Part shown: positions 1 through 64,000 of the stretch, piece by piece
How the letters are laid out: every line of letters begins with the position of its first letter
Position numbering within the stretch: position 1 is the stretch's first letter
DNA from: Pelagomonas calceolata
Taxonomy: Eukaryota
Direction of reading: 5' to 3'
DNA length: 64,000 nucleotides
Assembly: GCA_918797485.1 (NCBI GenBank)
Contig: CAKKNE010000004.1
Location: 558,001 to 622,000 of the forward strand
The notes under the pieces: generated by a model
Database searches by the model: none
Told to the model about the DNA's origin: nothing
Seen by the model: the letters and a program-made list of their open reading frames with translations, nothing else
Translations under genes and position numbers: made by a program

Positions 1-425
1 TCGTCGGCGGGCTGGTGTTTGAGGGACATCCACCGCCGTTGCACGACCGAACACCCGGTAGGCCCCAGATAGCTATAAGAGGGAAACGCCGGGTCAGCGT
101 CGTAGTCGCGGAACCGCTCCAACATATTCATCCCCCACCACAAAGCATCGGCGGTCTCGTCCATGCGTTGTCTAGTAGAGGCCATGACCGTCCACTTGCC
201 GAAGTGGCCCATCTGGAGCGGTTTTGCGCCTTTCACAGGTTGGATGAGGTCCACGGTGGAGGGGGGCAGGGCGTCTTCCATCGTTGTGCGCGGCTCCACG
301 GTCCGGCCGCCTCTACTTAACGCTACCACCCCAAGCGTAGCTGCTACCGCGGCGGCGGCCTGCCAGCGGGACCGGCGCTTGGTTGTGGGGCTGCTGCCGC
401 CGAGGAGCGGCGCCGCCTCCTCCAT
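1..425 (-). CDS. Partial CDS running off the left edge; probable type II membrane protein
   Basis: ATG at 425 (minus) reads MEEAAPLLGGSSPTTKRRSRWQAAAAVAATLGVVAL... with no stop to the window edge. It is absent from the ORF track because it has no stop. Confidence 0.65.
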   Translation of the reverse strand, partial: MEEAAPLLGGSSPTTKRRSRWQAAAAVAATLGVVALSRGGRTVEPRTTMEDALPPSTVDLIQPVKGAKPLQMGHFGKWTVMASTRQRMDETADALWWGMNMLERFRDYDADPAFPSYSYLGPTGCSVVQRRWMSLKHQPAD

Positions 426-899
426 GGCACTTTGATCGGCCATGGGCTGCCTGAAACCGCTGCCCGCGTCGCGTCAAGCGCTGCCCGACGACTGCTGCTG
501 TGGCGGCGACCGTGCGGATGGGCCGCGCGGGGGCGACGCGAGCTCCAAAGGCCGCGCCTCGTCGCGTTTTGGCAAAGGGCGGCGGCCGAGAAACCAAGGA
601 AATTGAGCTACGAGCTTGTAGCCTTTAGGAGGTGTTGTGTGGCCGGGGGCCCTAGGAGCTGTCGCACGAGGCTGTGGGACGGGTGCACCCGTCCTAGTTC
701 GCAAACGCGTCTGCGGTCTCTCCCTGGTCCTTGTCTTGCTCTCTGTCGCAGTTCTACCCAGCGGCTGGGCTGCAACGTCGGAACCGCTGCTCGTGGCGCC
801 GATCCGCGCCCCCATACTGTCCCCACGCGCTCCGCTCGACTTTGCAGCCGCGTCGCCCGAACCGGCGCATCTGAACCGCCTGACCCAAGGTCACGAACG

Positions 900-1937
900 A
901 TGCCGCTCGCCGGAAGACTCGGGGAGATAGAAGACATCCTCGCGTTACATGAAGAGGCGGCGGCCGAGCAGGCTAGCGGCGCGACCCATTGCGTGTTTAC
1001 GCAAGTCGCGTGCCGCGCCAAAGTCGGCTTCGCGATATATGAGTTGCAGCTTTTAAGTAAGGATGGCACGCACTCGGGATCGAAGTTCGCCGCGAGGTGC
1101 AAGGAACTCTTTGGGGAGAAATTCGAAGATAACGAAGCCTGGCTCTCGAAGTGCGCCTCGCACGTGGGAGGGAGGTATGGAGGTATGAAGAGGTTCTGCG
1201 AATTTTTGGAGGACACGGACATCAAGATTGGGTGTGGCTACAAATCTATCCAGAACGCGATCAACTATTTCCACACGCTCCTAGATGCCTTTGCAGAGAA
1301 GTCGCCGGTCGCCTCCCAGTACCTGGCTTCGGACGTCCGCGTGTGCTACTATGATTACAAGATGCCCGGTTTCGTGGAAGCCTTCGCCTCGTGCATGGCG
1401 GACACGTTCGACTTCACGAAGCTGACGGAACTAGTAAAGTACTGCGAGGAGCAGCAGAAGGCCGCCGCGCTCGTGACGCTCTCTGATCAAGCCGGGTGCC
1501 CGGTCTCCGCGCTCGACGGCTGGGACGCGAAGGTATTAGGTCATCCTCAAACGTACTGGTTCCGAGACCCGAGCGGCAACGAGTACGTTTCGCTCGAGGC
1601 GGCCGCCGAGGCCGCCGCCTCGCTCCTCTCGGAGTCGGAGACGGAGTCGTCGTCGAACAAGCGCAGTCGGCCGGACGATGATGCCGACGACGCGCCGTCC
1701 TCGAAGCGCCTGCGGGGCGGCGGCTATGACAAGCACTCCACGCTCGTTCGGGTCTGCAAAAGGGCCGGCATCACGCACACGGACCAGATGGACACGGCCG
1801 AGCTGGAGCAGAAGATACGCTTCTGGGTCGCCGCGCACAACCCGCCGTCCGTTCCGCTCGCGAAAATGGCGGCTAGGATGGCGGGCGCGGGGAGCATGCT
1901 CGTTTTGGCCATCGAAGCCGTGGTGTATTATTCTTGA
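900..1937 (+). CDS. Hypothetical protein with NLS-like motif and hydrophobic C-terminus; distant paralog of 4026..5297
   Basis: ORF 432..1937, likely start ATG 900 (MPLAGRL). Contains KRSRP...PSSKRLR and a C-terminal hydrophobic stretch. Motifs are colinear with the 4026..5297 protein. Confidence 0.7.
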   Translation: MPLAGRLGEIEDILALHEEAAAEQASGATHCVFTQVACRAKVGFAIYELQLLSKDGTHSGSKFAARCKELFGEKFEDNEAWLSKCASHVGGRYGGMKRFCEFLEDTDIKIGCGYKSIQNAINYFHTLLDAFAEKSPVASQYLASDVRVCYYDYKMPGFVEAFASCMADTFDFTKLTELVKYCEEQQKAAALVTLSDQAGCPVSALDGWDAKVLGHPQTYWFRDPSGNEYVSLEAAAEAAASLLSESETESSSNKRSRPDDDADDAPSSKRLRGGGYDKHSTLVRVCKRAGITHTDQMDTAELEQKIRFWVAAHNPPSVPLAKMAARMAGAGSMLVLAIEAVVYYS

Positions 1938-2471
1938 TCGCATGTCGTGGTGCGAACGTGTCTTCCTTTCGTTGTTAATTATAAGAAAAAATAGAAAATG
2001 ACGCGACGGCGGGGCGACCTCGCGGCGTGGAGACGATGGGGCGCCGCGACCGGCGACGGCGTGGAAAGTCTGACGCGACGGTAGCAACGGCGAGGCGAGC
2101 TACGCGAAGCGCGAGGCGCTGCGGCGGCGTCGAGGCGGGAGCCTGAGATCGGGTAAACTTGTAAAAAAGCAGGCGCGATCACGCGCGAAGGTCCACATCT
2201 CGCTGCTTAGCGGTCTGGGCAGTAGTATAGTTCACAGGACCACGACGGGTCGCCTGCAAACGGAGCGAGCAGAATCCTACAAAAAAGCCGGGGGACATAG
2301 TTACATTGTGGACCGGGGGGAGGGACAGGGACAGGGCTCACATGTTCGCGGTGGCCTCACAACGCGGCGACCCGCGCCGAGGCTCGCGGAGACTTAGACT
2401 TGAACTGGAAGGAGCACCACAGACAGCCCACGATCTTGTTCGCGGACAGGCCTTGGGTACTCAGCGACGCC

Positions 2472-3116
2472 TCAGACCATGCACAAACGCGCGCCGAAGG
2501 CAGTAACACAGAAGCCCGCCAATAGCGCGAATAAATTCACCGCGAGTTGCAGTATGTTGCGAACCTGGTGCTTGAAGTTAGAACAGGGGGGCGGCCCAAC
2601 AACCGACTCCCGAAGATAATAACAGAGAGCCGCGAGGAGTCCGAACCAGATCGCGCCCCCAGCGAAGGTCCCCGAACCAGCGTTCTTGTACATCTTGAAC
2701 GGATTGAAATACAAACCAATCGTTCGCTTGTGATGCTCGCGGTACCTCTCGAGCTCACCATAGGCTTCCCCCAACTCATCTCGCTTGCAGTTCTCCATGC
2801 ATTCGTCTGCGACCTCGGGCCCCATCTCCAGGCCGTTGTATATCTGGTATTGGCCGGACTCGCACAAGTCATCGCAATAAATCGACGCGTTGATGTCCTG
2901 CTGCTCGAGTAGTCTCCACTTCTTATGCTCGACGCGCTTGATGCACTGGCTGCGCTCGCGGCTCTTCGCGCCCTTGTAGACGGCCTTGCAGCCGGCGACC
3001 GACTTAGGCACAGCAGGCACAGGCTCGACCGCCGGCACGGTGGTAAACGGCCACAGCGCGAAGGCGCAGGTCCACGGCGCGACGATGACTAAGACAAGAA
3101 GACGCGACAACTGCAT
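2472..3116 (-). CDS. Signal-peptide, Cys-containing protein with two C-terminal hydrophobic segments
   Basis: MQLSRLLVLVIVAPWTCAF signal-like start at 3116. Hydrophobic AIWFGLLAALCYYL and LAVNLFALLAGFCVTAFG segments. Confidence 0.65.
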   Translation of the reverse strand: MQLSRLLVLVIVAPWTCAFALWPFTTVPAVEPVPAVPKSVAGCKAVYKGAKSRERSQCIKRVEHKKWRLLEQQDINASIYCDDLCESGQYQIYNGLEMGPEVADECMENCKRDELGEAYGELERYREHHKRTIGLYFNPFKMYKNAGSGTFAGGAIWFGLLAALCYYLRESVVGPPPCSNFKHQVRNILQLAVNLFALLAGFCVTAFGARLCMV

Positions 3117-3177
3117 GTTGGCGAATTGACGAAGCGGCTGATCGATTGTCCAGATGGCACATAGGATTAGAGAGCCA

Positions 3178-3201
3178 GCTAGCGGCCTGTAAGCCACTAG
3201 C
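3178..3201 (-). promoter_or_regulatory. Copy of recurrent GCTAG...CTAGC upstream element
   Basis: gctagcggcctgtaagccactagc, about 60 bp upstream of the minus-strand ATG at 3116. Confidence 0.55.
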
Positions 3202-3416
3202 AAGCGAGAGTCCGCCGTCGCATTTGTCCCAGAGCTCCGCGCATTGAATCGAAGGGTAAGAGAACACGAGAGAATGACGACGCTCTCCGCCTCTCCTGCG
3301 CCTCCTTGGCTGCCCCATTTGCCAAACATCTCCCAAGGCACTCAACGCTGCGTTTCAGCAGCAGTTGTCGAGCTTCCCGAATCGCGTCGACACCTCGCGC
3401 TGCCCAAACGCGCACG

Positions 3417-3767
3417 ATGGCCGGCACCAAGACGAAAAAGCGCAGCGCGCCGACGCCGACGCTCCTGGAGCACATCCGCGAGCTAGAGGCTGCTGTCTCG
3501 AAGTTCGAGAAGACGATGCCCGAGGACGAGAAGGAGAAGCTGGCCGCGAAGATCAAAAAGTTGCTGGACGCCGTCAATCGCAAGTACGTGAGCGTCGACG
3601 ACGACGACGACGCGCCGAAGGCGGATGGCGAGACGCGCGACGAGCCGCCCCCCAAAAAGCAGCGGCTCGACATCAGCGAGGAGCTCTTGAGTTTCGTCAT
3701 CAAACCGGCGGCAATGGGGGCAGCTGCTGCGTTGGGCACCTCTCTCGTCGCCGCCGCTCTTTCCTGA
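3417..3767 (+). CDS. Small coiled-coil protein with NLS-like motif and hydrophobic tail
   Basis: MAGTKTKKR..., PPPKKQRL, C-terminal AAMGAAAALGTSLVAAALS. Codon usage is GC3-rich. Confidence 0.7.
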   Translation: MAGTKTKKRSAPTPTLLEHIRELEAAVSKFEKTMPEDEKEKLAAKIKKLLDAVNRKYVSVDDDDDAPKADGETRDEPPPKKQRLDISEELLSFVIKPAAMGAAAALGTSLVAAALS

Positions 3768-4025
3768 GTAGTGGACGAGGGACGTCATCGCGTCCAGTGG
3801 CGTAGGCCATTGTGTTTGTGCTTTGTGCATGAATCTGTACGCCCCACCTCCCATCCTTCACGACCCCCCTGTAGTAAACTAAAATCGTGACAGACTACTC
3901 CTAGTATGGTGTCACCATCTATGATTCAAGTTGACCCGGCTCGTCGTCCGGGTACTTGCCTTGTTTAGATCGGAGACAGAAAAGTTTCTTACCACACTCG
4001 AAGCCCCTCAAGCGACGCGCATCTA

Positions 4026-5297
4026 CTAGTAGGACCACGAGCAGAACTTGGAGGAGATGATCCCCGGCATGACCTTGAGCACGCCCTCGATTGCGACCGA
4101 TAGCGTGACTCCGGCGATGGCCGAGCCTCGAGCGCACTGGGCCATGGTCGTCATGGGCGCCGCGGCGGCGACTTGGTCAGTGATCCAGAGATTCAGTCGG
4201 TTCTCCAACGTCGGCGCCGACGTCCCTGGGACGAAGGCGACGCCGCCCAGGTCGCAGAGGTCCTCGAGCACCGCCCGCGTCGTGTTGCCGCCGGTTCTCA
4301 CTCTCTTCGCGGGCGGCTCGCCGCCGCCGGCCCGCGACCCCGGGCGCTTTCTCTGATTCGACCGGTCGAAAATGCCTTTCTCGGCGTCCTTGAGCCGCGA
4401 GATGAGATCCTCCTTCAAGCCTGTTTGCTTGAGGCCCTGCTCCTTGCACTTGGCCTTGAGCTGGGCGACCGTGACCGCCTTGAAGGGATCATCACTATAC
4501 GTCGACGCCGAGCCGTCGACGATCGCCGCGGCGGCCTTCGAGATCGACCCCTTGTAGTACTCGCCGCCCGGGCCGTTCAAATACCACTTTGAACCGTGTT
4601 TTCTTACCTTCCAGCCGCGCAGGTCGGGCACCTCGCCACCCAGCCGCACGACCGCTTTTTCGAGCTTGTCGAGGCCCTCGGCCTCCACGGCCGCCAACCG
4701 CTTGATCTCCGCCGGGGACCGCTGGCCCTCCTGCTTGAGCCGCTCCTTCGCCCGCAGCTCGCGGCAATATTTTGTGATATTCGTTATCAACAGCGGCCCA
4801 TGGCACTTCAAGAAGAAGTCGACGACGGCGTCCGTGAAGTCGGGCGCGTCGAAGAGAAACCAGCGGCCGTCGACGAACTGCGGGTTCGCCTCCTTGAACT
4901 GCTCGGCGAGCAGGCAGAAGTCGTGTAGTTGACCACTTCGATAATTAGCACACCAGTTGGCCTTGCCTCCGTTCTTGACGAGCCACGTGCAGTAGGCCTT
5001 GGTAGTGCCCACCGCGGCGGCCCATTCTTCGAGCTTGAGCTCGCGCGCCTGCTCGTCCTCGGGCGCGCCGCCGAACCAGGAGATGGCGCGCTTCTCAAAC
5101 GGCGAGCCGCAGAGCCGCCCGGATTCGCGGAGCGCGTCCTGGACCATAGGCTCCAGTATCTTCCGCTCCTGCATAATGTGCGCCGAGAAGGTCAATGCCT
5201 TGTAGCCGTGTTTGACCGCCTCCGTGTGGTGCAACTCACTCTCCGCGCCGGCGGCGTCGGCTTGGGCGATCAAGTGGGCGAGCTGGCTGGCGGCCAT
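4026..5297 (-). CDS. SAP-domain protein with NLS-like motif and hydrophobic C-terminus
   Basis: SAP motif VTVAQLKAKCKEQGLKQTGLKEDLISRL; PPAKRVR; likely start MAASQL at 5297. Confidence 0.8.
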   Translation of the reverse strand: MAASQLAHLIAQADAAGAESELHHTEAVKHGYKALTFSAHIMQERKILEPMVQDALRESGRLCGSPFEKRAISWFGGAPEDEQARELKLEEWAAAVGTTKAYCTWLVKNGGKANWCANYRSGQLHDFCLLAEQFKEANPQFVDGRWFLFDAPDFTDAVVDFFLKCHGPLLITNITKYCRELRAKERLKQEGQRSPAEIKRLAAVEAEGLDKLEKAVVRLGGEVPDLRGWKVRKHGSKWYLNGPGGEYYKGSISKAAAAIVDGSASTYSDDPFKAVTVAQLKAKCKEQGLKQTGLKEDLISRLKDAEKGIFDRSNQRKRPGSRAGGGEPPAKRVRTGGNTTRAVLEDLCDLGGVAFVPGTSAPTLENRLNLWITDQVAAAAPMTTMAQCARGSAIAGVTLSVAIEGVLKVMPGIISSKFCSWSY

Positions 5298-5968
5298 GGT
5301 CGCGGCGGCGTTTCGGGTCGATGCCAACCGATGGGGTAGCGCGCGTCTTACAGCGCCCGCGCGGGCACGGGGCTTCGCGCTAGAGGGCGCGGGGACCAAG
5401 AGGGTACCCGGGGGCAGCCCGCTGCGTCAAAGAAAATCTGTGCCGGCCTCTCAGGCGCACAACCAATGCTGCTGCCGCGGTTTGACTCGCGTCTCTAGTA
5501 GGTACGAGCTCGCTAGCGCGTCGCGAGCCGAGGCGTTTGGTGGCCGAGAGCTCTCTTCGGAGCCCGCGTCGGGGCCGCTGGACATGTCCCCGGTCGCCGG
5601 GCGCGGGCGACTGGCGCCCCAACCCGTGCACGGACCTCGAGCGGAAGGAGTGGCTCGCGATCCTGAAGGAGGGCCCACGCCGGAGCAAGTAAGTTTCTCT
5701 ACTACTGCCGTATTTATCACCCGAGCAGCCCGCGACGCCGCGTCCGCCGAGGCCCGCGCGCTATCGGACGATGCTCCCGTTAGCTTCCATCGAGTCCGTG
5801 TAAGCCTCGTTGCGAGCACGCCCACACTCTGCTGGCCCGCCTCGAGTGCCCATGCTCTCACAGTGCTGAAGAGGCGGCATTGGCACACGCTCACCTCGCA
5901 CCGCAAGCAAAAGCCATCTGAACGCGCGCATCGAATCATATTGCACGGCGCATCCACGAATTTGAGCC

Positions 5969-7638
5969 ATGCTGCGACGCATCGCTGCGCTCATACTCAT
6001 CTGCAGCCATGCCAGTGCACTGCGGCCGACGCGGCGCCAGGCGCTAAAGGGCACGGCAGGCTCCACAGTCATGCTCAATTTTTTACCAGGAGCTGCGCGA
6101 GCCGCCGCGAAGGGCCTCGGTTTGCCTACAAAGGAAACCAACGACGTCGTCAGCACCGTGGACGGCATCCGCCGCAAACGACTGGGCAACTCGGACATCG
6201 CCGTCAGCGAGCTCGCACTTGGGACGCAGCGCTGGGGCGGCGCCGACTTCAATAGTCCGGACGAGGAGTTGTGCCATCAGCTGTTGGATCGGGGCGTGCT
6301 CGAGGGTGGCATCAACCTAATTGACACGGCGGAGCAGTACCCGATCCCCTCGGACCGCTCTAGACCGGAGGGCGCGACGGAGGAGATCATCGGCCGATGG
6401 CTCAAGAAAGGCACCGGCCGACGAAACAAAGTAGTGCTGGCCTCAAAAATCACCGGCGGCCGCAACATCAACAAGCGTAGCATCCGAGAGGACTGCGAGG
6501 GCTCTCTGAAAAGATTAGGTGTGGACACGTTAGATGTCTACTTATTACACTGGCCGGCGCGCTACACGCCGCAAAGCAACTGGGGCGCGCCGCCGCGTCG
6601 AAGCCGTCGACGCCACGCCATCGACGCGACCCCCACGTAGGTCAATCGCTGGAGTACGACTGGGATTTAGGAGCGATCACGGTGCCGTCGGCCGCGAGTT
6701 TCCGGGAAATCGTGAGTGCCATGGGCGAGCTGATCAGAGAGGGTCCGCGCCGGTGCCGCTACAGACAATTTACGGGGGACTGTCGCGTCGATGGCGTACC
6801 GCACAGGCAAAATCAGAGGCTACGGCGCCTGCAACGACAACGCCGTGGGTCTCATGGGTCGCGCGCCAGTGCAGAAGTCATCGCGTCGGCCTCCACGCCG
6901 TCGACGCTCATCGCACACAGGCATGTACGGCGCCGCGCGCGAGCTCGGCGTGCCCGGGCCGCTCTGCATGCAGAACGACTACTCGATCGTGAATAGAAGG
7001 GTCGAGGAGAACGGCCTCTCGGAGGCGTCGTCGCCGGCGATCGCGAACGCTGGATTCATGGCGTACAACGTGCTCGCGGGCGGCATGCTGACGGGCAAGT
7101 ACGGGCTTGCGCCCGGCGACGGCGTCGCGCCCGCGGCCGTCGACGACGGCGACCGCGCCCGGGCCAAGAGGTATGCGGAAGCACCTAGGGGCCGGATGGA
7201 CACGCGGGGCTGGGGCCTGACATTGGGACGATACCGCACGACCGCGATGCGGAGCGCGGCTGCGCAGTACACCAAACTAGCGAAGGAGTACGGAATCAAG
7301 GGCGGTCCCGCGCGGCGTCCTGCTCCAAGGTCTGGACTCACGCCCGACGCCATCGACGCGCCACCGAGTCGCATCCGCGCGCAGGCCTGACCGAGCTGTC
7401 CTTCCGCTTCGTCGCCGGGCGGAAAGCGGTGACGTCGTCGCTCGTCGGCCACACGTCCCTCGCCCAGCTCGACGCGTCCATCGACGCCTACCGGAAGGCG
7501 GCGAAGGGCCCGCTCCCGGACCAGCTTCTGTGGGACATCGACCGCGTGCATCTACAAAATAGGTTGCCGCTCTTCGCGAACGACGAGGCCGGCAAGGATT
7601 GGAGAAATGAGGGCTTCATCGGGGAGCGCATTCCATGA
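5969..7638 (+). CDS. Aldo/keto reductase (Tas-like) with signal peptide; 5 exons
   Basis: AKR motifs LALGT, IDTAEQY, VLASK, LKRLGVDTLDVYLLHWP, GKIRGYG, QNDYS, LAGGMLTGKY. Three ORFs join in frame after removing introns 6585-6640 (GC-AG), 6743-6806, 6858-6920 and 7305-7384. Confidence 0.9.
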
Positions 7639-7869
7639 CGATCGCTTGATACTGCCTTCCCGTACGCCATCGACGCGGCATCGCGGCGATGGCGTGGTGG
7701 GATAGATTACGCCAGTCTGGCTCTACACCACCTCCACGCCATCGAGGCGACTCGCGCTCGCGTGGACGCCACCAGCGGGCGTGTTTGTTTAAGTTATAGG
7801 TCACCTTACAGCAACCTAACAGCGGCACGCGCCCTTACCTCTCGGATCGTTGAGCGCGCTCCACCGAAT

Positions 7870-8319
7870 CTACTTGTCCTCGGGCGCCTGCGCCTTGAGG
7901 TACGTCAGCAGCACGGACAACGCGCGCGTGTCCTCGCCGAACTCCGTCACGCACGCCGCCGAGCACCGGACCACCGACGTCGCCTCGCCCTCTTCATTAA
8001 TCTTGCAGAGGCCCGCCCACTCGCCGAGCTGCTTGCCCTCGTCGACCATAACTAACGACACGCCGCCCTCGTCGCACAAAGCGCGGACGAGGTTGCTGTA
8101 CTCGGCGTTGTCGCAGTCCTTGGCCAGGCAGCACAATTTGGCCGTTCTCGAATCGAGGGCCTTGGCGACCTCGCGCAGGCCGCGCTTCAGGCCACCGTGA
8201 ATGAGGGCGCGCTTCAGGACATCCCGCAGCGCGTCCAGCACGGACATCTCGGCCACTTCCACTTCCCCTTCAGCAGGGGCGTCGGCGGGGGCCTCCTCCA
8301 TCGGTTCGTCGTCGGCCAT
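7870..8319 (-). CDS. RPS12: 40S ribosomal protein S12 (eS12)
   Basis: ALIHGGLKRGLREVAKALD...LGEWAGLCKI...VVRCS is the eS12 signature. Confidence 0.95.
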   Translation of the reverse strand: MADDEPMEEAPADAPAEGEVEVAEMSVLDALRDVLKRALIHGGLKRGLREVAKALDSRTAKLCCLAKDCDNAEYSNLVRALCDEGGVSLVMVDEGKQLGEWAGLCKINEEGEATSVVRCSAACVTEFGEDTRALSVLLTYLKAQAPEDK

Positions 8320-9018
8320 CTTTGTTTTTTTTTGCCTGCGTGTGTTGTGTGACGCGTCGGCGGCGTTTGGGCGTGGGCGTTTGCTCTCATGCGCCTTTCA
8401 TGTGTCGCTGTTGACGGTGAGTGGCGCGCCAGGCTTGCTCGCTGATGCAAAGCGAGGCCCGGCGCCCGCGCGCGACCCGCTCGGCGGATTGCGGCGTGCG
8501 CGTGGCACGCATTCGCCGCCGCGCCGCGCTGCACTGCCCTCAGCTGCCTTGGTCGCTAGCTGCTCCAGGAGTGCTCGCTGAGCGCCGCGCTTGCAAGCAG
8601 GCGCGCAGTGATGACGCTTTTGCATTCTTAAGTGGTTAAAGCTGTCGCTGATGTTCACCAGACGCTGTTGTGCACGATTTATTGCGATCGCCTGCTAAAA
8701 CTCGTAAATCGCCTTTTTTGAGGCCCACTAAACTTGCTAAAAGTGAAACAGTGAAACGACACCCGTGCCTGCCCGAGGTCTCACCCACCCATGGAGAACA
8801 CGGTGGCGCCGGACGCGTCCGCCGCGCGCGCCCCTTCAAGTATCCAAGCTTCCAAGCTTTCCTGCCCAAGCTCGGTCTCGCAAGTTTGCTCACTGCCGCC
8901 CGAGGTCTTACCAAAGGCTGCCAAGGAGCAGAGCAAAGGGCATCCGCCAACCACCCGCCAAGCCACGAGCTGCCCCCGTAGCCCGCCCCGCCGCAAAAGG
9001 CAGCAGCCACGACACACC

Positions 9019-10011
9019 ATGGAGAAGCAATACGGCGCCACGGACGACGCCGCCGCGGCGGCTCCCCGCGTCGAGGAGCCCCAGAACGCCAACCGGGCCC
9101 GCAAGGCCATCGCCGCCATCGCGCTGACCTCTTCCATGATGTGGGCGGCGACCTCCACGACCACCGGTCGTAGAGAAGTGACCCGCCTGACGCGCATGGT
9201 CACGGGCAACCAACCGGTCACGATCGCGGAGGTGTACGACATCCTCGTGACGCAATCTCAAGACCTCACGGTCTACTGCAATGCGGCCAAACCAGGAACC
9301 CAACCGTATGCTTTGTGCGGCCTCACGACGTGCGCGGGAGTCGAAGAATATGATTACCTGGGAGCCTGCAAGTGCGCCCCGGAGACGATCGACGAGATGT
9401 ACGCCGAAGATCCCATCACGGCGACCTTCGTCATGGGCTACACGTCGGTCTTCCTCGCGAAGTCGGAGACGTTCCGGGAAGCCGTGATGGCGAACTACCT
9501 GGGCCAATTGGACGACGCCGGCGTCCAGAACCTGTGCACGGCCTTGACCGATGGTCAAATCTGCAAGGAGTCCGGCCTGGACTGCGACTTCGTGTCCTTC
9601 CACACCGGCGCCCAGAACGGCGTCTGCGGCGACGACAACTGGGTCGCTACCGAGGACAAGAAGAAGGCCGGCGTGCGCGGCGGCCACCGCAAGCTCGACG
9701 AGTGGGTCTCGAACGAGGTCGAGGTCTGCATGGGCGCGCCCTGCTACAAATTGGAAGGGGCGGATGCCGATTCCTGCTCGCTGACGTGCCTCTGTCCCAT
9801 CAGTGTGCCCGGCGTCGCGGCCACCTTCATCGACGACACGGAGGCGGACAACGCGGCGAACGGCGAATGCTTCACGCAGCAATCCGTGTCGACGGCCTGG
9901 GACCCGACGCTGGACGAGGTCGAGGAGCTCATCGATGGTTTGGCTGAGGCCGGCAAAGGAGTGGCCCAGAAAGCCAACGAGTGCGACTGCACGGTGTCGC
10001 TGACGTGCTAG
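9019..10011 (+). CDS. Cys-rich type II membrane or secreted protein of unknown function
   Basis: Likely start MEKQYG at 9019. N-terminal hydrophobic AIAAIALTSSMMWAA followed by many Cys. Confidence 0.75.
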   Translation: MEKQYGATDDAAAAAPRVEEPQNANRARKAIAAIALTSSMMWAATSTTTGRREVTRLTRMVTGNQPVTIAEVYDILVTQSQDLTVYCNAAKPGTQPYALCGLTTCAGVEEYDYLGACKCAPETIDEMYAEDPITATFVMGYTSVFLAKSETFREAVMANYLGQLDDAGVQNLCTALTDGQICKESGLDCDFVSFHTGAQNGVCGDDNWVATEDKKKAGVRGGHRKLDEWVSNEVEVCMGAPCYKLEGADADSCSLTCLCPISVPGVAATFIDDTEADNAANGECFTQQSVSTAWDPTLDEVEELIDGLAEAGKGVAQKANECDCTVSLTC

Positions 10012-10036
10012 ACCCTTCGTGTAAAATATAAACAAA

Positions 10037-10615
10037 TTAGATATCCGACACGTCGTGCGACGTCGCCCAGAGGCCGTCGGCGTCGTCGTCGTCCTCTACA
10101 ACTACTTCTTCCGCGGCGACGGCGTCGGTGGAGACGGCGTTCGAGACCGCCTCCCGGAAGTCGTCGACGACGTCCCGCAGCGCGCGCCGGAACAGGCCCC
10201 AGGATCGGCCGACGACCGTTTCCGGCTCGTCCTCGAAGCGGTCCTCCTCCGACAGGCCGTTCCGCCGCCGTATCCGCCTTGCCCACGGCAGGCCGCGCAC
10301 GTCGAGGTCCGGTCGCTGTTGCGTAAGGTCCAATCGTTCTGCAGAGGTCAGACGTCGCACCGGCCGCGGCGAGTCGCTCGAGAAGAGCGGCTGCGGGGTG
10401 TTCTCGTCGACCGCGAAGCGGACGGAGCGAGCTCGTGAGCGCGGCGGCGAGCCCTCCTGCTCCGGCGTCGGCATGCAGGCCTCCCAGAGCGGGGCCGCGA
10501 CCGGCGCGCTGGCTTCGGTGGGCTCCGCCTCGAGCTCGAGGCCGACGAGGCCGTCCTGCGACCACGTGCGGCCGCCGAGGCCTTCGGTAGGTAGGGGACT
10601 CATGATGGCGAGCAT
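10037..10615 (-). CDS. Hypothetical acidic protein
   Basis: 192-aa ORF filling the space between neighbouring genes; composition is plausible for a real protein. Confidence 0.55.
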   Translation of the reverse strand: MLAIMSPLPTEGLGGRTWSQDGLVGLELEAEPTEASAPVAAPLWEACMPTPEQEGSPPRSRARSVRFAVDENTPQPLFSSDSPRPVRRLTSAERLDLTQQRPDLDVRGLPWARRIRRRNGLSEEDRFEDEPETVVGRSWGLFRRALRDVVDDFREAVSNAVSTDAVAAEEVVVEDDDDADGLWATSHDVSDI

Positions 10616-10993
10616 GGTATCCGCGGCGGTGGCATTCCCGCCGCGGGAGCTGTTAGATGCTGCTTGTTATGAACCTGCAGCACTGCTTGGCCGCTGGCCG
10701 GCGAGAAGCGCCAAAACTTGCAGAGGCCCGAGATTTCGTCAAATGCAGCCTTCCTGGCAGCTCACAGCCACTGTCGACTCAGTTGAAGGGGCGTATGGGG
10801 CCACTCCGAGCATCAACACCAAAAGCTGCGAGAGACGTGTCCTTGATGCTCGGCGGACGGAGCCCCTCCTGGGGCTGGGCAATCATACCTGCACCGAGCG
10901 ACGGCTCCGAAAAAACGAGTCCCGACGCGTACTTGACGTCCCGCGGCGCGCGGTCGACGCGCGCACCGAGCAGTGTGGACAAATAAGCTAAAG

Positions 10994-12115
10994 TTAGAGC
11001 GGCAGCAGCTTCCAGCGCCCCCGGTCCGCGCCGAGCAATTCCAACCGCTGCGCCACCGAACCACTCTCTCCGGGCGCCGCGTCGAACTTGACCTCGACGG
11101 AGCCGTCCTCCGTGTCGCCCGTGCGCCAGAGCACGCCGCACTCGCCGGGGCACCAGCCGGCGGCGTCGGACCACCAATAAGCTAAACGGCGGCCCGGGCG
11201 TAAGGCCGCGAAGGCGAGCGGCGCGTCGACGGGGCACGGACAGGGCGGCGGCGGCGTCGACGATGCACCCAACGCGCAGGCCGCGGAAAGCTCCCGATGG
11301 AGAGGTCTCAAAAACCGCTGGACGGCAGCGTACCTCCTAGCTGCTGATCTAGTTGCCAGGCATCTCCGTCGCAACTCGTCCGGGGCGTCAACTAACGATA
11401 GACACAAGAACGACAGCCGCCGATCCCTTTCTTCGTCCGCCTCGTCGTCGTCTTTGCTCACAGCTTCCAGCAGCCGCCGCTTCATGCGCGCGTACTCGCC
11501 CTCATTTAGCTCAGTGCCAAAGGGATCAATGGCGCCGAGCGTCGGCCTTAATTTATCACAAAGCTCTAAGGTAGCTTCCAGTAAATCCACGCAGTCATTT
11601 CTAGCTTTCGACGTCGACGGCTCGTCCTCCTCGATGACGTCGTAGGCCGCTAGCACGTCGTCGGCGTAGAGAAAATCCGTGTCCTCCAGAGTTGATGCTT
11701 CGCGCGCCGTGTACGGGAAGGCCTTGGCTACTCTACCTAATGATACTCGAGCGTTCGACGAGGTGCACGACGCCACCACCGCCGCCTGGCCCTCGTCGCT
11801 CACCTCGGCGAGCCTTACATCGACGACGCAGCCTATCGGTTCGTCCTCACCGTCACCGATCACGACGACGAGGGCGCCGTACTGCTGCAGATCTCTTACG
11901 AGCTGGGCGTTCGCGGCGCCCTCGGGCTGGTATCTTAGCGTGCGGCTCGATCCCGGGACGGGTAGTGGTGTGGCCGGCGAGTCGGGCGGGCGGTAGACTG
12001 GTAAAGTGCGTTTTCGTCTGACTGACGAGCCTCGATTGCCGAAGGCGTTCTGGAATCTGGACGTTGGACGGTCTAACGCGTAGGCGGCTGCGATGAGTGG
12101 TAAGAGCCGCGCCAT
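10994..12115 (-). CDS. Lon protease substrate-binding (LON_N)-like domain protein with signal peptide
   Basis: Start MARLLPLIAAAYA. LPV...PLPVPGS...LRYQPE, PY..A and a helical LSF...RRRCLATRS segment resemble LON_substr_bdg. Confidence 0.65.
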   Translation of the reverse strand: MARLLPLIAAAYALDRPTSRFQNAFGNRGSSVRRKRTLPVYRPPDSPATPLPVPGSSRTLRYQPEGAANAQLVRDLQQYGALVVVIGDGEDEPIGCVVDVRLAEVSDEGQAAVVASCTSSNARVSLGRVAKAFPYTAREASTLEDTDFLYADDVLAAYDVIEEDEPSTSKARNDCVDLLEATLELCDKLRPTLGAIDPFGTELNEGEYARMKRRLLEAVSKDDDEADEERDRRLSFLCLSLVDAPDELRRRCLATRSAARRYAAVQRFLRPLHRELSAACALGASSTPPPPCPCPVDAPLAFAALRPGRRLAYWWSDAAGWCPGECGVLWRTGDTEDGSVEVKFDAAPGESGSVAQRLELLGADRGRWKLLPL

Positions 12116-12508
12116 GCTGCTGCGGCGGCGTCTGGCTGCTCCAGGCTGTGGAGGTCTGCAGGTGGAGGTGCTGCACCGGCGCTTTGGCAGGCCTCGGGCG
12201 CGTTGAGGATGTCGAGACCGCACCGTGGGTGGCTATAACGACAACGCTGGCTGCCCAGCGCCCTTCGCACGGCTCCAGAGACCCTGGCAGAAAAAAATTA
12301 ATCGTAAAAGCTAGCGTGATGTAACGCACTTTAAATGCTAAAGGTGGGCGCGCCACCTCGATATTTGGCGGTATAGCTCAACGTTTCGCTCTCGGGCGCT
12401 GTACACAGACCGACAGCACTGCCATACATCCGACGAGGTGAGAAATCACCTCTCGCACGCCGACGACGCGCCAACTAAGCATCCGCTCTCCCTACCGCCT
12501 TTAAAATC

Positions 12509-13402
12509 ATGGCCGACGAGCCACGCCGCAGCCCGCGCAAGCAGAAGCAGAAGTCTCTGGACTCGTTTTTTAAACCCAAAGCCAAGAAACCGAAGCCGGC
12601 GCCCGCGAAACCGCCCGCCGACGTAGCCGAGGCCGCGAAACCCGCCGACGGCAAGGCGCGCGCCCAGCAAAACAAGAAGGCCGCGCAGCAGACGCTAGCG
12701 AGGAACTTTTTGAAACCCTTACAGGACCAGGGCTGGCGCGACGCGCTCGACGGCGAGACCTCGAAACCGTACCTCTTCCAGCTCGCCCAATTCGTGGCCA
12801 AGGAACGCAAGGCGAAAACCGTGTATCCTCCCCCAGAGCACACCTTCGCGGCCTTAGACGCCTGCAAGTTGGATGATGTCAAAATTGTCATCGTCGGCCA
12901 GGACCCGTACCACGGTCCTGGGCAAGCTCATGGGTTGTGTTTTAGCATTGCGGACGGCGCGGACTGCAAGTTTCCCCCTTCTTTGAGAAACATCTTCGTC
13001 GAGTTGGCTCGGGACCTGCCGGGGACGACGCTCCCCCCGAAGGGCAAGGGCGACCTTACGAAGTGGGCGCAGCGCGGCGTGTTGCTACTGAACTCGTCCT
13101 TGACGGTCCGCCGGGGCGAGGCGAACTCCCACGCCAAGGCCGGCTGGCACACCTTCACGGACGCGGTTATTAGAACGGTCAATAGAAGACAAAAAGGCGC
13201 CGTCTTCATATTGTGGGGCAAACCCGCGCGGGACAAGTGCAGTTCCATCAACCGCACGCGCCACCGCGTCATCGAGTCGTCGCACCCTAGTCCTCTCAGC
13301 AACACGAAGACGGCGACGCCGTTTACCGGTAGCGGCGTCTTCTCGCGCGCGAACGCGCTGCTCGGCGAGCTGGGCTGGGGACCCGTGGACTGGAACTTGT
13401 AA
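12509..13402 (+). CDS. UNG: Uracil-DNA glycosylase, family 1
   Basis: GQDPYH, PPSLRNI, GVLLLN and HPSPLS motifs; N-terminal PIP-box-like QKSLDSFF. Confidence 0.97.
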   Translation: MADEPRRSPRKQKQKSLDSFFKPKAKKPKPAPAKPPADVAEAAKPADGKARAQQNKKAAQQTLARNFLKPLQDQGWRDALDGETSKPYLFQLAQFVAKERKAKTVYPPPEHTFAALDACKLDDVKIVIVGQDPYHGPGQAHGLCFSIADGADCKFPPSLRNIFVELARDLPGTTLPPKGKGDLTKWAQRGVLLLNSSLTVRRGEANSHAKAGWHTFTDAVIRTVNRRQKGAVFILWGKPARDKCSSINRTRHRVIESSHPSPLSNTKTATPFTGSGVFSRANALLGELGWGPVDWNL

Positions 13403-13537
13403 GTATCTATGGGGGTCTTTCGCGTCGATGGCGTGTACGCGTGCGAGCCGATTCGCGTGCGGGTTCGTCGGCTGATGCCAGTGATGGAGTCGCCTTGCCA
13501 AGCTGCGTAGCTCGCCGCTGCCTCCACCCCCGCCAGC

Positions 13538-14659
13538 ATGGGGAAGAAGTCCCTCAGGGCCAAAAAATGGTTCGGCCGCGGAGGCCACCAGCGTTACGCG
13601 GGACGGCCTGTAGACGCAGACCTCCTAAACACCACAAGAGCCTCCGAAGCTAGGGGTTTCGCAGTGAAACCGCGCGTCCCCGTTGCCTCCAAAGTTGTGG
13701 AAGCGGGCACGTTCACGCGCGCGTCGGAGGAGACGCTGAGGCAGCGACGCATCGTGAGCGTGGCCGGACGGTTCAAGGGCGGCGGCGGCGCGCCCGGCGG
13801 GAGCGGTTCAAAGGCCCATCGAGAAGCTCCTGCTCGCTTGTTCGATCGCGTCGAGCTCAAGGACATGGAGGCCCACCGCGAGAAGCTCGTGGCCGAGCTC
13901 GTGAAACAGAAGTCCTGGACAGTCGGCGGCGCGGGCCTCGCGTCCAACAAGGAACTCATGGACAGACTCGAGGCCACGAAAATAGAGCTTACCGACGAAA
14001 CCAGACCGCGTGCAATCTCGGTTGCCCTCGCAAATGCCAGAGCCGCTATCAATGCCATCCCGTCTCACCGAGAGTCGTCGGTCTGTACATCAACCTGCGC
14101 GTCAAGCGCCTTGCCGTACCGTACGCCTTCCGGCGACACACGAACCATGACAGACGATATTGATACCATGACAGATTACGAGCTTAATGTTACTGTGGCT
14201 CTCGTGGCTCTCCGGGAAACGGTCGTACTCAACAATAACGACAGAGCCGATTTTGGGGAGTATTTGGATGGCCTCGGGCTCCGAGACCGACCCGCTGGTC
14301 CGGAATTTGTGATGGAGACCATCGCGTCCTGGCACCGTCTACGAAAGCACTGGCCACGGATGCGGCGCAGAATCTGCTCGTATTGTGGAAAGAGAAGTGA
14401 CCCCTCCGAACCGCGGCTCCTGGTCTGCGGGGGCTGCGGTGAGGGCCGCGGCGTGGGTCGATATTGTTCGGTGGCCTGCCAACGCGACCACTGGCCCGAA
14501 CACCAGAAGAAGTGCTCTATGTTCCATGCAACGCCTCACACGATGCTCCGAAACAAGTCGGGGCGGGACTCCTTTTTGAATGGGTGTATGGAGTCTATTA
14601 AGAACGGGCTCACGCTGGAGGAAGCGGTAGAAGATAGGCTGTGTAAAAGCATGTTGTAG
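13538..14659 (+). CDS. MYND-type zinc finger protein (start uncertain: 13538 or 13865)
   Basis: CSYC...CGGC...RYCSVACQRDHWPEHQKKC. Confidence 0.8.
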   Translation: MGKKSLRAKKWFGRGGHQRYAGRPVDADLLNTTRASEARGFAVKPRVPVASKVVEAGTFTRASEETLRQRRIVSVAGRFKGGGGAPGGSGSKAHREAPARLFDRVELKDMEAHREKLVAELVKQKSWTVGGAGLASNKELMDRLEATKIELTDETRPRAISVALANARAAINAIPSHRESSVCTSTCASSALPYRTPSGDTRTMTDDIDTMTDYELNVTVALVALRETVVLNNNDRADFGEYLDGLGLRDRPAGPEFVMETIASWHRLRKHWPRMRRRICSYCGKRSDPSEPRLLVCGGCGEGRGVGRYCSVACQRDHWPEHQKKCSMFHATPHTMLRNKSGRDSFLNGCMESIKNGLTLEEAVEDRLCKSML

Positions 14660-14723
14660 ATAGAAAATGCAGCCTCTGGACACGCCGTCGACGCAACATC
14701 TGCGAGACAAATACGAGCATGTA

Positions 14724-16502
14724 TTACTCCCCCTTCGACACGTTCCGCAGCAGAAAGAACACCGCGCCGCCGACCGCGCCCGCAACGCTCACGCCGGCCG
14801 CCGCGATCCGCACGGCCCGCCGCCGCATCTGGATCCTACGGGCTACCCGCGCGGCGTCCGCATGCACGAGAGACGTCTCGACCTCGCGCAGCGCGGCCGC
14901 GGACCGCACCTCGGCGGCCCGCGCGGCCTCGGCCTCGGCCGCGAGTTGGGCCGCGCGCTCCTGCGCCGCGCGCGCCTTCTCGGCCTCCGCCGCTCGAGCT
15001 TGCGCCTCCTTCTTTTGAGATCTCCCCACCCAGGACCGCAGATCAAACGCCGTCGCGTTGAGCTTCGCCTCGTAGTCTCTCCGCAAATTCTCGAGCGCCT
15101 CCTCTAAAGCGGTGCGTTGATCGACCTCCTCCCGATACAGACCCCGCAGATTGTCGACCTCGGCCGCCGCGTCCTGCATCTGTTCCTCCTGTTCCTCCTT
15201 CAGCTGCCGTTCTCGCTCCTGAAGTGCCTGCTCCTTCTCCTCGAGTTTGATTCGCAGCGCCTCGGCCTCCGCGGCGGCCTTGGCCGCGCCGTCGTCGTCC
15301 TGCTGCCTCCGCCGCTTCTTTTTTGGTGGAGGCGCCTCCTCCTCGACGGCCGCCTCCTCCGCGACCGGCTTCGGCCGCCGGCCGAACCAGCCCCGCTTCT
15401 TCGGCGCGGGCGCCACCGGCGCCTCGGGCTTCTTCTCGCCCCGCGAGAACATCTTGCGCCAGACCCAGCGCAAAAAGGACGGCTTCGGTGCTGCTTCTTC
15501 CGCGAGGAGGCCGTCGTTGCTCTTCTTACCGAGGAGCCGCGCGAGTAAGGAGCGCTTCTTGGTCGGCGCGGGCGCGGGCTCGACGGCCTCCTCCTCCTTT
15601 GCGGGGGTCTCGGCGGCCTCGGCGGCGCCGTCCCAGTCCACGTCGTCCGACGGAGCGGGCTCGGGGGCCGCTTCCGGCTCGGCGGCGGCGGCGGCAGCGG
15701 CGGCGGCCTCGGCCTCCGCGGCGCGCTGGGCCTCGGCCTCCTCGCGCGCCCGCGCCTCAGCGGCGGCCTGCGCCGCGGCGGCCTCCTGCTGCGCCTGCGC
15801 CTGCGCCTGCGCCGCGGCCTGCGCCTCCGCCTGCTGCCGCTGGGCGTACTGCGCGGCCTGCTGCTGCTGCACCGCGTCCGCGTTCGCCGCGAGCGCGGCG
15901 GCCCGAGCTTCTTCCGCTGCTTGGGGCGAGGCGACGCCGGGCTTGGCCCAGGGCGGGCGCTGCGCGTGCTGCGGCTGGGGTTGGTGTGCCCACGGCGGCG
16001 TCTGCGCCTGGGCGGCGGCCTGTTGCGCCTGCTGCGCCTGCTGTGCCTGCTGCGCCTGCTGCGCCTGGGCGGCGGCGGCCTCAGCGGGCGTCCGCGGCGG
16101 CTGCGCGCCCGCCTGTTGGGCGCGCGCGTTCGCGGCGAGTGCGGCGGCCCGCGCCTCCTCGGCCGCACGCGGGTCCGCGACGCCGGGCTTGGCCCAGGGC
16201 GCCTGTTGCTGCTGCTGTTGTTGTTGTTGCGGCGCCGGCGGCTGGGGGGGCGTCGACGGCCGGAGGCGCGAGACCGAGGGGGACTGTGGCCGCGCAGCCG
16301 GCGCGGCGCCCTGTGCAGCATCGATTTGCCAGCTCGTGCGGCCCGTCGCCCGGTCCACAAAGTACTGGCGGCCGGCCTGGTCCCACGCTGGCTCCCACAC
16401 GACGCCGCTCCGGTCGACGACGCGCGCGCCCTGCTGCGGCGGCGCGGGCTGGTTGGCGCGCGACATGCGTACCAGCGCGAGCAGAGCGAGGACGCGCGGC
16501 AT
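14724..16502 (-). CDS. Signal peptide + WW domain + Q/A-rich repeats + coiled coil + C-terminal TM protein
   Basis: WEPAWDQAGRQYFVDRATGRTSW (WW). Duplicated PWAKPGVAxPxAAEEARAAALAANA. C-terminal hydrophobic helix. Confidence 0.8.
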   Translation of the reverse strand: MPRVLALLALVRMSRANQPAPPQQGARVVDRSGVVWEPAWDQAGRQYFVDRATGRTSWQIDAAQGAAPAARPQSPSVSRLRPSTPPQPPAPQQQQQQQQQAPWAKPGVADPRAAEEARAAALAANARAQQAGAQPPRTPAEAAAAQAQQAQQAQQAQQAQQAAAQAQTPPWAHQPQPQHAQRPPWAKPGVASPQAAEEARAAALAANADAVQQQQAAQYAQRQQAEAQAAAQAQAQAQQEAAAAQAAAEARAREEAEAQRAAEAEAAAAAAAAAEPEAAPEPAPSDDVDWDGAAEAAETPAKEEEAVEPAPAPTKKRSLLARLLGKKSNDGLLAEEAAPKPSFLRWVWRKMFSRGEKKPEAPVAPAPKKRGWFGRRPKPVAEEAAVEEEAPPPKKKRRRQQDDDGAAKAAAEAEALRIKLEEKEQALQERERQLKEEQEEQMQDAAAEVDNLRGLYREEVDQRTALEEALENLRRDYEAKLNATAFDLRSWVGRSQKKEAQARAAEAEKARAAQERAAQLAAEAEAARAAEVRSAAALREVETSLVHADAARVARRIQMRRRAVRIAAAGVSVAGAVGGAVFFLLRNVSKGE

Positions 16503-16706
16503 GGCTAACCTCCTTTGCGCGCCGCTGGCTGGTTTCTATTTTAAATGCAATTGGGCCTCGCCGCAAAAGGCTGGTTTGTACGGTGCTGGGACCCGAACTC
16601 GTGCGCCAGCGCGAATTCGCAGTGCAGAGACGACCTAGAAAGGCGCCAGTCGCACCGCTAGGGGCTCGCGGCCGAGCACTGGCTTTAGCCTCCGCTGGAA
16701 TGATTA

Positions 16707-16729
16707 GCTAGCGGCATGTAGACACTAGC
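16707..16729 (-). promoter_or_regulatory. Recurrent GCTAG...CTAGC element
   Basis: gctagcggcatgtagacactagc, about 200 bp upstream of the minus-strand ATG at 16502. Confidence 0.55.
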
Positions 16730-16899
16730 AAGCAAGCAGCAGCCCTTGGGTCTGAAGACCACGTACAGTCATTACGCTTGCTCCGCGGGACGCCTCCTGA
16801 GTCGGCCAAAATCCCGGGCGAAAAACCCGAGGCCGCGAAGTGTCCTCGAGTATAAATCCGGGCCCTGCGCGAGAACCGCGCGCGGAGACCGCTTCAGAT

Positions 16900-18243
16900 C
16901 TCGAAAACAAGAGGATCGTCCGTTAAAAAACCGCCGGCCCGCGCCGCCGGGCGCGGGCGCGGCAAGAGCTCGGGCTCGGGCGGAGCAAAAAAAAAGAGCT
17001 CAAGGGGCCCAGCGAGTAAACGCGCTCCTGCGCGCCGAGAGCAGGGCGAAAAGCGCGAAAAGCGTAAGCGACGCCGTCGCGGCGACGCCGCCGACGAGCA
17101 ATCACGTTCAGGAGAGGAGGCGCACGGCCGTGGCGCGGCCGGCGTAAATGAAAATGACGTACCGCGCGAGAAGAAGCCGCGAGAAACAGAACAAGGACAG
17201 GAAGCACAAGTTCCGGCCGGGCCTCTGAGGGGGGCGGCCGGTGAAAACCGTGACACTGGTCCAGTTTTGCGTACGCCAGAGTCGATTGGACTCTCACCGG
17301 GGAGAAAAGCCGGCGGCAAGAGAGTGAGAGATGCACAAGTGTCGCGTGGAGACGCGATCAGTACGACCTTGGCGGATGGTGACGCAAGCCAGGTCGAGAA
17401 CGACCCTCCAGAAGGGGAGAACGCCGAGGTTCGCCAGGACGGGAATAGTGATGATGCGGGCGAGCCTGCGGCAAAGAAAGCGAGGGAAGAGTCGGGCCAG
17501 GAGACGGCGCCGGCTCCGGATGAGTCGCAGAACAACGCCGACGGTGAAGCGTCGGACGTGCAAGATCCAGCAACGGTGCTGGCCAACTCGATCCGGGGGT
17601 TCCTGAGGCGTTACCTCAAGAATTACCTAAAGTACGACCGGGTTGCAGGTCGTGCGAGAAAATTGACGGCGGGCGTGCTGCGGGCCGCGTTTAGCCGCCA
17701 GCAGCTTCAGGACCTGGTCGCGGCCCAGAAACGGGGACCAATAATGTGGACGCGGACGCCGCGGCATCGGCCATCGCCGATGTACACGAAATGGTTCGTC
17801 CTTTGAGGGATCTGTACGGCGTGCAGTGGTCCAGATTCGACGCCCTCCTGGCGGCCGCCGTGCGTGCGATGGCGGCGGCGCGGGCGCGCGGCGACGACCG
17901 CCGCCTGTTCAGCGCGGAGACGCTCGCTGCTGCTTTGATCAATGGCAAGGACGTGCTAAAGTTCGGGTCCACTTCGATATGGCCGTTCCTGGACCTGCTG
18001 AAGAAGAGAAACGCTCGGGCTTGCCAAGTACGGTCCAAGCTCGCGGGCGTGCTGGACGGTGGCGCGGACGAGTACACGCTACCGAGTCGGGAGGAGGTCG
18101 AGGCCGAGCTCGATGCCGCGCGCGCGGCCGCCGCTGCAAACGCGCCGCCGCCGCCGCCGCCGGCGCCGGCGCCGCCAGCGCCTCGCGAACGGTCGACGCG
18201 CGCCAAGCGTAACCCGCGGGCCGGGTGGAACAGGTACGGTTAG
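16900..18243 (+). pseudogene. Possible degenerate or frameshifted gene for a basic/acidic low-complexity protein
   Basis: A long open frame from about 16855 to 17806 has no ATG until its very end. Protein-like sequence switches to the 17746..18243 frame near 17730-17745, where I see no convincing intron. Confidence 0.35.
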
Positions 18244-18479
18244 ACGAAGGAGGCGCCGTACCTCGAGAACATGCCGATGAGTAAGGAGCGCATGATGGGA
18301 TATCACAAGAGTAGATAGTCTCCGCCGTCTCGCGGACTGCCCCGGGCACGTCACAACCGTCGCTAGTCTTTATCTACGCGCCAGCACCGCTAGGGACGTC
18401 GCTAGGGGTCAGCAGCCGAGCACTGCTTGCAGCTTCCAGATGGAGGTCGCTAGCGTAGCTAGCGTACTAGCCTTGAAAC

Positions 18480-19820
18480 TTAGTCGAGCCCCGCCTCCTC
18501 CTCGGGAATCGGCGGCGTCTCCCGCGACGAGTCGGAGCCAGCGCGCGGCGTGCCAGAGATCAACGAGCCGCCGCCCTCGAGCGACGAGTCGCACATCCAC
18601 GCGGGCGGCCCCGTGCTCTCAGCGTCCTTGGCCGGCGTGTCCTGGAGAAAGATCGGCCGCGCGTCTTTCCGCCGATCCGCCGCTGCTCTGGAAATGGCGT
18701 CCGCGAGGGGCGATTTCAGTTCAGCCTCCACCGAAGCGTGGGCGGACACGGAATCCATGCGCACCAAGTCCTGGGAGGCGTCCGAGACCTGGGCCGAGGC
18801 GCCCAGCGTATGCGCTCCAAGATCGGCGGAAGCACCCACATGCGAGGACGCCTCCGAGGGAGCGGCGTCGTGGCGCTGGATTTGAGTTCTTTGGGAAGAC
18901 GCCACGGAGGCGTCGAAGGCCGATTGGCGCGACAGGCGCGAGGTCGGCGGCGAGTCGGACCGCGTCGGCTGCGGCGCCTCCGGCGGTCGCAGTTCGGTCC
19001 GCAGATTCTCCACGGCCTGCAGGACGTCCACACCGTTTGAGGCCGTGCGCAGCTCCTCGATCCTCTCCGCCAACATGGCTACTTCCGCTCTCAGCGAATC
19101 CTCGCGCGGCGCCGCGAGCAGAGCGGCCGCCTCCATGCTCTTCGCGGCATCTAACATTTTCTCCTTATCGTCCTTCAGCGCCTTGACATCGTCCACCAAA
19201 CCACCTATGGTACCCTTGGCGGCGTTTAATTCACTTTCCATCCGACTGACCGCACCGGGCACCGTTTTCAGTTCTGAAGCGATGGCATCGATTCTCGTCG
19301 ATACTTGCGCTTGTATCGCGTCCGTGACCGTCTGAGAAATGGTGCTTTCCATCCTATCCAACCTCAATTCCATCTGCTCCGCCCGCTTCAACACCTGGGC
19401 GCCCTGGGCTCTGGCTGCTTTCGCCTCCGCTACAGCCTGCCGTTGTTCGGTGCGTAGCGCTTCTATTTTACCGATCGGGTCCGCGTCGAGGAGCTGTGTT
19501 AGTTTGGCATACAATGCGAGCGTGGCTTCATCCAACCCGTCGCTCCGCGGCATGCCCCTCGCGGCGGCTTGTGCGGTTGCGCCGTGGAGCGAGTCCAATC
19601 TCGCCGCCAGCGCCGCGACGTGGGCGTCTTTCGCAAGATCCAACGGCTTCCGCGTCGGCCCTCTTCCCAACACCCCAAACGGTATTGTATCGGCCGGACC
19701 GGGCGCCGGCTCCTGGAGGCCGGCACGTATGTTTGCGGTGGTCCGGGCATAGAACTCGCTCTTGGGCAGCGCCTGGCGCATCAGCAGGACGCCGTAGCCG
19801 GCCTTGGTGGCCTCGTCCAT
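18480..19820 (-). CDS. Coiled-coil protein of unknown function
   Basis: 446-aa ATG-initiated ORF with a heptad-rich middle. Confidence 0.7.
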   Translation of the reverse strand: MDEATKAGYGVLLMRQALPKSEFYARTTANIRAGLQEPAPGPADTIPFGVLGRGPTRKPLDLAKDAHVAALAARLDSLHGATAQAAARGMPRSDGLDEATLALYAKLTQLLDADPIGKIEALRTEQRQAVAEAKAARAQGAQVLKRAEQMELRLDRMESTISQTVTDAIQAQVSTRIDAIASELKTVPGAVSRMESELNAAKGTIGGLVDDVKALKDDKEKMLDAAKSMEAAALLAAPREDSLRAEVAMLAERIEELRTASNGVDVLQAVENLRTELRPPEAPQPTRSDSPPTSRLSRQSAFDASVASSQRTQIQRHDAAPSEASSHVGASADLGAHTLGASAQVSDASQDLVRMDSVSAHASVEAELKSPLADAISRAAADRRKDARPIFLQDTPAKDAESTGPPAWMCDSSLEGGGSLISGTPRAGSDSSRETPPIPEEEAGLD

Positions 19821-20328
19821 CGCGTGGCGTTCGCGTGGCGTTGGCGCACCGCCTTTGCCTTCGCACCGGCATCAACTGGCGCGCCGAACCGTCCGGTTAA
19901 TCAATCTCGATTCTTCTTTGGATGCGTTTGGATATATGCGTTGAGGCCTGTGCCCGCCGCCGACGCTCGCATTTGTTTTGCTAGTGTGCTTATCTAGTGT
20001 GCTGCTGGATTGCCTTTTGGTCGCGTACAGCTTCAAGCGTGTTATCTGTGTAGCACGCCAGCGGTACGAGGCATTTTTGTGGCTGCTTGGAGCTGCTGTC
20101 CTTTTTTCGCCGGCCTGGCCCTTGGATGAGCCAAAAAACGCGACTGCCCAAGCAGCCTGTGCTTACGATAAATATGGAAACGTGAACGTGGGAGGAGAAA
20201 GGGCCGCGCGAGGATATTGTCGAGGACGAAACCAAGCGCGGAGACGCAATTGCTGGCGCATTTTTCGCGCTCATCGTCGCCGTGTCGTGTGGCCGGCAGT
20301 GCAGTGGCTGCTGCGGCTGAGCTAAACA

Positions 20329-21426
20329 ATGCGCCGGCTGCTAGCACTGCTCGCGGCCGCCACTGCGATCCAGTGGGACGCCGCCTGGCGCCGCATCGTG
20401 CCTAAAGTAGAAACAACCTGGAGCGAAGCCTCAATCATGCGCAACGTCGCGCCCGAGGCTGTTGGAGCCGTCACGACGGCGACGCTCGACGCCCACGTTT
20501 TGAATGGTGGCTTCCTCAGCGCGCGGCGCGGTGCACCAAGTGCCGAGTACGGCTGGGAGACGGAACCGTTCCAGATGCGTTCAGGGACATCAAAAGCGCT
20601 GGAAGGCCGCGGCACCTTGATACTCAACGGCGTCGCGGAAACAATTCCGGAGTGCGCGCGCTGCGCTTTGGCAGCTCTGGACGCCTTCGAAGCCCCATGT
20701 TCACTAAATTGCTACGCCACGGGCCCAGGTACAAAGGTGGCGGCGCCGCCGCACGCCGACGCCCAGGGCGTGCTGGTACTACAGACCTGTGGCAGTCAGC
20801 GCTGGCGCGTCTGGGACGGCCGGCCGTTTTATGCCTCTGAGCTGAATACAAAGTTGACGGCGGGCAAAGGGGCTCCATTGACACTTGAAGAACCATTTCT
20901 AGACGTCATACTCAAGGAGGGCGACGCTCTCTACGCGCCGGCGGGCTGGCCTCATGCCACGTCGACCCTAGAAGACACTTCCGTGCACCTGACGCTCGGG
21001 CTCGATCATGCTATCTTCGGCTTGGATAGGTTCTCTCTGGCGAGGGCGCTCGCGGCGCGCGACAGCGGCTCTAGATTAGAAGTGGACGACGCCGTCGCGC
21101 TGCCGTTCTGGTCGCCCATGAACGTCGGCGCCACTCTCCAATACCTCGAGCGTAGCGACGCCGCCGCGCGCGACGTCGCCGTGGCCTTCGCGGCGCACGC
21201 GTATCGCATCGTCGAGGCCCAAGCGCGGCTCTACGAATTCGAGGACGCGTCGCCGGAGGCATGGCGTCAGCGGTGGCGGCGCTGGGCCGATGAATCGTGC
21301 CGTTATGTCATGGCGCACAACCAATTCATCGCGGGCGACGCCTTCGCGCTCGAGGACCCCGACCCTGAAATGGCGGAACAGAACGACCTCTTTTCCCGGA
21401 GAGAGCTCGAGCAGCAGGGGTACTAA
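20329..21426 (+). CDS. JmjC/cupin-4 (NO66/RIOX-like) 2OG-Fe oxygenase with signal peptide
   Basis: NCYATGPG...PPHADAQGVLVLQTCGSQRWRVW...LKEGDALYAPAGWPH...SVHLTLG contains the HxD...H metal triad. Confidence 0.85.
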   Translation: MRRLLALLAAATAIQWDAAWRRIVPKVETTWSEASIMRNVAPEAVGAVTTATLDAHVLNGGFLSARRGAPSAEYGWETEPFQMRSGTSKALEGRGTLILNGVAETIPECARCALAALDAFEAPCSLNCYATGPGTKVAAPPHADAQGVLVLQTCGSQRWRVWDGRPFYASELNTKLTAGKGAPLTLEEPFLDVILKEGDALYAPAGWPHATSTLEDTSVHLTLGLDHAIFGLDRFSLARALAARDSGSRLEVDDAVALPFWSPMNVGATLQYLERSDAAARDVAVAFAAHAYRIVEAQARLYEFEDASPEAWRQRWRRWADESCRYVMAHNQFIAGDAFALEDPDPEMAEQNDLFSRRELEQQGY

Positions 21427-21450
21427 TGTCTTGTGTCTTAAAAAGGAGAC

Positions 21451-21867
21451 CTACATGCGCACGCCGAAGTCGTGGTACGACGTGACGCCCTTGGCGTCGC
21501 ACTCCGCCCTCCATTCCGCGTTCGTCTTGGTAGAAGGCGCGTTGCCCGCCTTGGCGCCCGCGAGCACGGCGGAGCCGAACTGGTACTCGGCGATGGGCTC
21601 CTCCGCGATCTCGTCCTGGGACCCGCCCATGCTCATGTAGAGCGTGTTCGCGGCCAGGATGAACACGACGAGGCCGGCAATCGGCCCAAACTGCTGGACG
21701 TCCGCCGTGACCTGGACGCCGCCGACCTCGTAGAGCTCCCGGTAGGCCGTGACCAGCGACGAGGCGTCCATGTTGACCGGCGCGACGCGCGGCGCCACAG
21801 CTTGTCTAGGTGCCATGAAGGCCGAGACCGAGGTCGCCAATGCTAGGATCAAGGCAGCGGCGCGCAT
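21451..21867 (-). CDS. Small plastid-targeted membrane protein
   Basis: MRAAALILALATSVSA-FMAP (ASAF-type bipartite presequence) and one TM segment. Confidence 0.8.
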   Translation of the reverse strand: MRAAALILALATSVSAFMAPRQAVAPRVAPVNMDASSLVTAYRELYEVGGVQVTADVQQFGPIAGLVVFILAANTLYMSMGGSQDEIAEEPIAEYQFGSAVLAGAKAGNAPSTKTNAEWRAECDAKGVTSYHDFGVRM

Positions 21868-22271
21868 CTTGTCGATGTGTAGGTCACGTAGAATCGATGA
21901 ATGGACAATGTGTCTCGCCCTTAGCTGTTTACCAGTGCACACCGGCTAGATCGAGGCTGGATTTTGGCAAGATTAACTTCGAGCTGATAGGTCGATAGAC
22001 ACACTAGACCGCGACAGCTCTCTACGGCGGAAGTCGCGGGACAAGTTTATCGGACGGGCGAACGCTGCACACTGTTCGGGAGGTTGCCGAGGCGGCCCTG
22101 CTTAGAAGGAGGTGCGCTGTTATGAAAGACGCGGCAGGCGCCGCCGCCGATGAATCGGCGACGCGCGTTGTCTCCCCCCCCCGAGCTCCGCCCACTAGTC
22201 CTAGCACCACATAGGGTCCTCCCAGCATGACGCCGCCGACGCGACCCCTCGAAACAAACCACAGCCTAGCC

Positions 22272-23189
22272 TTACCAGTTCGTCCCCGTATACGTCCCGA
22301 ACGTCACCTCGTCGACCGATAGATGGCCCGTGTCGCCTAAGGACCGCAAGGACACCTTCCCGTCGGGACTGATCGTGACGTGCGTCACGGAGCAGTTCAT
22401 CGTGCAGAGCCGCAGCCACCCTTCTGGAGGTAACTGCAGCGCCCTCAAAGCGAAAAATCTAATAACGTTGGCATGGCACACCAACACGTCGTACTCGTCG
22501 GTCGGCGCGTTCACCGGAGGATAGGCGACCGGGTGGTCCTCGTCGCCATCATCATCGTCGATCTCGTCCCACGGCAGAGCTCGCTTGAAATATTTGCGGA
22601 AGGCGGCTTCAATCCGAGCTCCATCTCTATAGACCGCAGCCGCGTGGTGGACGCCGTCGGGGATCGCGTGGCAGGGCACGCCTTCGTTTAGCTGCGGATC
22701 TCCGGGCAGGCGCGGCACGTTATTGAGTTGGGCGTGGATGAGGTCGGCGGTCTCCACGGCCCTTGCTAGACGAGACGAGTGGACGCCTCGGCACACGGCG
22801 CCGGGCTGACTTAACAATTCAGCGACTCGTTTGCCCGCTTGTACGGCCTGCCGTTTACCTAGAGCGGTGAGGACCCGTCCGGAGTCGTCTCCCGCAGATT
22901 CGTCGTACTGGCCGTGCCGTATCAAGATCAAATGCCTTCTGGGCGCACCGGAAGGTTTTAACAGGGAACGTCTCCTCCCTCGGCTATCAAGTTCCCTATG
23001 GTCCCAGTTGCAGTCCCACTGGGGCCAGGGCACGGCGGGCTGGAAGAGCTGGGCTTCTATCGCAAGATCGGCTACTGCGGTTAAACGCCGTTGGACCGCG
23101 GGGGCGCGGTCCTCTGCTCTCGGGCGTGACGTAGGGAGGACGGCGCAGGCTCCTAGAGGGAGCGCTGCGCGGCGGGCGAGGCGGTGCAT
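22272..23189 (-). CDS. PGAM5: PGAM5-like histidine phosphatase
   Basis: WDCNWD motif, LIRHGQY, SSRLARAVETA, VCHANVIRFF..RALQLPPEGWLR, LGDTGH. Confidence 0.9.
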   Translation of the reverse strand: MHRLARRAALPLGACAVLPTSRPRAEDRAPAVQRRLTAVADLAIEAQLFQPAVPWPQWDCNWDHRELDSRGRRRSLLKPSGAPRRHLILIRHGQYDESAGDDSGRVLTALGKRQAVQAGKRVAELLSQPGAVCRGVHSSRLARAVETADLIHAQLNNVPRLPGDPQLNEGVPCHAIPDGVHHAAAVYRDGARIEAAFRKYFKRALPWDEIDDDDGDEDHPVAYPPVNAPTDEYDVLVCHANVIRFFALRALQLPPEGWLRLCTMNCSVTHVTISPDGKVSLRSLGDTGHLSVDEVTFGTYTGTNW

Positions 23190-23779
23190 TATTGTCAGAG
23201 CCGAGTTTCCGTCGCGCTCGCGTAGCGGCTGCGGCGCTTTTTTGTGAGAGCACTGAGTTTTATTGAGAGCACTTGCTGTTTTACGAGCTTATCGGCGTTG
23301 CAGCGATGTGTGGCAGCGCCGGCTGGCGAAAAGTGTCAAAAATTGCGCCCGCAGGCTCAAACTGGGGCCTATCGGAGCCGTCTCCGCCCTCATTGACTCT
23401 TTGCTCAGATGGGCAGTCTGAACCCGCGCGATAGCAGGAGAGCCGCGACCCGTCGCATACCCGAAGGAGGAGTTCCCTGGTCTCGTGCGCACGGAGGTAT
23501 CTGCGACGCTCGTCTCGATGGTGACAAGCTGTGCATGCTCTCATAGTGTTAAGCCGACAGAGGATCGTGGGCGACCCCACTTCTGCTCGCACCGCCGTAG
23601 ACGTGTAACGACGCAGCGTTCGCAGCCGCCGATCGAAGGTTCGAAACGAATTAGCCGTGTGGTGGCCACAAGCCACTGTGGCCTCGGCACAGCGCTGAAA
23701 AGCCGCGGCGGCGCCGTTTCGCGCCAACTGAGGCGCCACGTAACGCCGCCGCAGCGCAAGCGATCAAGAAAACGAGACG

Positions 23780-25979
23780 ATGCCCACCGCCAAGCGCCGA
23801 GATCCAAACGCGAGGCTCGGCATGCCGCCAAAAAGTCAAAACAGGAGTGGAGGCGACATGCGCCGCTTCGTCAAGTCCAAGGACGTCGAGAAGAAGCCCC
23901 AGGCCTGGGCCGTGGGGCTGGACAAGTGGACCTTGTCCTTTTCCAATTCGGCACTTGACGGTGAGTGGAGGCGCCTCGTCGCGGGCCGTTCCAGAGCGCT
24001 GTGGCTCCGATCGCTACTGAGCGCCACCCTATACCAAGCCCTGCGCCACGCGGCGGACACGGCGCAGTTCGGGCCGGCGCCGCAGTGGGTCGTCGCGGTC
24101 CGATTGGTGCTGGCGGTCACCGAAGTGCTGCTGTTCGCCGTGGCCTACTGCGACTTATTACGACCTAGTCAGGCCGCCATCGCGGCGAACGCGTTCTTGT
24201 ACGGCATCGTGGAGCTGGCGTTGGTCGTTGATAGATTGAGGCCGCGCGTCGCTCCCGGGGATTGGCTGCACGTCCGCGACGCAGCGTCCTCGAAGCTGAC
24301 GCCATCGACGCGCCACGGCCTACCTCGCGTCGATGGCGTGGGGGCTGGCGCTCGCGACGCGCGCGCCTCACGCACGAACCACACAGGTCACGTACGGCCT
24401 GGCCTGGTTCATCGTGCCCAAGATGTCCGCTTTACAATTCTTTCCCGCGTGTTTAGGGTCCTGTGCGATTGTCGGCTGGTGGTCCTTGCTTTCTCTTGCG
24501 ACGATGGCTACTCCCCCGGAAGGCGCGAGGTACGGTGTGGGAGGTGATTTATGGAGGTTGCTACGGAGGTGGGCGCCCTTCGCGACACCCGTACGTATCC
24601 AAGAGTGCACGGGCGTCGACTGCGTCCAACGAACACTAGCAGCACTTGAGGAGTCGTCGGTTGTCAGACGAACAAGCTGGCAGGACGCGTCGGCGGGCTT
24701 AGCGTTAGTAGTGCCGGTAGTGGTCCTCTTCAACGTCGTCGCCTACTCGTCCGAGAAGTCCGTCAAGGAGCGGTTCGTGCTCAGAAGTGCGCTCGCCCAC
24801 GAACATCGCCACGACGTCCGCCTGTCATTACTAGGCGACGACGCGTCGCAGATGCTGTCTCGCTTGCAAGATGCGGTGAAGGCGCCTCGATTGAGACCGC
24901 CTGAAAACCGCAATGACAGGTTACTCTTAGCGGCGATACCAGCGGTATTACTTGCAGCATCAGGCTACTTTCCCTCGATCCCGTCCTTCACCGGTTCACT
25001 AGCTTCCTCAGCTTTTGGCGGCCCGGATGCCGCTTGGGCCGCTTTATCTCATGTGTTCGGGCTGAGTTTATTTCTACTCGTTCTGACGAAAAGAGTCAAA
25101 TTCCTACTCCTGACACCTCTCGTAGTAGCAGCTCTCTTCTACTTAGCTGCCCAAACATTGGTGGAGACGGATTCAAGAACAAAACTATTCCGGTGGGCCG
25201 GGAGCGTTGTCCTCGCCGCGTTTGTGCTAGGAGCATTTCGCGTAGCGCGACTCTTCGCGGCACTCCTCCACTTCGCTAGACGAACCTTGTTCCTCTACCC
25301 CCACCTGGAGGAAAATCTCAAGGAACATAGTGACGGGGAGGTCCTGGGCCGCCTTGTCGCGAAAGTCGAGCTGCCAAGGCCAAACAACCCGGGCGCGGTG
25401 CGCGGCGCGTTGGACACGACGACGCCGAACGAGGGCGAGTCCGAACAAAGTCTGTGTTCTTTAGGGTCGTACCGGTCCGAGGAGTCGTCGCAATCTGTGT
25501 GGAAATCAAATTTCGGGCGCCCCACGCCATCGACGCGACGTTGTCGCCGTGACCGCGTCGGTTCGATGGCGTGATTAACCTAACTCACTGGCTGATTTCC
25601 ACACAGGTCGCAATCGATTGGGCCGCTACCCGTGCTCCCGCTGGGATCGCATGATAGAGCCTGCGCTTTTTGTTCGCACGATCCCGGATCTACAAGCTGT
25701 CAAGCGACGCACGCCGTGCCCGTGTGCGGCGCGTGGGCGTCCTGGTACCTATGGAGAGCGGAGCGGGCGAAAAAAATGGATAGGGCGCGGAACGAGGTCT
25801 CGTCTCCCGTTGACGAGGGGCCCTCCCTGAGGCCGTGCTGCGACTTCGCGACGCTGGCGCTTGAACGAAGTGCGCTGCAGCGCGAGAACGCGTCGCTGCG
25901 CGCGCAGATCGCCTCTCTGAGAGCCCGCGAGCGGTCGCCGCCCTCTTCGCCTCCTGAACCTCAGCGGCCGCTCGAGTAA
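23780..25979 (+). CDS. Multi-pass membrane protein with a C-terminal Cys-rich (possible Zn-binding) and coiled-coil tail; 3 exons
   Basis: ORFs 23780.., 24333.. and 25632.. join in frame via introns 24272-24386 and 25487-25606. Many hydrophobic segments; CAFC...C...VCGAW tail. Confidence 0.75.
25495..25606 (+). mobile_element. Introner element (non-autonomous MITE-like DNA transposon forming an intron)
   Basis: Perfect 14-bp TIRs ctgtgtggaaatca (25495-25508) and tgatttccacacag (25593-25606). 8-bp direct repeat gtcgcaat at 25487-25494 and 25607-25614. Confidence 0.92.
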
Positions 25980-26184
25980 GTGGTTGCTGCCGTGTCTAGA
26001 CGTCTAGTCCTCCCCGCCGCGCCTGGCACTTTGAGGTTGGCTCTCTTGCCCAGACTCGGGCCAGAGTCTTGGTCTCGCCGACGTTCTCCGCCCCAGAACG
26101 TTGCCCAGACCCCCTGCAATTTGCTTTTGAGGTTGTCTCGCCGACGCTCTCGTTCCCCAGAAGCTGCCCAAACGCTGCCAAAGA

Positions 26185-27813
26185 ATGAAGACCGTTGCCG
26201 CCATCGCTATCCTCTGCCTCGGCGCCGCCGCCGCCAGGAAGGCGTCGCGCGAGACGGCCTCGGACCGCATCGAGAAGTTGCTGGCCGCCCGGGGCAGCAG
26301 GAAGACGACGCGCGCGAGCCGGCGCTTGGGGAGCCCGAAGCAGATGGTCGACACGGCGCACCCGCTGCTGAAGGCTCGCTGGGAGGCCACCGGCAAGCTT
26401 ACGCTGGCGGATATCGAGGCGGCGGCGGCGGCGCCCGAGTGGCGGACCGAGCGGGCCGTGCGCGGCCGGGACCGCGTCTCGCGCCTCGGGAGCATCAACG
26501 ACGACCGGACCGCCGACATGTGCGCGGCCTACACGGGTTCCGGAGCGGCGTGCTTCGAGGGCGACCTGTCCGAATTGGACGACGACTTCATCGTGTCGCT
26601 CGAGCCGGGCGCCTGCGCCACGTGCGGCTACGGCGAAGATGCGCCCTCGGGCGGCCAGGACGATTGGTCAGACTGCATCACGTGCGCCAACGCCGGGGAA
26701 GAAATCATTGTCCTCTTCGACGACTGCACGGGCACCTGCGTCGACGCGGCCGGCAAGGCGTTCTGGGAAGGGCTGGGCTACGCGGACCTGGACGACTCGG
26801 CGTGCGAGGCGACGCGGGCGTGCTACGACGATGACGGCTTCGTCGACTCGCTGTCGCTCGGCGGCACGAACGCGAAGTACGCCGGCGACGTTGGGAGCTA
26901 CTCGTACTCGTACGACGACGACGGCGGCAGTGACGACGACGGCTTCGCCTGCTTGGATGACTGCAGCTTTACCAACGACGACGACGAGGTGGGCTGGGAC
27001 TGCGCCGGCTACAGGGACATCGCCAGCTCGTGCCTGGCGGACTGCGACGCGTCGCTGGCGAACGAATTCGCGTTCCACTGCGCAGAGATGCTTATCAAGA
27101 CATTGTGCTATGCCGAAAAGACGGCCGCGAAGACCTGCGCCTGCGCCGAGTTAAACGTTTGCGACGACAGCGGCATCACCGGTTACAGCCTGCCCAGCGA
27201 CGCGGTCAACCACGGCGCGACGAACGGGGGCTGGTGCTCCGGGGGCGTGGACGACTGCAGCATGGACGACGATCCCGAGTTCGACGCCGCGGCCTGCTGG
27301 GGCCTCTGCGCGCTCAAGTACCCCGACTCGCTCGTCGCGATCGACCTCAACGAAGGTTCCTGCTGCTGCCAGGATAAGTGCGAATGCATGGCCAATATCG
27401 AAGACGGGAATGAGGTATACACCGACGCCTCGATCACGACGCTCCCCGCCGATTGCGGCGGCGACGACGACGACGACGTCGGTCCGCTCCCCGCTACCTG
27501 CGCGGACGGCGCGGCCAACAGCGAGTTCATCTGGGAATGCGGGGGCGGTCCCGTCTACCAGCAGGGCTGCGTCGACGAGTGGCACGCCTACGTCGAATGC
27601 AAGTGGAACTATTTCCCGGCGATCGTCGACGACACCTATTTCAACGGCCCGTCGTGCTCCCTGTCGTGCGCCGATGCCCTGTCGTCGCCGGCGCCGGCGC
27701 CGGCGCCGGCGCCGCGGCCCGCGAACGCCACCGCGCTCGGGTCCGACGCGGCGGCGGCGCGCGGCCCGCTCCTCGCCACCGCCGTCCTCGGCGCCGCGGC
27801 CGCGGCGCTCTAG
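26185..27813 (+). CDS. Cys/Asp-rich secreted, probably GPI-anchored surface protein
   Basis: Signal MKTVAAIAILCLGAAAA; many Cys; SYSYSY motif; PAPAPAP stalk; hydrophobic C-terminus SDAAAARGPLLATAVLGAAAAAL. Confidence 0.85.
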   Translation: MKTVAAIAILCLGAAAARKASRETASDRIEKLLAARGSRKTTRASRRLGSPKQMVDTAHPLLKARWEATGKLTLADIEAAAAAPEWRTERAVRGRDRVSRLGSINDDRTADMCAAYTGSGAACFEGDLSELDDDFIVSLEPGACATCGYGEDAPSGGQDDWSDCITCANAGEEIIVLFDDCTGTCVDAAGKAFWEGLGYADLDDSACEATRACYDDDGFVDSLSLGGTNAKYAGDVGSYSYSYDDDGGSDDDGFACLDDCSFTNDDDEVGWDCAGYRDIASSCLADCDASLANEFAFHCAEMLIKTLCYAEKTAAKTCACAELNVCDDSGITGYSLPSDAVNHGATNGGWCSGGVDDCSMDDDPEFDAAACWGLCALKYPDSLVAIDLNEGSCCCQDKCECMANIEDGNEVYTDASITTLPADCGGDDDDDVGPLPATCADGAANSEFIWECGGGPVYQQGCVDEWHAYVECKWNYFPAIVDDTYFNGPSCSLSCADALSSPAPAPAPAPRPANATALGSDAAAARGPLLATAVLGAAAAAL

Positions 27814-27859
27814 GCCGGACGGCCCAATTCACTTCCCCCCCCCCCATCATCGTCATGAT

Positions 27860-27973
27860 GCTCTCCGAGTCGCCCGGGCGGACCTACTCCGCCCTCGGCC
27901 GCTGGCTCCTCTCCTCCTTGAACCGCTCGGGCTCCGCCCTCGACCGCTGGTTTTCGCACTAAGGCACCATACT
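27860..27973 (+). repeat. 3' flank duplicated at 29082-29197
   Basis: gctctccgagtcgcccgggcggacctactccgccctcggccgctggctc...ctcgaccgctggttttcgcac is near-identical downstream of both surface-protein genes. Confidence 0.9.
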
Positions 27974-28311
27974 TCGTACTACTTCACGTCCGCCACGACC
28001 TCCGTGGCGCGGGATGGAGTTTTGAGTTTGTCGGCGTATGCCTATACGCTATCCATGCGCAATTGCGGAGGATTTATATTGTTACGGTGCTAGAACTAGT
28101 GGGCGGAGCCTTGCGGAGGATTGACCAGTAATAAACTCTCTAGAGTTTGCAGCAGATTTGCAGCTATGCGAGACTGCCAGAGTGAAGTGCTTTGCGAGCC
28201 GTAGACGCTGCCCAAACAAGGCCAGGTGGAATATTTCCCAGTCCGAGCCACTGAGCAGTTTTCTGGGACACTACGCTGCCGGGGAAATCCGGAGCTACAC
28301 ACTCTACGCAG

Positions 28312-29034
28312 ATGAAGACCGCCGCCGTCACCCTTGCCCTCTGCCTCAGTGTCGCCACTGGCGACGACAGGTGCATCGGCGGTTGGAAGACTGGCGACGG
28401 CCAGGGGCCACTGGGGTCGGCATATGAGATGTCCTTAGGGACTGCCGATAGCCGCGAGGCGTGCATCGATGCCGTACAAGCTCTCAACACCGGCGCCAAC
28501 GCTGCAACCTACTCAACCGATGGCACCAAGGCGTGCTATGTGGAGTACGGCCAGACGACTGTTGATACCAGTTCGTATAGTTCGGACTATGAGAACTGCC
28601 TCCTCACGGCGCCGGCGACGCCGAGCCGCGACCTCGACGGCGACGGCGCCGAGGACGTCGCGCCCGAGGGCTCCTGCTGCATCGTCCAGTACGGCGTCGG
28701 CTTCGATACTCAGTGTGGCAGTACCCTGGCGGAGGTCACGGCGAGCAATTGCTGCCCGAGCCCCTTCGTCGCCCGCTACCATCTCGGGGCCAGCGGCGAA
28801 GAGACGACAAACTACGACTGCGTCTCCTTCATCAGCAAGGAGGACTGCATCACCTACGGACAGACTTGGAGCGGGGGCGACGACGACCCGATTGGCCTCG
28901 GCCAGATCGGGGGCTGCCCCCACTCCGCCGCGGCGCCCGCGTACGAAGCAGCGCTCAAGGAGTCCGATTCCGCGCCCGCGTCGGGCCCGGCGCTCCTCGC
29001 CACCGTCCTCGCGGCCGCGGCCGCGGCGCTCTGA
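28312..29034 (+). CDS. Cys-rich secreted, probably GPI-anchored protein (possible PAN/apple-like module)
   Basis: Signal MKTAAVTLALCLSVATG; C-terminus SDSAPASGPALLATVLAAAAAAL. Confidence 0.85.
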   Translation: MKTAAVTLALCLSVATGDDRCIGGWKTGDGQGPLGSAYEMSLGTADSREACIDAVQALNTGANAATYSTDGTKACYVEYGQTTVDTSSYSSDYENCLLTAPATPSRDLDGDGAEDVAPEGSCCIVQYGVGFDTQCGSTLAEVTASNCCPSPFVARYHLGASGEETTNYDCVSFISKEDCITYGQTWSGGDDDPIGLGQIGGCPHSAAAPAYEAALKESDSAPASGPALLATVLAAAAAAL

Positions 29035-29081
29035 GGCGCCGTCGCCCAATTCGCCTCTGCACATTCCCCCCATCCACGATC

Positions 29082-29197
29082 GCTCTCCGAGTCGCCCGGG
29101 CGGACCTACTCCGCCCTCGGCCGCTGGCTCCCCTCCTCCTTGAACCGCTCGGGCCTCCGCCCTCGACCGCTGGTTTTCGCACCTAAGACACCGTACT
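29082..29197 (+). repeat. Second copy of the duplicated 3' flank
   Basis: Near-identical to 27860-27973. Confidence 0.9.
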
Positions 29198-29249
29198 ACA
29201 CAGCGTGGGAGCCAACTTGAAGAACTTGAAATCAGATACAACCCTTACC

Positions 29250-29600
29250 CTACACGTCGGCGACGACCTCCGTCTGCAATCCTTTAACGGAAGCGACCTC
29301 GACGTGCTGCACCAGCGTGTACAGCTTCTCGGACGCCTCCTCGTCCTCGTTGCGCTTCCGCGACAGCCGCACGCGCACGCGGTAGGGCACGTTCCGGACG
29401 CCCTTCGACCAGACGTGCTTGTTGAGTTTCGCGTCAATTCTCACATCAGACGTCTTCATGGCCTTCTCGGCGAATTTTTTGATCTCGCGGATGGCCCGCG
29501 GCGCCTTCCGCTTGAAGGTGATGCCGTGGAGGCGCTTGTGGAGGTTGATCGTGTAGTCGCGCGTCACGAGGTCGGGGGCTTTGCTTTGGCCCTTGACCAT
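29250..29600 (-). CDS. RPL31: 60S ribosomal protein L31 (eL31)
   Basis: [14 protein letters not shown]...KAPRAIREI...[26 protein letters not shown]. Confidence 0.97.
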
Positions 29601-30239
29601 GGTTTATAAAGCGGAGGCGTCCGCGGCGATTCCACTCCTAGCCTGCGGGGGGCGGTGAGCGTCTCGTGTGTGTCCGCCGCCGTTCGAGGCGTCTCGGTGA
29701 GCGTCTCGTGTGCGGGCATCTCATCGAGGGTCCCGCTGCCGTTCGCAGGTCTCGCGCGTGCGTCTCGTGTGTGTCGATTGGGTTCCAGCCCTCCCGCGGC
29801 GGCCGAGCGCCTCGCCGGGCCTCGCCGGCGCCCGCGGCGGTGCCTCAGAGCTCCCCGCAGCGCGCTGACAGGCCTGAGCCCTCGCTGGTTCCGCGGCAGT
29901 GCCTTGCAAAAACGTCCGCAGCGCGCTGACAGCGTCTCGCGTGCTCCAGGCCTCTATGCAAGCTAAGCAGCCGAGGCGCTGATAATCGGCGAGGACCGTA
30001 AGAGTGAGCAAACCAGCGCTCCGTGACAGCCTCGGGTGACGTATAGAGCTCCGGCAAGGCGGTTTGGGACTCTGAAATGCACGCTATAGGCCTAAAAGCT
30101 GAGCGTCGCTGTCTAGGCGATGCTGTTTTTTTTGCTCCTAGTGTCTTTACGCTAGCAGCGCTGATCGATCGATGGGCCGCCCACGAGTCCCCACACCGTC
30201 ACGGAACACCCTACGACACCGAAATACAGCATAGACTTA

Positions 30240-31610
30240 CTACCCCCCTACTACACGGTCGTCGACGCGGTTGAACACGCTCCGCACCTTCAGCACCCTC
30301 CCTTTCAAACTCAATTCATTCAACACGACATACCGTTTTCCATCCAACCGCCGCGTGATGACCTGGGACTTGTTCGGTACACCAAAGTCGACGGCCGTCA
30401 CAATAGCTCCGGACTGAATTGTTGTAGTCGTCGTATACGAGGATTTATCCACAGGAGAAATCTTGACCAGCGACCCGCCGCTCAAATCGAAGTGGTCCTC
30501 CATCGTCCGAAATTTCGTGACTGTGGTCTCGTCCCACACATCCCCGTCGTGCTCGATGTGTATCGTGCGCTTCGTGCCGCGGATGGCCCTTCTCGCCACC
30601 CAGGGGACCCCCAGCGCCGCCATCATCTCATCATTACTATCGGAGGCGCCGTGGTCGAGGACGTAGGTCCCACTAAAGTCGGGGCACTTGGCTTTTTGTG
30701 GGGAGAATAAGGACGGCCGTCGCTGTTGAGGGTTTGGGCTCCGGATGCCAACTAAGGACGGTCTTCGCGCCAATAGCTCGCCGCTCCGCCGTCTCTTCCG
30801 GAGGGGCTGCTCCTCGTCTGGGTTTAGTCGAGTGGTGAGCACGAGGTCGTACCGTTTCTGCGGAGCGTCTCGTTTCCTCTTGACCGACGCCGCCGCCGCT
30901 CCGGCAAGCAGCAGCCCGGCCGTCGCCGCGCGCGGCACGAAAGCAGAACCGACCAGGCCCAACGCCACCGACGCGCAGGCCGTCCCCAAGATTGAGGGCG
31001 GTTGTGGCGGCGTCGTGTCCTCGAGCGCAGCGACTAGCGTCGACGACCCGGCCGTCGCGACCTCCACTTGTTCACCAGCAGTCACATCAGCGGTAAGGGT
31101 CGACCCGTCCGCCAGTCGGACGTGGGCCGCGTGCTCGCCGTCCGGCACACTACCTAAAGCCGCCACGGTCCGCAGCGGCGCGGGCGCGCGCTGGTCGACC
31201 CAGGCGCCGTCGATCATCCACGGAATGCCCGTGTTCTCTTCCTCCTCGTCTGAGGACGATGATTCCACCTCCTCGGCGCCCGCGGCGGCACACCTTATGA
31301 CCGTGGCCCACTGGCCCGCGCTCTGTTCCGATGATGCTCTGACATGATATGTTCTGTCAGGCGTATAGATATCCAGCGTGTTGTCGTCTTGCACGACGCC
31401 TCTTATTTGTTCACACCGTATAGTACCACGATGTCCGGAATTAACTTCTTTGGAGTACCTCAAAGTAGCCTCGGAACCGGCCCCCTGCAGCACGAACCAG
31501 CGCTTCCTTTCTGCCGAGAGGGCCGTGCCGCCTTTTTTGTGCAACCAGCCTTGCTTAGTAGGTGGGGGTGCGAGGCGGGCCTTTTTGTGTGTTGCCTCCT
31601 CGCGGTCCAT
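30240..31610 (-). CDS. PH domain + hydrophobic hairpin + C-terminal FABP/calycin-like domain protein
   Basis: KQGWLHKKGG...KRWFVL...RTYHVRA...W (PH). Central hydrophobic stretch. DFSGTYVL...NDEMMAALGVPWVAR (FABP-like). Likely start MDREE at 31610. Confidence 0.75.
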   Translation of the reverse strand: MDREEATHKKARLAPPPTKQGWLHKKGGTALSAERKRWFVLQGAGSEATLRYSKEVNSGHRGTIRCEQIRGVVQDDNTLDIYTPDRTYHVRASSEQSAGQWATVIRCAAAGAEEVESSSSDEEEENTGIPWMIDGAWVDQRAPAPLRTVAALGSVPDGEHAAHVRLADGSTLTADVTAGEQVEVATAGSSTLVAALEDTTPPQPPSILGTACASVALGLVGSAFVPRAATAGLLLAGAAAASVKRKRDAPQKRYDLVLTTRLNPDEEQPLRKRRRSGELLARRPSLVGIRSPNPQQRRPSLFSPQKAKCPDFSGTYVLDHGASDSNDEMMAALGVPWVARRAIRGTKRTIHIEHDGDVWDETTVTKFRTMEDHFDLSGGSLVKISPVDKSSYTTTTTIQSGAIVTAVDFGVPNKSQVITRRLDGKRYVVLNELSLKGRVLKVRSVFNRVDDRVVGG

Positions 31611-32071
31611 GGCTCGTCGGTCGCGGCGCGCGGGCAGCCGAGCAAGCGTACCGCGGTCAACGGTCGCGGCGCTGGCGTGCCGCGGGCAGCAATAATGCGC
31701 GCGAGACCGCATGCAAAATCGAGCTGGGAGCACCCCGCACCTAAATCCCAGAGCCCCAAGGCCCGAGCACGTCTCCGAGGGACACATCAGAGCTCCCGGT
31801 ATAGCTGGCAATGCGAGAAAGAGACTTCGAGGAGGTCGCCTAGACAACAAAAACACGTCTCGACGCGCGACGCCATTGGTCGCTGCGAGGCGCACGGCTG
31901 GCCGACGCAGTGCACGCTTGCGAAGCGTTGCGCCGCGAGCCCGGCGATCCCTGCAAACCGAGCCTCGCGCGCTTAGTTTGCGAGCCAAGCATTGGAGGCC
32001 ACTGCTTTGCCTAGCCCGCAGCGCAAGGCGCCGTCCGCCGCAGCACTGTGGAAGCGGTGCAAGATAGAAAC

Positions 32072-33040
32072 ATGTCGGTGAGGAAACCGATCGAAGCGCG
32101 CGCCGCGCCCATTATGGCCGGCGGCGCGACGTATATCGCGCAAGCGAAGGAGGGGCCCGATTTTGGGGCCATCCTCAGTAAAGCGGCATCGAGAGCGTTA
32201 CCTTCTGGTGCCGCCGGCGGCGCCGCCATGGGCCTGAACATCATGTGCCTCATGTGGATGAGAACCACTGTGAATTACCAATATAGATATGGTACCGGTA
32301 CTATTACCGCTATAAAAACTCTATATGAGGACGGGGGACGAGGTTTCAAGGGCATCACCCGATTCTACCGCGGATTAGTACCGGCGCTCTTCCAGGGCCC
32401 GCTGTCGCGTTTTGGTGATACAGCGGCCAATACGGGAACTCTAGTCATCCTCAACGAGTACGAAAGCACGAAGGGCCTCGCGCCCTGGATGAAGACCGCG
32501 TTTTGTTCTCTCTCAGCAGCTGGGTGGCGCCTCTTCCTCATGCCCATCGACACGCTCAAGACGACGCTGCAGACGGACGGCGCGAAAGGTATTGAACTAC
32601 TGAAGACGAAGCTCGCGACGGGCGGGTTCCGGACCTTCTACAACGGCGGCCTGGGCGCGGTCATGGCGAACATCGTGGGCTACTACCCGTGGTTTGCTAC
32701 TTATAATACTCTAGAGGAGTACCTCCCGAAGAAGGATTCCGAGGGCAACGACTTCACGGGCGTCCAGCAGCTGGGCCGACGGGCGCTCATGGGCTTCGGC
32801 GCCTCCGCCGTCTCCGACGTGTCGTCCAACTCCATCCGCGTCCTCAAGGTCTACAAGCAGACGAACGCGAACACCAAGCTTACTTATATCGAATGCGCCA
32901 GGGAGATCGTCGCCAAGGACGGCGTCGTAGGTTTATTTGGGCGCGGGTTGACGACCAAGTTGATTTCCAATGGTATTCAAGGAGCGATGTTCAGTGTTCT
33001 ATGGAAGACGATCGAGCCGATGCTCTTCCCCAAGGAGTAG
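32072..33040 (+). CDS. Mitochondrial carrier family (SLC25) protein
   Basis: PIDTLKT..Q and degenerate carrier motifs; FYRGLVPAL, FYNGG, LFGRGL. Start is 32072 or 32114. Confidence 0.9.
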   Translation: MSVRKPIEARAAPIMAGGATYIAQAKEGPDFGAILSKAASRALPSGAAGGAAMGLNIMCLMWMRTTVNYQYRYGTGTITAIKTLYEDGGRGFKGITRFYRGLVPALFQGPLSRFGDTAANTGTLVILNEYESTKGLAPWMKTAFCSLSAAGWRLFLMPIDTLKTTLQTDGAKGIELLKTKLATGGFRTFYNGGLGAVMANIVGYYPWFATYNTLEEYLPKKDSEGNDFTGVQQLGRRALMGFGASAVSDVSSNSIRVLKVYKQTNANTKLTYIECAREIVAKDGVVGLFGRGLTTKLISNGIQGAMFSVLWKTIEPMLFPKE

Positions 33041-33342
33041 GGGGGTTCCTGTGGCTAACTGAGAAGTTGTTTCTAGTCGCATTGACGGCGTTTCGGGGGG
33101 CTGCTCGGCCGCTCGCGCGAAGCTGTGCGAGACTAGTGTGTTAGTCACGCTAGGTTCACCTTCGAGCCGGACGCTGCTGTTAGCAAGCCAGGCCGTCCAT
33201 AGCGTGAGTTACACAGCGCACTGACAAGCAGTCATCAGCACAGCTTGCGTACAGCAGTCGTTCGGCAACGCGCGAGCACTGCGGCAAAAGTCACCACCAG
33301 CGCTGCCACGCCGCACGCCAGCGAGGAACACCCACGAGCGCC

Positions 33343-33663
33343 ATGGCGACGCTCGCCCGTGCGCTCCGCACGCCAGCGCGGCACTTCTCTCGCTCGATAA
33401 AGGCGCCGCAGCTCGAGCCGATCTCACTGCGCGAGTACCGAATAGCGTCCAAACTAAAACGCCGCTTCCAGCCGCCGGCCCACCGCGAGTTCATGGAGCT
33501 CATGAACGCCATGCAATTGCACGACTTCGACACGGAGCACCCGGCGGTGATCGCCGCGCGGCAAAACGTCGAACGAGCAAAGGCCGAGGCGGAGTCGTCG
33601 CGCAAGGGCCAGAAGGCGTCGACGAACTACCACCTCAGTCGTCATTTAAGAAGGAGACGGTAA
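33343..33663 (+). CDS. Small mitochondrial protein, mS37/MRP10-like
   Basis: Arg-rich presequence-like N-terminus. C-terminal STNYHLSR resembles the mS37 'INYH' motif. Contains no Cys. Confidence 0.55.
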   Translation: MATLARALRTPARHFSRSIKAPQLEPISLREYRIASKLKRRFQPPAHREFMELMNAMQLHDFDTEHPAVIAARQNVERAKAEAESSRKGQKASTNYHLSRHLRRRR

Positions 33664-33671
33664 AATTCAGG

Positions 33672-36600
33672 TTAACATACCTCCGTAGACAACCCGAGCG
33701 CCTCCAAGACCCCGGCCGTGTCCACGGCGTCCACCGAGCACTCATCCGACAATACCACGGGCCGCCGCGACTGGACGGGAGCGTCATCTCTAGAACCAAG
33801 AGCCATCCCCAAATTCCGCTCGTGCTCGACGCGCTCGTCCACCACCGCCACGATGGACTCCCGTATTTTCTGATAATCGGTAGCCTCGAGGGCAGACGTG
33901 ATCGTCGCGGCGAAGGCGCTCTCGGCGTTCGCGTGGCGCGGCGACCTCGCCACGGGCGTGGTCGATCCATCCAACGACGCTACCAACTGGTCGACTTCTG
34001 ATGGTGCCAGATCTAACAATGATGCTGCTACTAAACCAGCAGTAGGCGTCGAAGATGTCGAGGCCAATTGCGCGGCTCGGTCCCGCGCGCGATCCAGGCC
34101 TCGCGCCAACCGGACCCCGACGTCCTTGATCGCATTGCCCAGCGCGTCCGCGCGCCTTGCGGTTCGTAACCTAGCAGCCCTTGCTTGGTCGTAATCTGCT
34201 GATTTCCTTCCTAACATGGCCTTGCACTCGTCCAGTTTCCGAGTTAACACGGTCTTCTCCCGCTCGAAGGCGTCCTGGGCCACCGTCAGCTTCCGGTGGG
34301 CCGCCCTTTCTCTCACCACAGCTTCTCCCCGCCGGTGCTCGGCCTTCTCCTCGCGCGCGATGATCGTCGACATCTTCTCCTCGAGGATGCGCTTCTCGTG
34401 GGCCATCTCGTCCTTCTGTTGCCGGATGTCCCGCAGCCGTCGGCGCGCCGCCTCGTCCGTGCGCTTCCGCTGCGCGTCCTCTTCCGCCCGCAATCGATCC
34501 TTCTCGACGACTTCCCGGCGCGGCGACTTCGACTGCGAGGCCGTCTGCAAGGCGCCGACCCGCAGCTTCAGCGTCGCCGTTCTACTCTTCGCTTCCAGCA
34601 GTTCCGCGTGCTGCTTGTCGTACCTTTTTTGTAATTCGTCCTTCTCCCTCCGGAAGTCCTGGAAGACCTTGCGTTGCCTCTTGGCATCGCTTCGGACGTC
34701 GTTCAGATCCTTGCGGGATTGCGTCCTCAGAGCCTCCTCCCTTTTTAGTGCATCGGTTGTGCGCTGCTTTTCGACAACGAGATCTCGTTCAGCATCCGAC
34801 GCGCGCTTCTCCGCGAGTGAGGCCTTTTGTTGCGCACTTTCGACGGCCAACCGACATCTATCTTCGGCAGCTTTCGCGCGTTGCGAAGCAGCATCGGCGC
34901 GCTTCCGAGCTTCTTCCGCCAGCACGCCAGCCCCCTCCAACCTCCCCAGGTTCTTCTCGGCCTCGGCGAGCTTCTGTCGAGCGGCCTGCGCGTCTTCACA
35001 AGCAAGTTCTGCTCGTTTGTCGGCATCTTCCGCGCGGGCTTCCAGTCTAGCGGCCTCGGCGAGGACCTCGAGGTTCTTCGCCGACTTCAACGAGCGTAAA
35101 TCCTCCTTCAGTCGTGCCTGCGCGGGACGACGCCGTCACGAAACTTGTCGAGAACAGAGGAACGCGTCGCGTCGATGGCGTGGAGGCTCGACGGCGCCCT
35201 CAGACACAGTCGATGCGATCTTGAAGTTCAGAAAACCTCAGAAACAGACGCTGAGTCAGCACGACCTCGACCTCCATATCTGCACGAGAAGAGGCCTCGC
35301 GGCCCGCGCGGCGCTCCGCACTAGCTCTCGCGGTAGATTCATCATTTAGACGTTGTTGCGTATCGGCGAGGGCGGCCTCGAGCTCCGTCGCGCGCTTTTC
35401 GAGCGTTTGGAGCGCCTCCGACGGTTTATCACTGGTAGCCATGTTCTGGATCCGGTCCATGCGCGCGAGGACCGCTTGCGCGAGCGCCTTCGCGTCGTCG
35501 TCGGTCGCCGTGACGCGGTGGACGGCGCGAGCTTCCGCTTGGGCGGCCCTTGCTCGCAAGTCCAAGGAGCTTCTGGTAGCGTCCGCTTGGGCCGCCTCGG
35601 CCGCGGCGCATCGGGCTTCCAGGGCGCTCTTCTCGAGGCGCAAGGCGGATAACGCACCTCTCACTTCTCTAACGTCATTCTCGGCGCGCTTCTGGGCGTC
35701 TCTCGCCTGAGACGCCTCGTCGGCGAGCTGCATCGCTTCCCGTCGTAGTGAGGACACTTCTGGGTCCTTCGGGGTCTTGACGTGGAAGTCCTCCTCCTCT
35801 TCCTCGACGCCTCTTCGCGCCAGGCGATACTGTAGCGAGTCCGCCCGTCTCTCAGACGTCTCCAGTCTCGCTTCCAGGCGTGCTAAGCCAGCTCTCGACT
35901 CTAACAAAGCCGCCTTGGCGTCCCGCTCTGATGAACACGCGGAGAGAACGTCGTCGACGTAGGACCGCCAGCGCGGCGATGAACGTAATCCAGCACCGGA
36001 GCGACTGGCCGCCTGGACCGCCACGGAGGCGAGCTCGGCAGCTGCGGCGCGATCGGCCTGCGCCCTCGTCGCGGCCGTTTCGCGCTCCAGCGCCTCGACG
36101 GCGTCCGCTTTTTGTGATGTCATCTCGACTAAACGCGCCTCTAGTATGTGAGAGCGCTCTTTTTCGGCCGTGACCCGTCGCTCGGCCTCCTCTAAAGCTC
36201 GCGCCGTCGCACCTAACGTAGTATCCTCCTTCTCCGGTAAACGATCAGCTAATGCTGAACGATCAATGCCGTGCAGTGATAAAGCCTCCTGGAGGGCCTC
36301 GGACGCATCTGAAGCGCGCGCGTCGGCTAGATCTCTAGCCCTTTCCGCGACGGTCGCGCGACACCGCGCCGCGGCTAAAGCTTTGTTCGACGTGGCTTGC
36401 TGTTCAGCAAACAAGGAGTCCTTCGCGGCCTGCGCGGCTAACGACGCGGCGAGCGCTCGCCTTGTAAGGTCCTCATTTGCATCCTTCGTACCGTCCTGGT
36501 GCGAACAGCGACACCTTGCTCTTAACCGCTCGAGCCGATGTCTTTCGCCCGCCTCCTCGTGCAATCTTTGTGATAATGCGCAGCACCTTGACCGAACGTC

Positions 36601-37686
36601 CTCGTCGGACCCCTTCATCGCGTCCAGAGACGTCCGACAGAGATCCAACTGCTCGTGGGCCTCCGTTAGTTGCGACGCGAGCTCGGCCACCGTACCTTCA
36701 TCCGTTTCCCTGGTGAAGGTCGTCACTGGAGGCAGAGCCGGCGTCGCCGGCGGTTCTTGCGCCTTCAGAGCCGTCCGCAAATCGTCCGCATCTCTGAGAG
36801 CCGCGTCGCGATCGGCCTCGGCGAGCGACAACCTCCTTCGTAAATCGCGCGCGTCCAGGGCCCGCGCCAATTCGGCCGCGCCGTCGCGCCTCGCCGCCTG
36901 TTGTAACTCTGAAGCCTTTCGCATGTCCGTCTGCGCCCGCTCCTGCAATGCTCGAGCTTTTTCAATCGCCTCCGCGGCGTTCGCCTCCCTTTCATTGATG
37001 GAGGCGTCGCTCCGCTCCAAGGAAGCGAGGCGCTTCGTGAGCTTCTCGTTGTTGGCTTTTGCGGTTCTCAAAGCCGCTTCGGCCTGGTCCGCGCGTTCCA
37101 ACTCGGCCTTGGTCGCGTCGGAATTGTGTTGGGACGCCTTGAGGCGCGTCTGGGCCTGCGCTAAATCTTGTTTCGACTGCGTGAGCTGCGCGCGGAGCTC
37201 CTTTTCTGTTTTTGATAAGTCGTCCAGGGCCTTCGCGGTAGAGGCCAAAGCCGCCTTGTCCGTCGCGGCCGTCCCCCGCAATCGCTTCAGTTCGTCGACG
37301 GCAGCATTACTAGCTACGACGGCCGCCTGGCGCGCCGCGTCGTTCGCGTTCGAGACGGACAGTTCGGTCTTGAGCCGCGCGAGCTCGGCCGCGGACTCGC
37401 TGCGCGCTCTTTGTAAGATCTCGGCTTCTTTGGCTTTCGCGTCGGCGTCTCGCCGCAGGCGTTCGGCCTCTTGGGACGCGGCTTGTGACGCGTCGGTGCC
37501 CGGCGACACGGGCGTCGCCGTCGATTCTCGCAACGTGGCGAGCTCGGCATCTTTTGATTCCAGTAATTTGAGGGCCTGGGCGGACTGGGCCTCGTAGTGC
37601 TCGCGCTGCTCCGCCAGTTGGGTCCGCAACGAGTCTACGGTCTCGGCCGCTGCCGGAGGCGGCGCGCTGCTCTTCTTGCGCGGCAT
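33672..37686 (-). CDS. Large (~1290 aa) coiled-coil protein; 2 exons
   Basis: ORFs 35200..37764 and 33672..35090 join in phase 0 via GT-AG intron 35118-35265 (donor alternatively 35271). Likely start MPRKK at 37686. Confidence 0.8.
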
Positions 37687-37800
37687 GGCGGCTCGACTAT
37701 GTGAGATGATCACTTCTGTGCTCTGCAGCAATCCATGAGTCTGTCTGTGCCGAGCTGAGGGCAAAAACAGAGCCCAAAACTTAAAACTCGAGTATAATCA

Positions 37801-37824
37801 GCTAGCGGCATGTAAGACACTAGC
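37801..37824 (-). promoter_or_regulatory. Recurrent GCTAG...CTAGC element
   Basis: gctagcggcatgtaagacactagc, 115 bp upstream of the minus-strand ATG at 37686, in a tandem intergenic gap. Confidence 0.6.
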
Positions 37825-37888
37825 AATCAGAACGCATCGCTCAATCGACAAACCTTACGCCCGACGATAGAAATCAACAGCACAACCC

Positions 37889-40044
37889 CTAGACCGCCAC
37901 CGTCGCGCACATGCGCGACAGGTCCTGGGCCTCGGCCCGCTCGAGCCCGATGGCGACGAAGTCGTCGACGGACAGATATCTCAAATCCTCGACGGACTCG
38001 ATCTCCTCCCGTCTAAATAAAGGCAGGTGCCTTGATAAACCCGCCGCCGCGAGCACGGAAGAGATGTCCGTCGCCGGCCGCCGCGTCTCCCGGAGCGACG
38101 CCGCCAGCGCCCGCGCCAGATCGTCGTCCTGGTGCACCGGTTGCTGGGAGGCCTCCCGCGCGGATAAAGCCAGGACGGCCCGCAATTCCGCGTCGTCGTC
38201 CATCGCGGGTGGTGCGGGAGGCCGCTCGCGCGCACTCAAAGCCAACGCCGCTCGCAATTCAGCATCTTCATCCACAGGCGGCGGCTGGGCAGCAGATGCC
38301 GCCAGCGCCGCGCGCAAGTCCGCGTCGTCGTCCTCGAGCTCCGCGGGCCGGTCCCATGTCGTCAAACCACGACCCGCATGTTCGTAGTACGTTCTTCCGG
38401 AAGACGGGTCTTGCAACGCGACCCAGCCCGTGGAGGATGGCGGCGGCTGGCTGGCGAGCGCTCTTGCTGATGCCGTCGGCGACACGGTTGAGGGCTGCTG
38501 GGCCGCGGCGAGGAGGCGGCTCGCCTCGGGCGTCGTTTGTTGGGCGGCGGCGCCGTCGGCGCGCGCTGCGGCGCGGGCGCGGGCGCGGGCGCCGACGGAG
38601 ACGCGGCCGGCGCCGGCGTCGGCCGCGGGCGCGGCAGCGGCGAATGCGCCGTTTGTGGGACCGCCAAAGGCGCCTCCGCGGAAGCCGCCGTCCGCCGGCG
38701 CGGCGAAGGCGCTGAAGGCTCCCGTTCCGCTATCACTGCTAAAGGCGCCGCCGTAGAGGCCGCCGCCGAGGCCGGGCGACGCCGCGCGGGCACTACTGCC
38801 CCCGAAGCCGTTCGTTCCGCCGCTGCCGAAGGCGCCGCCGCCGTACGCCGACGGCCCCATCAGATCGTTTGACGGCTGGCTCTCCGCTCGAGACGCGGCC
38901 AGAGCCCGCTCCAGCTCGTCATCTTCCGCCTCTTGCCTTCTTTGATCCGCCTCCCGCGACTCCCTCAATGCCCTTTGGTAGGCATCCTCTCCGGTGTGGC
39001 CCTCTGGTCTACGTCCTCGACATCTTCTGGATGCACAAGCGTCCCGTCTACGGATATTCGGCCGGCCACAAAGAGAACAGCGCCAGTCGCCCGGCAACAG
39101 CGGTTCGGTCCTAGGATCATAACCGCTCTCCTGGGCCCGTCTACTTTCGGGCAGCTCCGGTGCAGGTTTACCATCAAGAGTCGGCCACGACGCCTCCGGT
39201 GTTTTAGGTGGCGCAAACGCTCCTGTCGACACCGTGACGGCAGGCGCCTGCTGCTGCTGTTTAGCTTGCCACTTCCTCTTGAAGGCCTGGAAGCCGCCCG
39301 CGGCGAAAGGTTTACTTGGGTCGGGCGTCGGCACGCGCGGCGCCAATTTACGGGGCGGGGGCAGCTGGATCGCCACCGGTTGCGGTTCCGTTTTGGTCTC
39401 CTCCTTCGGTGGCGAGGCCGGCGCGGCCGGCGCGGCGTCGTCGGCGTTGCCTGCGCGGAAGGCGACCGGTGATACGCCGTCGACGCGACGGCGGCGTCCT
39501 TACACGTTGCGGACGCGGAAGCCGCACCGCCCTTCACATAACCAGCACAAGCCCCCAAGTCGACGTCCGGCAGGGGCCCCGACGGCGCCCGAGGTCTAGG
39601 AGATTGCGACTTCTTCCGCTGCACCACAGTAGTACTAGTACCAACTAACTCCCTTTCTCTCAACCCTCGCTTGTAGCACTCGTAGCCCAGCAGCTTCCAC
39701 TCGTCCGCGATCTTCCGCCCACCTTTATTACATTCACATCTATCCCTATAGGTGATACCGCGGTAGAAACCTAATCGATGCGTCCTCTTGCACTTCTGGC
39801 ACTTACTGCCGTCGTCGGGCGGGACTTCCCAACTTCTCATCTGGGGCGACAGGTCCCACCACAATCCGGTAAACGCTTTCAGTTTTTGTGGATCATCAGA
39901 GGCGCCTATTCTCCTGGCCCAGGCTTCGCCGTGCTTGCATAATTGTTGTCTTTCTCGGAGGGCGGTCTCCAAAGCTTCGCTGGGCACCACTTCAATGTTC
40001 TGGAAGCCGACGGCTGCTGCGCTTCTTCGGCGCTGCTTGACCAT
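37889..40044 (-). CDS. Multidomain protein: RanBP2-type Zn finger, UIMs, WW and SAM; 2 exons
   Basis: GDWRCSLCGRPNIRRRDAC; repeated DxELRAALALS (UIM); GWVALQDPSSGRTYYEH...TTWDRP (WW); C-terminal SAM. Intron 39451-39527 joins the two ORFs. Confidence 0.85.
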
Positions 40045-40417
40045 GGCTGCTCGTCGTCCCGCGCGATCTGTGCGTGCGCTGCGGCTGCAGAGTGGCTGGC
40101 GCCTTGGTGACCCTGGTGTCTAGATATCGAGCGCGCACGCCTCGCAGGGCTTTAGCGCGTTTTCGTGTGAACAGCGCAGTGTCTTGCGACGCCTCCGCTC
40201 GACCGATGGCGCGTCGCGCGCGTGAGAGGAGGCACAGAGCGCCGCGCGGCAGACTAGACTTGGCAAGGAGTGGTCGGGTTTTTCCAGCCTAGTCCGAGAC
40301 CCCGTCCGAGCACCCCACAGGCGACGCCACGACGTCTCCGACGCGCCTCGTTCAAACGCTAGAATGATGCTCTGCCTTGATGGAGGCGCTGAGCACTTGC
40401 TTGTGAACGCGCCTCCT

Positions 40418-41443
40418 ATGAGGGACGCCGCCGCGCGTGACCGGACCCGCCGCAGTCCTTACGACCTCCAGAGACCCACGGGGCTGCCCACCAAGGAGAT
40501 GAGGCCGCCGCCCCCCTCGCGGCCGCCGCCGCGCTGCCCGACCGAGTGCCGCGGCCGCTTCAACGAGCTCGACCGCCTGACGCCGCCCAGACTTGGTCGC
40601 AGTTCCCTCTCGGTCCTGCCGGCGACGCCTCGAAAGTTATTTGAAGAGGAAGCGCCTCCCGTCGTCGTGTCGAACACGCTGCCGCGAGATACGATGCTGC
40701 TCTGTCTGTCCTTCCTAGATGTCACGGCACACACCACTTTGTCTACCGTAAGCAGGGACTGGCTATCCCTCTCATCGGAAGATGCTTTGTGGCGAGACCA
40801 CTACCTGAACAGGTTCTCCGGAGGTTCGGACGAAGGCGACGGCGAAACCAGTGCAGACGAGTACGAGGACTACAAGCAGGAGTATAAACAGAGGCTGGAG
40901 GACCCGCACGTCGGCGACGACGTCGAGGTGGCCTGGAGGGGTAAATTCAGGCTGGAGAGCTTGGAGATTTACCGAGGCACGGCCTGGTGGGTCGCCGTCG
41001 TCGTCGACAAGGTCGCGTTGGATGCTGCTTCCGGCAGTCCTGGTAGAGGCCGAAAAATACATGCGGCGAAGGCCTGGTACAAGGTCACGTTCCCGGGGTG
41101 GGAGGGGCGCTGGGACGAGTGGGTCTCGCGCGACCGGTTGCGGTGGCGGGCCAAGAATACGCAAGAGGCGGATGCGTTGAAGCCTAGGGACTTCGTCGAG
41201 GTCTGGTGCGGGTCGCAGAACGTGCCGGGCGCCTGGCTGGAAGCTTCCGTGCAGAAAATTCGCGGCGACGCCGTCGAGGTGGGCCGCGTCCTGTCGACGG
41301 GGTCGTTGTGGGTGGACCGCAGTCGCGTCCGGCGGGCCCGTTCTTCCTCATCTCGAAAGGTGAAGCCCGTCGGTCTGCTCGCGCGGGGCTGGCGGGTCGT
41401 GACCTACCCCTTCCGCGCTTTTCGGAGGCGCGTGGGGGCGTAA
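40418..41443 (+). CDS. F-box protein with Tudor/Agenet/chromo-barrel-like domains
   Basis: LPRDTMLLCLSFLD...LSTVSRDW...DALWR (F-box); VGDDVEV...YKVTFPGWEGRWDEWV. Confidence 0.8.
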   Translation: MRDAAARDRTRRSPYDLQRPTGLPTKEMRPPPPSRPPPRCPTECRGRFNELDRLTPPRLGRSSLSVLPATPRKLFEEEAPPVVVSNTLPRDTMLLCLSFLDVTAHTTLSTVSRDWLSLSSEDALWRDHYLNRFSGGSDEGDGETSADEYEDYKQEYKQRLEDPHVGDDVEVAWRGKFRLESLEIYRGTAWWVAVVVDKVALDAASGSPGRGRKIHAAKAWYKVTFPGWEGRWDEWVSRDRLRWRAKNTQEADALKPRDFVEVWCGSQNVPGAWLEASVQKIRGDAVEVGRVLSTGSLWVDRSRVRRARSSSSRKVKPVGLLARGWRVVTYPFRAFRRRVGA

Positions 41444-41515
41444 TGAACATACTGCTTGCTCCTTTCTCTGCGGTCCTGTGGCCTTGCGGGACCGTCTACG
41501 GAGATCTGCGGAAAT

Positions 41516-41539
41516 GCTAGTGTCTTATAGGCCGCTAGC
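41516..41539 (+). promoter_or_regulatory. Recurrent GCTAG...CTAGC element
   Basis: gctagtgtcttataggccgctagc, about 180 bp upstream of the plus-strand ATG at 41720. Confidence 0.6.
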
Positions 41540-41719
41540 CCGCATCGGCTTCGGGTCGCAGGCCTATTACAGCGCGTCGGCTCATAGTCAGGAGCTCTCA
41601 CGCCTACAATTTATCAACCAGATCGCTGCGAAACGCTGCATCTGGGCAGCACGCTGCTCACCCATCGCTGCGGCGACATTTCACCTGCTCTGCATAAATA
41701 TTAAAAGCAGCATAATAAG

Positions 41720-42700
41720 ATGGCAGAGGGATCGATAGCCCATCATCCTTCATACGAACCGGGCCAACCGGCATTCGAGCCGGCTCAGGCGCAGCTTCTG
41801 GCTACGTTCCAGGCTGCTCAGCTCGCGATGACGACGGGCTGGCCAGCGATAGCGCAAGCCGCTCACGCCCTCGACCTGGACGTATTGCGCCGCGAGCTCG
41901 CGGCGGGCGTCGCTGTCGATCTTTTGAGTATGCCTGGTGGTCAGACGCCTTTACAGCTTAACTGTCACGTCACGAACGAAACAGTCGTCTACCGGCGCGG
42001 GGGCACGGACGAAGCCTTTCTTGCCTGGGCCGCTCAACCAGCTGAACGTCGGAGAGTAATCGACGACGGCATCGATGCAGACCGGCTCGCCTGCGTCGAG
42101 CTGCTGCTGGCGCACGGCGCATCACCAAGACCCGGGGGTATCTTTTTTCCACCGCTCATAGACGCAGTTGCACAAGGTAGTCTGGCTCTTGTCAATGTGC
42201 TTCTAGATGCCGGCAGTGACGTCTCCGTGCTTAGCACCCCCCCTCCATTAGAATTTGCCTGTTCGCCGTTGAGCATGGCGGTGATTTCACATTATCATGC
42301 TCTTCGAAATGGGCGTCCGATGGGATATGATCATATCGCCATTGCAGACGCTCTTCTTAAGGCGGGCGCGGATGCGAACCCCCCCGAAATAAAAGAAAGA
42401 TCACTGATGAAGTGGGCAATCGGTGGTGGCCACCGCCGCCTCTGGCCTGTCCTGCTGCGAGGCGGCGCGATTCTCCCACCTCCCGGTGAGAACCCATTCA
42501 ACTGGCCCGGGGCAAGTTACAATACTGAACGCGCGGACCCCTACCTGCAAAAGATCGACGCCGCGGGCAGCTGGGCGGCCCACGAGAAAGCGCACCGCGC
42601 GGCGCTCCAGGCGATCTTCGCGCCGAAGTTCACGCACCTCGTCCCGCCGGAGCTCGTGGCGCGCATCGTCGAGTACTCGTTCCACCTCGGCTTCTACTAA
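41720..42700 (+). CDS. Ankyrin-repeat protein
   Basis: GQTPL, VELLLAHGA, VNVLLDAGSD, ADALLKAGADAN. Confidence 0.85.
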   Translation: MAEGSIAHHPSYEPGQPAFEPAQAQLLATFQAAQLAMTTGWPAIAQAAHALDLDVLRRELAAGVAVDLLSMPGGQTPLQLNCHVTNETVVYRRGGTDEAFLAWAAQPAERRRVIDDGIDADRLACVELLLAHGASPRPGGIFFPPLIDAVAQGSLALVNVLLDAGSDVSVLSTPPPLEFACSPLSMAVISHYHALRNGRPMGYDHIAIADALLKAGADANPPEIKERSLMKWAIGGGHRRLWPVLLRGGAILPPPGENPFNWPGASYNTERADPYLQKIDAAGSWAAHEKAHRAALQAIFAPKFTHLVPPELVARIVEYSFHLGFY

Positions 42701-42713
42701 GTATGTGTTAGTG

Positions 42714-43826
42714 TTATTTCTTCCTAGGCAGCCCTGTCCCGAGATCAATATTCGACGACCCATCGTTCAAGAAAGACACACAGTTGTCGGCGACCATGTC
42801 GACGACGCGCTGCCGCGACTCGAGGCGCTGCCAGCCGATGTGCGGAGTGAGCATGACGTTTTCCAGCGAGTACAGCGGATGGTTTGACGGCAGCGCGGGC
42901 GGCGGCGCGCTGCCTTCGCCGAAGACGTCCAAGGCGGCACCCGCGATTTGCTTAGATGATAAAGCCTCGACGAGGGCGTCCTGATCTATTATGGAACCGC
43001 GAGCGGTGTTGATGAGGAAGGCCGTGGGCTTCATCTTCGCGAGCTCCACGCGCCCGATCAAACCCTTGGTGTTCGCGTTCAAGGGACAATGGATCGAGAC
43101 GAAGTCCGACGTCTCGAGGAGCTCATCTAGCGAGACTACGGTAACGTCGCCCTGTTGCCCGATCGCGGCCATGCGTGACGACGACGCTACTACCCTCATC
43201 CCTAGCGCCGAAGCGATCGCGGCGACCCGCTTCCCGATCGTCCCTAGACCGCCAACTAGACCAAGAGTCTTGCCATGTAACTCGACATGCGTCAAGGAAC
43301 CGGGATGGCACTGTTCTAGATACTGAAAGTCACCGCACCCAAAGGCCGCCGCCTGCTGCCAGAGGCTACAAGAGCAGGCCATGAGTGCCGTGATCGCCAT
43401 GTGGGCCATGGCCTCAGTGGCGTAAGTGGGCACATTTGATAGACATACGCCTTTCGTGGAACAAGCGTCCAAATCAATATTGTTGTAGCCCGTGCCGGCC
43501 TCGCAGATCAACTTCACACTGTCCGGGAGTGACGCGATGGTCTCCTTTGACAGGGGCATCTCTTTGTTTACGATTATCTGCGCGCCTTCGCATCTCGCAG
43601 CGACGTCCTCTGGTTGGGTCTTGTCGTACCTCTCTATCTCTACGACTTCCTCAAGTTTCGCGAAATCAATACGACCGTCAAAGTCGAGGCGCGCGGCGTT
43701 GAGGAGGACGCAGCGCGGTTTCGTGGCCATGGTCCTCGTCGAGGCGCGTCTTAGGCCGGGTACTAGTCTACGAAGCATGTCGGCGCGGCACGACGCGAGG
43801 AGCAGGACTGCTCGCACGGGGCGCAT
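42714..43826 (-). CDS. D-2-hydroxyacid dehydrogenase (glycerate dehydrogenase-like)
   Basis: GTGYNNID, GLVGGLGTIG, SDFVSIHCPL, LINTARG, AALDV, TPHIGW. Confidence 0.93.
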   Translation of the reverse strand: MRPVRAVLLLASCRADMLRRLVPGLRRASTRTMATKPRCVLLNAARLDFDGRIDFAKLEEVVEIERYDKTQPEDVAARCEGAQIIVNKEMPLSKETIASLPDSVKLICEAGTGYNNIDLDACSTKGVCLSNVPTYATEAMAHMAITALMACSCSLWQQAAAFGCGDFQYLEQCHPGSLTHVELHGKTLGLVGGLGTIGKRVAAIASALGMRVVASSSRMAAIGQQGDVTVVSLDELLETSDFVSIHCPLNANTKGLIGRVELAKMKPTAFLINTARGSIIDQDALVEALSSKQIAGAALDVFGEGSAPPPALPSNHPLYSLENVMLTPHIGWQRLESRQRVVDMVADNCVSFLNDGSSNIDLGTGLPRKK

Positions 43827-44029
43827 GCAAGAGCGTCGTGAACGCAGCGGTGGCGTGCGTTGCGCGTCGAGTGCTAGCTGCAGTGCAGCAGTGTGTGGGC
43901 CGGATGGTGCACCACGCGTCGGCAGGCGTCGGTGGTGGCTGCGAGCTGCTCCAGAGGCACCTACGGCGGCGCTATTTGGTGCAGAATGCAGCTATTAGAA
44001 GCTGCAGCGAGTTGCCGGCTTGAGTCGAC

Positions 44030-44054
44030 GCTAGCGGCATTGTAACACACTAGC
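44030..44054 (-). promoter_or_regulatory. Recurrent GCTAG...CTAGC element
   Basis: gctagcggcattgtaacacactagc in a divergent intergenic gap, oriented with the gene starting at 43826. Confidence 0.5.
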
Positions 44055-44257
44055 CAGCATTTTAGTTTTTGCGGCTCTACGGCTTTACGGCTGCTTAGGC
44101 TGCTCATAACGCCGCAGCGGGCTGCCTCGGATCGCTGCGGACGCTACTGACCACTTGTGCGCAGCCCAGCTCGCTCACAGCCCCTGGGGGCAGCACTCTC
44201 AAAAAGAGATCCACCAGCACGCCATCGACGCCATCGACGCGACACGCGACCGCAGCC

Positions 44258-46433
44258 ATGGACCACCCCCTGAACCAAGCTTCGATAGATGGCTTGGACG
44301 AGATGGACAAGATCCTGAAGGGCATGGCCGAGTTGGATGGGGACACGACGCCGCACGCCGACGCGAGCCTCGAGGCATTGCGGAGGGGCGAGAAATCTTT
44401 GAAGGACGAGTGGCCTGTTGGAATGGATGAAAATGTGGAAAAACTGATAAAAGCGGCGCGGAACGCTAGAGAACAAAAACCGAACACGGACGTGACGGTC
44501 GAGGGGCAAGTGGCGGAGCTCGTCGAGGCCGCGAATGAAAAGCTGCAGCGGGCCACGAAAAACAGTGTGAGGGACGCCTTGCGGACGTACGACGAGGTGT
44601 TGGCTTCCGGTGCTCAAGGTGAATATTTAGTACCTTTATTAGTGAACAGGGCCATCGCGCTGGACGCGCTCGGGGAGTGCTCGGCCGCGGCCGAATCTGT
44701 GCGACTGGCGATGGACGCGCTGCCGCCTGATAGTGAAAAGAGGCAAGAGTTACAAAGGTTGCGGGACGAGTTCGAATCTGCCGCATTGGAGAAGCCTACT
44801 GACGTTCCTTCGCATGAAGGGGATGCTGCCGCGATGCTGAACGCGTTGAATGCGCCTCCCGAACCGGCAGAGGGCGGTGCTCCGTTCCCGCCGCCGCCGC
44901 CGCCTGCCTCCATACCTGCGCATAAGCACGTGCGCCGCGGGCCTCCGCTGCGATTTTCTGAGAGTGACAGAAGTGAAGCTTGTACGTCGAAGGATGCCGG
45001 CAATCTTCATCTGAGGGAGGGCAACGTATCTCAAGCGTTGGTAGAGTATGGGAATGCGATCAAAAAAGATCCTGATGATGCGATCCTCTGGTCGAACCGT
45101 TCAGTCGCGTTCCTACAGTTGTCGGAAGACAACGACACGACAGCGGCACAAGCGGCCGCCGACGCGTTGCGAGCCGTGACCTGCGATCCAAACTGGCCTA
45201 GAGGTTATTGTACCCTGGGGGATGCGTTGTTGCGGCTCGGCTCGCCGTTGGAGGCCCTCGAAGCGTTTCTAGATGGGGCTCGAGTAGCAAGAGACGCGGG
45301 TCGCTTGGAGGACGCGTTCGAGCTGGACCGGAAGGGGCGCGACGCGCGCGACGCGGTTTTGAAGCGGCGTCCTTGTGTCTGCTCGATGGCGTCTGAGACA
45401 CAACTCCGCGCAGGCCCAGCAGGAGACGGAGCGTTTGAGAGAGCAGCTCAAGAGCGGAACTGTCCAGAAGGAGCCCGCCCGGACGAAGAGCGTCACGTCT
45501 AGATTGGCGTATCGGGCTTGCGCCGAGGCGCCGCGCGACCGGTCTGTATTTGAGAGGCTTGCGCAAGGTACCTCCGTCGAAGTTTTTAAGAGCCACGGCC
45601 TCGGGCTGAGGGTGACAAGGGACGTCCAAGCAGGCGAAGTTTTACTCCAAGAAAAGGCCCTCTGTGTTATCTCATTGCGGGACGACGCGTGCCTCATTTG
45701 CGCCGCGAAGCTGGAGCGGGAGCAGTCCTTCTGCTGCGGTGCGTGCGAAGCGCTCTTCGAGAAACGAGTAACGGGTGCCTCAAAACGGTTCCGCGCCCAT
45801 CGACGGTCGCTGGAGGCCGAGGGGTGCGTCGTCGGGGCGGGCTTTCATTCACTAGCGGCATCGCAACTCTTTGGTGTTGATGGTGAAGATTTGCGCGTCC
45901 TCGAAGCACTATTGAGGCCGGGCGATCTAGCGGAGAGGCCTTTACTAGCTTTCTCGGACCGCCACGCGTTGATACAAGACATTGACGAGTTGCGGCACGG
46001 TCCGGAGGATGACGGGGACTATGTGCGCAGAAGGCGTCAGACGGCCTCGATTGATTTCGGCCGCGTCGACGCCTTGGCCGGCGCGCTGGAGATGAACAAT
46101 CTGATTGTGCGCGGTGGCGAGGCGGTTGTGATACCTCGACTCGCGTGTCTAGCCAACCACGACTCGCGGCCGTCCTGTGAAGTGTGGCTCGGCGACGAGC
46201 GAAGCTTGGAGGTCGTCGCATGTCACGACATGAAGGCCGGCGACGAAGTTACTTTGGATTATTGCGCGTGTAGCGCGACGGTCGATCACAGAAGGATGGT
46301 CCTCGGGCCGTTCGGACTGGCTCATCTGGCGGCCGTGGAGCTCGTGGAAGATATCGAGGAGGAGTTTCCTGATTATGTGCCGGAGAATCGGCGACGGGTC
46401 GATCCGGCTCCTCCTGGGCCTCCTGGGGAGTAG
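44258..46433 (+). CDS. TPR + SET domain (SMYD-like) protein; 2 exons
   Basis: TPR KDAGN...ILWSNRS...PNWPRGY; SET GLGLRVTRDVQAGEVL...ANHDSRPSC...GDEVTLDY. Joined by an intron ending at 45413 (donor GC 45344 or GT 45356). Confidence 0.85.
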
Positions 46434-46954
46434 TCCTGGTGTGGTGGCGCGAACCGACGGCGCGTTCGTCGAGGGCCGGGGAGTAGGCGGCGCGTCGACA
46501 TCGTGATAGTAAGTTTGTGTGTTTTTCTTCTTATGGAGTCTGTCGTAGAGGATGTACCAGGCGCCCAACCAATCGGCTGGATTGCCCGAGCTTGCCCGGT
46601 TTCATCTCGAAAAGACGGCCCAAAATCGACGTCGTGCCACAGAGGTGTAAACCAGCGCCACGAAGAGTTCCTTCACGCACGTCTCGCACCGCCGGGCGCA
46701 CGAGAATCGTCTATCTCGTCGTGCATTTGATTAAAAAGCACCACTCTCTGAGAGCAGCTGGACAATCCTCCTCGTGACGGCGCGCACGCCTGGCGCCGTC
46801 CATCCGCGGCCTTCGGCGCGACCGCAAGGACGCCTCTGCGCACGCGCGTCGTCGGCTTTCGGTCTATGTGGGTTCACGCCGGCGGCGACGCGCACGAGTG
46901 ACGCCGCACTGCCGCGGCGCGCGATAACGCGTCCGCCCCTCGCACGCAGGCAGC

Positions 46955-47425
46955 ATGGCGCGCGGCTGGTTCATCTGCGGCGGCTCGAGCAAAGACACCG
47001 TCCCGAGGCCGCCCCTCCGCGAGAGCGAAGGCGACGAGGTGAGCGTCAAGCCCGTGGCGGCCGCCGACGAGGACGCGCCCGCCGCCGAGGACGGCGCGCC
47101 CGCCGACGAGGACGACGCGCCCGCCGACGAGGCCGAGGCGGCGCGCGAGTCGGAGTTCGAGATCTGGAACGGTGATCCTGAGGAAATTGTCGCCGCGTCG
47201 CGAAAGAGCTGGCCGCCGTCGGAGGCGAAGCGCGTCGCGGGGGCGGCGCGAAAAAAGAGCTGGCCGTCGGCGGAGCTGGAGCGCGCCGCGGGGGCGCCTC
47301 CGGCCGCGGAGGCTCCGGGGGCGTCGCCGGTCAACGCCTACTGGTGGACGCGCAAGGTCCTCGCCGAGAACGAGGTCGATTTGGACGACGACCACGACCT
47401 CGACGACGGCAAGTCTAGGATCTAA
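46955..47425 (+). CDS. Hypothetical acidic low-complexity protein with short internal repeats
   Basis: ATG ORF with DEDAPA repeats and the pair RKSWPPSE/KKSWPSAE. Confidence 0.5.
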   Translation: MARGWFICGGSSKDTVPRPPLRESEGDEVSVKPVAAADEDAPAAEDGAPADEDDAPADEAEAARESEFEIWNGDPEEIVAASRKSWPPSEAKRVAGAARKKSWPSAELERAAGAPPAAEAPGASPVNAYWWTRKVLAENEVDLDDDHDLDDGKSRI

Positions 47426-47439
47426 GTGCACACAATATA

Positions 47440-48957
47440 TTAAGATGGAAACTCGCCGCCGCCTCCCTCGCGCGGCGGCGTCAGCAACGCGCCAGTCGGC
47501 CGCAGCGCCCTAGGAGGAGGCGATCCGCGCAGCGGCGAGGGCGTCGGCCGTTTGCCGACGACGGACGGCGCCGCGATGCCTGGGGCCGCCAACGTATTCA
47601 CGGGCGACACGTCGACGAGCTCGAAGATGCCGCGCGACCGCGACCGCCGCCGGTAGAAGAGGAAGCTGACGATAAAGACAGCAAGAAGGACGCACGTGAC
47701 GACGACGGCCACGGCCGCGGCGGTCGCGACCTTGGCGTCGCTCGTCGACGAAGAGCTTTTATCAGAGGAGGTCCCTCGTCGGCCCTCGATGAAGCCGAGC
47801 GCGGTCTCGATCTCGTCGGCGCGGCCGCAGACGTGGCCAGCTTTTACTGTACACTCGACGGTTTCTCTGGAGGCGCCGACGAACGTGGAACACGACACGT
47901 CTCCATTTCCGTAGGCGTTGGTCGCGACGGGCGCGGCGGGCCCGCCGTGGTGGAGGCTCCACGCCCGCGTCACGTTGCGCGCGGCCGTGTAGTACCTGCG
48001 GTGCGTCGGACGGTGTGAGGACTCTGAGCGACGGCGTGGGGCTGGGGCTGCTCTGTGCTAGTGTGGTGTCCTGCTCGATGGCGTGGATGTTCACAAGTAC
48101 CACCAGTACGCCAACAACCGCCCTCCACGCCATCGACGCGGCTCATTGTCAGCAAGGACACGGGACACATACCAGCCGCGCTCGTCGTCCTCGTCTACGG
48201 TCGCGAGCGCGACGCCGGGGCCCGGCGCGTCCTCGCTCGCCTCGTACGGAATCGTCGTGTCGGAGAGGCCCCAGATCCCGAGCAGGTGGGCGGAGGACGA
48301 GGGCGGCCGCCAGAAGCCGGGGTGAGGCGCCCCCACGATCGACACGCCGCCGGCGAAGAGCCCTGCACTTCTTGAATCAGCTAGCGCCTCGTAGACCATC
48401 ATGGCCCCGTTCGAGCAGCCCGCGACCCACACCTGCTCCAGGTCCACGCACAGCATCTTCTCGACCGCTTCGAGCGCATCTAACAAGACTCGCGTCGAGT
48501 CCTCGCACGTCGTCCACCAGCAGCCGTCCGAGTTTTCGCACTCGCAGGTCTCGGCATAATAGGAGCAGTAGTCTGTACTACCAGGCTTGCAGGTGGCGCC
48601 GCGCGGCCCTGGACTTGAACTGCTGCCTCCGGCGTTCCAGCTCTGCCAGTTTTCCGGCCCGCTGCCTTCCAGCGCTGCCGTAGCGATGCCTTTTTTCCTT
48701 GCTGTTGATGCGAAGGCGTCGCCCTCGGACGCGTCGCCGCCCCAGCCGTGCATGTATAGAATAAGGGGCACTGGCGTTTCGTAGTCGTAGTCTTGTGGCA
48801 GCGTCAAGATGTGGTTGTGGCCGTCTAGCGCGAGCGGTAATGACTCCATCCCCACATATTCGAGGATGTCCGTGCTCTCGACGCCGCAGCCCGAGCTCAC
48901 GGCGCCGGCGGCCACGCGCGCAACCGCGGCGACAGCGAGGAGCCGCCGGCATGCCAT
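47440..48957 (-). CDS. Alpha/beta hydrolase (PHB-depolymerase/LpqC-like esterase) with signal peptide and C-terminal TM; 2 exons
   Basis: PLILYMHGWG; WNAG; VAGCSNGAMM (GxSxG). GT-AG intron 47996-48172 joins to the ...GHVC...TM exon. Confidence 0.85.
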
Positions 48958-49543
48958 CGCTGCGCAGACCTCCGGAGCGCCTAAAACTGGTGATCTATAG
49001 CTGCGCAGAACCAGCAATGGAATGCTGTGCGGAGCAGCCAGCCGAAATGCGTGCGAAACAAATGCAAGGCAGTGATCAGGCGACGCAGTAGTCCAGCGGG
49101 CACCACTCACGAGTGCTATTTTCACCGCTGCGGCCGCGTACCGCTCGTACGCGCGCGGCGCGCAGCAATTGCTGCCTAACGTGCGGGTTCCGACGCTTCG
49201 CCCAGGCCCGCGCCAACGTCGCCTGTGGTCCGACCCGACAGGTTCTTGGACTGGTCTTCCACATCCCTACTTGTTGAAGCGAGCCGCGCGGCTTCCGCTC
49301 GTACGCGCGCGCGCGTCCCAGCCTGAGTACCCGTCGGACTCGCTTCTTTTTCCGGACGCGTCTCCGCCACCCCAGTAGACGGTCCTTCCGGCCACTAGCA
49401 CACGACTGGGGCTCGCGTCACGGCACATGAGCAGGCTTTGCAGATCGACAGATTGCAAGACCAACATCGAGCGCCGCGGGGCGGGCTGCGAGGAGTCCAG
49501 AGACCGGGAGCGCCAGCGCGCCACGCCTCTTTGCACCAGCACC

Positions 49544-50414
49544 ATGGCGGGGTTGAAAGCAGCAATCGTCGCGCTGGCCCTGAGCACTGCCAGCTGCTTT
49601 CAGCAGGCACCGCAGACCGGCGCCGCGCGTGGCCGCCCGCGCCTGAAATCCTACTGGTGCCTTCACTCGGAGCATTTCCGACGCGGGGATGCGGTCGCGC
49701 GGCACCGCTTTGAACCTTGCGCCGTCCGCACCGTCGCGTCGCCGCGCAGGCCAAGGCGTCATCGTCAACGGCTACGTCCCCAGCGGCATGTCGCCCGAGG
49801 CCTACGCCGCCATGAAGAAGCGCGAAGAAGACGCGCGCAAGAAGAAGCAGTTCGGAAAAGGAGGAGCTAGAGGTTTTGAAAGCAGAAGCATGCAGTCGTT
49901 CGTCGCGGGCCTCGAAAAAGGAGAGACCAAACATTTGTTCCCGGTCAACCCGGAGAAGGTGCGCAAGGGCGAGATCGCCCTGAAGGACGTGCCCTACATG
50001 CAGCGCGGCGGCTCCTGGACGAACTCCGACCTCACGCAAAAGAAAAAGGGCTGGATGAACACGGGCTTCGGCATGAACGCCTACAACGACGGCAAGGCCA
50101 AGGCCCAGAAGGCCAACAAATATGACGCGAAGTATAATGCGGTCAAGCCGTCCGTCGGGATTTTCGGCGACGCCGGGGCGCTCGACTGGACGGGCCGAGG
50201 TGCCCGCGCGGGCGGAGGTGCGCAAGCCGGTACCAGGGATGGCCTCGTGAATCGGGCCAAAGCGAATGGATTGTCCAGAGATCAGCAGATGTGGCGCGAC
50301 GCCGGGGCGTTATCTCAGAAACAAATAAACGCCCAGAAGCGCTGGGGCGGTGCGCCGAAGATCGACGTCAACGGCGCCAAGAAGCCGGAGAAGAAGTTCT
50401 TCGGGCTCTTTTAA
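49544..50414 (+). CDS. Plastid-targeted hypothetical protein; 2 exons
   Basis: MAGLKAAIVALALSTASC-FQQAP bipartite presequence. A phase-1 intron ending at 49749 (donor GT 49629 or GC 49620) joins to YVPSGMSPEAY...KKFFGLF. Confidence 0.8.
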
Positions 50415-50542
50415 GGCCGGTCGCGGTCCGGTCTACGTGTTTCGAGACGGCCCGCCCAAGTCTAGGGCCGAGGGGGTACTATCGCTGTCTAAGTGCCCGT
50501 TATTGTAGTGCCATCGCGGCGATGGCGTACGGTGGTAGCACA

Positions 50543-51241
50543 CTACCCTCTACTTACGCTGAACCGCGCGCCCCCGTCGTGAGTCGTGATCTTCACAGTC
50601 CTCACCTCGCAATTGGAGAATCGTTTCGTGCAAGGATTCGGCGCCTCGACGCAACTGTGGCCGCCATGGTCGTCCGGATCGAAGGTCACGGCGAGCAGAC
50701 CGCCGTGACACACGACCGCGATGGTGTCTTCTGGTCGTTTCACGAGCCACTGTAGAGCCGCCACGCCCCGCCGCGCGACGGAGGCCTCCTCCTCCAACAC
50801 CTCCGCGTCCCACCTTTCATCATTTTCAGGTAACTGGGACACGTCGACGAAGGGAAAGCGCTCCTTGAGCTGCGACGCGGTCCGTCGTTTCGAGTTGACA
50901 AGCTGGCCGCACCATTCCCGTAGCTCTTCGATGCAAACGATTTCCCTACCAGGATACATCAATGAAGCGGTCTCGACCGCTCGCGACAGGGGAGAGGCCA
51001 CGACTAACTGGACGTCGGGTGCGCGAGCGTTTCTCGCCTGCTCCCTTCCTACGTCTGTGAGGTCGGCATCAAATGCATCATCTTTCCGCATTTGGTCAAT
51101 AAATTCGTCAAAAGGACACCCCGCGTCGCGCTTCGCCTCCGCGCGCACGTTGTGCTGGGCCTGGCCGTGGCGCACGAAGCTTATGGTCTGCGTCCGCGTC
51201 GCCGCGACCGGTGGTGCCGCATTTTTTAACGTTGCTGCCAT
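50543..51241 (-). CDS. Histidine phosphatase (phosphoglycerate mutase family)
   Basis: FVRHGQAQHN, DADLT..G..QA, VASPLSRAVETA, VVCHGG, FSNCE. Confidence 0.9.
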   Translation of the reverse strand: MAATLKNAAPPVAATRTQTISFVRHGQAQHNVRAEAKRDAGCPFDEFIDQMRKDDAFDADLTDVGREQARNARAPDVQLVVASPLSRAVETASLMYPGREIVCIEELREWCGQLVNSKRRTASQLKERFPFVDVSQLPENDERWDAEVLEEEASVARRGVAALQWLVKRPEDTIAVVCHGGLLAVTFDPDDHGGHSCVEAPNPCTKRFSNCEVRTVKITTHDGGARFSVSRG

Positions 51242-51819
51242 GCCGGACGCGGACGGCGCCAGCAGGGCGACGATGAATGCGATGCGTGCCAGCTTGCACG
51301 GAGTGCTGCACCGCTGTGCTGACTTGTTGTGATGGACCCTCTGCGGCGAGTTCTTCCAGATTGCAGCGTGCCGCGACGGCGTGTGCTGTGCAGGCTGTGC
51401 TGACAGTGTGTCCTCTGCTGCTAGCCCGGCCCTGCGAATGAGCTAGATACGTGCAGCAGCCCGTCGTCTTAGTGCGATCCGTCGTGCGGATCAATCGACT
51501 GTCCGTTTTTCGCACGCCTGTGCGTGTAACCAAAGGGGGTGCGTGGTCTTGCAAGGCTCTCCCAGCAGTTTTTTTGCTTGCAGCACACTGCCGTCTCCGC
51601 ACCTTAAAGAGGATTGAAACACCTCGCCGCACTGCTCGGACAGCTGTAAATTGCGGCGGAACCACAAAACAGCCGCAGCGGCGCGCCGTCTTGCGCACAC
51701 CACACTGCCCACAGGAGACTCAACTGCATTTCACGCGCGCCGCCGCGACGCCCGTTCAAAAGTAAAGCCGGCCTCGGCGACGCAGAAGATACCCGGGCTC
51801 CAATTTGCACTCATCAAAC

Positions 51820-52590
51820 ATGGTCGCGACGCGTAGAGCAAAAGCCGCCTCGCCGGCGCCCAAGCCGCGCGGCCGCGCCCAGTCGCCGGCGCGGAAGCCT
51901 GCAGCCAGAGCCAAGTCGCCGGCGCGCAAGCCCGCCGCGCGAGCCAAGTCGCCACGACGCAAGGCCAAGAACGGCAACGGCATCGCGCACACCTTACAAA
52001 CCGGAAGAGAACATTCACTGGTCGAGTTCCTCATGCTAAGGGTCATGGTCATCTTCGAGGAGGGCTCGAACGTCCCTCCGGGAAGCCCACCGGCACCCCA
52101 AACAGGCTGGTACGCCGCTTCTTCTTCCACCTTCGCTTTGTTAGGACTGTTCGCGATGACGCGGTTCACGTGCCCCGTCTTCCCGGGCCATCAAGTGGAG
52201 GCGGTGATCTGCGGGATTCAGTCCATATGTAGCTGGGGCAACGACGTCCACAGTTTTGGCCGTCCAAGTAAGTGGAAGAACGCCGACCGCCTCGTCGCCT
52301 CGGTGAACATCATGTGGCAGATGTGCAAACTTATTTGGTTGGAGATGACTCTCTTGGAGTACGTCGTGTGGATCGGCGGCCTATGTGTCGCATTGGCTTG
52401 TTTTCAAAGAGGCCAGAAGTTGTTGCATTCGAGGAGCCCGAAGCCCCCCACGAAACGGGACTTCTCCGCCTTTTTGTGGTGGCATGCCGTCTGGCACTGC
52501 GTGTTGCCGTTCGCGGCAGGGGCGTGGATGTGGGTTCGCGGGCGAAGGTTGGGCTGTGGCTGCGTCGACGCGGTGGTCTGCCGGTTTTAG
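51820..52590 (+). CDS. Multi-pass membrane protein with H1-like SPxK/R-repeat N-terminus
   Basis: SPARKPAARAKSP repeats; several TM segments; S...NDVH and WWHAVWH motifs (CREST-superfamily-like, inference). Confidence 0.7.
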   Translation: MVATRRAKAASPAPKPRGRAQSPARKPAARAKSPARKPAARAKSPRRKAKNGNGIAHTLQTGREHSLVEFLMLRVMVIFEEGSNVPPGSPPAPQTGWYAASSSTFALLGLFAMTRFTCPVFPGHQVEAVICGIQSICSWGNDVHSFGRPSKWKNADRLVASVNIMWQMCKLIWLEMTLLEYVVWIGGLCVALACFQRGQKLLHSRSPKPPTKRDFSAFLWWHAVWHCVLPFAAGAWMWVRGRRLGCGCVDAVVCRF

Positions 52591-52599
52591 TAACTTTAT

Positions 52600-53337
52600 T
52601 TATTTCTTACGGAGCTCTCGCAACCTAGTTTCGATGGCGTCGACCTCGGGCTGCGCCGCGTCGACCCTTAAAACACCGGAGGCGAGGTCGTCGCCGATCT
52701 TGCGCTTCCGCGCTTCCAGCTCCTCAATTTGCGCCGTGGGTCCCTCCGTCGGGACTTGGGGAGGCAGCGGCGCCCAGACGGACGCGCCACACCGCGCCAC
52801 GGCGATTTCTAGTTGGGAAGGCCGTCGGACCTCCTCCTCCGCAACCATCACCTCATCTACACCCTCGACGTCCTCGATATCGATGTCGAGGTCGCACGCT
52901 ATTCCCAAAGCTTCCCGACATTCTGACGCCGACGCTCCACCTGCTACCTCTACTCGTCTACCGTTGAATGACACGGTTCTAGGTGTCGCGAGCTCCTCTG
53001 TCAACTTTTGGACATAGGCCCTTCGTTCCGGATCCTCGTCGGCGAAGGGGTACCTCTGCCTTACGAGGTCGACCAGTGAGGGAGAGACGCTCTCGCAGAA
53101 GCGGCGAAAACCAAGTTCGTGGTGCATGAGCAGCGCGACGTAGGCGCCCGTGCCTGCACAAGCGGCGGAAGCACCTATGGCCTTGAGGTACCAGGGCCAG
53201 CCCTTCTCTGGGGTTGCTGCTGCTGCCTCGTTCAGAAGATTGCCGGCTTTTACGGATGCATACGTCTTCTCGGTGCTGAGGCGCCTGAGCGGCCGCGGCG
53301 ACCGGCGTGCGGCGCGGCTGGCTTGCCGCAGGAGCAT
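52600..53337 (-). CDS. Probable mitochondrial single-TM protein
   Basis: MLLRQASRAARRSPRPLRRLS presequence-like start and one hydrophobic segment. Confidence 0.65.
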   Translation of the reverse strand: MLLRQASRAARRSPRPLRRLSTEKTYASVKAGNLLNEAAAATPEKGWPWYLKAIGASAACAGTGAYVALLMHHELGFRRFCESVSPSLVDLVRQRYPFADEDPERRAYVQKLTEELATPRTVSFNGRRVEVAGGASASECREALGIACDLDIDIEDVEGVDEVMVAEEEVRRPSQLEIAVARCGASVWAPLPPQVPTEGPTAQIEELEARKRKIGDDLASGVLRVDAAQPEVDAIETRLRELRKK

Positions 53338-53428
53338 CGTTGCAAGTCGACAGCGCCGGGTCAAATATAGCTCCTGGCTGTGATTTTCTCGCGTCCGCGA
53401 TGAATTGCGCTTCAGCCGCAAAAGCCGA

Positions 53429-53452
53429 GCTAGCGTCCGGTAAGACACTAGC
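53429..53452 (-). promoter_or_regulatory. Recurrent GCTAG...CTAGC element
   Basis: gctagcgtccggtaagacactagc, about 90 bp upstream of the minus-strand ATG at 53337. Confidence 0.6.
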
Positions 53453-53602
53453 AACAGGCTAGTATGTTTCAAGGGGCAGCGTCCGTCCAGCGCCCCGCGG
53501 CCCATCCAACAAACTACGGACGGAAGAAGGCCCACAAAGCCACGGAAGCCACCAACGTAACTACGGGCAGCACGCCATCGCAGCCCGACAACACCAACAA
53601 CG

Positions 53603-55027
53603 ATGCTGGCCAAGATGAGCCCGCGCGTCCAGCCCCTGGAACACGACCCCGAGTCTCCTGCCCCGCGTTTACAAACGCCCCCCGGACCGTCCAGTGGGAC
53701 ACAACAACCCTTCGCCGACACGATGGACGAGCAGTGGCCCGGGCCCGATTCGCCCCCGAAGACCAGCACGCCCTCGTTCCACAATTACGATGATGAGGAA
53801 GAGAAGGACCCCGACGAGGTCTTCGGTCCGCTGCGGAATCGAGCCTCGGCTTTGAGAGGTGCGGCGGAGAACGGCGACGCCTCGGCGCAAGTACGGTTGG
53901 GTTACATGTACGTCGATATAGGAGATCGTACAAATGCGGAGGACTTTTTTGGGAGAGCAGCCAGGAATCATGATGCGGACGCCCACTACGCCCTGGGCAT
54001 GCTCGCCAAAAGTGGACCGGAAGCGTCATCTACCGATGCCGCGGAGGTCGAGGCAGCTTATGCGGCAAGTGCCAGACATCTGTCGCGGGCGGCGAAGCAG
54101 GGCCACTCCTGGGCGGCCTACCACCTCGGGGACGCGTATGCGCGAGGGGTCGGTGTTGTTAGGGACCTGAAGATCGCGGAACGGTTTTTACGTTCAGCTG
54201 CTGCTGCCGGGTGTATCCCTGCGATGAACGCCCTAGGCGCCTGTCTCGAACGTTCAGCGAGAAATCCCGTCACCGAGACCTTAGATGTCCCCGAAGACGT
54301 CTTTACCAGTAAGCCTCCTGAGGAGGAGGACTCACCGAGCAAAGCTAAATCTGGAAGAGACCGGAAACTCAAGGACGCGTGTGTCTGGTACGCTCGCGCG
54401 GCCAAAGCCGGGGATCGCGACGCGCAGTGCAATTTGGGGCGGTGCCACTACCTGGGCATCGGCGTGCCCCGGGATCCGTCGCGTGCCCTTGACGTCTGGC
54501 TGCTGGCCGCGGACCGGGGCTGTCCGGCCTCGTGCAACAACGCGGCGGCATTACTCGCGAGGAAAGCCGCTGATGATGCGGGCGAGGGCGTGTTAGCCTT
54601 AGAAGCTGAAAGGTTATTACTACAAGCTGCGGAGTTGGAGAGTACCACCGCTCGCTTCAACGTCGCTGTGATTCGCTCAGCAGGTCTAGGGGACGTTGTG
54701 AAACATGAAGAGGAATCAATAAGGCAGTTGAGGCAGTCTGCTGAATCAGGTGAGCCCGCGGCGAATTTGGCTTTAGGTGACGCCTATGCGGCGGGCATCG
54801 GCGTGCCCCGCCAATCGGACAAGGAGGCGTTTCGGTGCTACAAGGTGGCCGCGGCCGCCGGCGAGCCCGACGGCCAGTATCGGTTGGGCTTGTGCTATGA
54901 GCGGGGCAAGGGCTGCATGGGCGACGCGCAGCGGGCGATGCGGTTGTACGATGCGGCTGCTAGGGCGGGTCACTTGGCAGCAGCGGCTCGGGCGGGTGCC
55001 ATGCAGACGGGGGGCGAGGAGTATTAA
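53603..55027 (+). CDS. Sel1-like repeat protein
   Basis: Repeated A(Q)xxLGxxYxxGxGV...AA..G motifs. Confidence 0.9.
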   Translation: MLAKMSPRVQPLEHDPESPAPRLQTPPGPSSGTQQPFADTMDEQWPGPDSPPKTSTPSFHNYDDEEEKDPDEVFGPLRNRASALRGAAENGDASAQVRLGYMYVDIGDRTNAEDFFGRAARNHDADAHYALGMLAKSGPEASSTDAAEVEAAYAASARHLSRAAKQGHSWAAYHLGDAYARGVGVVRDLKIAERFLRSAAAAGCIPAMNALGACLERSARNPVTETLDVPEDVFTSKPPEEEDSPSKAKSGRDRKLKDACVWYARAAKAGDRDAQCNLGRCHYLGIGVPRDPSRALDVWLLAADRGCPASCNNAAALLARKAADDAGEGVLALEAERLLLQAAELESTTARFNVAVIRSAGLGDVVKHEEESIRQLRQSAESGEPAANLALGDAYAAGIGVPRQSDKEAFRCYKVAAAAGEPDGQYRLGLCYERGKGCMGDAQRAMRLYDAAARAGHLAAAARAGAMQTGGEEY

Positions 55028-55155
55028 GGTACTTACAAATATCCGCGTCGATGGCGTCGATGGCGTCGAGGCGCTCCTTGCGTCCGTCGGGACGACCGAG
55101 GGCCCGGCACGCCATCGAGGCGCCGTCCCACGCGGCGGCGGCTCACAGAATGGAG

Positions 55156-56376
55156 TCAGCAGAACACGTCGGGCAGGCCCCAGGGCTCCTCCATCTCACA
55201 GGGTTTGAGCTCCAAGGGTGGGGAACAGACCTGGGCCCCGGCCTGCTCGAAGCAGTGCTCGTCGCCCTCCGTCTCGGCGGCGCGCATGCCCACGTGGCCG
55301 CAATTGTCTCTGTTTATATCCACGCCCAGGACGTGGCCTCCACTTCTCAGTCGGACTGAGGGCACTCCGTTTCTAGAAGCACTCTCTTCCCCGAAGGAAC
55401 TCCCGAACGTGTGCAACACCAGGGCAGCATCGCCCAAGACCAGCCAATCGGCCAACGCGGCGCGCTGCCCGGCGCCTGGTGTGGCCCTTGTGGCGTCGCC
55501 CCAGTCGGCATAGATCAACTCCGAATCCTTGAACTCCCTTTTGGCTCGAGCTTTGACCGAAGCGTCATTGGAAGCCAGGAAGATGACGGCTCTCGGGTGG
55601 CGCTTCAGGACGCGCCTAGCTGCCTCGAAATGCACTTTGATAGGTGCAGATTCATCCCACGTTGTCGAGCTTTCCACAGAAACATCCGGTGGAGGCACGA
55701 CGGGCCAGTCGAAGGACGGGTCGTAGGTCCGGACGTGCAGGCCGACGACGAATTTGTCCTGTAAAGCGTTCCTGAGATTTACGAGCGTGTCGTTCAGTCC
55801 AGCAACTCGCATCGCTGCGCCATCGACGCGCTGATAGAAGGCCCGCTTCCGGTGCAAGAACTCGCGACAGTCCATCTGAGGCTGGGCGAACTGGCCCCGC
55901 GGATCTAGGATGATCGCACTGTATTTGGTGGCGTCGAGCGTGACGGGGAGCGACCACCTCCATCGTCCAGAAGATCGAATGACGAGGACGGGTCTTCCGG
56001 ACGACGGTTTCAGGACTACGGACGGCTGGGTCTCGTTGACCATGGCCAGCAAACCGTCGAGGGCCGAGCCGTTGCCTTTGAAAGTAGACCAAGGCGGCTC
56101 GGCAAACAAGTCCTCGGCCTCGCAATCGCAGCCCCGTTCCGCTTTCCATCTCACCACTAATTCGACGTTCGCATCCGTAGCGAAGACGTGCGCTGCTGCT
56201 AAAGAGCGCAATCGATTGGCCAATCCTAATCGGTGTACGGAAGCAATCAGTGGAGTCGCCTGCTCGTCGTCAACACCCAACAGCTCCCTCAGCCCGGTCT
56301 CCGTGAGGGCGCTCTGGTAGGCGGGCACCTGCCAGTCGACCGCTGCGGCGGCTGCGAGGCAGAGGAGGAGCCGCAT
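55156..56376 (-). CDS. GT-B fucosyltransferase-like glycosyltransferase (NodZ/GT23/O-FucT-like)
   Basis: GLANRL, VVGLHVRTYD, IFLASND, ALADWLVL...TFGSSFG; signal MRLLLCLAAAAA. Confidence 0.75.
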   Translation of the reverse strand: MRLLLCLAAAAAVDWQVPAYQSALTETGLRELLGVDDEQATPLIASVHRLGLANRLRSLAAAHVFATDANVELVVRWKAERGCDCEAEDLFAEPPWSTFKGNGSALDGLLAMVNETQPSVVLKPSSGRPVLVIRSSGRWRWSLPVTLDATKYSAIILDPRGQFAQPQMDCREFLHRKRAFYQRVDGAAMRVAGLNDTLVNLRNALQDKFVVGLHVRTYDPSFDWPVVPPPDVSVESSTTWDESAPIKVHFEAARRVLKRHPRAVIFLASNDASVKARAKREFKDSELIYADWGDATRATPGAGQRAALADWLVLGDAALVLHTFGSSFGEESASRNGVPSVRLRSGGHVLGVDINRDNCGHVGMRAAETEGDEHCFEQAGAQVCSPPLELKPCEMEEPWGLPDVFC

Positions 56377-56781
56377 GGTTGTGGGCAGCCCTTTTGTGGG
56401 GTGCGCGCGGCGGCGGCGGTGTGCGATGCTGCTATTTATGGTTCGCGAGCTCTGCGTTACTATGGGTGCCTTTTGTGCACCGCTGTGGCGAGCCGCGACG
56501 TCCATCGATCGAGAGCTGCCGGAGGCTGCCCCGTACGATTTTCTTCGAGCGCGTCGTGGGCTCACAGAGGGCTCCCGAGCGCCTCCGCCGCGGCGGGACT
56601 TGTATCAAACGACGGGACCGTCGCGGGCCAGAATCGCAGATGCAAACCGAGTGCTGCTGTGAATTGCACTCTGCGACGGCGCATCGCGCCCGGACGGCGC
56701 GCAGGGCACGCGCAATAGACCACTAATCGAGTGCTGCGAGACGCTGCGCTCCGAGGCCGCGCGCGGGCAGCACCTACAGCC

Positions 56782-58149
56782 ATGAAGCCACACTGCCATG
56801 CAGTGTTGCTCGCCGCCCTTGCAAGCGCCCACGCCCCGAAGGCCGACAACATCTCCCAAACGCCTTATCGGAGGAAAGCCGCCGTCTTCGCGTCCCTCGA
56901 GGACGGCACGGCAGTCCTCTTCAGCGGCAAAACCAAAGACGAGAGGGTCAACAATGGCCACATGGCCTACGTGGGCGACACGTGGCTCTTCACGCCGGGG
57001 CCGGCGTCCTTCTGGCGGCGGCTGCACTTCGGCGACGAACGCGGTTCGAGGCCGGGGCCGCGGTGGAAGTCGGCCGGCGATGGAGTGAACGGGAATCTAT
57101 ACATATTTGGAGGGCACGTGCAGCGCGGGAGTCACTCGTTCTATTACGACGACATGTGGGTCCTCGAGAAGCAGTCTACATGGCGAGAGATTGAGAAGAA
57201 AGATGTCTGGCCTCCCGCCAGACGAGGTCACGCCGCGGCCCACGCGGACGATCTACTCGTGATTGTGGGCGGCCGCCAGCACCACTCCGAATGCCTGAGG
57301 GACGCCTGGGCCTTCAACTCGACGTCGGAAGTCTGGAGGAAGACGTCGACGCCTCCCAAAGGTAGTGGTTATGGCTGTCGGTGGGGCCACAGTGCAACAG
57401 CAATACCGCCCATCCCAACCGCCAAAGATGGTTCGGTGCAATCAGAACATACTATTGCAGTGTTTGGTGGCCGCCAGAAGACGAAAAAATCATATGATTA
57501 TCATGATAGCTCAGTATGGGTCTACTCGCCGAAGTGGGACGCCTGGCGCGAGCTCAATGGTCCCGCTGATGCTTCGAGACCGCAAGCGCGGGACCACCAC
57601 GCCGCCGCTTATCTCGACGGGGCGTTGTACATCCATGGTGGGAAGGTGACGGACCAGGCTACGTCGGCCAATGATGACCTCTGGCGTTTTGACTTCGTGA
57701 CGCACATCTGGCAACAGTTATCGTATGATGGCAAGGTGCCTCGTTCGAGATATTTGCATTCTGCTTGTTCGTGGCCTTCAGCACCTAGAGCGGCGCCGGC
57801 CGCTCTCGGTGCGCGACGGGGAGCTGTGTTACTCTTCGGAGGGGAACACATCAAATCAAGAAGAAACGGCAAGAAGAAATATGTGAGGTTCGACGACGTC
57901 TGGGGCTATTGGGCGGCGCGGGCCCCCACGGACGGCACGTGGGTCCGGCTCGTCGACAATGCCGGCGGCACCAAAGAACCCGTGCTCTCGCCCTTTGCGC
58001 TCGTTGGTGTCCGGGTGGCGTCGGCCGTGTTGGTGGTATTGCTGTCGCTGGGCGTCGTGGCCTTGGGGCTGTTCCACCGGTTCTCGCAGCAGAGCATGGG
58101 CGGCACTTCTGCCTTCGAGGCCGGCGCCTGCGCGGGCGACGCGTGTTGA
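56782..58149 (+). CDS. Kelch-repeat protein with signal peptide and C-terminal TM
   Basis: LYIFGG, VIVGG, AVFGG, LYIHGG and LLFGG, each with a downstream W; TM near the C-terminus. Confidence 0.88.
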   Translation: MKPHCHAVLLAALASAHAPKADNISQTPYRRKAAVFASLEDGTAVLFSGKTKDERVNNGHMAYVGDTWLFTPGPASFWRRLHFGDERGSRPGPRWKSAGDGVNGNLYIFGGHVQRGSHSFYYDDMWVLEKQSTWREIEKKDVWPPARRGHAAAHADDLLVIVGGRQHHSECLRDAWAFNSTSEVWRKTSTPPKGSGYGCRWGHSATAIPPIPTAKDGSVQSEHTIAVFGGRQKTKKSYDYHDSSVWVYSPKWDAWRELNGPADASRPQARDHHAAAYLDGALYIHGGKVTDQATSANDDLWRFDFVTHIWQQLSYDGKVPRSRYLHSACSWPSAPRAAPAALGARRGAVLLFGGEHIKSRRNGKKKYVRFDDVWGYWAARAPTDGTWVRLVDNAGGTKEPVLSPFALVGVRVASAVLVVLLSLGVVALGLFHRFSQQSMGGTSAFEAGACAGDAC

Positions 58150-58368
58150 TCCGCCTCCCTCTACAATTCGATATGCTGGTAACTAACTACAAGTATCCTT
58201 TATTTGAGCCTCGAAGGTCATTGCAGCTTCTTGATGGGGGACGTTTTCCCACGCGAGACTGAGAATACTGTATACAGGTACCTTATTGCTATTTCGAAGC
58301 TCCGGCTGGGCATCCTCACCGAGCAGGGAGAAGCCTCTTATCAGCTCGTTCCTGTTTTTTAGAATCTG

Positions 58369-58392
58369 GCTAGTGTCTTACGGGCCGCTAGC
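58369..58392 (+). promoter_or_regulatory. Recurrent GCTAG...CTAGC element
   Basis: gctagtgtcttacgggccgctagc, about 170 bp upstream of the plus-strand ATG at 58563. Confidence 0.6.
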
Positions 58393-58562
58393 TCCGCGGT
58401 GCTCGTCGTTTTGGGCTCGCGTTCGAATCCTGCGCGCCCGATAACGCTGTGGATTCAGGGACAGGTTCCCCCTCTCGTGCGACCAGCCGCACGCTCGCCG
58501 ACGCGGTCTCTCACTTGAGTACCCAAGTCATCAGCCAAGGCAGGCACTACAGCCACAGCACC

Positions 58563-60047
58563 ATGGCCAGCACGGACCCCGAAGACGGCGCCGCCCCGCT
58601 CGAAGAACCGCTCCTCGCGCCCGAACCTACAGAGGAAAAGGTCCAAGTCACGACCGAGCTCGCCGACCTCCTCGGCCTAACAGCGGCCTTCTTCGTCTCG
58701 TCCGTCTCCTGGGTCGCCATGAAGTCCACGGACACGGCCATCCTAGGACATGTAGGGACACGTTATTTGGACGCCACGGCTTTGTCCGACTTGTACACCA
58801 TGAGCACCGGAGTCTTCGTGCAAGGACGAGTGTTAGGAGTGTTCGTCTCGCAAGCGATAGGTGCGGACAACAAGAAACTGGCCGGAGCCTGGCTCCAGAC
58901 CTCCTACGCCGTTCTATCATTGGTACTCATACCAGTCGCGGTCGCGTGGCTCTTCACGGGTCCCGCGTTAAGATTATTCGTGAGGAACGACACTCTAGTG
59001 AAGGACGCCGCCTACTACGCCACGGTCCTAGCTCTCTGCCTACCCGCAAGAGTGGGCTTCTCGCAGCTGACGCAATTTTTTTCGGCGCAGAAAATCATGC
59101 GGCCGTCATATGCTACTGCTCCAATAGCCATGGTGCTCAATCTCGTATTGGGCTTGATCCTGGTGCTCGGGATTGGCATCCCTGATTGGCGCGGGTTCGG
59201 GTTCAAAGCTTGTCCTGTGGTCACCACTTGCGTCGAGTACGTCCAACTGGCCATCGTCATTGTCGTTTTTTGTGTCATAAAGAAGCTCCATGCGTCCTGC
59301 GAACCTGACAACGGATGGTTTTCCATGAAAGAAATCACGTCGGAACGATTCGTAGCGTACGTAAAGATGTATGCCCCAGCAGCTCTGGCCATCGCGTCGG
59401 ACTTCTGGCGCATGACCGCCGTGGGCGCGGTCGCCGCTTCATTGTCAGAGGACGACTTGGGGGTCTTCAATGCCTCCTATCGTATCATGTGGATGGCGCT
59501 CACACTAACTGGTTCTTTGGGAGGTGCGATCGCAACTAAATTAGGATTGCGACTGGGTGCTGGTGATTCAAAGGGTGCGCGGCAGGGCGTGCGGATCGGT
59601 TTAGTGGTGTCCGTCGTGTTATTATCAATAATCGTGTTGGTGGTGATCACGATACCGAGGCAACTCGCGATGATTTTCACGAACGATTCGAAACTGTTAG
59701 ATCTGTTCGAGCGGTGCCGCTACGAGTTCGCGGCCGCTTTATTCATGATGAACTTCGCGGTCGTCTGCGAGCGCGTGCCGTTCGGGATGGGTCGTGCCAA
59801 GGCAGTTTTATATGCGGGCGCCGTCGGCTCGTGGGTCGGCCAGGTTCCTGCCGTCATTCTGTGCGTCGAGTTCTGGCGGAAGGACCTGCGGAGCGTCTAC
59901 ACGGGCGTCGCGGCGGGATATGCCCTTCTCGTGGTGGTTTTATTGGGGATCATCTTCACCACCGACTGGCGGCAGCAGGCGGCCGACGCGCGCGCGCGGA
60001 GCGAGGTGGACGCGCCCGCCGCCGAGGAAGAGGAGGCCGCCCAGTAG
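58563..60047 (+). CDS. MATE-family efflux transporter
   Basis: DTAILGHVG, SQAIGA, LGAGD, AMIFTND; about 12 TM segments. Confidence 0.92.
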   Translation: MASTDPEDGAAPLEEPLLAPEPTEEKVQVTTELADLLGLTAAFFVSSVSWVAMKSTDTAILGHVGTRYLDATALSDLYTMSTGVFVQGRVLGVFVSQAIGADNKKLAGAWLQTSYAVLSLVLIPVAVAWLFTGPALRLFVRNDTLVKDAAYYATVLALCLPARVGFSQLTQFFSAQKIMRPSYATAPIAMVLNLVLGLILVLGIGIPDWRGFGFKACPVVTTCVEYVQLAIVIVVFCVIKKLHASCEPDNGWFSMKEITSERFVAYVKMYAPAALAIASDFWRMTAVGAVAASLSEDDLGVFNASYRIMWMALTLTGSLGGAIATKLGLRLGAGDSKGARQGVRIGLVVSVVLLSIIVLVVITIPRQLAMIFTNDSKLLDLFERCRYEFAAALFMMNFAVVCERVPFGMGRAKAVLYAGAVGSWVGQVPAVILCVEFWRKDLRSVYTGVAAGYALLVVVLLGIIFTTDWRQQAADARARSEVDAPAAEEEEAAQ

Positions 60048-60074
60048 TCGTGTGTACACACTTGTTTTTTACTA

Positions 60075-61211
60075 CTACCGTATCGTGTGCCGCCGCCGCG
60101 CGACGTCGGGAGGGAGCGGCTCGAGCACGGACTCCTCGACGTCGTCATCCAAACCCCGGTCCGACGCCCTGGTACAGCACTTCTCCCAGTGCGAGGTCCA
60201 GTGATCTTCATCATATGGTTCTTCCGGGATCAGTGCCAACGCCCCATGATCTTTTAATAAAGTGGAGATCGCCCATCCACCAAAGTTGATCTGGTCGTAC
60301 TCCGCCTTCGCGAGCGGCGTGTCCCCGTCGGCATCGAGCACGTTCGGGTCGGCGCCGCCTTGCAACAATAAAGCCACGGAGGACACGTAGCGCATCCGCA
60401 CGGCGATATCTAAGGGAGATTCACCCTTGAAGTTCCGTGAATTGGGCGTTGCCAACGACGCCTCGGGTTCGGGTTCGTCCGACTCATCTCCCGGCCTTCG
60501 CACGAACGTCACACCTTGCAGGAGCGGCTTCAACGCGTTCGGGTTGTGGCGCGCCGCCAGGTGGACCGGTCGATCTCCACTCTCATCGAGGGGCGCGTCG
60601 GGGTCGCAGCCGCAGGCTAAGAGTGATTCAATGCATTCTTCCCCTAAACAGGCGTACTCGAGGCCTATCGCGAGATGGAGTGCTGTCACGCCTCCAGGGG
60701 CGGCGTAGAGGAAGTCGCTGTCACTTTTCAACGCTTTTAGGACTTTGAGCAGGCCGACCTTGATCTTCTCTCTTAGTAAAGCGGTCCTGGCGCACTTGGT
60801 CGAATGCAACCACCCGTAGATAGTTTTTAACACAAATAACAATGGAGTCAGGCCATTATTATCTTGCACGTTTGCAGGATGCGTGAACTCCACCCCAAAG
60901 ACCGGCGGGTCGTAGTCCTCCAGTAAATCAGTCAGTGTTATTGCCGTGATCGTCGCGTTCTTCGTGAAGGTCGTCGCGGCGATGATCGCGGAGATGTGCG
61001 TGTCCTGGGCGCCGTCGCTGCGCCACTTTTGCACGTGGGCGCCCCAGGCGACGCCGTCGGGCGCCTTGTCCGTCGCGTGGTTGTTAATCCATAGCTGCAA
61101 AAGCCTAGCTGGCGTCGGGGCTCCCTCGACGGGCGGCGTGTCCGCGGAGCCGACGCCCCAGCGGTCAGCGCGCCGCTGCTTTTTAAGCTCGGCTGCGCTC
61201 TTGCGGGGCAT
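60075..61211 (-). CDS. Ankyrin-repeat protein
   Basis: DNNGLTPL, GVTALHLA, GDRPVHLAA, GESPLDIA, GADPNVLDADGDTPL. Confidence 0.88.
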   Translation of the reverse strand: MPRKSAAELKKQRRADRWGVGSADTPPVEGAPTPARLLQLWINNHATDKAPDGVAWGAHVQKWRSDGAQDTHISAIIAATTFTKNATITAITLTDLLEDYDPPVFGVEFTHPANVQDNNGLTPLLFVLKTIYGWLHSTKCARTALLREKIKVGLLKVLKALKSDSDFLYAAPGGVTALHLAIGLEYACLGEECIESLLACGCDPDAPLDESGDRPVHLAARHNPNALKPLLQGVTFVRRPGDESDEPEPEASLATPNSRNFKGESPLDIAVRMRYVSSVALLLQGGADPNVLDADGDTPLAKAEYDQINFGGWAISTLLKDHGALALIPEEPYDEDHWTSHWEKCCTRASDRGLDDDVEESVLEPLPPDVARRRHTIR

Positions 61212-61719
61212 GCTTCAGGCCATCTGTGCTCGCTTGGGCAGCCTCTATCCGAGGCTGCAGCGCCTCGGAGCGCCAGACCCGCACGCCGGCCCGTCGTCCT
61301 CTGCTTTTTCTGCGTAGTACTAGCGGACCAAGGGAGCCCTCGGCGGGCAGCGACATCTCTCCGGTGGCGCTTCCTCGGAGCTCGTGGATCTTGGCATCTC
61401 CAGCAGACTCGGAATTTTTGGTGCCGGCCCGCGTCCGCGGAGACCCCCGTCGCTGGCGGCGCGCCGCGAGCACCACCCGCGCAGTAGTTCACAGGTCGCG
61501 CTTCGATCCAGCCGCTCCACGGCTCCCTAACTCCGAGTTTCCCAGGCTGCCCGCGACCTTGGTGCGCAAAACGATACCCGTGGCACGACGCGTTCTCGGG
61601 GGGAATGATGATCTCACGCTCAGGATCATGTGGGTTTACGCGCGGGCGCCGCGCAGGCCCGCAGCCGCATTAAAACCCGTGGCTCCCGCCGCGCCCGTTC
61701 GCCCACCGAAGTACGCGCC

Positions 61720-62220
61720 ATGAATGAGAACGTCAAAATAGACTACGACACGGCCGAGAAGGTGATGGACCTCGACGGCTCGAAGGTCTACGTGAAGACC
61801 ATCGGCGACAAGACGCGCGCCGACGGCGTCCAGGGAGGCTGCGCGGACTCGTCGACGCCGCCCGCCGCAGGTCGATGAAGATCATGATGATCCCGGGCTT
61901 CAGCTGGGCGAAGTCCGTGGGCCCAAAGCTGCCAAAGTTGCCAGATGGGAGCTGTCCCGCATGGTGTCCGGCGACCCACTTCGGCTACCAGACCCAGGCG
62001 TGCTCCGGCGTTTGAAACTTCGCCTTCTTTAGCGCCCGACGGTCTCCTGCAGGGTACCTGCAAGATCAACTTCGAGGACGGCACGTCGACCACGATCAAC
62101 GCCGGCGACAGCTACCTCGTCGATAAGCCGCACCTGCCGGAGATCATCGGCGACGAGACGGTCATCATGCACGAGTTCTCGCAGCAGGTGAAGAAGGTCC
62201 TGGACTCGATGAAGGACTGA
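61720..62220 (+). CDS. Small cupin-fold protein; 3 exons, both introns GC-AG
   Basis: Removing 61815-61870 and 61998-62052 gives ...PGFSW...WCPATHFGYQTQGTCKINFEDG...INAGDSYLVDKPH..., a cupin motif. Confidence 0.8.
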
Positions 62221-62325
62221 GGCGCCGCGCGTCCCTTCCTAGAAGATTCATTACCTTATAGATAGTAGATAGACTAGCCCTACCGGGGTCTCTCACCGTG
62301 AACGAGGCTTAGAAATGAGGGTCAA

Positions 62326-64000
62326 TCACCGCTGCCGGCTATGCATATAGGGCTGCTCTAGAGGAGCGAAAAGACGTGGGCTTGACCACGACAAGGCGGA
62401 ACGCCACCTATTTTTGCGTGGGCTTGACCACGCCACGGCGCGACGCCACCTGTTTGCAATGCGGGAACGTCGGTGGTCCTCGAGGAGCGCGACGATCTCT
62501 GCGTGGCCCTCGCGTTGGGCAATCGCCAGCGGCGAGCGTAGGAGCTTGCGGATGAGCCGCGCATCGACACCCGTCTCCTTCTCGCCGTGGTCGTAGGTGA
62601 TGTCGTACTTGCCATTACCATGGTCTCGGCTGACTTTTCCGGGGCAATATTCTCGGCATCGATACCGTGCCTCGACCACGTCGCCCTCCCGGTATTCGGC
62701 GCCATCAAGGGATTCGTCGTCGCGTGGCACCGCGGCCCCACGCTCAAGCAAGAGCCGTGCCGCCTCGACGTGGCCCTCCTCGCAGGCGATGTACAGGGGC
62801 GTTCGGCCGTTCTTGTTCGCCCGGTCGACCTCCGCGCCTTTATCTAGCAACAGCTGCGCTGCGTCGACGTGGCCCTTGCGGCAGGCGGCGAACAGCGGCG
62901 TCCGGCCGTCGTCGTCCGCCAGGTTAATATCCGCCCCACGATCCAAGCAGAGTTGTGCCGCGTCGACGTGACCTTCGTAGCACGCGACGAGCAGCGGCGT
63001 TGCGCCTTTCCACTTCCCCTTCTCTGCCGCCCGGTCGACCTCAGCGCCACGCTCCAGCAACAGCCGCGCCGCGTCGATGTGGCCCTTCTTGCACGCGATG
63101 AATAATGACGTCGCTCCACCCCCTGGAGCTTGGTTGACCGCGGCGCCGTCGTCCAGGAGTTGAGTCATCGCGTCGACGTCGCCGGTCCGTGCTGCAGCGT
63201 GAAGTGGGAATTTCAAATCCAATTGTTCCTCGAGCAGCGCGACGACCGCGTCATGATGATTATTCTTTGCTACGTCCAGCGGCGTCATACCGTTCTTAGA
63301 CGCCTGAGTAATTTCCGCGCCCTTATCTAACAACAGCCGCGCCACGTCGACATGACCGTTGCAGCAGGCATAGAATAGCGGCGTCCAGTCGTCCTTATCC
63401 GCCCGATCGACCTCCGCGCCTTTCTCCAGCACCAGCCGCGCCGCTTCGACGTGGCCCTCGTGGCAGGCGGCGAACAGCGGCGTCCATCCGTCCTCTTCCG
63501 CTTTGTCGACCTCAGCGCCTTTGTCCAGCAGCAGCCGCGCCGCGTCGACGTGGCCCTTCCAGCAGGCGGTGAACAGCGGCGTGTTGCCCCACTTATCCGC
63601 CCGGTCCACCTCCGCGCCGTTGTCCAGCAGCAGCCGCGCCGCCTCGACGTGGCCGCCCTCGCACGCTACGAATAGAGGCGTCGCGCCGTCCCCCTTTGCA
63701 TCTATCTCTGCGCCGCCAGCAAGGACCTGCGTCATCGCGTCGGCGTCGCCGGTCCGTGCCGCAGCGTGAAGTGGGAATTTCAAATCCAATTGTTCCTCGA
63801 GCAGCGCGACGACTGCACCATGATTACAATGCTTTGCGACAAGCAGCGGCGTTGCGCCTTTCCACTCCTTCTTCTCTACCGCCCGGTCGATCTCCGCGCC
63901 GTTATGCAGCAACAGTCGCGCGGCGTCAACGTGGCCGTGTTCGCACGCTACGACTAGGGGCGTTGCGCCGTCCCCTTTAGCTTGGTCGACCGCGGCGCCG
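62326..64000 (-). CDS. Ankyrin-repeat protein with an inserted Tudor-like domain (5' end outside window)
   Basis: Many GxTPLFxACxxGHVxAARLLLxxGAxV repeats; YREGDVVEARY...PGKV...YDITYDHGE insert. Confidence 0.92.
   Translation of the reverse strand, partial: GAAVDQAKGDGATPLVVACEHGHVDAARLLLHNGAEIDRAVEKKEWKGATPLLVAKHCNHGAVVALLEEQLDLKFPLHAAARTGDADAMTQVLAGGAEIDAKGDGATPLFVACEGGHVEAARLLLDNGAEVDRADKWGNTPLFTACWKGHVDAARLLLDKGAEVDKAEEDGWTPLFAACHEGHVEAARLVLEKGAEVDRADKDDWTPLFYACCNGHVDVARLLLDKGAEITQASKNGMTPLDVAKNNHHDAVVALLEEQLDLKFPLHAAARTGDVDAMTQLLDDGAAVNQAPGGGATSLFIACKKGHIDAARLLLERGAEVDRAAEKGKWKGATPLLVACYEGHVDAAQLCLDRGADINLADDDGRTPLFAACRKGHVDAAQLLLDKGAEVDRANKNGRTPLYIACEEGHVEAARLLLERGAAVPRDDESLDGAEYREGDVVEARYRCREYCPGKVSRDHGNGKYDITYDHGEKETGVDARLIRKLLRSPLAIAQREGHAEIVALLEDHRRSRIANRWRRAVAWSSPRKNRWRSALSWSSPRLFAPLEQPYMHSRQR

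What the first reader, a model, noticed from the sequence alone, without database searches (positions are those of the whole stretch)
3178..58392. Strand-oriented 24-bp upstream element GCTAGTGTCTTA-N3-GCCGCTAGC: candidate lineage-specific promoter motif
Seen: seven strong copies at 3178-3201, 16707-16729, 37801-37824, 41516-41539, 44030-44054, 53429-53452 and 58369-58392. Weaker copies lie at about 5495, 12310, 19980, 22000, 30138 and 33133. All are intergenic and consist of two CTAG half-sites about 14 bp apart. All seven strong copies read GCTAGTG...CGCTAGC on the sense strand of a gene whose ATG lies about 60-205 bp downstream. This includes three tandem gaps (37801, 41516, 58369) where the target gene is unambiguous. 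I saw none between convergent genes. The downstream genes are functionally unrelated. Inference: a general core-promoter or nucleosome-positioning element, perhaps bound by a dimeric factor. I do not recognise it as a described motif.
Basis: partly seen in the sequence, partly recalled or inferred. Interest (0 to 1): 0.8.

Follow-up and report, generated by a model that had tools for sequence, protein, structure and literature searches.

The report
Two-way promoter motif of Pelagomonas
A recurring 23-25-letter DNA motif sits just upstream of many genes of an ocean alga (likely Pelagomonas calceolata), faces either way rather than only towards the gene, and is likely the landing site of an unknown protein that keeps promoters open.

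Summary
The motif is real. Seven strong copies lie at the stated places, all between genes (0 expected by chance). A metagenome scan added 125 distinct sites; named proteins beside four of them are Pelagomonas calceolata or close to it. All 81 sites on long loci are non-coding. Only 1 of 43 motif-bearing gaps is convergent, and 0 of 57 unselected convergent gaps carry it. 'Strand-oriented' fails: in tandem gaps 12 copies face the gene start and 14 face away (p=0.85). Coding starts lie a median 199 and 195 bp off on the two sides. Stranded RNA reads put copy 41516 in the untranscribed gap; copies 44030 and 53429 fall between divergent 5' ends. Flanks share no homology except a 5' TT edge and a ~30-bp companion element at about 10 sites. 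One orthologous pair keeps the motif amid diverged flanks; another lost it by decay. Hairpin changes are uncompensated. Best reading: a bipartite, pseudo-palindromic site for a general-regulatory-factor-like protein at about a fifth of start-containing gaps (roughly 1,400-7,300 copies). The factor and chromatin effect are inferred. A HINE-like transposon-end origin is not excluded. My paper searches found no description of it.

The parts
3178..3201 (-). Strong copy (1 mismatch) in a divergent gap; ATGs 61 bp (left, - gene) and 215 bp (right, + gene) away
16707..16729 (-). Strong 23-bp variant in a divergent gap; ATG of the - gene (WW domain) 204 bp away
37801..37824 (-). Perfect copy in a tandem (-,-) gap, facing the gene start 114 bp away, about 65 bp past the upstream coding end; not resolved by RNA reads
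41516..41539 (+). Perfect copy in a tandem (+,+) gap; lies in the untranscribed gap between the upstream 3' end (41449-41455) and the first reads of the ankyrin gene (from about 41550-41575)
44030..44054 (-). Strong 25-bp variant in the middle of a divergent gap (both ATGs 203 bp away); RNA contigs stop at 44012/44017 and one restarts at 44072
53429..53452 (-). Strong copy (1 mismatch) in a divergent gap, between piles of fragment ends at 53407 (- RNA) and 53507 (+ RNA)
58369..58392 (+). Perfect copy in a tandem (+,+) gap, 170 bp before the MatE gene ATG; no RNA reads laid here
30137..30156 (+). Weak, short-spaced copy (CTAGs 14 bp apart) in a tandem (-,-) gap upstream of ribosomal protein L31e; faces away from that gene
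33132..33154 (+). Weak copy with both CTAGs (17 bp apart) in a tandem (+,+) gap; score near chance level
12310..12333 (-). Doubtful copy: right half only, in a divergent gap; score at chance level

Best explanation
The motif is a bipartite, pseudo-palindromic DNA element that lies in either orientation about 200 bp before coding starts on one or both sides, and it is likely the binding site of an abundant sequence-specific protein that would keep the promoter open and let transcription start from either edge. Shown: two inverted half-sites (CTAG-Y-G core) 17-19 bp apart with a one-sided TCTTAC block; location in start-containing gaps; no orientation bias; absence from the mRNA at the one site mapped finely; retention at one orthologous promoter. 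Inferred: a dimer or a two-domain protein with a flexible linker binds it (the spacer varies by 1 bp either way); like yeast general regulatory factors it clears nucleosomes, and in tandem gaps it may also separate the upstream 3' end from the next start. Unknown: the protein.
For: Seven copies in 64 kb, none in shuffles. 125 distinct sites with unrelated flanks. 81 of 81 sites on the loci long enough for the gene map are non-coding. Motif-bearing gaps: 22 divergent, 20 tandem, 1 convergent (p=0.003 against length share). Unselected gaps: 0 of 57 convergent against 10 of 51 start-containing (p=3e-4). Tandem orientation 12 against 14 (p=0.85); median distance to coding 199 bp (n=45) on the 3' side and 195 bp (n=49) on the 5' side (p=0.72). 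A second scoring of all 125 sites with the same codon model gave 18 divergent, 10 antisense, 9 sense, 0 convergent, 88 unresolved. RNA depth is 0 over 41476-41535 in 3 of 4 runs; 5' ends flank 44030 and 53429 on both sides. Orthologous loci L006/L054 (88% identity in the coding flank, 73% in the other flank) keep the motif with a 1-nt spacer change. In 25 rows not selected for it, the C that mirrors the left half-site's G is present 25 of 25 times, while the pair outside the CTAGs is broken in 12 of 25 (two sites are counted on both strands).
Against: No binding, footprint or reporter data. Poly(A) RNA-seq does not map caps, the four raw runs carry one sample label, and only 3 of 7 window copies were informative. 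One run has 3x reads across 41516, and contigs of run X1 span 37801, 41516 and 53429. Most promoters lack it: 12 of 16 divergent window gaps have no strong copy, and the deepest-covered gene (49689-50414) has none. In orthologous pair L035/L102 one lineage has only a decayed copy. TT lies immediately 5' at 81 of 125 sites and a companion element follows about 10, which also fits a transposon end.
Confidence: 0.68

Rival explanations
1. It is mainly a boundary element: the bound protein blocks polymerase from the upstream gene, or anchors replication or chromosome loops, and its place near starts reflects open chromatin rather than activation.
For: At 41516 the upstream transcript ends about 60 bp before the motif. 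Many tandem copies lie 40-130 bp from the upstream coding end. Yeast Reb1, Rap1 and Abf1 block polymerase II (PMC5052057, abstract and opening paragraphs seen). The companion element occurs only where the motif's 3' side faces a gene end: 5 of 13 such sites, 0 of 45 facing a start (p=3e-4).
Against: Half of the motif-bearing gaps are divergent and contain no gene end, while convergent gaps with two ends almost never carry it.
Confidence: 0.13
2. It is a functionless relic: the 5' end (TT, subterminal repeat, nested inverted repeat) of an old Helentron/HINE-like or MITE family that inserted into open promoter DNA.
For: TT immediately 5' at 81 of 125 sites. An inverted repeat about 10 bp from the first, as in DINE-1 5' ends (PMC4067079, passages seen). 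A shared ~30-bp sequence directly 3' at 10 sites; local duplications at L070 and L079; L014 continues into (CT)n, telomere-like repeats, an inverted copy of the left end and a palindrome, part of it 98% identical to L058.
Against: Eight of the 124 loci's 125 strict sites plus two more hits carry the companion; the rest share nothing beyond the motif. An inverted 3' repeat follows only 6 of 125 sites within 600 bp; no flanking direct repeat over 2 bp. The motif stays intact where orthologous flanks have diverged, and the one loss seen is decay in place, not an empty site. Neutral relics should decay evenly along their length.
Confidence: 0.08
3. It is a directional core-promoter element that always points at its gene.
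For: Three of three tandem window copies face the gene start. The motif is asymmetric, and 5-6 of the antisense sites are a special class with the companion element.
Against: 14 antisense against 12 sense in tandem gaps; 12 of the 14 lie within 264 bp of the facing gene's coding end, leaving no room for a hidden gene. About nine antisense sites lack the companion. Transcripts begin close to both edges at 44030 and 53429.
Confidence: 0.05
4. It acts as an RNA stem-loop in 5' UTRs, the T/G asymmetry being a G-U wobble pair.
For: The GCTAGTG strand folds better than its complement at 3 of 3 sites; T opposite G in 20 of 25 rows.
Against: Not in the transcript at 41516 in 3 of 4 runs; either strand faces genes; folding z-scores -1.9, +0.5, -2.3; the outer pair is broken in 12 of 25 rows with one compensated change.
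Confidence: 0.02

Closest known systems
Yeast general regulatory factor sites (Abf1, Reb1, Rap1, Cbf1)
   Same: Frequent sites upstream of unrelated genes; the set of such factors is species-specific and unknown motifs of this kind were found in single yeasts (PMC2897762, passages seen). Abf1's site is gapped and bipartite (recalled).
   Different: No sequence likeness to those sites (recalled motifs). Longer and near-palindromic. Nucleosome depletion, which defines the class, was not testable here.
Vertebrate CGCG element TCTCGCGAGA
   Same: Palindromic promoter element that drives transcription from divergent start sites of TATA-less promoters (10.1101/202622, abstract seen).
   Different: 10 bp and a perfect palindrome, against 23-25 bp with an asymmetric, variable spacer. 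Its activity was shown by reporters; none exist here. Its binder BANP is recalled, not looked up.
Oomycete core promoter elements INR, FPR, DPEP
   Same: Lineage-specific stramenopile promoter motifs found in a minority of genes (PMC3599244, abstract seen).
   Different: Those lie at or downstream of the start site; this one lies outside the transcript where mapped and faces either way. Their sequences were not compared here.
DINE-1 / HINE (non-autonomous Helentron) 5' ends
   Same: TT target, subterminal repeat and a nested inverted repeat 3-22 bp away; some copies hold microsatellites (PMC4067079, passages seen). L014 shows a similar layout.
   Different: No shared body, 3' repeat or 3' palindrome at most sites; repeat 7-10 bp and imperfect against 12-15 bp; no empty site found.

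Membership tests
General regulatory factor-type promoter site | Frequent, upstream of functionally unrelated genes | tested here: met
   10 of 51 unselected start-containing gaps, 0 of 57 convergent; unrelated Pfam families
General regulatory factor-type promoter site | Works in either orientation, outside the transcript | tested here: met
   12 sense, 14 antisense; zero depth at 41516 in 3 of 4 runs; position only, activity not measured
General regulatory factor-type promoter site | Conserved at orthologous promoters | tested here: inconclusive
   Kept in L006/L054, present in both of the partly homologous L090/L091, decayed in L035 against L102; three pairs only
General regulatory factor-type promoter site | Nucleosome depletion centred on the site in vivo | not testable with these tools
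   No MNase or ATAC data laid
General regulatory factor-type promoter site | A sequence-specific protein binds it | not testable with these tools
   No genome held; no binding data
Directional core promoter element | Fixed orientation to the gene | tested here: not met
   p=0.85 for bias; 10 antisense, 9 sense by a second scoring
Directional core promoter element | Fixed distance to the start site | tested here: inconclusive
   Nearest 5' signals 13-55 bp from the motif edges at three sites, with further piles at 82-84 bp; no cap data
Canonical Helitron 3' end | CTRR end followed by host T, hairpin about 11 bp upstream, shared body | tested here: not met
   Both CTAGs are followed outward by C in the consensus, and flanks do not align; features from PMC4067079
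HINE / DINE-1 | TT at the 5' edge and a nested inverted repeat | tested here: met
   TT at 81 of 125; inverted repeat about 10 bp away
HINE / DINE-1 | Shared core, 3' subterminal repeat and 3' palindrome | tested here: not met
   Companion at about 10 sites; inverted repeat within 600 bp at 6 of 125; full layout only at L014
HINE / DINE-1 | Empty orthologous sites | tested here: inconclusive
   None in three homologous pairs
MITE or cut-and-paste footprint | Target-site duplication | tested here: not met
   No flanking direct repeat over 2 bp at 125 sites; 2-bp repeats at 10
Structured RNA (Rfam family, tRNA) | Match to a family; transcribed; compensated pairs | tested here: not met
   No Rfam or tRNA hit in the window

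The most novel reading that the evidence does not exclude
The motif is the surviving 5' end of a rolling-circle (Helentron/HINE-like) transposon that seeded thousands of promoters in the Pelagomonas lineage and was taken over as the genome's main promoter anchor, read by a host or domesticated transposon protein. The companion element and the L014/L058 repeat would be longer relics, tolerated only where they face a gene's 3' end.
Probability: 0.18. Interest if true: 0.78.

Novelty: new member of a known kind. Interest (0 to 1): 0.5.

Why it matters
[quoted passage not shown] A 24-bp site at about a fifth of start-containing gaps gives bait for pulling down a general transcription regulator, an anchor for mapping promoters and nucleosomes, and a candidate compact two-way promoter for genetic tools. 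If it came from a transposon end, it would be an unusually large case of promoter rewiring in a genome with about 6% repeats (10.1101/2024.10.30.620910, passage seen).

Tried and rejected
No whole genome is held and the metagenome records are not searchable whole, so genome-wide counts are extrapolated. Viral contigs: 0 strict matches; a looser pattern gave 5 hits in 44-51% GC contigs without the flanking consensus, taken as chance. Prokaryote genomes: 3 hits, one per metagenome-assembled genome, each a full consensus copy with alga-like flanks, read as contamination. General repeat search of the window showed the motif only as one inverted pair among those listed. Rfam and tRNA scans: nothing. 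Earlier findings of the scan: none in three look-ups. The motif string in papers: 9 hits, by title unrelated to algae, listings only. A likeness of the left edge to the RFX half-site (recalled) was dropped because position -3 is G in only 11%. L001/L017 homology proved to be a gene family away from the motif. L021 may hold the motif in an intron or a broken gene, but the contig ends 13 bp upstream. No TATA enrichment beside the motif. The giant virus of Aureococcus methylates CTAG (PMC12700378, passages seen); no link could be tested. A Hi-C preprint mentions P. calceolata but not motifs. Supplementary files of the genome papers were not read and could hold a motif description.
Full report
OBSERVATION. 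A search for the 24-mer with up to three mismatches finds five copies (3178-, 37801-, 41516+, 53429-, 58369+), none in 100 shuffles. Listing CTAG pairs adds 16707-16729 (23 bp) and 44030-44054 (25 bp); the two CTAGs are 17-19 bp apart. A self-trained codon model places all seven between genes: four in divergent and three in tandem gaps; none of 16 convergent gaps has one. Stranded RNA reads over 37,000-54,500 agree with the gene strands. Of the six weak copies, 30138 and 33133 keep both CTAGs; 12310 and ~22000 have one; scores of 17 of 24 arise about once per shuffled non-coding set.

ORGANISM AND RANGE. No genome was held. Three window proteins lie on a 5.31-Mb NCBI contig, and most 2-kb blocks of the window have 60-68% GC, in line with six chromosomes in 32.4 Mb at 63.6% GC (PMC9481584, section 6 read). 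The organism is therefore inferred to be P. calceolata, with relatives in the metagenomes. Viral contigs gave no strict match, and the three prokaryote hits are single copies read as contamination. Other pelagophyte genera could not be tested. Seven copies in 64 kb extrapolate to about 3,500 per genome (95% interval 1,400-7,300), from one window only.

ANATOMY. The consensus is (GCTT)GCTAGTGTCTTAC-N1-3-G(C/A)CGCTAGC(T): TT precedes 81 of 125 sites and T follows 57%. The two ends are inverted half-sites with core CTAG-Y-G, and a TCTTAC block sits on one side. To avoid the bias of the strict pattern I collected 25 rows requiring only CTAGTG-N11-13-CTAG (8 from the window, 17 non-strict from loci, two sites counted on both strands). 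The C mirroring the left G is invariant (25 of 25), the left block is mostly kept (68-84% at TCTTA), and the pair just outside the CTAGs is broken in 12 of 25 with a single compensated change. This is the pattern expected of a protein-read site, not of a selected hairpin.

POSITION. All 81 sites on loci long enough for the gene map are non-coding. Gaps holding a strict site and resolved on both sides: 22 divergent, 20 tandem, 1 convergent, fewer convergent than length share predicts (p=0.003). Among unselected gaps, 0 of 57 convergent and 10 of 51 start-containing gaps carry a copy (p=3e-4). The exception, L014, is a 740-bp gap filled with repeat-like DNA.

ORIENTATION. In tandem gaps 12 copies face the gene start (3 window, 9 loci, two of which the script flagged as possible introns and one search showed to be tandem gaps) and 14 face away (p=0.85). 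Two antisense cases have 481 and 833 bp on the far side and could hide a small gene; without them it is 12 to 12. Coding starts lie a median 199 bp from the 3' edge (n=45) and 195 bp from the 5' edge (n=49), p=0.72. A second scoring of all 125 sites with the same codon model gave 18 divergent, 10 antisense, 9 sense, 0 convergent, 88 unresolved on at least one side.

RNA. Four raw poly(A) runs, all under one sample label, were laid on 41,296-41,895 in 20-bp bins. The upstream transcript ends at 41449-41455; depth is 0 over 41476-41535 in three runs and 3 in the fourth; reads resume in the bins from 41536-41575, with a pile of ends at 41621. At 53429-53452, fragment-end piles lie at 53407 (- RNA) and 53507 (+ RNA). 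At 44030-44054, contigs of the - gene stop at 44017 and 44012, a contig of the + gene begins at 44072, and a raw-read pile lies at 43946. Against this, contigs of run X1 span 37801, 41516 and 53429, contigs cannot show a start, and poly(A) reads do not map caps. The motif is not required for expression: the deepest-covered gene in that stretch has none.

CONSERVATION. L006 and L054 are orthologous divergent promoters from diverged lineages (88% identity in the coding flank, 73% in the other flank); the motif is kept with a 1-nt spacer change. L090 and L091 share a 69-bp upstream block and both carry it. In L035 against L102 one lineage has only a decayed copy in place. Three pairs suggest selection with turnover but do not measure it.

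COMPANION ELEMENT AND TRANSPOSON QUESTION. Flanks do not align except for a ~30-bp sequence, GATTTCCTAAACGCGGGAGCCCTGGAAGCC. A profile built from eight such sites gave 10 hits at E<0.01 in the window and the 124 loci, all within 60 bp 3' of a motif copy and on the same strand. It occurs at 5 of 13 sites whose 3' side faces a gene end and 0 of 45 facing a start (p=3e-4, one double count removed). L014 runs from the motif through (CT)n, the companion, telomere-like repeats and an inverted copy of the left end to a palindrome; 59 bp of this are 98% identical to DNA just 3' of the motif in L058. This recalls DINE-1/HINE elements (PMC4067079, passages seen). But an inverted 3' repeat follows only 6 of 125 sites, there are no target-site duplications and no empty site was seen. 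The element fails membership as a HINE or Helitron end, while an old origin from one stays open.

MECHANISM. Most likely (0.68) an abundant sequence-specific protein, a dimer or two domains on a flexible linker, binds the two half-sites, keeps the short intergenic region open and lets transcription start some tens of bases from either edge, as yeast general regulatory factors and the vertebrate CGCG element do (PMC2897762 passages; 10.1101/202622 abstract). Position, symmetry, lack of orientation and absence from one mRNA are shown; binding, nucleosome clearing and activation are inferred. Rivals: boundary or roadblock role (0.13), neutral transposon relic (0.08), directional core promoter (0.05), RNA hairpin (0.02).

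NOVELTY. Searches for the motif string and for pelagophyte promoter motifs found no description (listings only). The main texts of the genome paper and the pangenome preprint have no occurrence of 'motif', 'promoter' or 'intergenic'; their supplements were not read, and subscription journals are not covered.

Noticed in passing
L007:752-788, L014:2911-2949, L020:1-28, L035:3027-3060, L040:3496-3527, L050:723-753, L066:157-191, L070:725-758, L079:487-508, L082:325-365: A ~30-bp companion element directly 3' of the motif, seen only where that side faces a gene's 3' end or could not be classed; none in the window.
   Followed up: partly
window 22126-22208; L040:2082-2159; L059:2145-2216 and 4941-5024: A dispersed ~70-80 bp repeat (80-94% identity) lying just past gene 3' ends, with a partial tandem copy in L059; unrelated to the motif apart from a GGAGCCC(C)TGG stretch like the companion's.
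   Followed up: no
L014:2580-2715; L058:1-72: A ~135-bp MITE-like repeat with palindromic ends that carries an inner CTAGTG-N10-CACTAG with the same 18-bp CTAG spacing as the motif; L014 also has telomere-like CCCTAA repeats beside it.
   Followed up: partly
window 6588-6640, 6746-6806, 6860-6920, 7309-7384, 39450-39526, 47993-48169: Short introns carrying GCCATCGACGC-type inverted repeats, like the Introner elements of pelagophytes (recalled); related copies also lie outside introns (7660-7760, 44220-44245). The 39450 and 47993 introns are confirmed by reads.
   Followed up: no
window 45364 and 50514: Dozens of RNA reads carry uniform loose ends at these places (47-91 reads, 98-99% agreement), probably reads of other loci sharing a short repeat.
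   Followed up: no
L130 (G001:C13), L131, L132: Single perfect motif copies in three prokaryote metagenome-assembled genomes, likely algal contamination or chimeric contig ends; the motif could serve as a contamination marker.
   Followed up: partly
L021, 13 bp from the contig end: Motif plus a partial companion sits directly before a membrane-protein-like reading frame without a start codon; an intron or an insertion into a gene cannot be told apart.
   Followed up: partly
window 62729-64000: 99-bp periodic repeats in a coding region on the minus strand (ankyrin-like 33-residue period, inferred).
   Followed up: no

What the first reader, a model, noticed from the sequence alone, without database searches (positions are those of the whole stretch)
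6585..55056. One 13-mer (CGCCATCGACGCG) marks most introns and several intergenic gaps, often as hairpins
Seen: exact copies on either strand at 6616, 6784, 7348, 24300, 24326, 25525, 35168 and 48128 (all in inferred introns); at 7665, 13421, 44229 and 55044 (intergenic/UTR); and only one noticed in a CDS (55818). Variants occur in introns 6858-6920, 39451-39527 and the one ending at 45413, so 10 of 13 inferred introns carry it. It often appears as an inverted pair: 24299-24312/24326-24339 (perfect 14-bp stem), 48075-48087/48124-48136, and inside the intact introner. Noncoding DNA is a small part of the window, so the enrichment looks strong. Inference: most introns here are eroded descendants of one transposon family. 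The motif outlasts the TIRs and TSDs, which suggests it is retained for a function (splicing signal, RNA hairpin, or protein/chromatin binding site).
Basis: partly seen in the sequence, partly recalled or inferred. Interest (0 to 1): 0.8.

Follow-up and report, generated by a model that had tools for sequence, protein, structure and literature searches.

The report
Transposon repeat fossil tags algal introns
A short DNA word found in most introns of this marine alga is the repeated inner unit of a small transposon-like element that creates introns, and the short introns that carry it are likely worn-down copies of that element rather than carriers of a new splicing signal.

Summary
The 13-mer is real: 13 exact copies against 0.02 expected, 8 of them in 1.2 kb of introns. 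It is the core of a ~19-nt arm repeated in alternating orientation inside an introner (14-bp TIR, 8-bp TSD, own AG, donor taken from the TSD); one intact copy lies at 25495-25606. Read-through proteins from wild relatives show 72 insertion sites, full-length copies with four arms, and same-site alleles differing by whole arm-to-arm units. All six introns I could check are present in some alleles and absent in others; one TIR-less window intron has a TIR-ending allele. Descent from one family is well supported. A host function is not: orientation and distance to the acceptor vary, single-arm introns do not fold unusually, and alleles lacking any intact arm occur at the frequency independence predicts. 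One thing is unexplained: neutral-deletion simulations keep TIRs more often than arms, the opposite of what is seen; AT-to-GC decay of the AT-rich ends plus arm-to-arm collapse is my likely answer. Pelagomonas introners are published; I found no description of the arm array. The scan's notes held nothing on this family.

The parts
25495..25606 (+). Intact 112-bp introner: perfect 14-bp TIRs (25495-25508, 25593-25606), forward arm at 25524, reverse arm at 25563, branch-like CTAAC, own AG; a collapsed allele of a longer element
   Evidence: folds at z -6.3; longer, shorter and empty alleles at this site; DNA contig depth 25,313 in its bin against about 180-190 for single-copy contigs (the tool warns this is no copy number)
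25487..25494 (+). Left copy of the 8-bp TSD, supplies the GT donor (intron 25487-25606)
   Evidence: 8 of 8 match to 25607-25614; removal restores the reading frame; joint not among those listed
25607..25614 (+). Right copy of the 8-bp TSD, exonic
6585..6640 (+). Aldo/keto reductase intron 1, GC-AG, 56 nt, sense arm at 6615; present in 45 and absent in 12 of 58 informative relatives (1 ambiguous)
6743..6806 (+). AKR intron 2, GT-AG, 64 nt, antisense arm at 6784; other alleles carry a sense core or no recognisable arm
   Evidence: RNA joint, 131 reads in X21
6858..6920 (+). AKR intron 3, 63 nt, sense arm with A>G; its 5' part resembles family sequence seen in read loose ends; absent in some alleles
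7305..7384 (+). AKR intron 4, 80 nt, sense arm at 7347; absent in P0169, P0170, P0173
7664..7752 (.). Forward-reverse-forward arm array in the AKR 3' UTR, no TIR
   Evidence: transcript end near 7798; z -3.3
13421..13434 (-). Single arm just after the uracil-DNA glycosylase stop codon
24272..24386 (+). 115-nt intron, a reverse-oriented derivative: arm pair 24299-24339 and 8 nt of TIR left at the 3' end; alleles are longer, shorter, TIR-ended or absent
35118..35205 (-). 88-nt intron with sense arm (35168-35181) and family-like flanks
39451..39527 (-). 77-nt intron, antisense arm with A>G at 39474
   Evidence: RNA joint in 4 of 4 runs
44219..44244 (+). Tandem 9-bp duplication of the core just upstream of the start codon at 44259
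   Evidence: no joint listed
45356..45413 (+). 58-nt intron, antisense second-type arm with about 10 nt of family flank
   Evidence: RNA joint in 4 of 4 runs
47996..48172 (-). 177-nt intron with two arms in reverse-then-forward order and a third degenerate one
   Evidence: RNA joint in 4 of 4 runs
49629..49749 (+). 121-nt spliced intron with no arm but a TIR-like end and GC at the next exon start (possible descendant that lost the motif)
50511..50530 (.). Variant arm between two convergent 3' ends
55044..55122 (.). Tandem-duplicated reverse cores plus a forward variant in overlapping 3' UTRs
55818..55830 (+). Copy inside a CDS, probably chance codon string

Best explanation
The 13-mer is the core of a roughly 19-nt arm repeated in alternating orientation inside a high-copy, TIR- and TSD-bearing introner, and the short motif-bearing introns and UTR copies are likely decayed insertions of that element in which the arm survives as a by-product rather than for a host function. 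Shown: the element's anatomy (14-bp TIR ending in AG, 8-bp TSD whose GY gives the donor, arms forward-reverse-forward-reverse over about 203 nt); same-site alleles that differ by whole arm-to-arm units; presence/absence of the introns among close relatives; splicing of four TIR-less relics. Inferred: the element moves by cut-and-paste with a trans-acting transposase; the arms are subterminal transposase-binding repeats; after insertion, deletion between same-orientation arms shrinks the element while always leaving an arm, slippage re-duplicates the core, and the AT-rich ends decay towards GC, so the TIR survives only as a C-R-C-R-Y-A-G acceptor and the TSD only as the GY that opens the next exon.
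For: Intact copy with TIR and 8 of 8 TSD. 107 of 120 listed read-through proteins begin at the left TIR with enough flank and fall into 72 insertion sites; 35 of 107 show two or more forward arms, which the one-unit query did not ask for. At the 40 sites whose last exon residue is A/S/T, the codon predicted to start with the donor's Y does so 25:1 (14 ambiguous; background 102:138, p 5e-8) and 0 of 40 are incompatible with the G (background 61 of 280, p 1.6e-4). At the window's own two sites, longer alleles carry an extra arm unit and the window allele equals a deletion between same-orientation arms (P0267; P0385, P0421, P0423, P0430, P0431; the reciprocal collapse in P0391); P0387 ends intron 24272 in a TIR. 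Reads from other loci join the arms to each other, to upstream family sequence and to the 3' TIR. 12 of 13 downstream exons start with GY. 8 of 9 arm-bearing relic introns end in CRCRYAG against 37 of 1,453 background YAG sites; of 42 differences from the TIR's last 10 nt over 12 introns, 32 are AT>GC and 4 GC>AT. Element ends are 35% and 42% GC, the arm region 73%. Of 41 readable alleles of intron 24272: both arms intact 18, one altered 19, neither intact 4, Fisher p 1.0 for independence. The 13-mer is absent from all 80 AKR loci fetched, nearly all from other organisms.
Against: Neutral-deletion simulations do not reproduce the pattern: an arm is kept in at most 0.29 (203-nt start) or 0.47 (short start) of cases, a TIR core in 0.12-0.94, arm-without-TIR in at most 0.14, and adding arm-to-arm collapse did not help; observed 7 of 7 short relics have an arm and none a TIR core. 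The GC-decay step is therefore needed and was not simulated. No TSD signal remains beyond the GY in the relics (1-4 of 8). For the introns at 6585, 6743, 7305 and 39451 similarity to the family barely exceeds the arm. In the reverse-arm alleles of intron 6743 the arm is unchanged while the 5' part varies. CRCRYAG and GY could be this lineage's general splice consensus, and AT>GC changes are expected from background composition. Allele evidence is amino-acid read-through from metagenome gene calls, may include sister species, transcripts or chimeric contigs, and rows are not independent. No transposase was found.
Confidence: 0.68

Rival explanations
1. The arm came from the introner but is now kept by the host as an orientation-free DNA signal (protein or nucleosome-linker/CpG-methylation site), so relics that keep an arm are favoured.
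For: Arm kept and TIR lost far more often than deletion simulations give; 25-fold higher density in introns than in other non-coding DNA and copies near several gene ends; arm invariant in the reverse-arm alleles of intron 6743; four CpGs in 13 nt; introners in related algae sit in nucleosome linkers (PMC9860276, passages).
Against: Arms of intron 24272 are altered in 23 of 41 readable alleles, with no deficit of double loss; four alleles of intron 6743 have no recognisable arm and most alleles of intron 6858 carry the A>G change; intron 49629 is spliced in 87-373 reads per run without it.
Confidence: 0.17
2. The arm itself, not the TIR, is the mobile or self-renewing unit: TIR-less arm-bearing segments are copied into GY sites or into existing introns and UTRs (ectopic conversion, template switching), making new short introns.
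For: TIR-less, TSD-less introns of 56-80 nt are present/absent among relatives 94-97% identical in protein, and two further TIR-less arm-bearing insertions occur at sites where the window has none; intron 6857-type and 6743 alleles differ in arm state and orientation at one site; tandem duplications of the core at 44219 and 55048.
Against: Relatives are about 13% diverged in DNA where I could see it (L055, my reading of the alignment), leaving time for decay; TIR remnants and a TIR-ending allele tie relics to the TIR element; no two short introns in the window are near-copies.
Confidence: 0.1
3. The motif is an RNA-level splicing signal (branch site or enhancer) or a conserved pre-mRNA hairpin.
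For: Enriched in introns; perfect 14-bp stem in intron 24272 (z -1.9 on a slightly longer interval) and strong fold of the intact element.
Against: Either orientation, 9-131 nt from the acceptor; 7 of 7 single-arm introns fold with z between -1.5 and +0.7; the intact element has a separate CTAAC near its acceptor; same motif in unspliced UTRs; no Rfam match.
Confidence: 0.05

Closest known systems
Putative introner elements of Pelagomonas calceolata (Guerin et al. 2022, PMC9481584; passages of main text and preprint, supplementary file 2 part 1 text read; Fig. S3 logo is a picture and was not seen)
   Same: Intron length peak about 210 bp, 956 putative IEs, GT and GC donors, AG acceptor, conserved TIR; genome 63% GC in Mb-sized contigs. 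The family here is about 203 nt plus 8 nt TSD and very probably the same one (inference; no tool named the organism).
   Different: That work counts only introns overlapping repeats over 90% of their length; the text I saw does not mention an internal arm array, collapse alleles, TIR-less relics or polymorphism.
TIR/TSD (MITE-type) introners of Aureococcus and the 'carries 3' site, co-opts 5' site from TSD' class (Gozashti et al. 2022, PMC9860276: passages, section 7, supplementary table rows; Huff et al. 2016 not held, recalled only)
   Same: Non-autonomous, TIRs, TSD, splice donor recruited from the TSD, GC donors; 8-bp TSD as in Aureococcus sp.
   Different: The rows I saw for a Pelagomonas MAG list four small families (80, 85, 177.5, 186 nt) with TSD and TIR left as '?'; no internal repeat is described in what I read.
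hAT transposons and MITEs with subterminal transposase-binding repeats (Hermes, bioRxiv 10.1101/2022.09.16.508221, passages; Emigrant/Lemi1, PMC1636448, abstract)
   Same: 8-bp TSD (hAT); short repeats in both orientations inside the ends, needed beyond the TIR.
   Different: Those repeats are 4-bp (Hermes); here the arm is 12-19 nt and fills the interior. No transposase is identified, so superfamily is unassigned.

Membership tests
TIR/TSD introner elements | Similar introns at many unrelated sites | tested here: met
   72 distinct insertion sites among 107 read-through proteins
TIR/TSD introner elements | Terminal inverted repeats | tested here: met
   Perfect 14 bp at 25495-25606; also in L055. 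Not met by the short relics
TIR/TSD introner elements | Target-site duplication | tested here: met
   8 of 8 for the intact copy; 1-4 of 8 for relics
TIR/TSD introner elements | One splice site carried, the other co-opted from the TSD | tested here: met
   AG ends the TIR; GY at -8/-7 across 40 sites
TIR/TSD introner elements | Precise removal from mRNA | tested here: inconclusive
   Shown for 4 arm-bearing relics; the intact copy's joint is not among the 15 of 197 joints listed
TIR/TSD introner elements | Recent gain: empty sites in relatives | tested here: met
   All four AKR introns and both introns of the 23780 gene are absent in some relatives; most outgroup AKR loci align without breaks at these sites, L058 and L059 break within a few residues and were not resolved
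TIR/TSD introner elements | Insertion in nucleosome linkers | not testable with these tools
   No MNase data
hAT superfamily | 8-bp TSD | tested here: met
hAT superfamily | Subterminal repeats bound by the transposase | not testable with these tools
   Repeats are present; binding cannot be tested
hAT superfamily | Autonomous partner encoding a hAT transposase | tested here: inconclusive
   No genome held; Pfam scan of 16 window ORFs found no transposase
P. calceolata IEs of Guerin et al. | Same TIR sequence | not testable with these tools
   Logo figure holds no text
Intronic splicing cis-element | Fixed orientation and position relative to the acceptor | tested here: not met
   4 sense, 3 antisense, 3 both; 9-131 nt (for the intact copy)
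Intronic splicing cis-element | Required for the intron to persist | tested here: not met
   Arm-less alleles and an arm-less spliced intron

The most novel reading that the evidence does not exclude
The arm is the active unit: after the TIRs are gone it still drives creation or turnover of short introns, or has been adopted by the host as an orientation-free chromatin signal, so that a single transposon word built and still shapes most introns of one of the ocean's most abundant eukaryotes.
Probability: 0.2. Interest if true: 0.8.

Novelty: new variant of a known kind. Interest (0 to 1): 0.52.

Why it matters
Introner surveys count only young, look-alike copies, so the share of ordinary introns that are old introners is unknown. 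Here a 12-19-nt arm works as a fossil tag: 10 of 13 introns in the window carry it while only one is an intact element, and wild alleles show the stages side by side (full array, collapsed, TIR-less, absent). If this holds genome-wide, most introns of this alga come from one family and the decay of an introner into an unremarkable 60-nt intron can be followed in population data.

Tried and rejected
No whole genome was held, so genome-wide enrichment was not measured. Viral scans: the 18-mer gave 13 loci and the 16-mer 106, nearly all single hits that look like coding coincidences; TIR-plus-motif patterns gave 0 and 0; the TIR alone 2 loci, not examined further. One AT-rich viral record has a single copy in 39 kb: treated as chance or a stray fragment. 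The GTDB scan gave 4 bacterial hits, about the chance number, not examined further. The metagenome scan returned one close relative among 80 loci (L055), which ends before the introns. Rfam: 0 matches. A tblastn returned nothing and was replaced. Neutral-deletion simulations failed to reproduce arm retention, reported as evidence against my reading. Paper searches: 'introner'+'pelagophyte', a 10-letter piece of the motif (20 of 28 listed, all unrelated by title), 'introner'+'Aureococcus' (22), and searches found no description of the arm array; supplements of PMC9481584 and PMC9860276 had no text hit for the motif, but figure pages, one PDF and cut files were not searchable, and Huff et al. 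2016 is not held. PMC12130899 and bioRxiv 10.1101/2024.10.30.620910 (passages only) added nothing on the motif; bioRxiv supplements were not seen.
Full report
Observation. The 13-mer occurs 13 times exactly where stated, against 0.02 expected; with two mismatches 49 against 9.2. On my manual annotation it is 25 times denser in introns than in other non-coding DNA and 300 times denser than in CDS, and 10 of 13 introns carry its core against 0.18 in shuffles. Poly(A) reads confirm five introns, four with the motif and one without. No joints were listed at 44220 or 55044, and transcript ends map near 7798, 50499 and 55033-55122, so the non-intron copies lie in UTRs or between convergent genes.

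Organism. The genes lie on a 5.3-Mb contig, GC is about 63%, donors are GT or GC and the DNA occurs in marine metatranscriptomes. I infer a Pelagomonas-like pelagophyte; no tool named it.

The element. 25495-25606 has perfect 14-bp TIRs, an 8-bp TSD, an AG at the TIR's end and a GT at the start of the left TSD, so splicing removes one TSD plus the element. DNA contigs pile on it at about 130 times the single-copy depth averaged over the bin (not a copy number). A relative's contig, L055, holds an 83-84-bp copy in the other orientation with one arm.

Family anatomy from read-through proteins. Prokaryotic-style gene calls on metagenome contigs run into introns, so a 40-residue query (15 exon, 25 element) retrieved 123 proteins, 120 listed. 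107 start at the left TIR with at least 12 residues of flank and give 72 sites. TIR and first arm co-occur by construction; the further arms do not. P0326 reads through a whole element of about 203 nt with arms forward-reverse-forward-reverse. The donor-in-TSD rule holds across the 40 sites where it can be read (25:1 and 0 of 40; the 30 sites ending in P, which mix orientations, were tabulated apart at 18:8). Among 16 sites with several alleles, many differ by whole arm-to-arm units.

The window's own sites. At 25487, P0267 has an extra reverse-plus-forward unit and then continues as the window does; the window allele equals a deletion between the two forward arms; P0462 and P0467 have no element, though they may be transcripts. 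At 24272, of 62 proteins with the anchor (85 examined) 9 lack the intron (5 of them carry another unspliced arm-bearing insertion nearby, so are genomic), 1 has a different insertion, 11 are truncated and 41 are readable: 18 both arms intact, 19 one altered, 4 neither; 7 have an extra unit; P0387 ends in a TIR. Read in reverse, the window's intron starts with 8 nt of TIR and has the arm pair placed as in the intact element. In the reductase gene all four introns are phase 1 in Gly codons; intron 1 is present in 45 and absent in 12 of 58 informative proteins (74 listed), 11 of the 12 retaining another intron; introns 2, 3 and 4 are each absent in some; intron 2 has reverse-arm, forward-core and arm-less forms.

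Relics keep more than the 13-mer. Introns 35118, 45356 and 47996 match family read-through beyond the arm, while 6585, 6743, 7305 and 39451 barely do; intron 6858 matches, by eye, about 48 nt of family sequence seen in read loose ends. 12 of 13 downstream exons start GY and 8 of 9 arm-bearing relics end CRCRYAG, the TIR end with A>G. Both could also be a lineage-wide splice consensus.

Why the arm outlasts the ends. But the tests for host function fail: no fixed strand or distance, no unusual fold for single-arm introns, frequent arm changes and no deficit of double loss, and a highly spliced arm-less intron. I therefore favour biased decay: collapse between arms leaves an arm (seen in alleles), slippage duplicates the core (44219, 55048), and the ends, 35-42% GC against 73% for the arm region, drift AT>GC (32 against 4). 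The last step is inferred and unsimulated; loss of TIRs may also be favoured because TIR-intact copies can be excised (inference). The arm's original role as a transposase-binding subterminal repeat is inferred by analogy with Hermes and Emigrant.

Known and new. It works like, and meets the testable features of, a TIR/TSD introner, and is probably the family counted by Guerin et al.. It is not assigned to hAT because no transposase was found. The arm array, collapse series and polymorphic TIR-less relics were not found in print in my searches, with the limits given under Tried and rejected. The scan's notes held nothing by sequence or place; one search listed analogous cases in other genomes that I did not test. 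Verdict: real, a new variant of a known kind, interest 0.52.

Noticed in passing
window 3178-3203 (+), 16706-16731 (+), 30136-30160 (-), 37801-37826 (+), 41515-41542 (-), 44032-44055 (+), 53428-53454 (+), 58368-58395 (-): A second, unrelated ~25-nt intergenic repeat (GCTAGC ... TAAGACACTAGCA-like) sits upstream of genes, often between divergent ones; DNA contig depth at 16719 reaches 26,284, so it is abundant genome-wide. Candidate promoter element or another small mobile family.
   Followed up: partly
window 25609-25618: A 10-bp palindrome spans the right TSD, and the spliced product has two more residues than the element-free relatives P0462 and P0467; could be the footprint of an earlier excision.
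   Followed up: no
L013 1500-1522: An AT-rich (37% GC) viral contig has one 18-nt arm just after a stop codon; only one copy in its 39-kb record.
   Followed up: partly
window 5540-5690: Only the 3' end of the gene that precedes the reductase in relative L055 is present; the window has a different gene upstream, suggesting a rearrangement or truncation.
   Followed up: no
window 6585; proteins P0009, P0171: The GC donor of reductase intron 1 reads as GT in two relatives, consistent with GC donors drifting to GT after insertion.
   Followed up: no
window 22216-22275 (-): Possible 3' UTR intron or relic with a two-mismatch arm at 22231; removing it did not extend the ORF in my test.
   Followed up: partly
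window 16700-18300: Repeat-rich, partly multicopy region with divergent RNA reads and no Pfam match.
   Followed up: no
window 27860-27932 and 29082-29154: Near-identical 73-nt 3' stretches after two neighbouring genes with similar C-termini.
   Followed up: no

Follow-up and report, generated by a model that had tools for sequence, protein, structure and literature searches.

A spliced 120-nt intron in Pelagomonas calceolata that very probably arose by insertion of an introner element, probably shortened later by internal deletion

A gene in the 64-kb stretch of Pelagomonas calceolata DNA that we analyzed (the window) carries a 120-nt intron that is spliced in RNA, and we propose that this intron is made up of a duplicated 8-bp target and a 112-bp element, a MITE that would have been inserted by a transposase and shortened by internal loss. 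We put the probability of this reading at about 0.93. The element and its flanking repeats, at 25487..25614, had been noted in a preliminary description made from the sequence alone, and the positions it gave for the target site duplication (TSD) and the terminal inverted repeats (TIRs), the 112-bp length, the stop at 25574, and the in-frame removal of 25487-25606 were all correct. The gene and the element are laid out as follows.

23780..24271, plus strand: coding exon 1, its ATG inferred from homologues
24272..24386, plus strand: older intron, 115 nt, its joint present in the same four of four runs as that of the element intron
24387..25486, plus strand: coding exon 2, from RNA joints and the spliced frame
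25487..25606, plus strand: spliceosomal intron, 120 nt, GT..AG, phase 2, made of the left TSD copy and the element; RNA joint 25486^25607
25487..25494, plus strand: left TSD copy (8 bp, GTCGCAAT), its first two bases the GT donor
25495..25508, plus strand: left TIR, a perfect 14 bp in this copy against 15 bp in most of the family
25523..25573, no strand: inner hairpin whose 23-nt arms are 83% complementary; the ~203-bp master has two such motif-pair units, of which this is one
25593..25606, plus strand: right TIR, its last two bases the AG acceptor
25607..25614, plus strand: right TSD copy (GTCGCAAT), which stays in the mRNA and opens exon 3
25607..25979, plus strand: coding exon 3, a conserved one, at 94-98% in element-free homologues and 57% in Aureococcus-group proteins (by cluster names)
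25611..25620, no strand: perfect palindrome of 10 bp that shares bases with the right TSD, within the stretch of two extra codons (background chance ~3%; a weak signal)

Between its perfect 14-bp TIRs the element is 112 bp long and non-coding, and a generic scan of the 64-kb window returned it as the sole structure with an 8-bp TSD and TIRs of at least 10 bp. None of 30 first-order Markov controls combined a perfect 14-bp TIR with an 8-bp repeat, and 2 of 30 had such a repeat with a TIR of at least 10 bp and one mismatch. The intron folds far better than shuffled versions of itself (z = -6.3; 0/200), and the inner hairpin at 25523..25573 may have a putative role as a subterminal transposase-binding repeat. 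The observation of a TSD/TIR element at this position is thereby confirmed.

The spliced joint that the preliminary description had proposed to look for in RNA-seq data, 25486^25607 (GT..AG), was present in four of four runs (X23, X24, X9, and X14, from at most three samples), which bears out its proposal that the GT donor comes from the TSD and the AG acceptor from the end of the TIR. In X23, 24 reads with 15 starts crossed the joint, and in X24, 23 reads with 18 starts, while X9 and X14, which are only presumed to be RNA, each contributed one contig. All junction reads from X23 and X24 had the first mate on the minus strand, which suggests that the RNA derives from the plus strand. A further 15 short-overhang reads in X23 had the upstream exon as a loose end, which brings the spliced-type reads to at least 39 against a flank depth of ~50, and thus the majority of host-gene transcripts in this run appear, by this rough estimate, to be spliced at the element intron. 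These junction reads were mapped at 99% likeness; mapping at 90% was flooded by other family copies, and the joint was not among the 15 joints then listed. Poly(A) reads of other family copies covered 25495-25606 on both strands at ~700-800-fold depth, versus ~60 for the gene, which indicates that transcripts retain certain copies or that these sit in UTRs or in antisense position.

Without splicing, the reading frame meets a stop at 25574; with 25487-25606 removed, it stays open as far as the stop codon at 25977-25979. The fully spliced frame, which starts at ATG 23780, has 654 codons and encodes a hydrophobic protein, and full-length homologues of 652 aa share their start position with ATG 23780. 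Searched against Pfam, the host exons gave no family above the cut-off, and the closest named relative of the protein is a hypothetical protein of Aureococcus anophagefferens (50%). This distance and a GC content near 63% are in keeping with P. calceolata. An open reading frame beginning at 24333 had earlier been described as fused by splicing to one beginning at 25632; the in-frame joining holds, but 24333 is not the start of the gene, as ATG 24333 lies inside the intron at 24272-24386. Divergent from the host gene is a histidine phosphatase superfamily gene on the minus strand at 22272-23189 (PF00300, E = 1.4e-16).

Copies of the element were sampled by scanning metagenomes with its 19-bp left end, which gave at least 120 loci. 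TIR pairing over the listed loci yielded 127 elements, or 121 distinct ones after removal of 6 duplicates, with 28 unpaired ends and a few ends with short flanks excluded. The element thus belongs to a high-copy dispersed family, with at least 121 distinct copies at unrelated sites among the matches listed, and the search for further TIR pairs with 8-bp duplications that had been suggested for the genome succeeded in metagenomes. DNA-contig depth over the element peaks at ~1,900 times (X2) and ~1,600 times (X3) that of the flank, a ratio that is not a copy number, and X2 and X3 are possibly the window's own source. At seven loci (L135, L139, L140, L177, L187, L188, and L194) two or three family copies lie within a few kilobases, with three within 1.6 kb at L139.

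Target duplications of 8 bp characterize the whole family. When TSD lengths from 4 to 12 were compared over 94 listed copies, flank identity averaged 0.755 at 8 bp versus 0.21-0.33 at the other lengths, and exact duplications numbered 28 of 94 at 8 bp versus 0-1 elsewhere. At least seven of eight bases matched in 51 of these 94 copies, whereas 1000 shuffled pairings gave a mean of 1.0 and a maximum of 5. Over all 121 listed copies, the TSD matched at 8/8 in 36, at 7/8 in 29, at 6/8 in 17, and at 5/8 or less in 39. On one of the two strands, the TSD began with GT or GC in all 36 listed copies with perfect TSDs, in all 65 with at least 7/8, and in 81 of 82 with at least 6/8, compared with 31% of random 8-mers; the 65 well-preserved copies comprised 44 GT and 21 GC donors.

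For 64 of the 82 copies there was enough flank for a coding test, which used a codon model from 30 long open reading frames and a threshold that we set ourselves. Removal of one TSD copy and the element left a coding-like open frame in 53 of these 64 listed copies, and 11 failed. Among the 38 coding listed copies with a single donor strand, the donor lay on the coding strand in 37. Element orientations were nearly equal among the single-donor listed copies (31 versus 30), and either orientation is usable because both TIRs, each read along its own strand, finish with AG. The element is accordingly supported as an introner whose donor is co-opted from the TSD and whose acceptor is carried by the TIR.

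The prevalence of GT and GC at the start of the TSD could have two sources: selection for splicing, or a preference of the transposase for palindromic GT..AC targets of the hobo or P type. Some target preference is possible by analogy with these systems, although we lean against the stronger view that it largely accounts for the bias. Among the 65 listed copies, GY..RC was found at both ends in 17, versus ~9% expected (p = 7e-5), a pattern resembling the target motifs of hobo (GTNCGNAC) and P (GTCCGGAC) (PMC3276498). An A at TSD position 7 was also in excess (21 of 65 listed copies versus 18%; p = 0.004), but this could come from codon or phase structure. Similarly, GY was kept in 10 of the 11 copies that failed the coding test, yet failure of that test does not equate to an intergenic site, given UTR introns and nearby exon ends. 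The genome is moreover gene-dense, with nearly all survivors genic, and the agreement of donor and coding strand in 37 of 38 copies is what selection predicts. If a GY..RC preference does exist, the AG-ended TIRs would pre-adapt the family to making introns in either orientation.

The window element had been described as an intact 112-bp transposon, and comparison with the family argues otherwise. Full-length listed copies are 199-203 bp long and share their ends but have one of two interiors; a crude pattern placed 27 and 52 of the 121 listed copies in these two types and left 42 unassigned. Aligned with six 199-203-bp copies of the second type, the window element has identities at 99-108 of its 112 positions and 87-91 gap positions, and it lacks one ~58-bp hairpin unit and one ~33-bp segment of the full-length copies. 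Further differences from most of the family are found at 25592, 25546, and 25562. The base at 25592 differs in ~97% of depth, so the TIR that is usually 15 bp in the family is 14 bp here. Judged from these alignments, the 112-bp element is a ~203-bp master from which ~91 bp would have been deleted internally.

Alternatively, the 112-bp form could itself be the mobile unit, recently inserted and still mobile, as the preliminary description had entertained; we consider this quite unlikely. Its perfect TSD and TIRs set it apart, as the two occur together in only 19 of 106 well-paired listed copies, and the site is polymorphic. One other copy (L182) has the same length and layout and is identical at 99 of 112 positions, so short forms may have moved. 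Set against this, no identical copy of the element, and no identical pair of any kind, occurred among the 121 listed copies; the exact interior at 25540-25605 was at single-copy depth (18.7 versus 16.6); longer interiors exist at the same site in two homologues (P0001 and P0023); and no transposase was found among the fetched loci. Perfect ends are therefore no proof of an intact or mobile element.

Our preferred reading, insertion of a longer element followed by internal loss, is illustrated by other alleles of the host gene. Of 68 proteins recovered, 22 are close homologues that span the site, and 8 of these (P0001, P0017-P0020, P0023, P0025, and P0027) read into the element while 14 are without it; these are predicted proteins, some possibly transcript-derived. 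At this protein level the insertion is polymorphic among alleles, in keeping with the earlier suggestion of a recent insertion whose presence and absence could be compared among strains. One homologue without the element, P0002, has its start within unspliced intron 1 on a contig of 4,640 nt and therefore likely represents genomic DNA that lacks the element intron. In X2, the left-junction contig was at flank-level depth (586 versus 599), and no empty allele is thus evident there.

The interiors of the 8 element-bearing alleles are of at least five different kinds. P0001 has both hairpin units along with the junction that is private to the window, the 3' segment is preserved in P0023, and both homologues thus hold, at the same site, segments absent from the window copy. 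This suggests a full-length insertion followed by allele-by-allele erosion, although the interior variants could partly be assembly chimeras.

Presence and absence by itself gives no direction, and one could instead suppose an ancestral intron that was lost in some alleles, with repeats that arose by chance or were acquired later. Intron 1 also seems to be missing from some long-contig homologues, which would fit such losses. This explanation was already disfavoured, however, and we regard it as highly improbable. It does not sit well with a dispersed family that has site-specific 8-bp duplications, and a sister group at 79% identity reads through both intron positions on contigs of up to 73 kb. 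In addition, a precise loss would leave behind the residues of the window's spliced form, and 14 of 14 element-free alleles lack them.

Those residues bear on the claim that the intron is perfectly excised. The window's spliced form has four residues (SQSI) between EES and GPL, where each of the 14 element-free alleles has two (HD, HE, RD, or RE), so that the spliced window protein is 2 aa longer than any of them. Excision is perfect with respect to the immediate target, by construction, but not with respect to these shorter alleles. Since removal of the element and one TSD copy restores the immediate target exactly, the target was already six bases off the common allele; SQSI occurs in 0 of the 68 proteins, and the exact pre-insertion allele is thus unobserved among them. 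The palindrome at 25611-25620 is what a footprint of an earlier excision might look like, a weak indication. Palindromic targets as a family trait were considered and rejected, as a palindrome of at least 10 bp was present at 2 of 63 empty sites versus 3% background.

One can combine these elements into a fuller scenario, in which the transposase prefers palindromic GY..RC targets and the site records a full cycle of excision with a two-codon footprint, reinsertion, and an intron that is now segregating and shrinking. We hold this combination to be unlikely. Were it true, intron birth, erosion, and target choice would be measurable from metagenomes of a very abundant ocean alga.

The older intron at 24272-24386 likely is a decayed member of the same introner family, judging from its similarity to family copies (local score 57 versus 25-38 for 30 shuffles). 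It retains the core hairpin and the terminal 8 bases of the right TIR, and neither its TSD nor its left TIR is clear. In other alleles (P0002 and P0019) this intron is longer, and several of the full-length homologues, on contigs of 3.8-12 kb, seemingly lack it.

The 9-bp core of the element hairpin occurs 21 times in the window, compared with a mean of 2.6 and a maximum of 7 in 30 third-order Markov controls. It is found at 6614-7750, 13422, 35165, 44218, 48076-48140, 53571, 55045-55126, and 55820. Several of these cores immediately precede CACAG-like ends and are likely old introns. Those at 44218 and 53571 come shortly before ATGs, and promoters or UTRs may thus also contain decayed copies or the motif. 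In the interval from the host gene to the following open reading frame, 26030-26173 holds degenerate direct repeats (39 nt at a spacing of 63 and 14 nt at a spacing of 96) and a 17-nt inverted repeat. The open reading frames at 26185-27813 and 28255-29034 are rich in cysteine and aspartate with hydrophobic N- and C-termini, like surface-anchored proteins; the former had no match in Pfam.

With respect to mechanism, a cut-and-paste DNA transposase acting in trans likely inserts a ~203-bp MITE with an 8-bp target duplication, and the inserted MITE likely loses ~91 bp internally at a later time. GT or GC at the start of the target on the coding strand, together with AG at the end of the TIR, would then make an intron in either orientation. 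Coding insertions would survive mainly through being spliced, and erosion after insertion would be tolerated because splicing needs only the ends.

The search for a transposase gene with the same TIRs, which the preliminary description had recommended, returned neither an autonomous partner nor a long TIR-bounded element among the fetched metagenome loci. Two candidate 2.7-kb autonomous elements (L140 and L199) each proved to be two short elements around host genes. PF05699 had 0 matches among the listed rows of a P. calceolata annotation table (PMC9481584). The 14-bp TIR gave 120 single matches in viral contigs, and 0 of 124 loci checked contained either a second TIR to form a pair or the core motif; the 19-bp end gave 0 viral and 4 prokaryotic matches, about chance level by our own estimate. 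These searches thus gave no sign of virus carriage.

The ends of hAT and P elements usually start with CA or TA; the TIRs of this family, unlike that consensus, begin with CTG at both ends. The 8-bp TSD had been taken as a sign of hAT, with which it does fit, but it does not single out hAT, as P elements also leave 8-bp TSDs (PMC3276498). Both hAT (hobo) and P-element MITEs share with this family the 8-bp TSD and the palindromic GT..AC target motifs. A hAT origin is plausible by analogy, a RepBase hAT match being listed for the published family that matches ours, and transposition would then be carried out by a hAT-like enzyme.

The mechanism is already known as the published pelagophyte introner design, and TIR introners have been known for P. 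calceolata itself. In another pelagophyte, Aureococcus anophagefferens, the introners were reportedly characterized by Huff et al. in 2016 as short non-autonomous elements. Likened by design, they have the same layout as here, with a co-opted 5' site and a carried 3' site, as listed for A. anophagefferens fam1 (PMC12130899). An introner of Aureococcus sp. has an 8-bp TSD like ours, but it brings both of its splice sites with it and lengthens the transcript by 12 bp (PMC9860276), and the same source, Gozashti 2022, gives a general description of this introner design. Among the titles and abstract starts surveyed, there was no paper whose main subject was this family's polymorphism, erosion, or target bias. 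What our analysis adds is modest: a case checked with RNA, family-wide TSD statistics, and presence or absence at one site. The family lends itself to testing whether target preference or selection shapes the gain of introns.

The rows of Gozashti et al. 2025 (PMC12130899) list 11 introner families for P. calceolata. The row for fam2 describes a TIR DNA element of 202 bp with a 13-bp TIR and 340 copies, assigned to "co-opt 5' carry 3'", with donors gt:281 gc:42 and the class hAT from a RepBase match. Full-length copies here are 199-203 bp with TIRs of 14-15 bp, the donors of 65 listed copies are 44 GT to 21 GC, and the window copy would be a 112-bp deletion derivative of an element of such length; the comparison is one of features, and the fam2 row gives no TSD length. 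The rows for fam1, fam3, and fam39 also partly fit. Matched in this way by features and not by consensus sequence, our family is likely P. calceolata fam2. In the sections consulted, Guerin et al. 2022 (PMC9481584) report 956 putative P. calceolata IEs with GT/GC donors, an AG acceptor, and a conserved TIR, and these sections hold no analysis of TSDs, orientation, or polymorphism. The intron lengths reported there peak at ~210 bp, which matches the 203 + 8 bp of the full-length element and its target duplication in our study.

Follow-up and report, generated by a model that had tools for sequence, protein, structure and literature searches.

The locus and its genes

The window, the whole 64,000-nucleotide stretch of Pelagomonas calceolata DNA analysed here (contig CAKKNE010000004.1, positions 558,001 to 622,000), contains two tandem genes, A and B, lying between a membrane-protein gene and the gene for RPL31e. 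An open reading frame scan places A at 26185-27813 and B at 28312-29034, both on the forward strand and encoding 542 and 240 aa, bearing out the two reading frames and their termini as given in the original prediction, which was made from the sequence alone. The features of the locus are as follows:

23780..25978 (approximate limits), + strand: membrane-protein gene upstream of A, left synteny anchor
26122..26234, + strand: A-type 5′ leader and signal-peptide codons; this unit also precedes other family genes elsewhere
26185..27813, + strand: gene A, 542 aa, apparently intronless, 37 Cys, low sense-strand RNA cover
26326..26889, + strand: module K, aa 48-235 (module HMMs)
26947..27174, + strand: module L, aa 255-330, Cys-rich (module HMMs)
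27220..27459, + strand: module W, aa 346-425 (module HMMs)
27487..27684, + strand: module H, aa 435-500, Cys-x9-Cys (module HMMs)
27742..27810, + strand: predicted GPI-attachment signal of A, SDAAAARGP and 14 uncharged hydrophobic residues (pattern and hydropathy)
27860..27973, + strand: 3′ flank copy A, conserved (BLASTN, alignment)
27974..28311, + strand: spacer and promoter of B; in environmental locus L003 the same spacer runs into an E-T gene
28312..29034, + strand: gene B, 240 aa, intronless, 13 Cys; signal peptide, E, R, GPI-type tail
28369..28605, + strand: module E, aa 20-98, PAN/apple-like fold predicted, one copy in this genome
28627..28923, + strand: module R, aa 106-204, invariant RD[LM]DGD start (module HMMs)
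28963..29031, + strand: predicted GPI-attachment signal of B, SDSAPASGP and hydrophobic tail (pattern and hydropathy)
29082..29197, + strand: 3′ flank copy B, abutting the RPL31 mRNA 3′ end (about 29243)
29250..29600, - strand: RPL31e, right synteny anchor (Pfam PF01198)

Gene A is laid out as a signal peptide, a basic pro-region ending RRL, modules K, L, W and H, a Pro/Ala linker, and the GPI-type tail, with module H found at the N-terminal position in the H-R proteins described below. The leader unit shows 85% identity with the 5′ ends of two environmental genes, gene 2 of L002 (R-R body) and gene 2 of L011 (D-R body). B has a 99% identical counterpart in a complete transcript product of 240 aa. 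Exon shuffling via introns was considered and rejected, with no joint falling within A or B among the 15 of 70 joints listed, and with this transcript product intact.

Shared ends and unlike bodies

BLASTN of the A region against the B region yields one strong block (27710-27973 versus 28926-29197, 229/280 identical, E 2e-66), and a second match over a 45-nt signal-peptide stretch (34/45, E 7e-4). The two flank copies, whose predicted coordinates proved correct, are 95.7% identical over 116 columns, with a core identical in 99 of 100 aligned columns. The Cys-rich bodies had been described as not aligning, and indeed BLASTP of protein A against protein B gives nothing better than E 0.28, leaving the bodies unaligned; they are therefore not collinear paralogues, nor do they align as ordinary diverged ones. 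The short echoes noted between them fared unequally, with EGSCC, located in module W of A and module R of B, probably a chance match, and GGW found to open both W and E. The tie between W and E is only remote and indirect, through module D, with hhalign probabilities of 99.8% for D-E, 68% (E 5e-5) for W-D, and 0.7% for W-E. Module W is possibly, judging from these profiles, a remote PAN/WSC-like relative of modules D and E.

Predicted anchor and folds

Entry of A and B into the ER via a signal peptide is predicted from hydropathy only, with the most hydrophobic 17-aa window of A starting at residue 1 (KD 1.93), the residue-1 window of B scoring KD 1.42, and a Met-Lys start. The GPI-type tail survives a pattern check, as opposed to a trained predictor, with small residues at omega, omega+1, and omega+2, a polar spacer, and a terminal hydrophobic stretch that lacks a cytosolic tail. 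Across 44 distinct tails (S in 38, D or N in all 44, S or A in all 44, A in 41) the pattern is S-[DN]-small-small, an invariant GP, and 13-19 hydrophobic residues with KD 2.0-2.8, 43 of the 44 being uncharged. GPI addition is predicted near S520/D521 of A and S218/D219 of B. The gene table of P. calceolata lists GAA1, PIG-K, PIG-T, PIG-M, and PIG-V.

The model of B contains two folded domains with a core pLDDT of about 70-85; the AlphaFold model of A, including module K, has a pLDDT of 32 and is unusable. Module E is predicted to adopt a PAN/apple fold, its model (mean pLDDT 65) superposing on PAN/apple structures with Z scores of about 7-9 (best 9.3, 8.1, and 8.0) and an rmsd of 2.5-3.2 over 69-79 residues, the three best at 2.5-2.9 over 69-78. 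The 20 chains with Z of at least 5 are, to judge by their titles, mostly PAN/apple, AMA1, WSC, or MANEC domains. The best Foldseek match of module E is SML-2 (E 0.02), and in the Atlas it neighbours PAN clusters (scores 0.83-0.84, a lead only), with structure matches for B covering residues 15-102 only. The modelled fold resembles that of PAN/apple adhesins and lectins such as Toxoplasma MIC4, Sarcocystis SML-2, the HGF N domain, and WSC, however sequence identity is 6-17%, and neither A nor B matches PAN_1 or PAN_4 in Pfam at E up to 1. A remote multi-repeat homologue, P0143, matches PAN_1 at E 6e-12, a value reached only when summed over its repeats. Two candidate assignments were discarded, namely the Atlas matches for A (scores under 0.9, TM at most 0.33) and module G as Pfam CfaA_B_C (below cut-off, best 28.0 versus 28.6 bits).

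A multi-copy family of mosaic proteins

Among 469 related proteins, 154 carry both signal peptide and tail and are arranged as 11 Cys-rich module architectures; a twelfth, built on module G, came from a separate search, with the tail present in 29 of 37 G-module proteins. The architectures D-R (60 proteins), H-R (54), and E-T (31, with another end) recur so often that chance chimeras are far too unlikely an explanation, whilst singleton architectures may be assembly artefacts. An identical R module is found behind either E or D, the R modules of E-partnered and S-partnered copies can be 95% identical, and L and W modules 94-97% identical to those of A can follow a first module other than A's. 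A tree of 58 R modules needs 20 changes of partner label, compared with a minimum of 5 and with 28.3 in shuffles; it is built on only 102 columns, leaves 14 of its 54 branches open, and still shows more clustering of partners than the shuffles do.

The family is not confined to two copies, with three culture DNA runs from the same organism containing at least four further flank variants (at least six flank copies), each near single-copy depth, and at least two further R copies, copy number being read from variants among the contigs and not from their summed depth. These runs also hold an R-R junction and shared ends joined to unlike bodies; their longest pieces do not differ from the window, with no strain variation seen.

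Environmental loci extend this picture, all of them taken from metagenomes or metatranscriptomes assembled from short reads, a procedure that can join strains where they share sequence. A 42,277 bp contig, L010, shows synteny with the window, 359/363 aa being identical in the upstream neighbour and 117/117 in RPL31, and carries two tandem genes with the window's signal peptide, tail, and flank type. Gene 1, entered through DNA unlike the window's promoter, has module G where A has K-L-W-H, with a frameshift after the pro-region, and gene 2 is a divergent D-R. The proposed shuffling of modules between conserved ends is supported by these different bodies at a syntenic locus, together with the 12 architectures. 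Further arrangements include [..R][D-R] before RPL31 in L011, the gene pair [..H][R-R] in L002, and E-D behind a flank in L007. In L003, 454/462 positions are identical to the window over 27853-28311, with identity per 60-nt bin of 97-100% across flank and spacer, then 85-90% in module E, past which the sequence changes to the transmembrane module T via an ALGS hinge that resembles how the tail begins. The same spacer precedes E-T in a second record, P0314.

The 3′ flank

Of 17 metagenome loci, 7 with a 20-mer match only were left out (L001, L004, L005, L009, L012, L016, and L017), and 11 environmental flank copies have visible upstream DNA. Nine of these follow a GPI-type tail, one comes after a family module that has a transmembrane end (L014), and one after an unrelated ORF lacking any Pfam match (L006); the flank sits at more than one locus and is tied to the family, as opposed to being an unrelated dispersed repeat. 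It is a 3′UTR in at least one expressed paralogue, where it is read in sense together with the stop region, and no RNA read in four runs carries B's own flank letter at position 29096. The alternative first offered, a constrained shared 3′UTR, is probably also true and is compatible with module shuffling. Neither flank matches an Rfam or SECIS covariance model at E up to 5, and possible hairpins show 1 of 28 pairs changed on both sides, probably in a single event. A coding role was dismissed, with the 35-codon frame of copy A broken by indels in B and other copies. The two flanks of L010 match each other at 90/101 positions and the window's flanks at 94-97, which argues against constant homogenisation. 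Conservation between the window and L010 extends to other noncoding DNA, with 93/100 positions in agreement just past the flank, so that a role in recombination is not needed to explain the conservation of the flank. The flank pattern has no matches in viral contigs, and pattern matches there to A and B were confirmed by alignment in 0/30 and 0/69 cases respectively, although viral relatives may still exist.

Selection and expression

Module dN/dS is 0.95-1.32 in five pairs, compared with 0.03 for the neighbouring gene, and a sixth pair has no synonymous changes and 5 nonsynonymous ones. GC bias inflates dN/dS here, with G or C at 268 of the 286 four-fold sites in A. Bulk RNA of one sample covers A, B, and no fewer than three variant classes at depths under about 12, with RPL31 at 457-3049; several members are co-expressed, with no sign there of a dominant member or of exclusive switching.

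Interpretation

We consider it probable that A and B belong to a multi-copy family of modular, Cys-rich proteins with predicted secretion and GPI anchoring, and that unequal crossing-over and gene conversion reshuffle the bodies of its members. Modules would be swapped between shared ends by ordinary homologous recombination, acting both inside small tandem arrays and from one array to another, with the 5′ leader and signal peptide, the linkers (ALGS, PTP, SYSYS, and poly-D), shared modules, and the tail with its 3′ flank serving as possible homology anchors, and with selection additionally keeping the flank as a common 3′UTR. The modules may bind extracellular glycans or proteins, and their variation may be driven by viruses, grazers, or cell-cell recognition. 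That tail, flank, and 5′ leader form a dedicated cassette-exchange system, a fixed display frame for unrelated folded modules whose recombination gives wild populations of an abundant ocean picoalga a combinatorial coat that decides virus or grazer recognition, much like the variable antigens of parasites, is a tentative extension that we hold to be rather doubtful.

A tandem family undergoing slow birth-and-death, with occasional domain gain or loss and a flank that is purely a regulatory 3′UTR with no part in exchange, is unlikely, though it accounts for several observations. Purifying selection predicts the flank core identity of 94-96% to L010 beside four-fold sites conserved at 117/194 in the upstream neighbour and 44/56 in RPL31, and the sense transcription of a paralogue's flank with its stop region and the possible hairpins, with one compensatory pair, also fit, however folding z-scores of -0.6 to 0 do not. 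Near-identical modules (identical or 95% identical) with non-homologous partners, and the abrupt switch of body behind a 98% identical spacer, point to recent exchange as opposed to slow drift. It is very unlikely that the mosaics are mostly assembly chimeras concealing a few fixed genes. Most proteins do lie on 1-3 kb contigs, some are frameshifted or end in nonsense, and L010 gene 1 is itself frameshifted, however unlike bodies on shared ends occur in the window and in the culture DNA runs, which also hold the R-R junction, L010 gene 1 is entered via its own distinct DNA, and the main architectures occur in tens of records, with more than one source among them, and single proteins on up to 41 contigs.

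A slightly less probable explanation still is a small mobile or dispersed element, made up of the flank and perhaps the tail, that lands behind unrelated genes, as the occurrence of the flank at more than one locus, behind the unrelated ORF of L006 and the transmembrane-ended gene of L014, might suggest. This sits poorly with flank copies that are always gene-oriented and mostly follow a tail, with signal peptides and 5′ leaders that are also common to the family, with only a handful of copies per genome, and with the lack of an Rfam match. Least probable of all is that antigenic switching is programmed and each cell expresses a single member, as with VSG or the ciliate i-antigens. The i-antigens show mutually exclusive high expression, unlike the several low-depth members seen here in bulk RNA, none of them dominant, and the array is small and internal, with no sign of a silent archive within the window; the architecture is nonetheless like that of such systems, and bulk RNA leaves exclusivity per cell possible.

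The best reading is therefore an array of variable surface proteins resembling the MASP family of T. cruzi, for which we infer GPI anchoring, the recombination mechanism, and the selective agent. MASP genes (PMC2691823) have a conserved signal peptide, GPI signal, and UTRs, the 3′UTR being most conserved, around a variable mosaic middle, with chimeric members, co-expression in populations, internal chromosomal arrays, and conserved ends proposed as recombination anchors. The window family likewise combines conserved N- and C-terminal signals and a conserved 3′ flank with mosaic middles and co-expressed members. In contrast to the repetitive, mucin-like middles of about 1,400 MASP genes, rarely head-to-tail, in a parasite (PMC2691823), it has disulphide-rich modules, one of them PAN/apple-like, in roughly six or more head-to-tail copies per genome of a free-living alga. 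No sequence relation to MASP emerged among the homologues of A and B, none of which bears that name, and neither protein has a Pfam match. Like the Tetrahymena Ser proteins (PMC4136848), the family is Cys-rich, GPI-linked (here by prediction), polymorphic, and in tandem arrays in a free-living protist, however Ser proteins and i-antigens have length-specific periodic Cys repeats, whereas A and B combine non-repeating, mutually unalignable modules. The array is also a hypervariable picoalgal locus, as is the small outlier chromosome of Mamiellales, which has been linked to virus resistance (10.1101/513622, PMC13242883). That locus is an entire chromosome of low GC and changing size, unlike this small array of GC-rich genes between housekeeping genes.

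We found no description of a pelagophyte family of such design in the literature searched, in which subscription papers were mostly not included. Little is known of the surface molecules behind the specificity of viruses and grazers for eukaryotic picophytoplankton. Because the array described here is small, accessible to PCR, and conserved at its ends, strain and population repertoires can be typed directly and tested against virus or grazer susceptibility. If the reading holds, the design of a trypanosome coat, with conserved ends and a mosaic middle, would work with folded domains in a free-living alga.

Results

The two tandem genes for putative surface proteins, A (modules K-L-W-H) and B (modules E-R), lie on the forward strand:

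26185-27813, +, gene A ORF, 542 aa
28312-29034, +, gene B ORF, 240 aa

BLASTN comparison of their DNA gives a single strong block (229/280, E 2e-66), comprising the codons of the GPI-type C-terminal signal (tail) and the 3' flank, and a weak match over the signal peptide (34/45), with the flank core agreeing in 99 of 100 aligned columns, whilst the proteins give no alignment better than E 0.28. The original observation of shared signal peptide, tail and 3' flank around different bodies is thus borne out. Neither protein has a Pfam match, and the 64-kb window (~63% GC) holds no family members besides these two. A basic pro-region ending in RRL, a possible processing site, lies at 26236-26325 and is found in 63 of 154 complete members, these being all the K- and H-first types. 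Within the A-B spacer, 28077-28110 (~34 nt; one exact copy in the window) draws contigs at ~300–400x single-copy depth in three DNA runs and probably marks one edge of a repeat present in many copies, and 39 nt a little 5' of the B start (28268-28306) are common to well-expressed transcripts and several contigs elsewhere in the genome. Elsewhere in the window, self-BLAST identifies coding-like tandem repeats at 62735-64000 and 15680-16242 (units 70–83% identical).

The longest pieces from the three DNA runs are identical to the window, letter for letter. Each run holds four additional flank variants, all close to single-copy depth: one on a 464-nt contig (18 differences), a form with a 103-nt deletion, a form joining the A tail to the B flank, and a form with a 4-nt deletion. 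Together with the two window flanks these give at least six copies, confirming the expectation of more than two. Module R has at least two additional copies in these runs, including an R-R junction, and module E a single copy only.

Searches returned 15 relatives with A as query and 53 with B, many matching the query partially at high identity. HMMs were made for ten modules (K, L, W, H, E, D, R, S, G and T). They were applied to 469 distinct proteins drawn from homologues, from cluster members and from remote hits; the set over-represents A- and B-like bodies and still contains near-duplicates. Of these proteins, 212 start with the family signal peptide, and 154 of the 212 also carry the tail, in 11 architectures.

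Architectures among the 154 proteins with signal peptide and tail
D-R: 60
H-R: 54
E-R: 15
E-D-R: 5
K-L-W-H: 4
H-L-W-H: 4
S-R: 4
S-D-R: 3
R-R: 2
R: 2
K-H: 1

Near-identical modules keep different company: an identical R occurs behind E or D, R modules partnered by E and by S are 95% identical, and L and W modules 94–97% identical to those of A are preceded by another first module. Mosaic modules between conserved ends, as originally proposed, are supported. Removal of unknown partners and near-duplicates left 58 of 245 R modules for a tree, which is based on a short alignment and has many open forks. The partner label requires 20 changes on it, against a minimum of 5 and a mean of 28.3 when shuffled, with at least five forced for E and at least four for D on the starred branches. 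Six S-R-W-H proteins, which have a different hydrophobic end, join A-type and B-type modules within one protein; 31 E-T proteins end in a transmembrane segment and cytosolic tail, and the tail is present in 29 of 37 proteins found with module G. By eye, module W is seemingly inserted, in some members, within the twin Cys-x9-Cys module H (P0044 and P0024 versus P0060), which appears to be a domain insertion and not an end-to-end fusion.

An exact flank 20-mer matched 17 metagenome loci, 10 being true flanks and 7 chance matches; all environmental loci are short-read assemblies, in which any single join may be chimeric. The 42-kb contig L010 is syntenic with the window, with 359/363 identical residues in the upstream membrane-protein gene and 117/117 in RPL31, and four-fold sites identical at 117/194 and 44/56 respectively. 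Between these anchors lie two genes, each with family signal peptide, tail and flank, the first carrying module G in place of K-L-W-H (with a frameshift in its assembly) and the second a divergent D-R. Other environmental contigs carry [..R][D-R] followed by RPL31 (L011), [..H][R-R] with the 5' leader of A before the R-R gene (L002), and E-D (L007). L003 matches the window at 454 of 462 columns across the flank and the spacer, then at 85–90% in module E, before passing into module T via an ALGS hinge resembling the tail start, and this spacer-E-T arrangement recurs in P0314. The contig size of P0314, 17,904, is also that listed for the contigs of an E-R protein and a PGAM5-like neighbour, and an H-R protein and PGAM5 are on contigs of equal size (7,695), which suggests that these may be the same contigs, and hence longer arrays that could have been a source of B by unequal crossover.

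Window and L010 flanks are identical at 96/100 and 94/101 positions, 20 columns of the first copy being preset by the search. This is far above the four-fold sites and indicates selection, although nearby noncoding DNA is likewise well kept (93/100). The two L010 flanks are 90/101 alike, and the near-identity of the window pair is as would be expected had they recently been converted or duplicated. Among the 11 environmental flanks with upstream DNA, nine lie behind a tail, one behind a transmembrane-ended G gene and one behind an unrelated ORF. The flank has no Rfam match and no unusual folding energy, and contains one compensatory pair. A variant with a 10-nt internal duplication marks a second locus 5' of a conserved gene (L006:1-480, L008). 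In L006 this variant lies behind an unrelated 86-codon frame that lacks a Pfam match, and in L014 behind a transmembrane-ended gene with module G.

In four RNA runs from one sample, sense-strand depth is 0–6 over A, 1–8 over B and 457–3049 over RPL31. Flank reads mostly carry paralogue letters (78/78 sense reads at 29096, 26/28 at 27874), and 8–23 reads per run join the stop region to the flank, so that one or more paralogues have the flank as their 3'UTR; A and B may likewise include it in their own mRNAs. Several members are read simultaneously, all at low depth, which argues against one dominant coat protein under the sampled conditions, and exclusive expression, raised earlier, finds no support in these bulk data. 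RPL31 has a 440-nt 5' UTR intron (29642-30081; 173–1133 reads), and its mRNA ends ~7 nt past its own stop, adjoining the flank of B. The upstream gene has a spliced GT..AG intron at 25487-25606 (26–34 reads per run), also in L010. It is introner-like: its termini are inverted repeats, its ends carry a 9-nt direct repeat, and it attracts hundreds of partial reads that derive from other places. This intron, the GC content and matches in marine metagenomes are consistent with a Pelagomonas-type pelagophyte (PMC9481584).

In 44 distinct versions the tail fits the GPI signal pattern, and GPI transamidase subunits are among the genes annotated in P. calceolata. The opening RD[LM]DGD of module R is invariant and reminiscent of Dx[DN]xDG calcium loops. 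In the predicted model of B (pLDDT 65, cores 70–85), module E adopts the PAN/apple fold (best Z 9.3, 8.1 and 8.0, rmsd 2.5–2.9), and the top Foldseek rows are the apple lectin SML-2 (E 0.02). The PAN-like E/D module, a mobile domain that is unclassified and has no Pfam family of its own, has 338 representatives at E <=0.001, many within unrelated multi-domain proteins; in P0143-P0285 it forms up to 14 repeats or is fused to other domains, including trypsin, DUF285 and fn2. Five module pairs give dN/dS of 0.95–1.32, values inflated by strong GC bias at synonymous sites, compared with 0.03 for the neighbour gene, and a sixth has 5 nonsynonymous and 0 synonymous changes, with nearly all cysteines preserved. 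Selection on the modules thus seems relaxed or, possibly, diversifying.

Discussion

The MASP family of T. cruzi is reported to have conserved ends, proposed as anchors of recombination, conserved UTRs and mosaics (PMC2691823). The A/B family works similarly in its conserved ends and mosaic bodies, however its middle is not mucin-like, and it is hence no MASP. It resembles the Tetrahymena Ser antigens but lacks the periodic repeats of those proteins (PMC4136848), and differs from the disordered variable surface proteins of fungi (PMC8786786) and, as an array, from the outlier chromosomes of Mamiellales. Literature searches brought up no description of the family in pelagophytes; the phenomenon itself is real.

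Shared ends, several copies, combinatorial bodies, differing content at one locus and low co-expression are observed directly. Homologous recombination, as unequal crossover and gene conversion, would reshuffle the intronless modules, anchored by leader, linkers, shared modules, and tail with flank. The products would pass through the ER and gain a GPI anchor, and putative binding modules would be displayed on the cell surface. Taken as a whole, from observed features to recombination, ER/GPI route and surface display, this account is reasonably probable.
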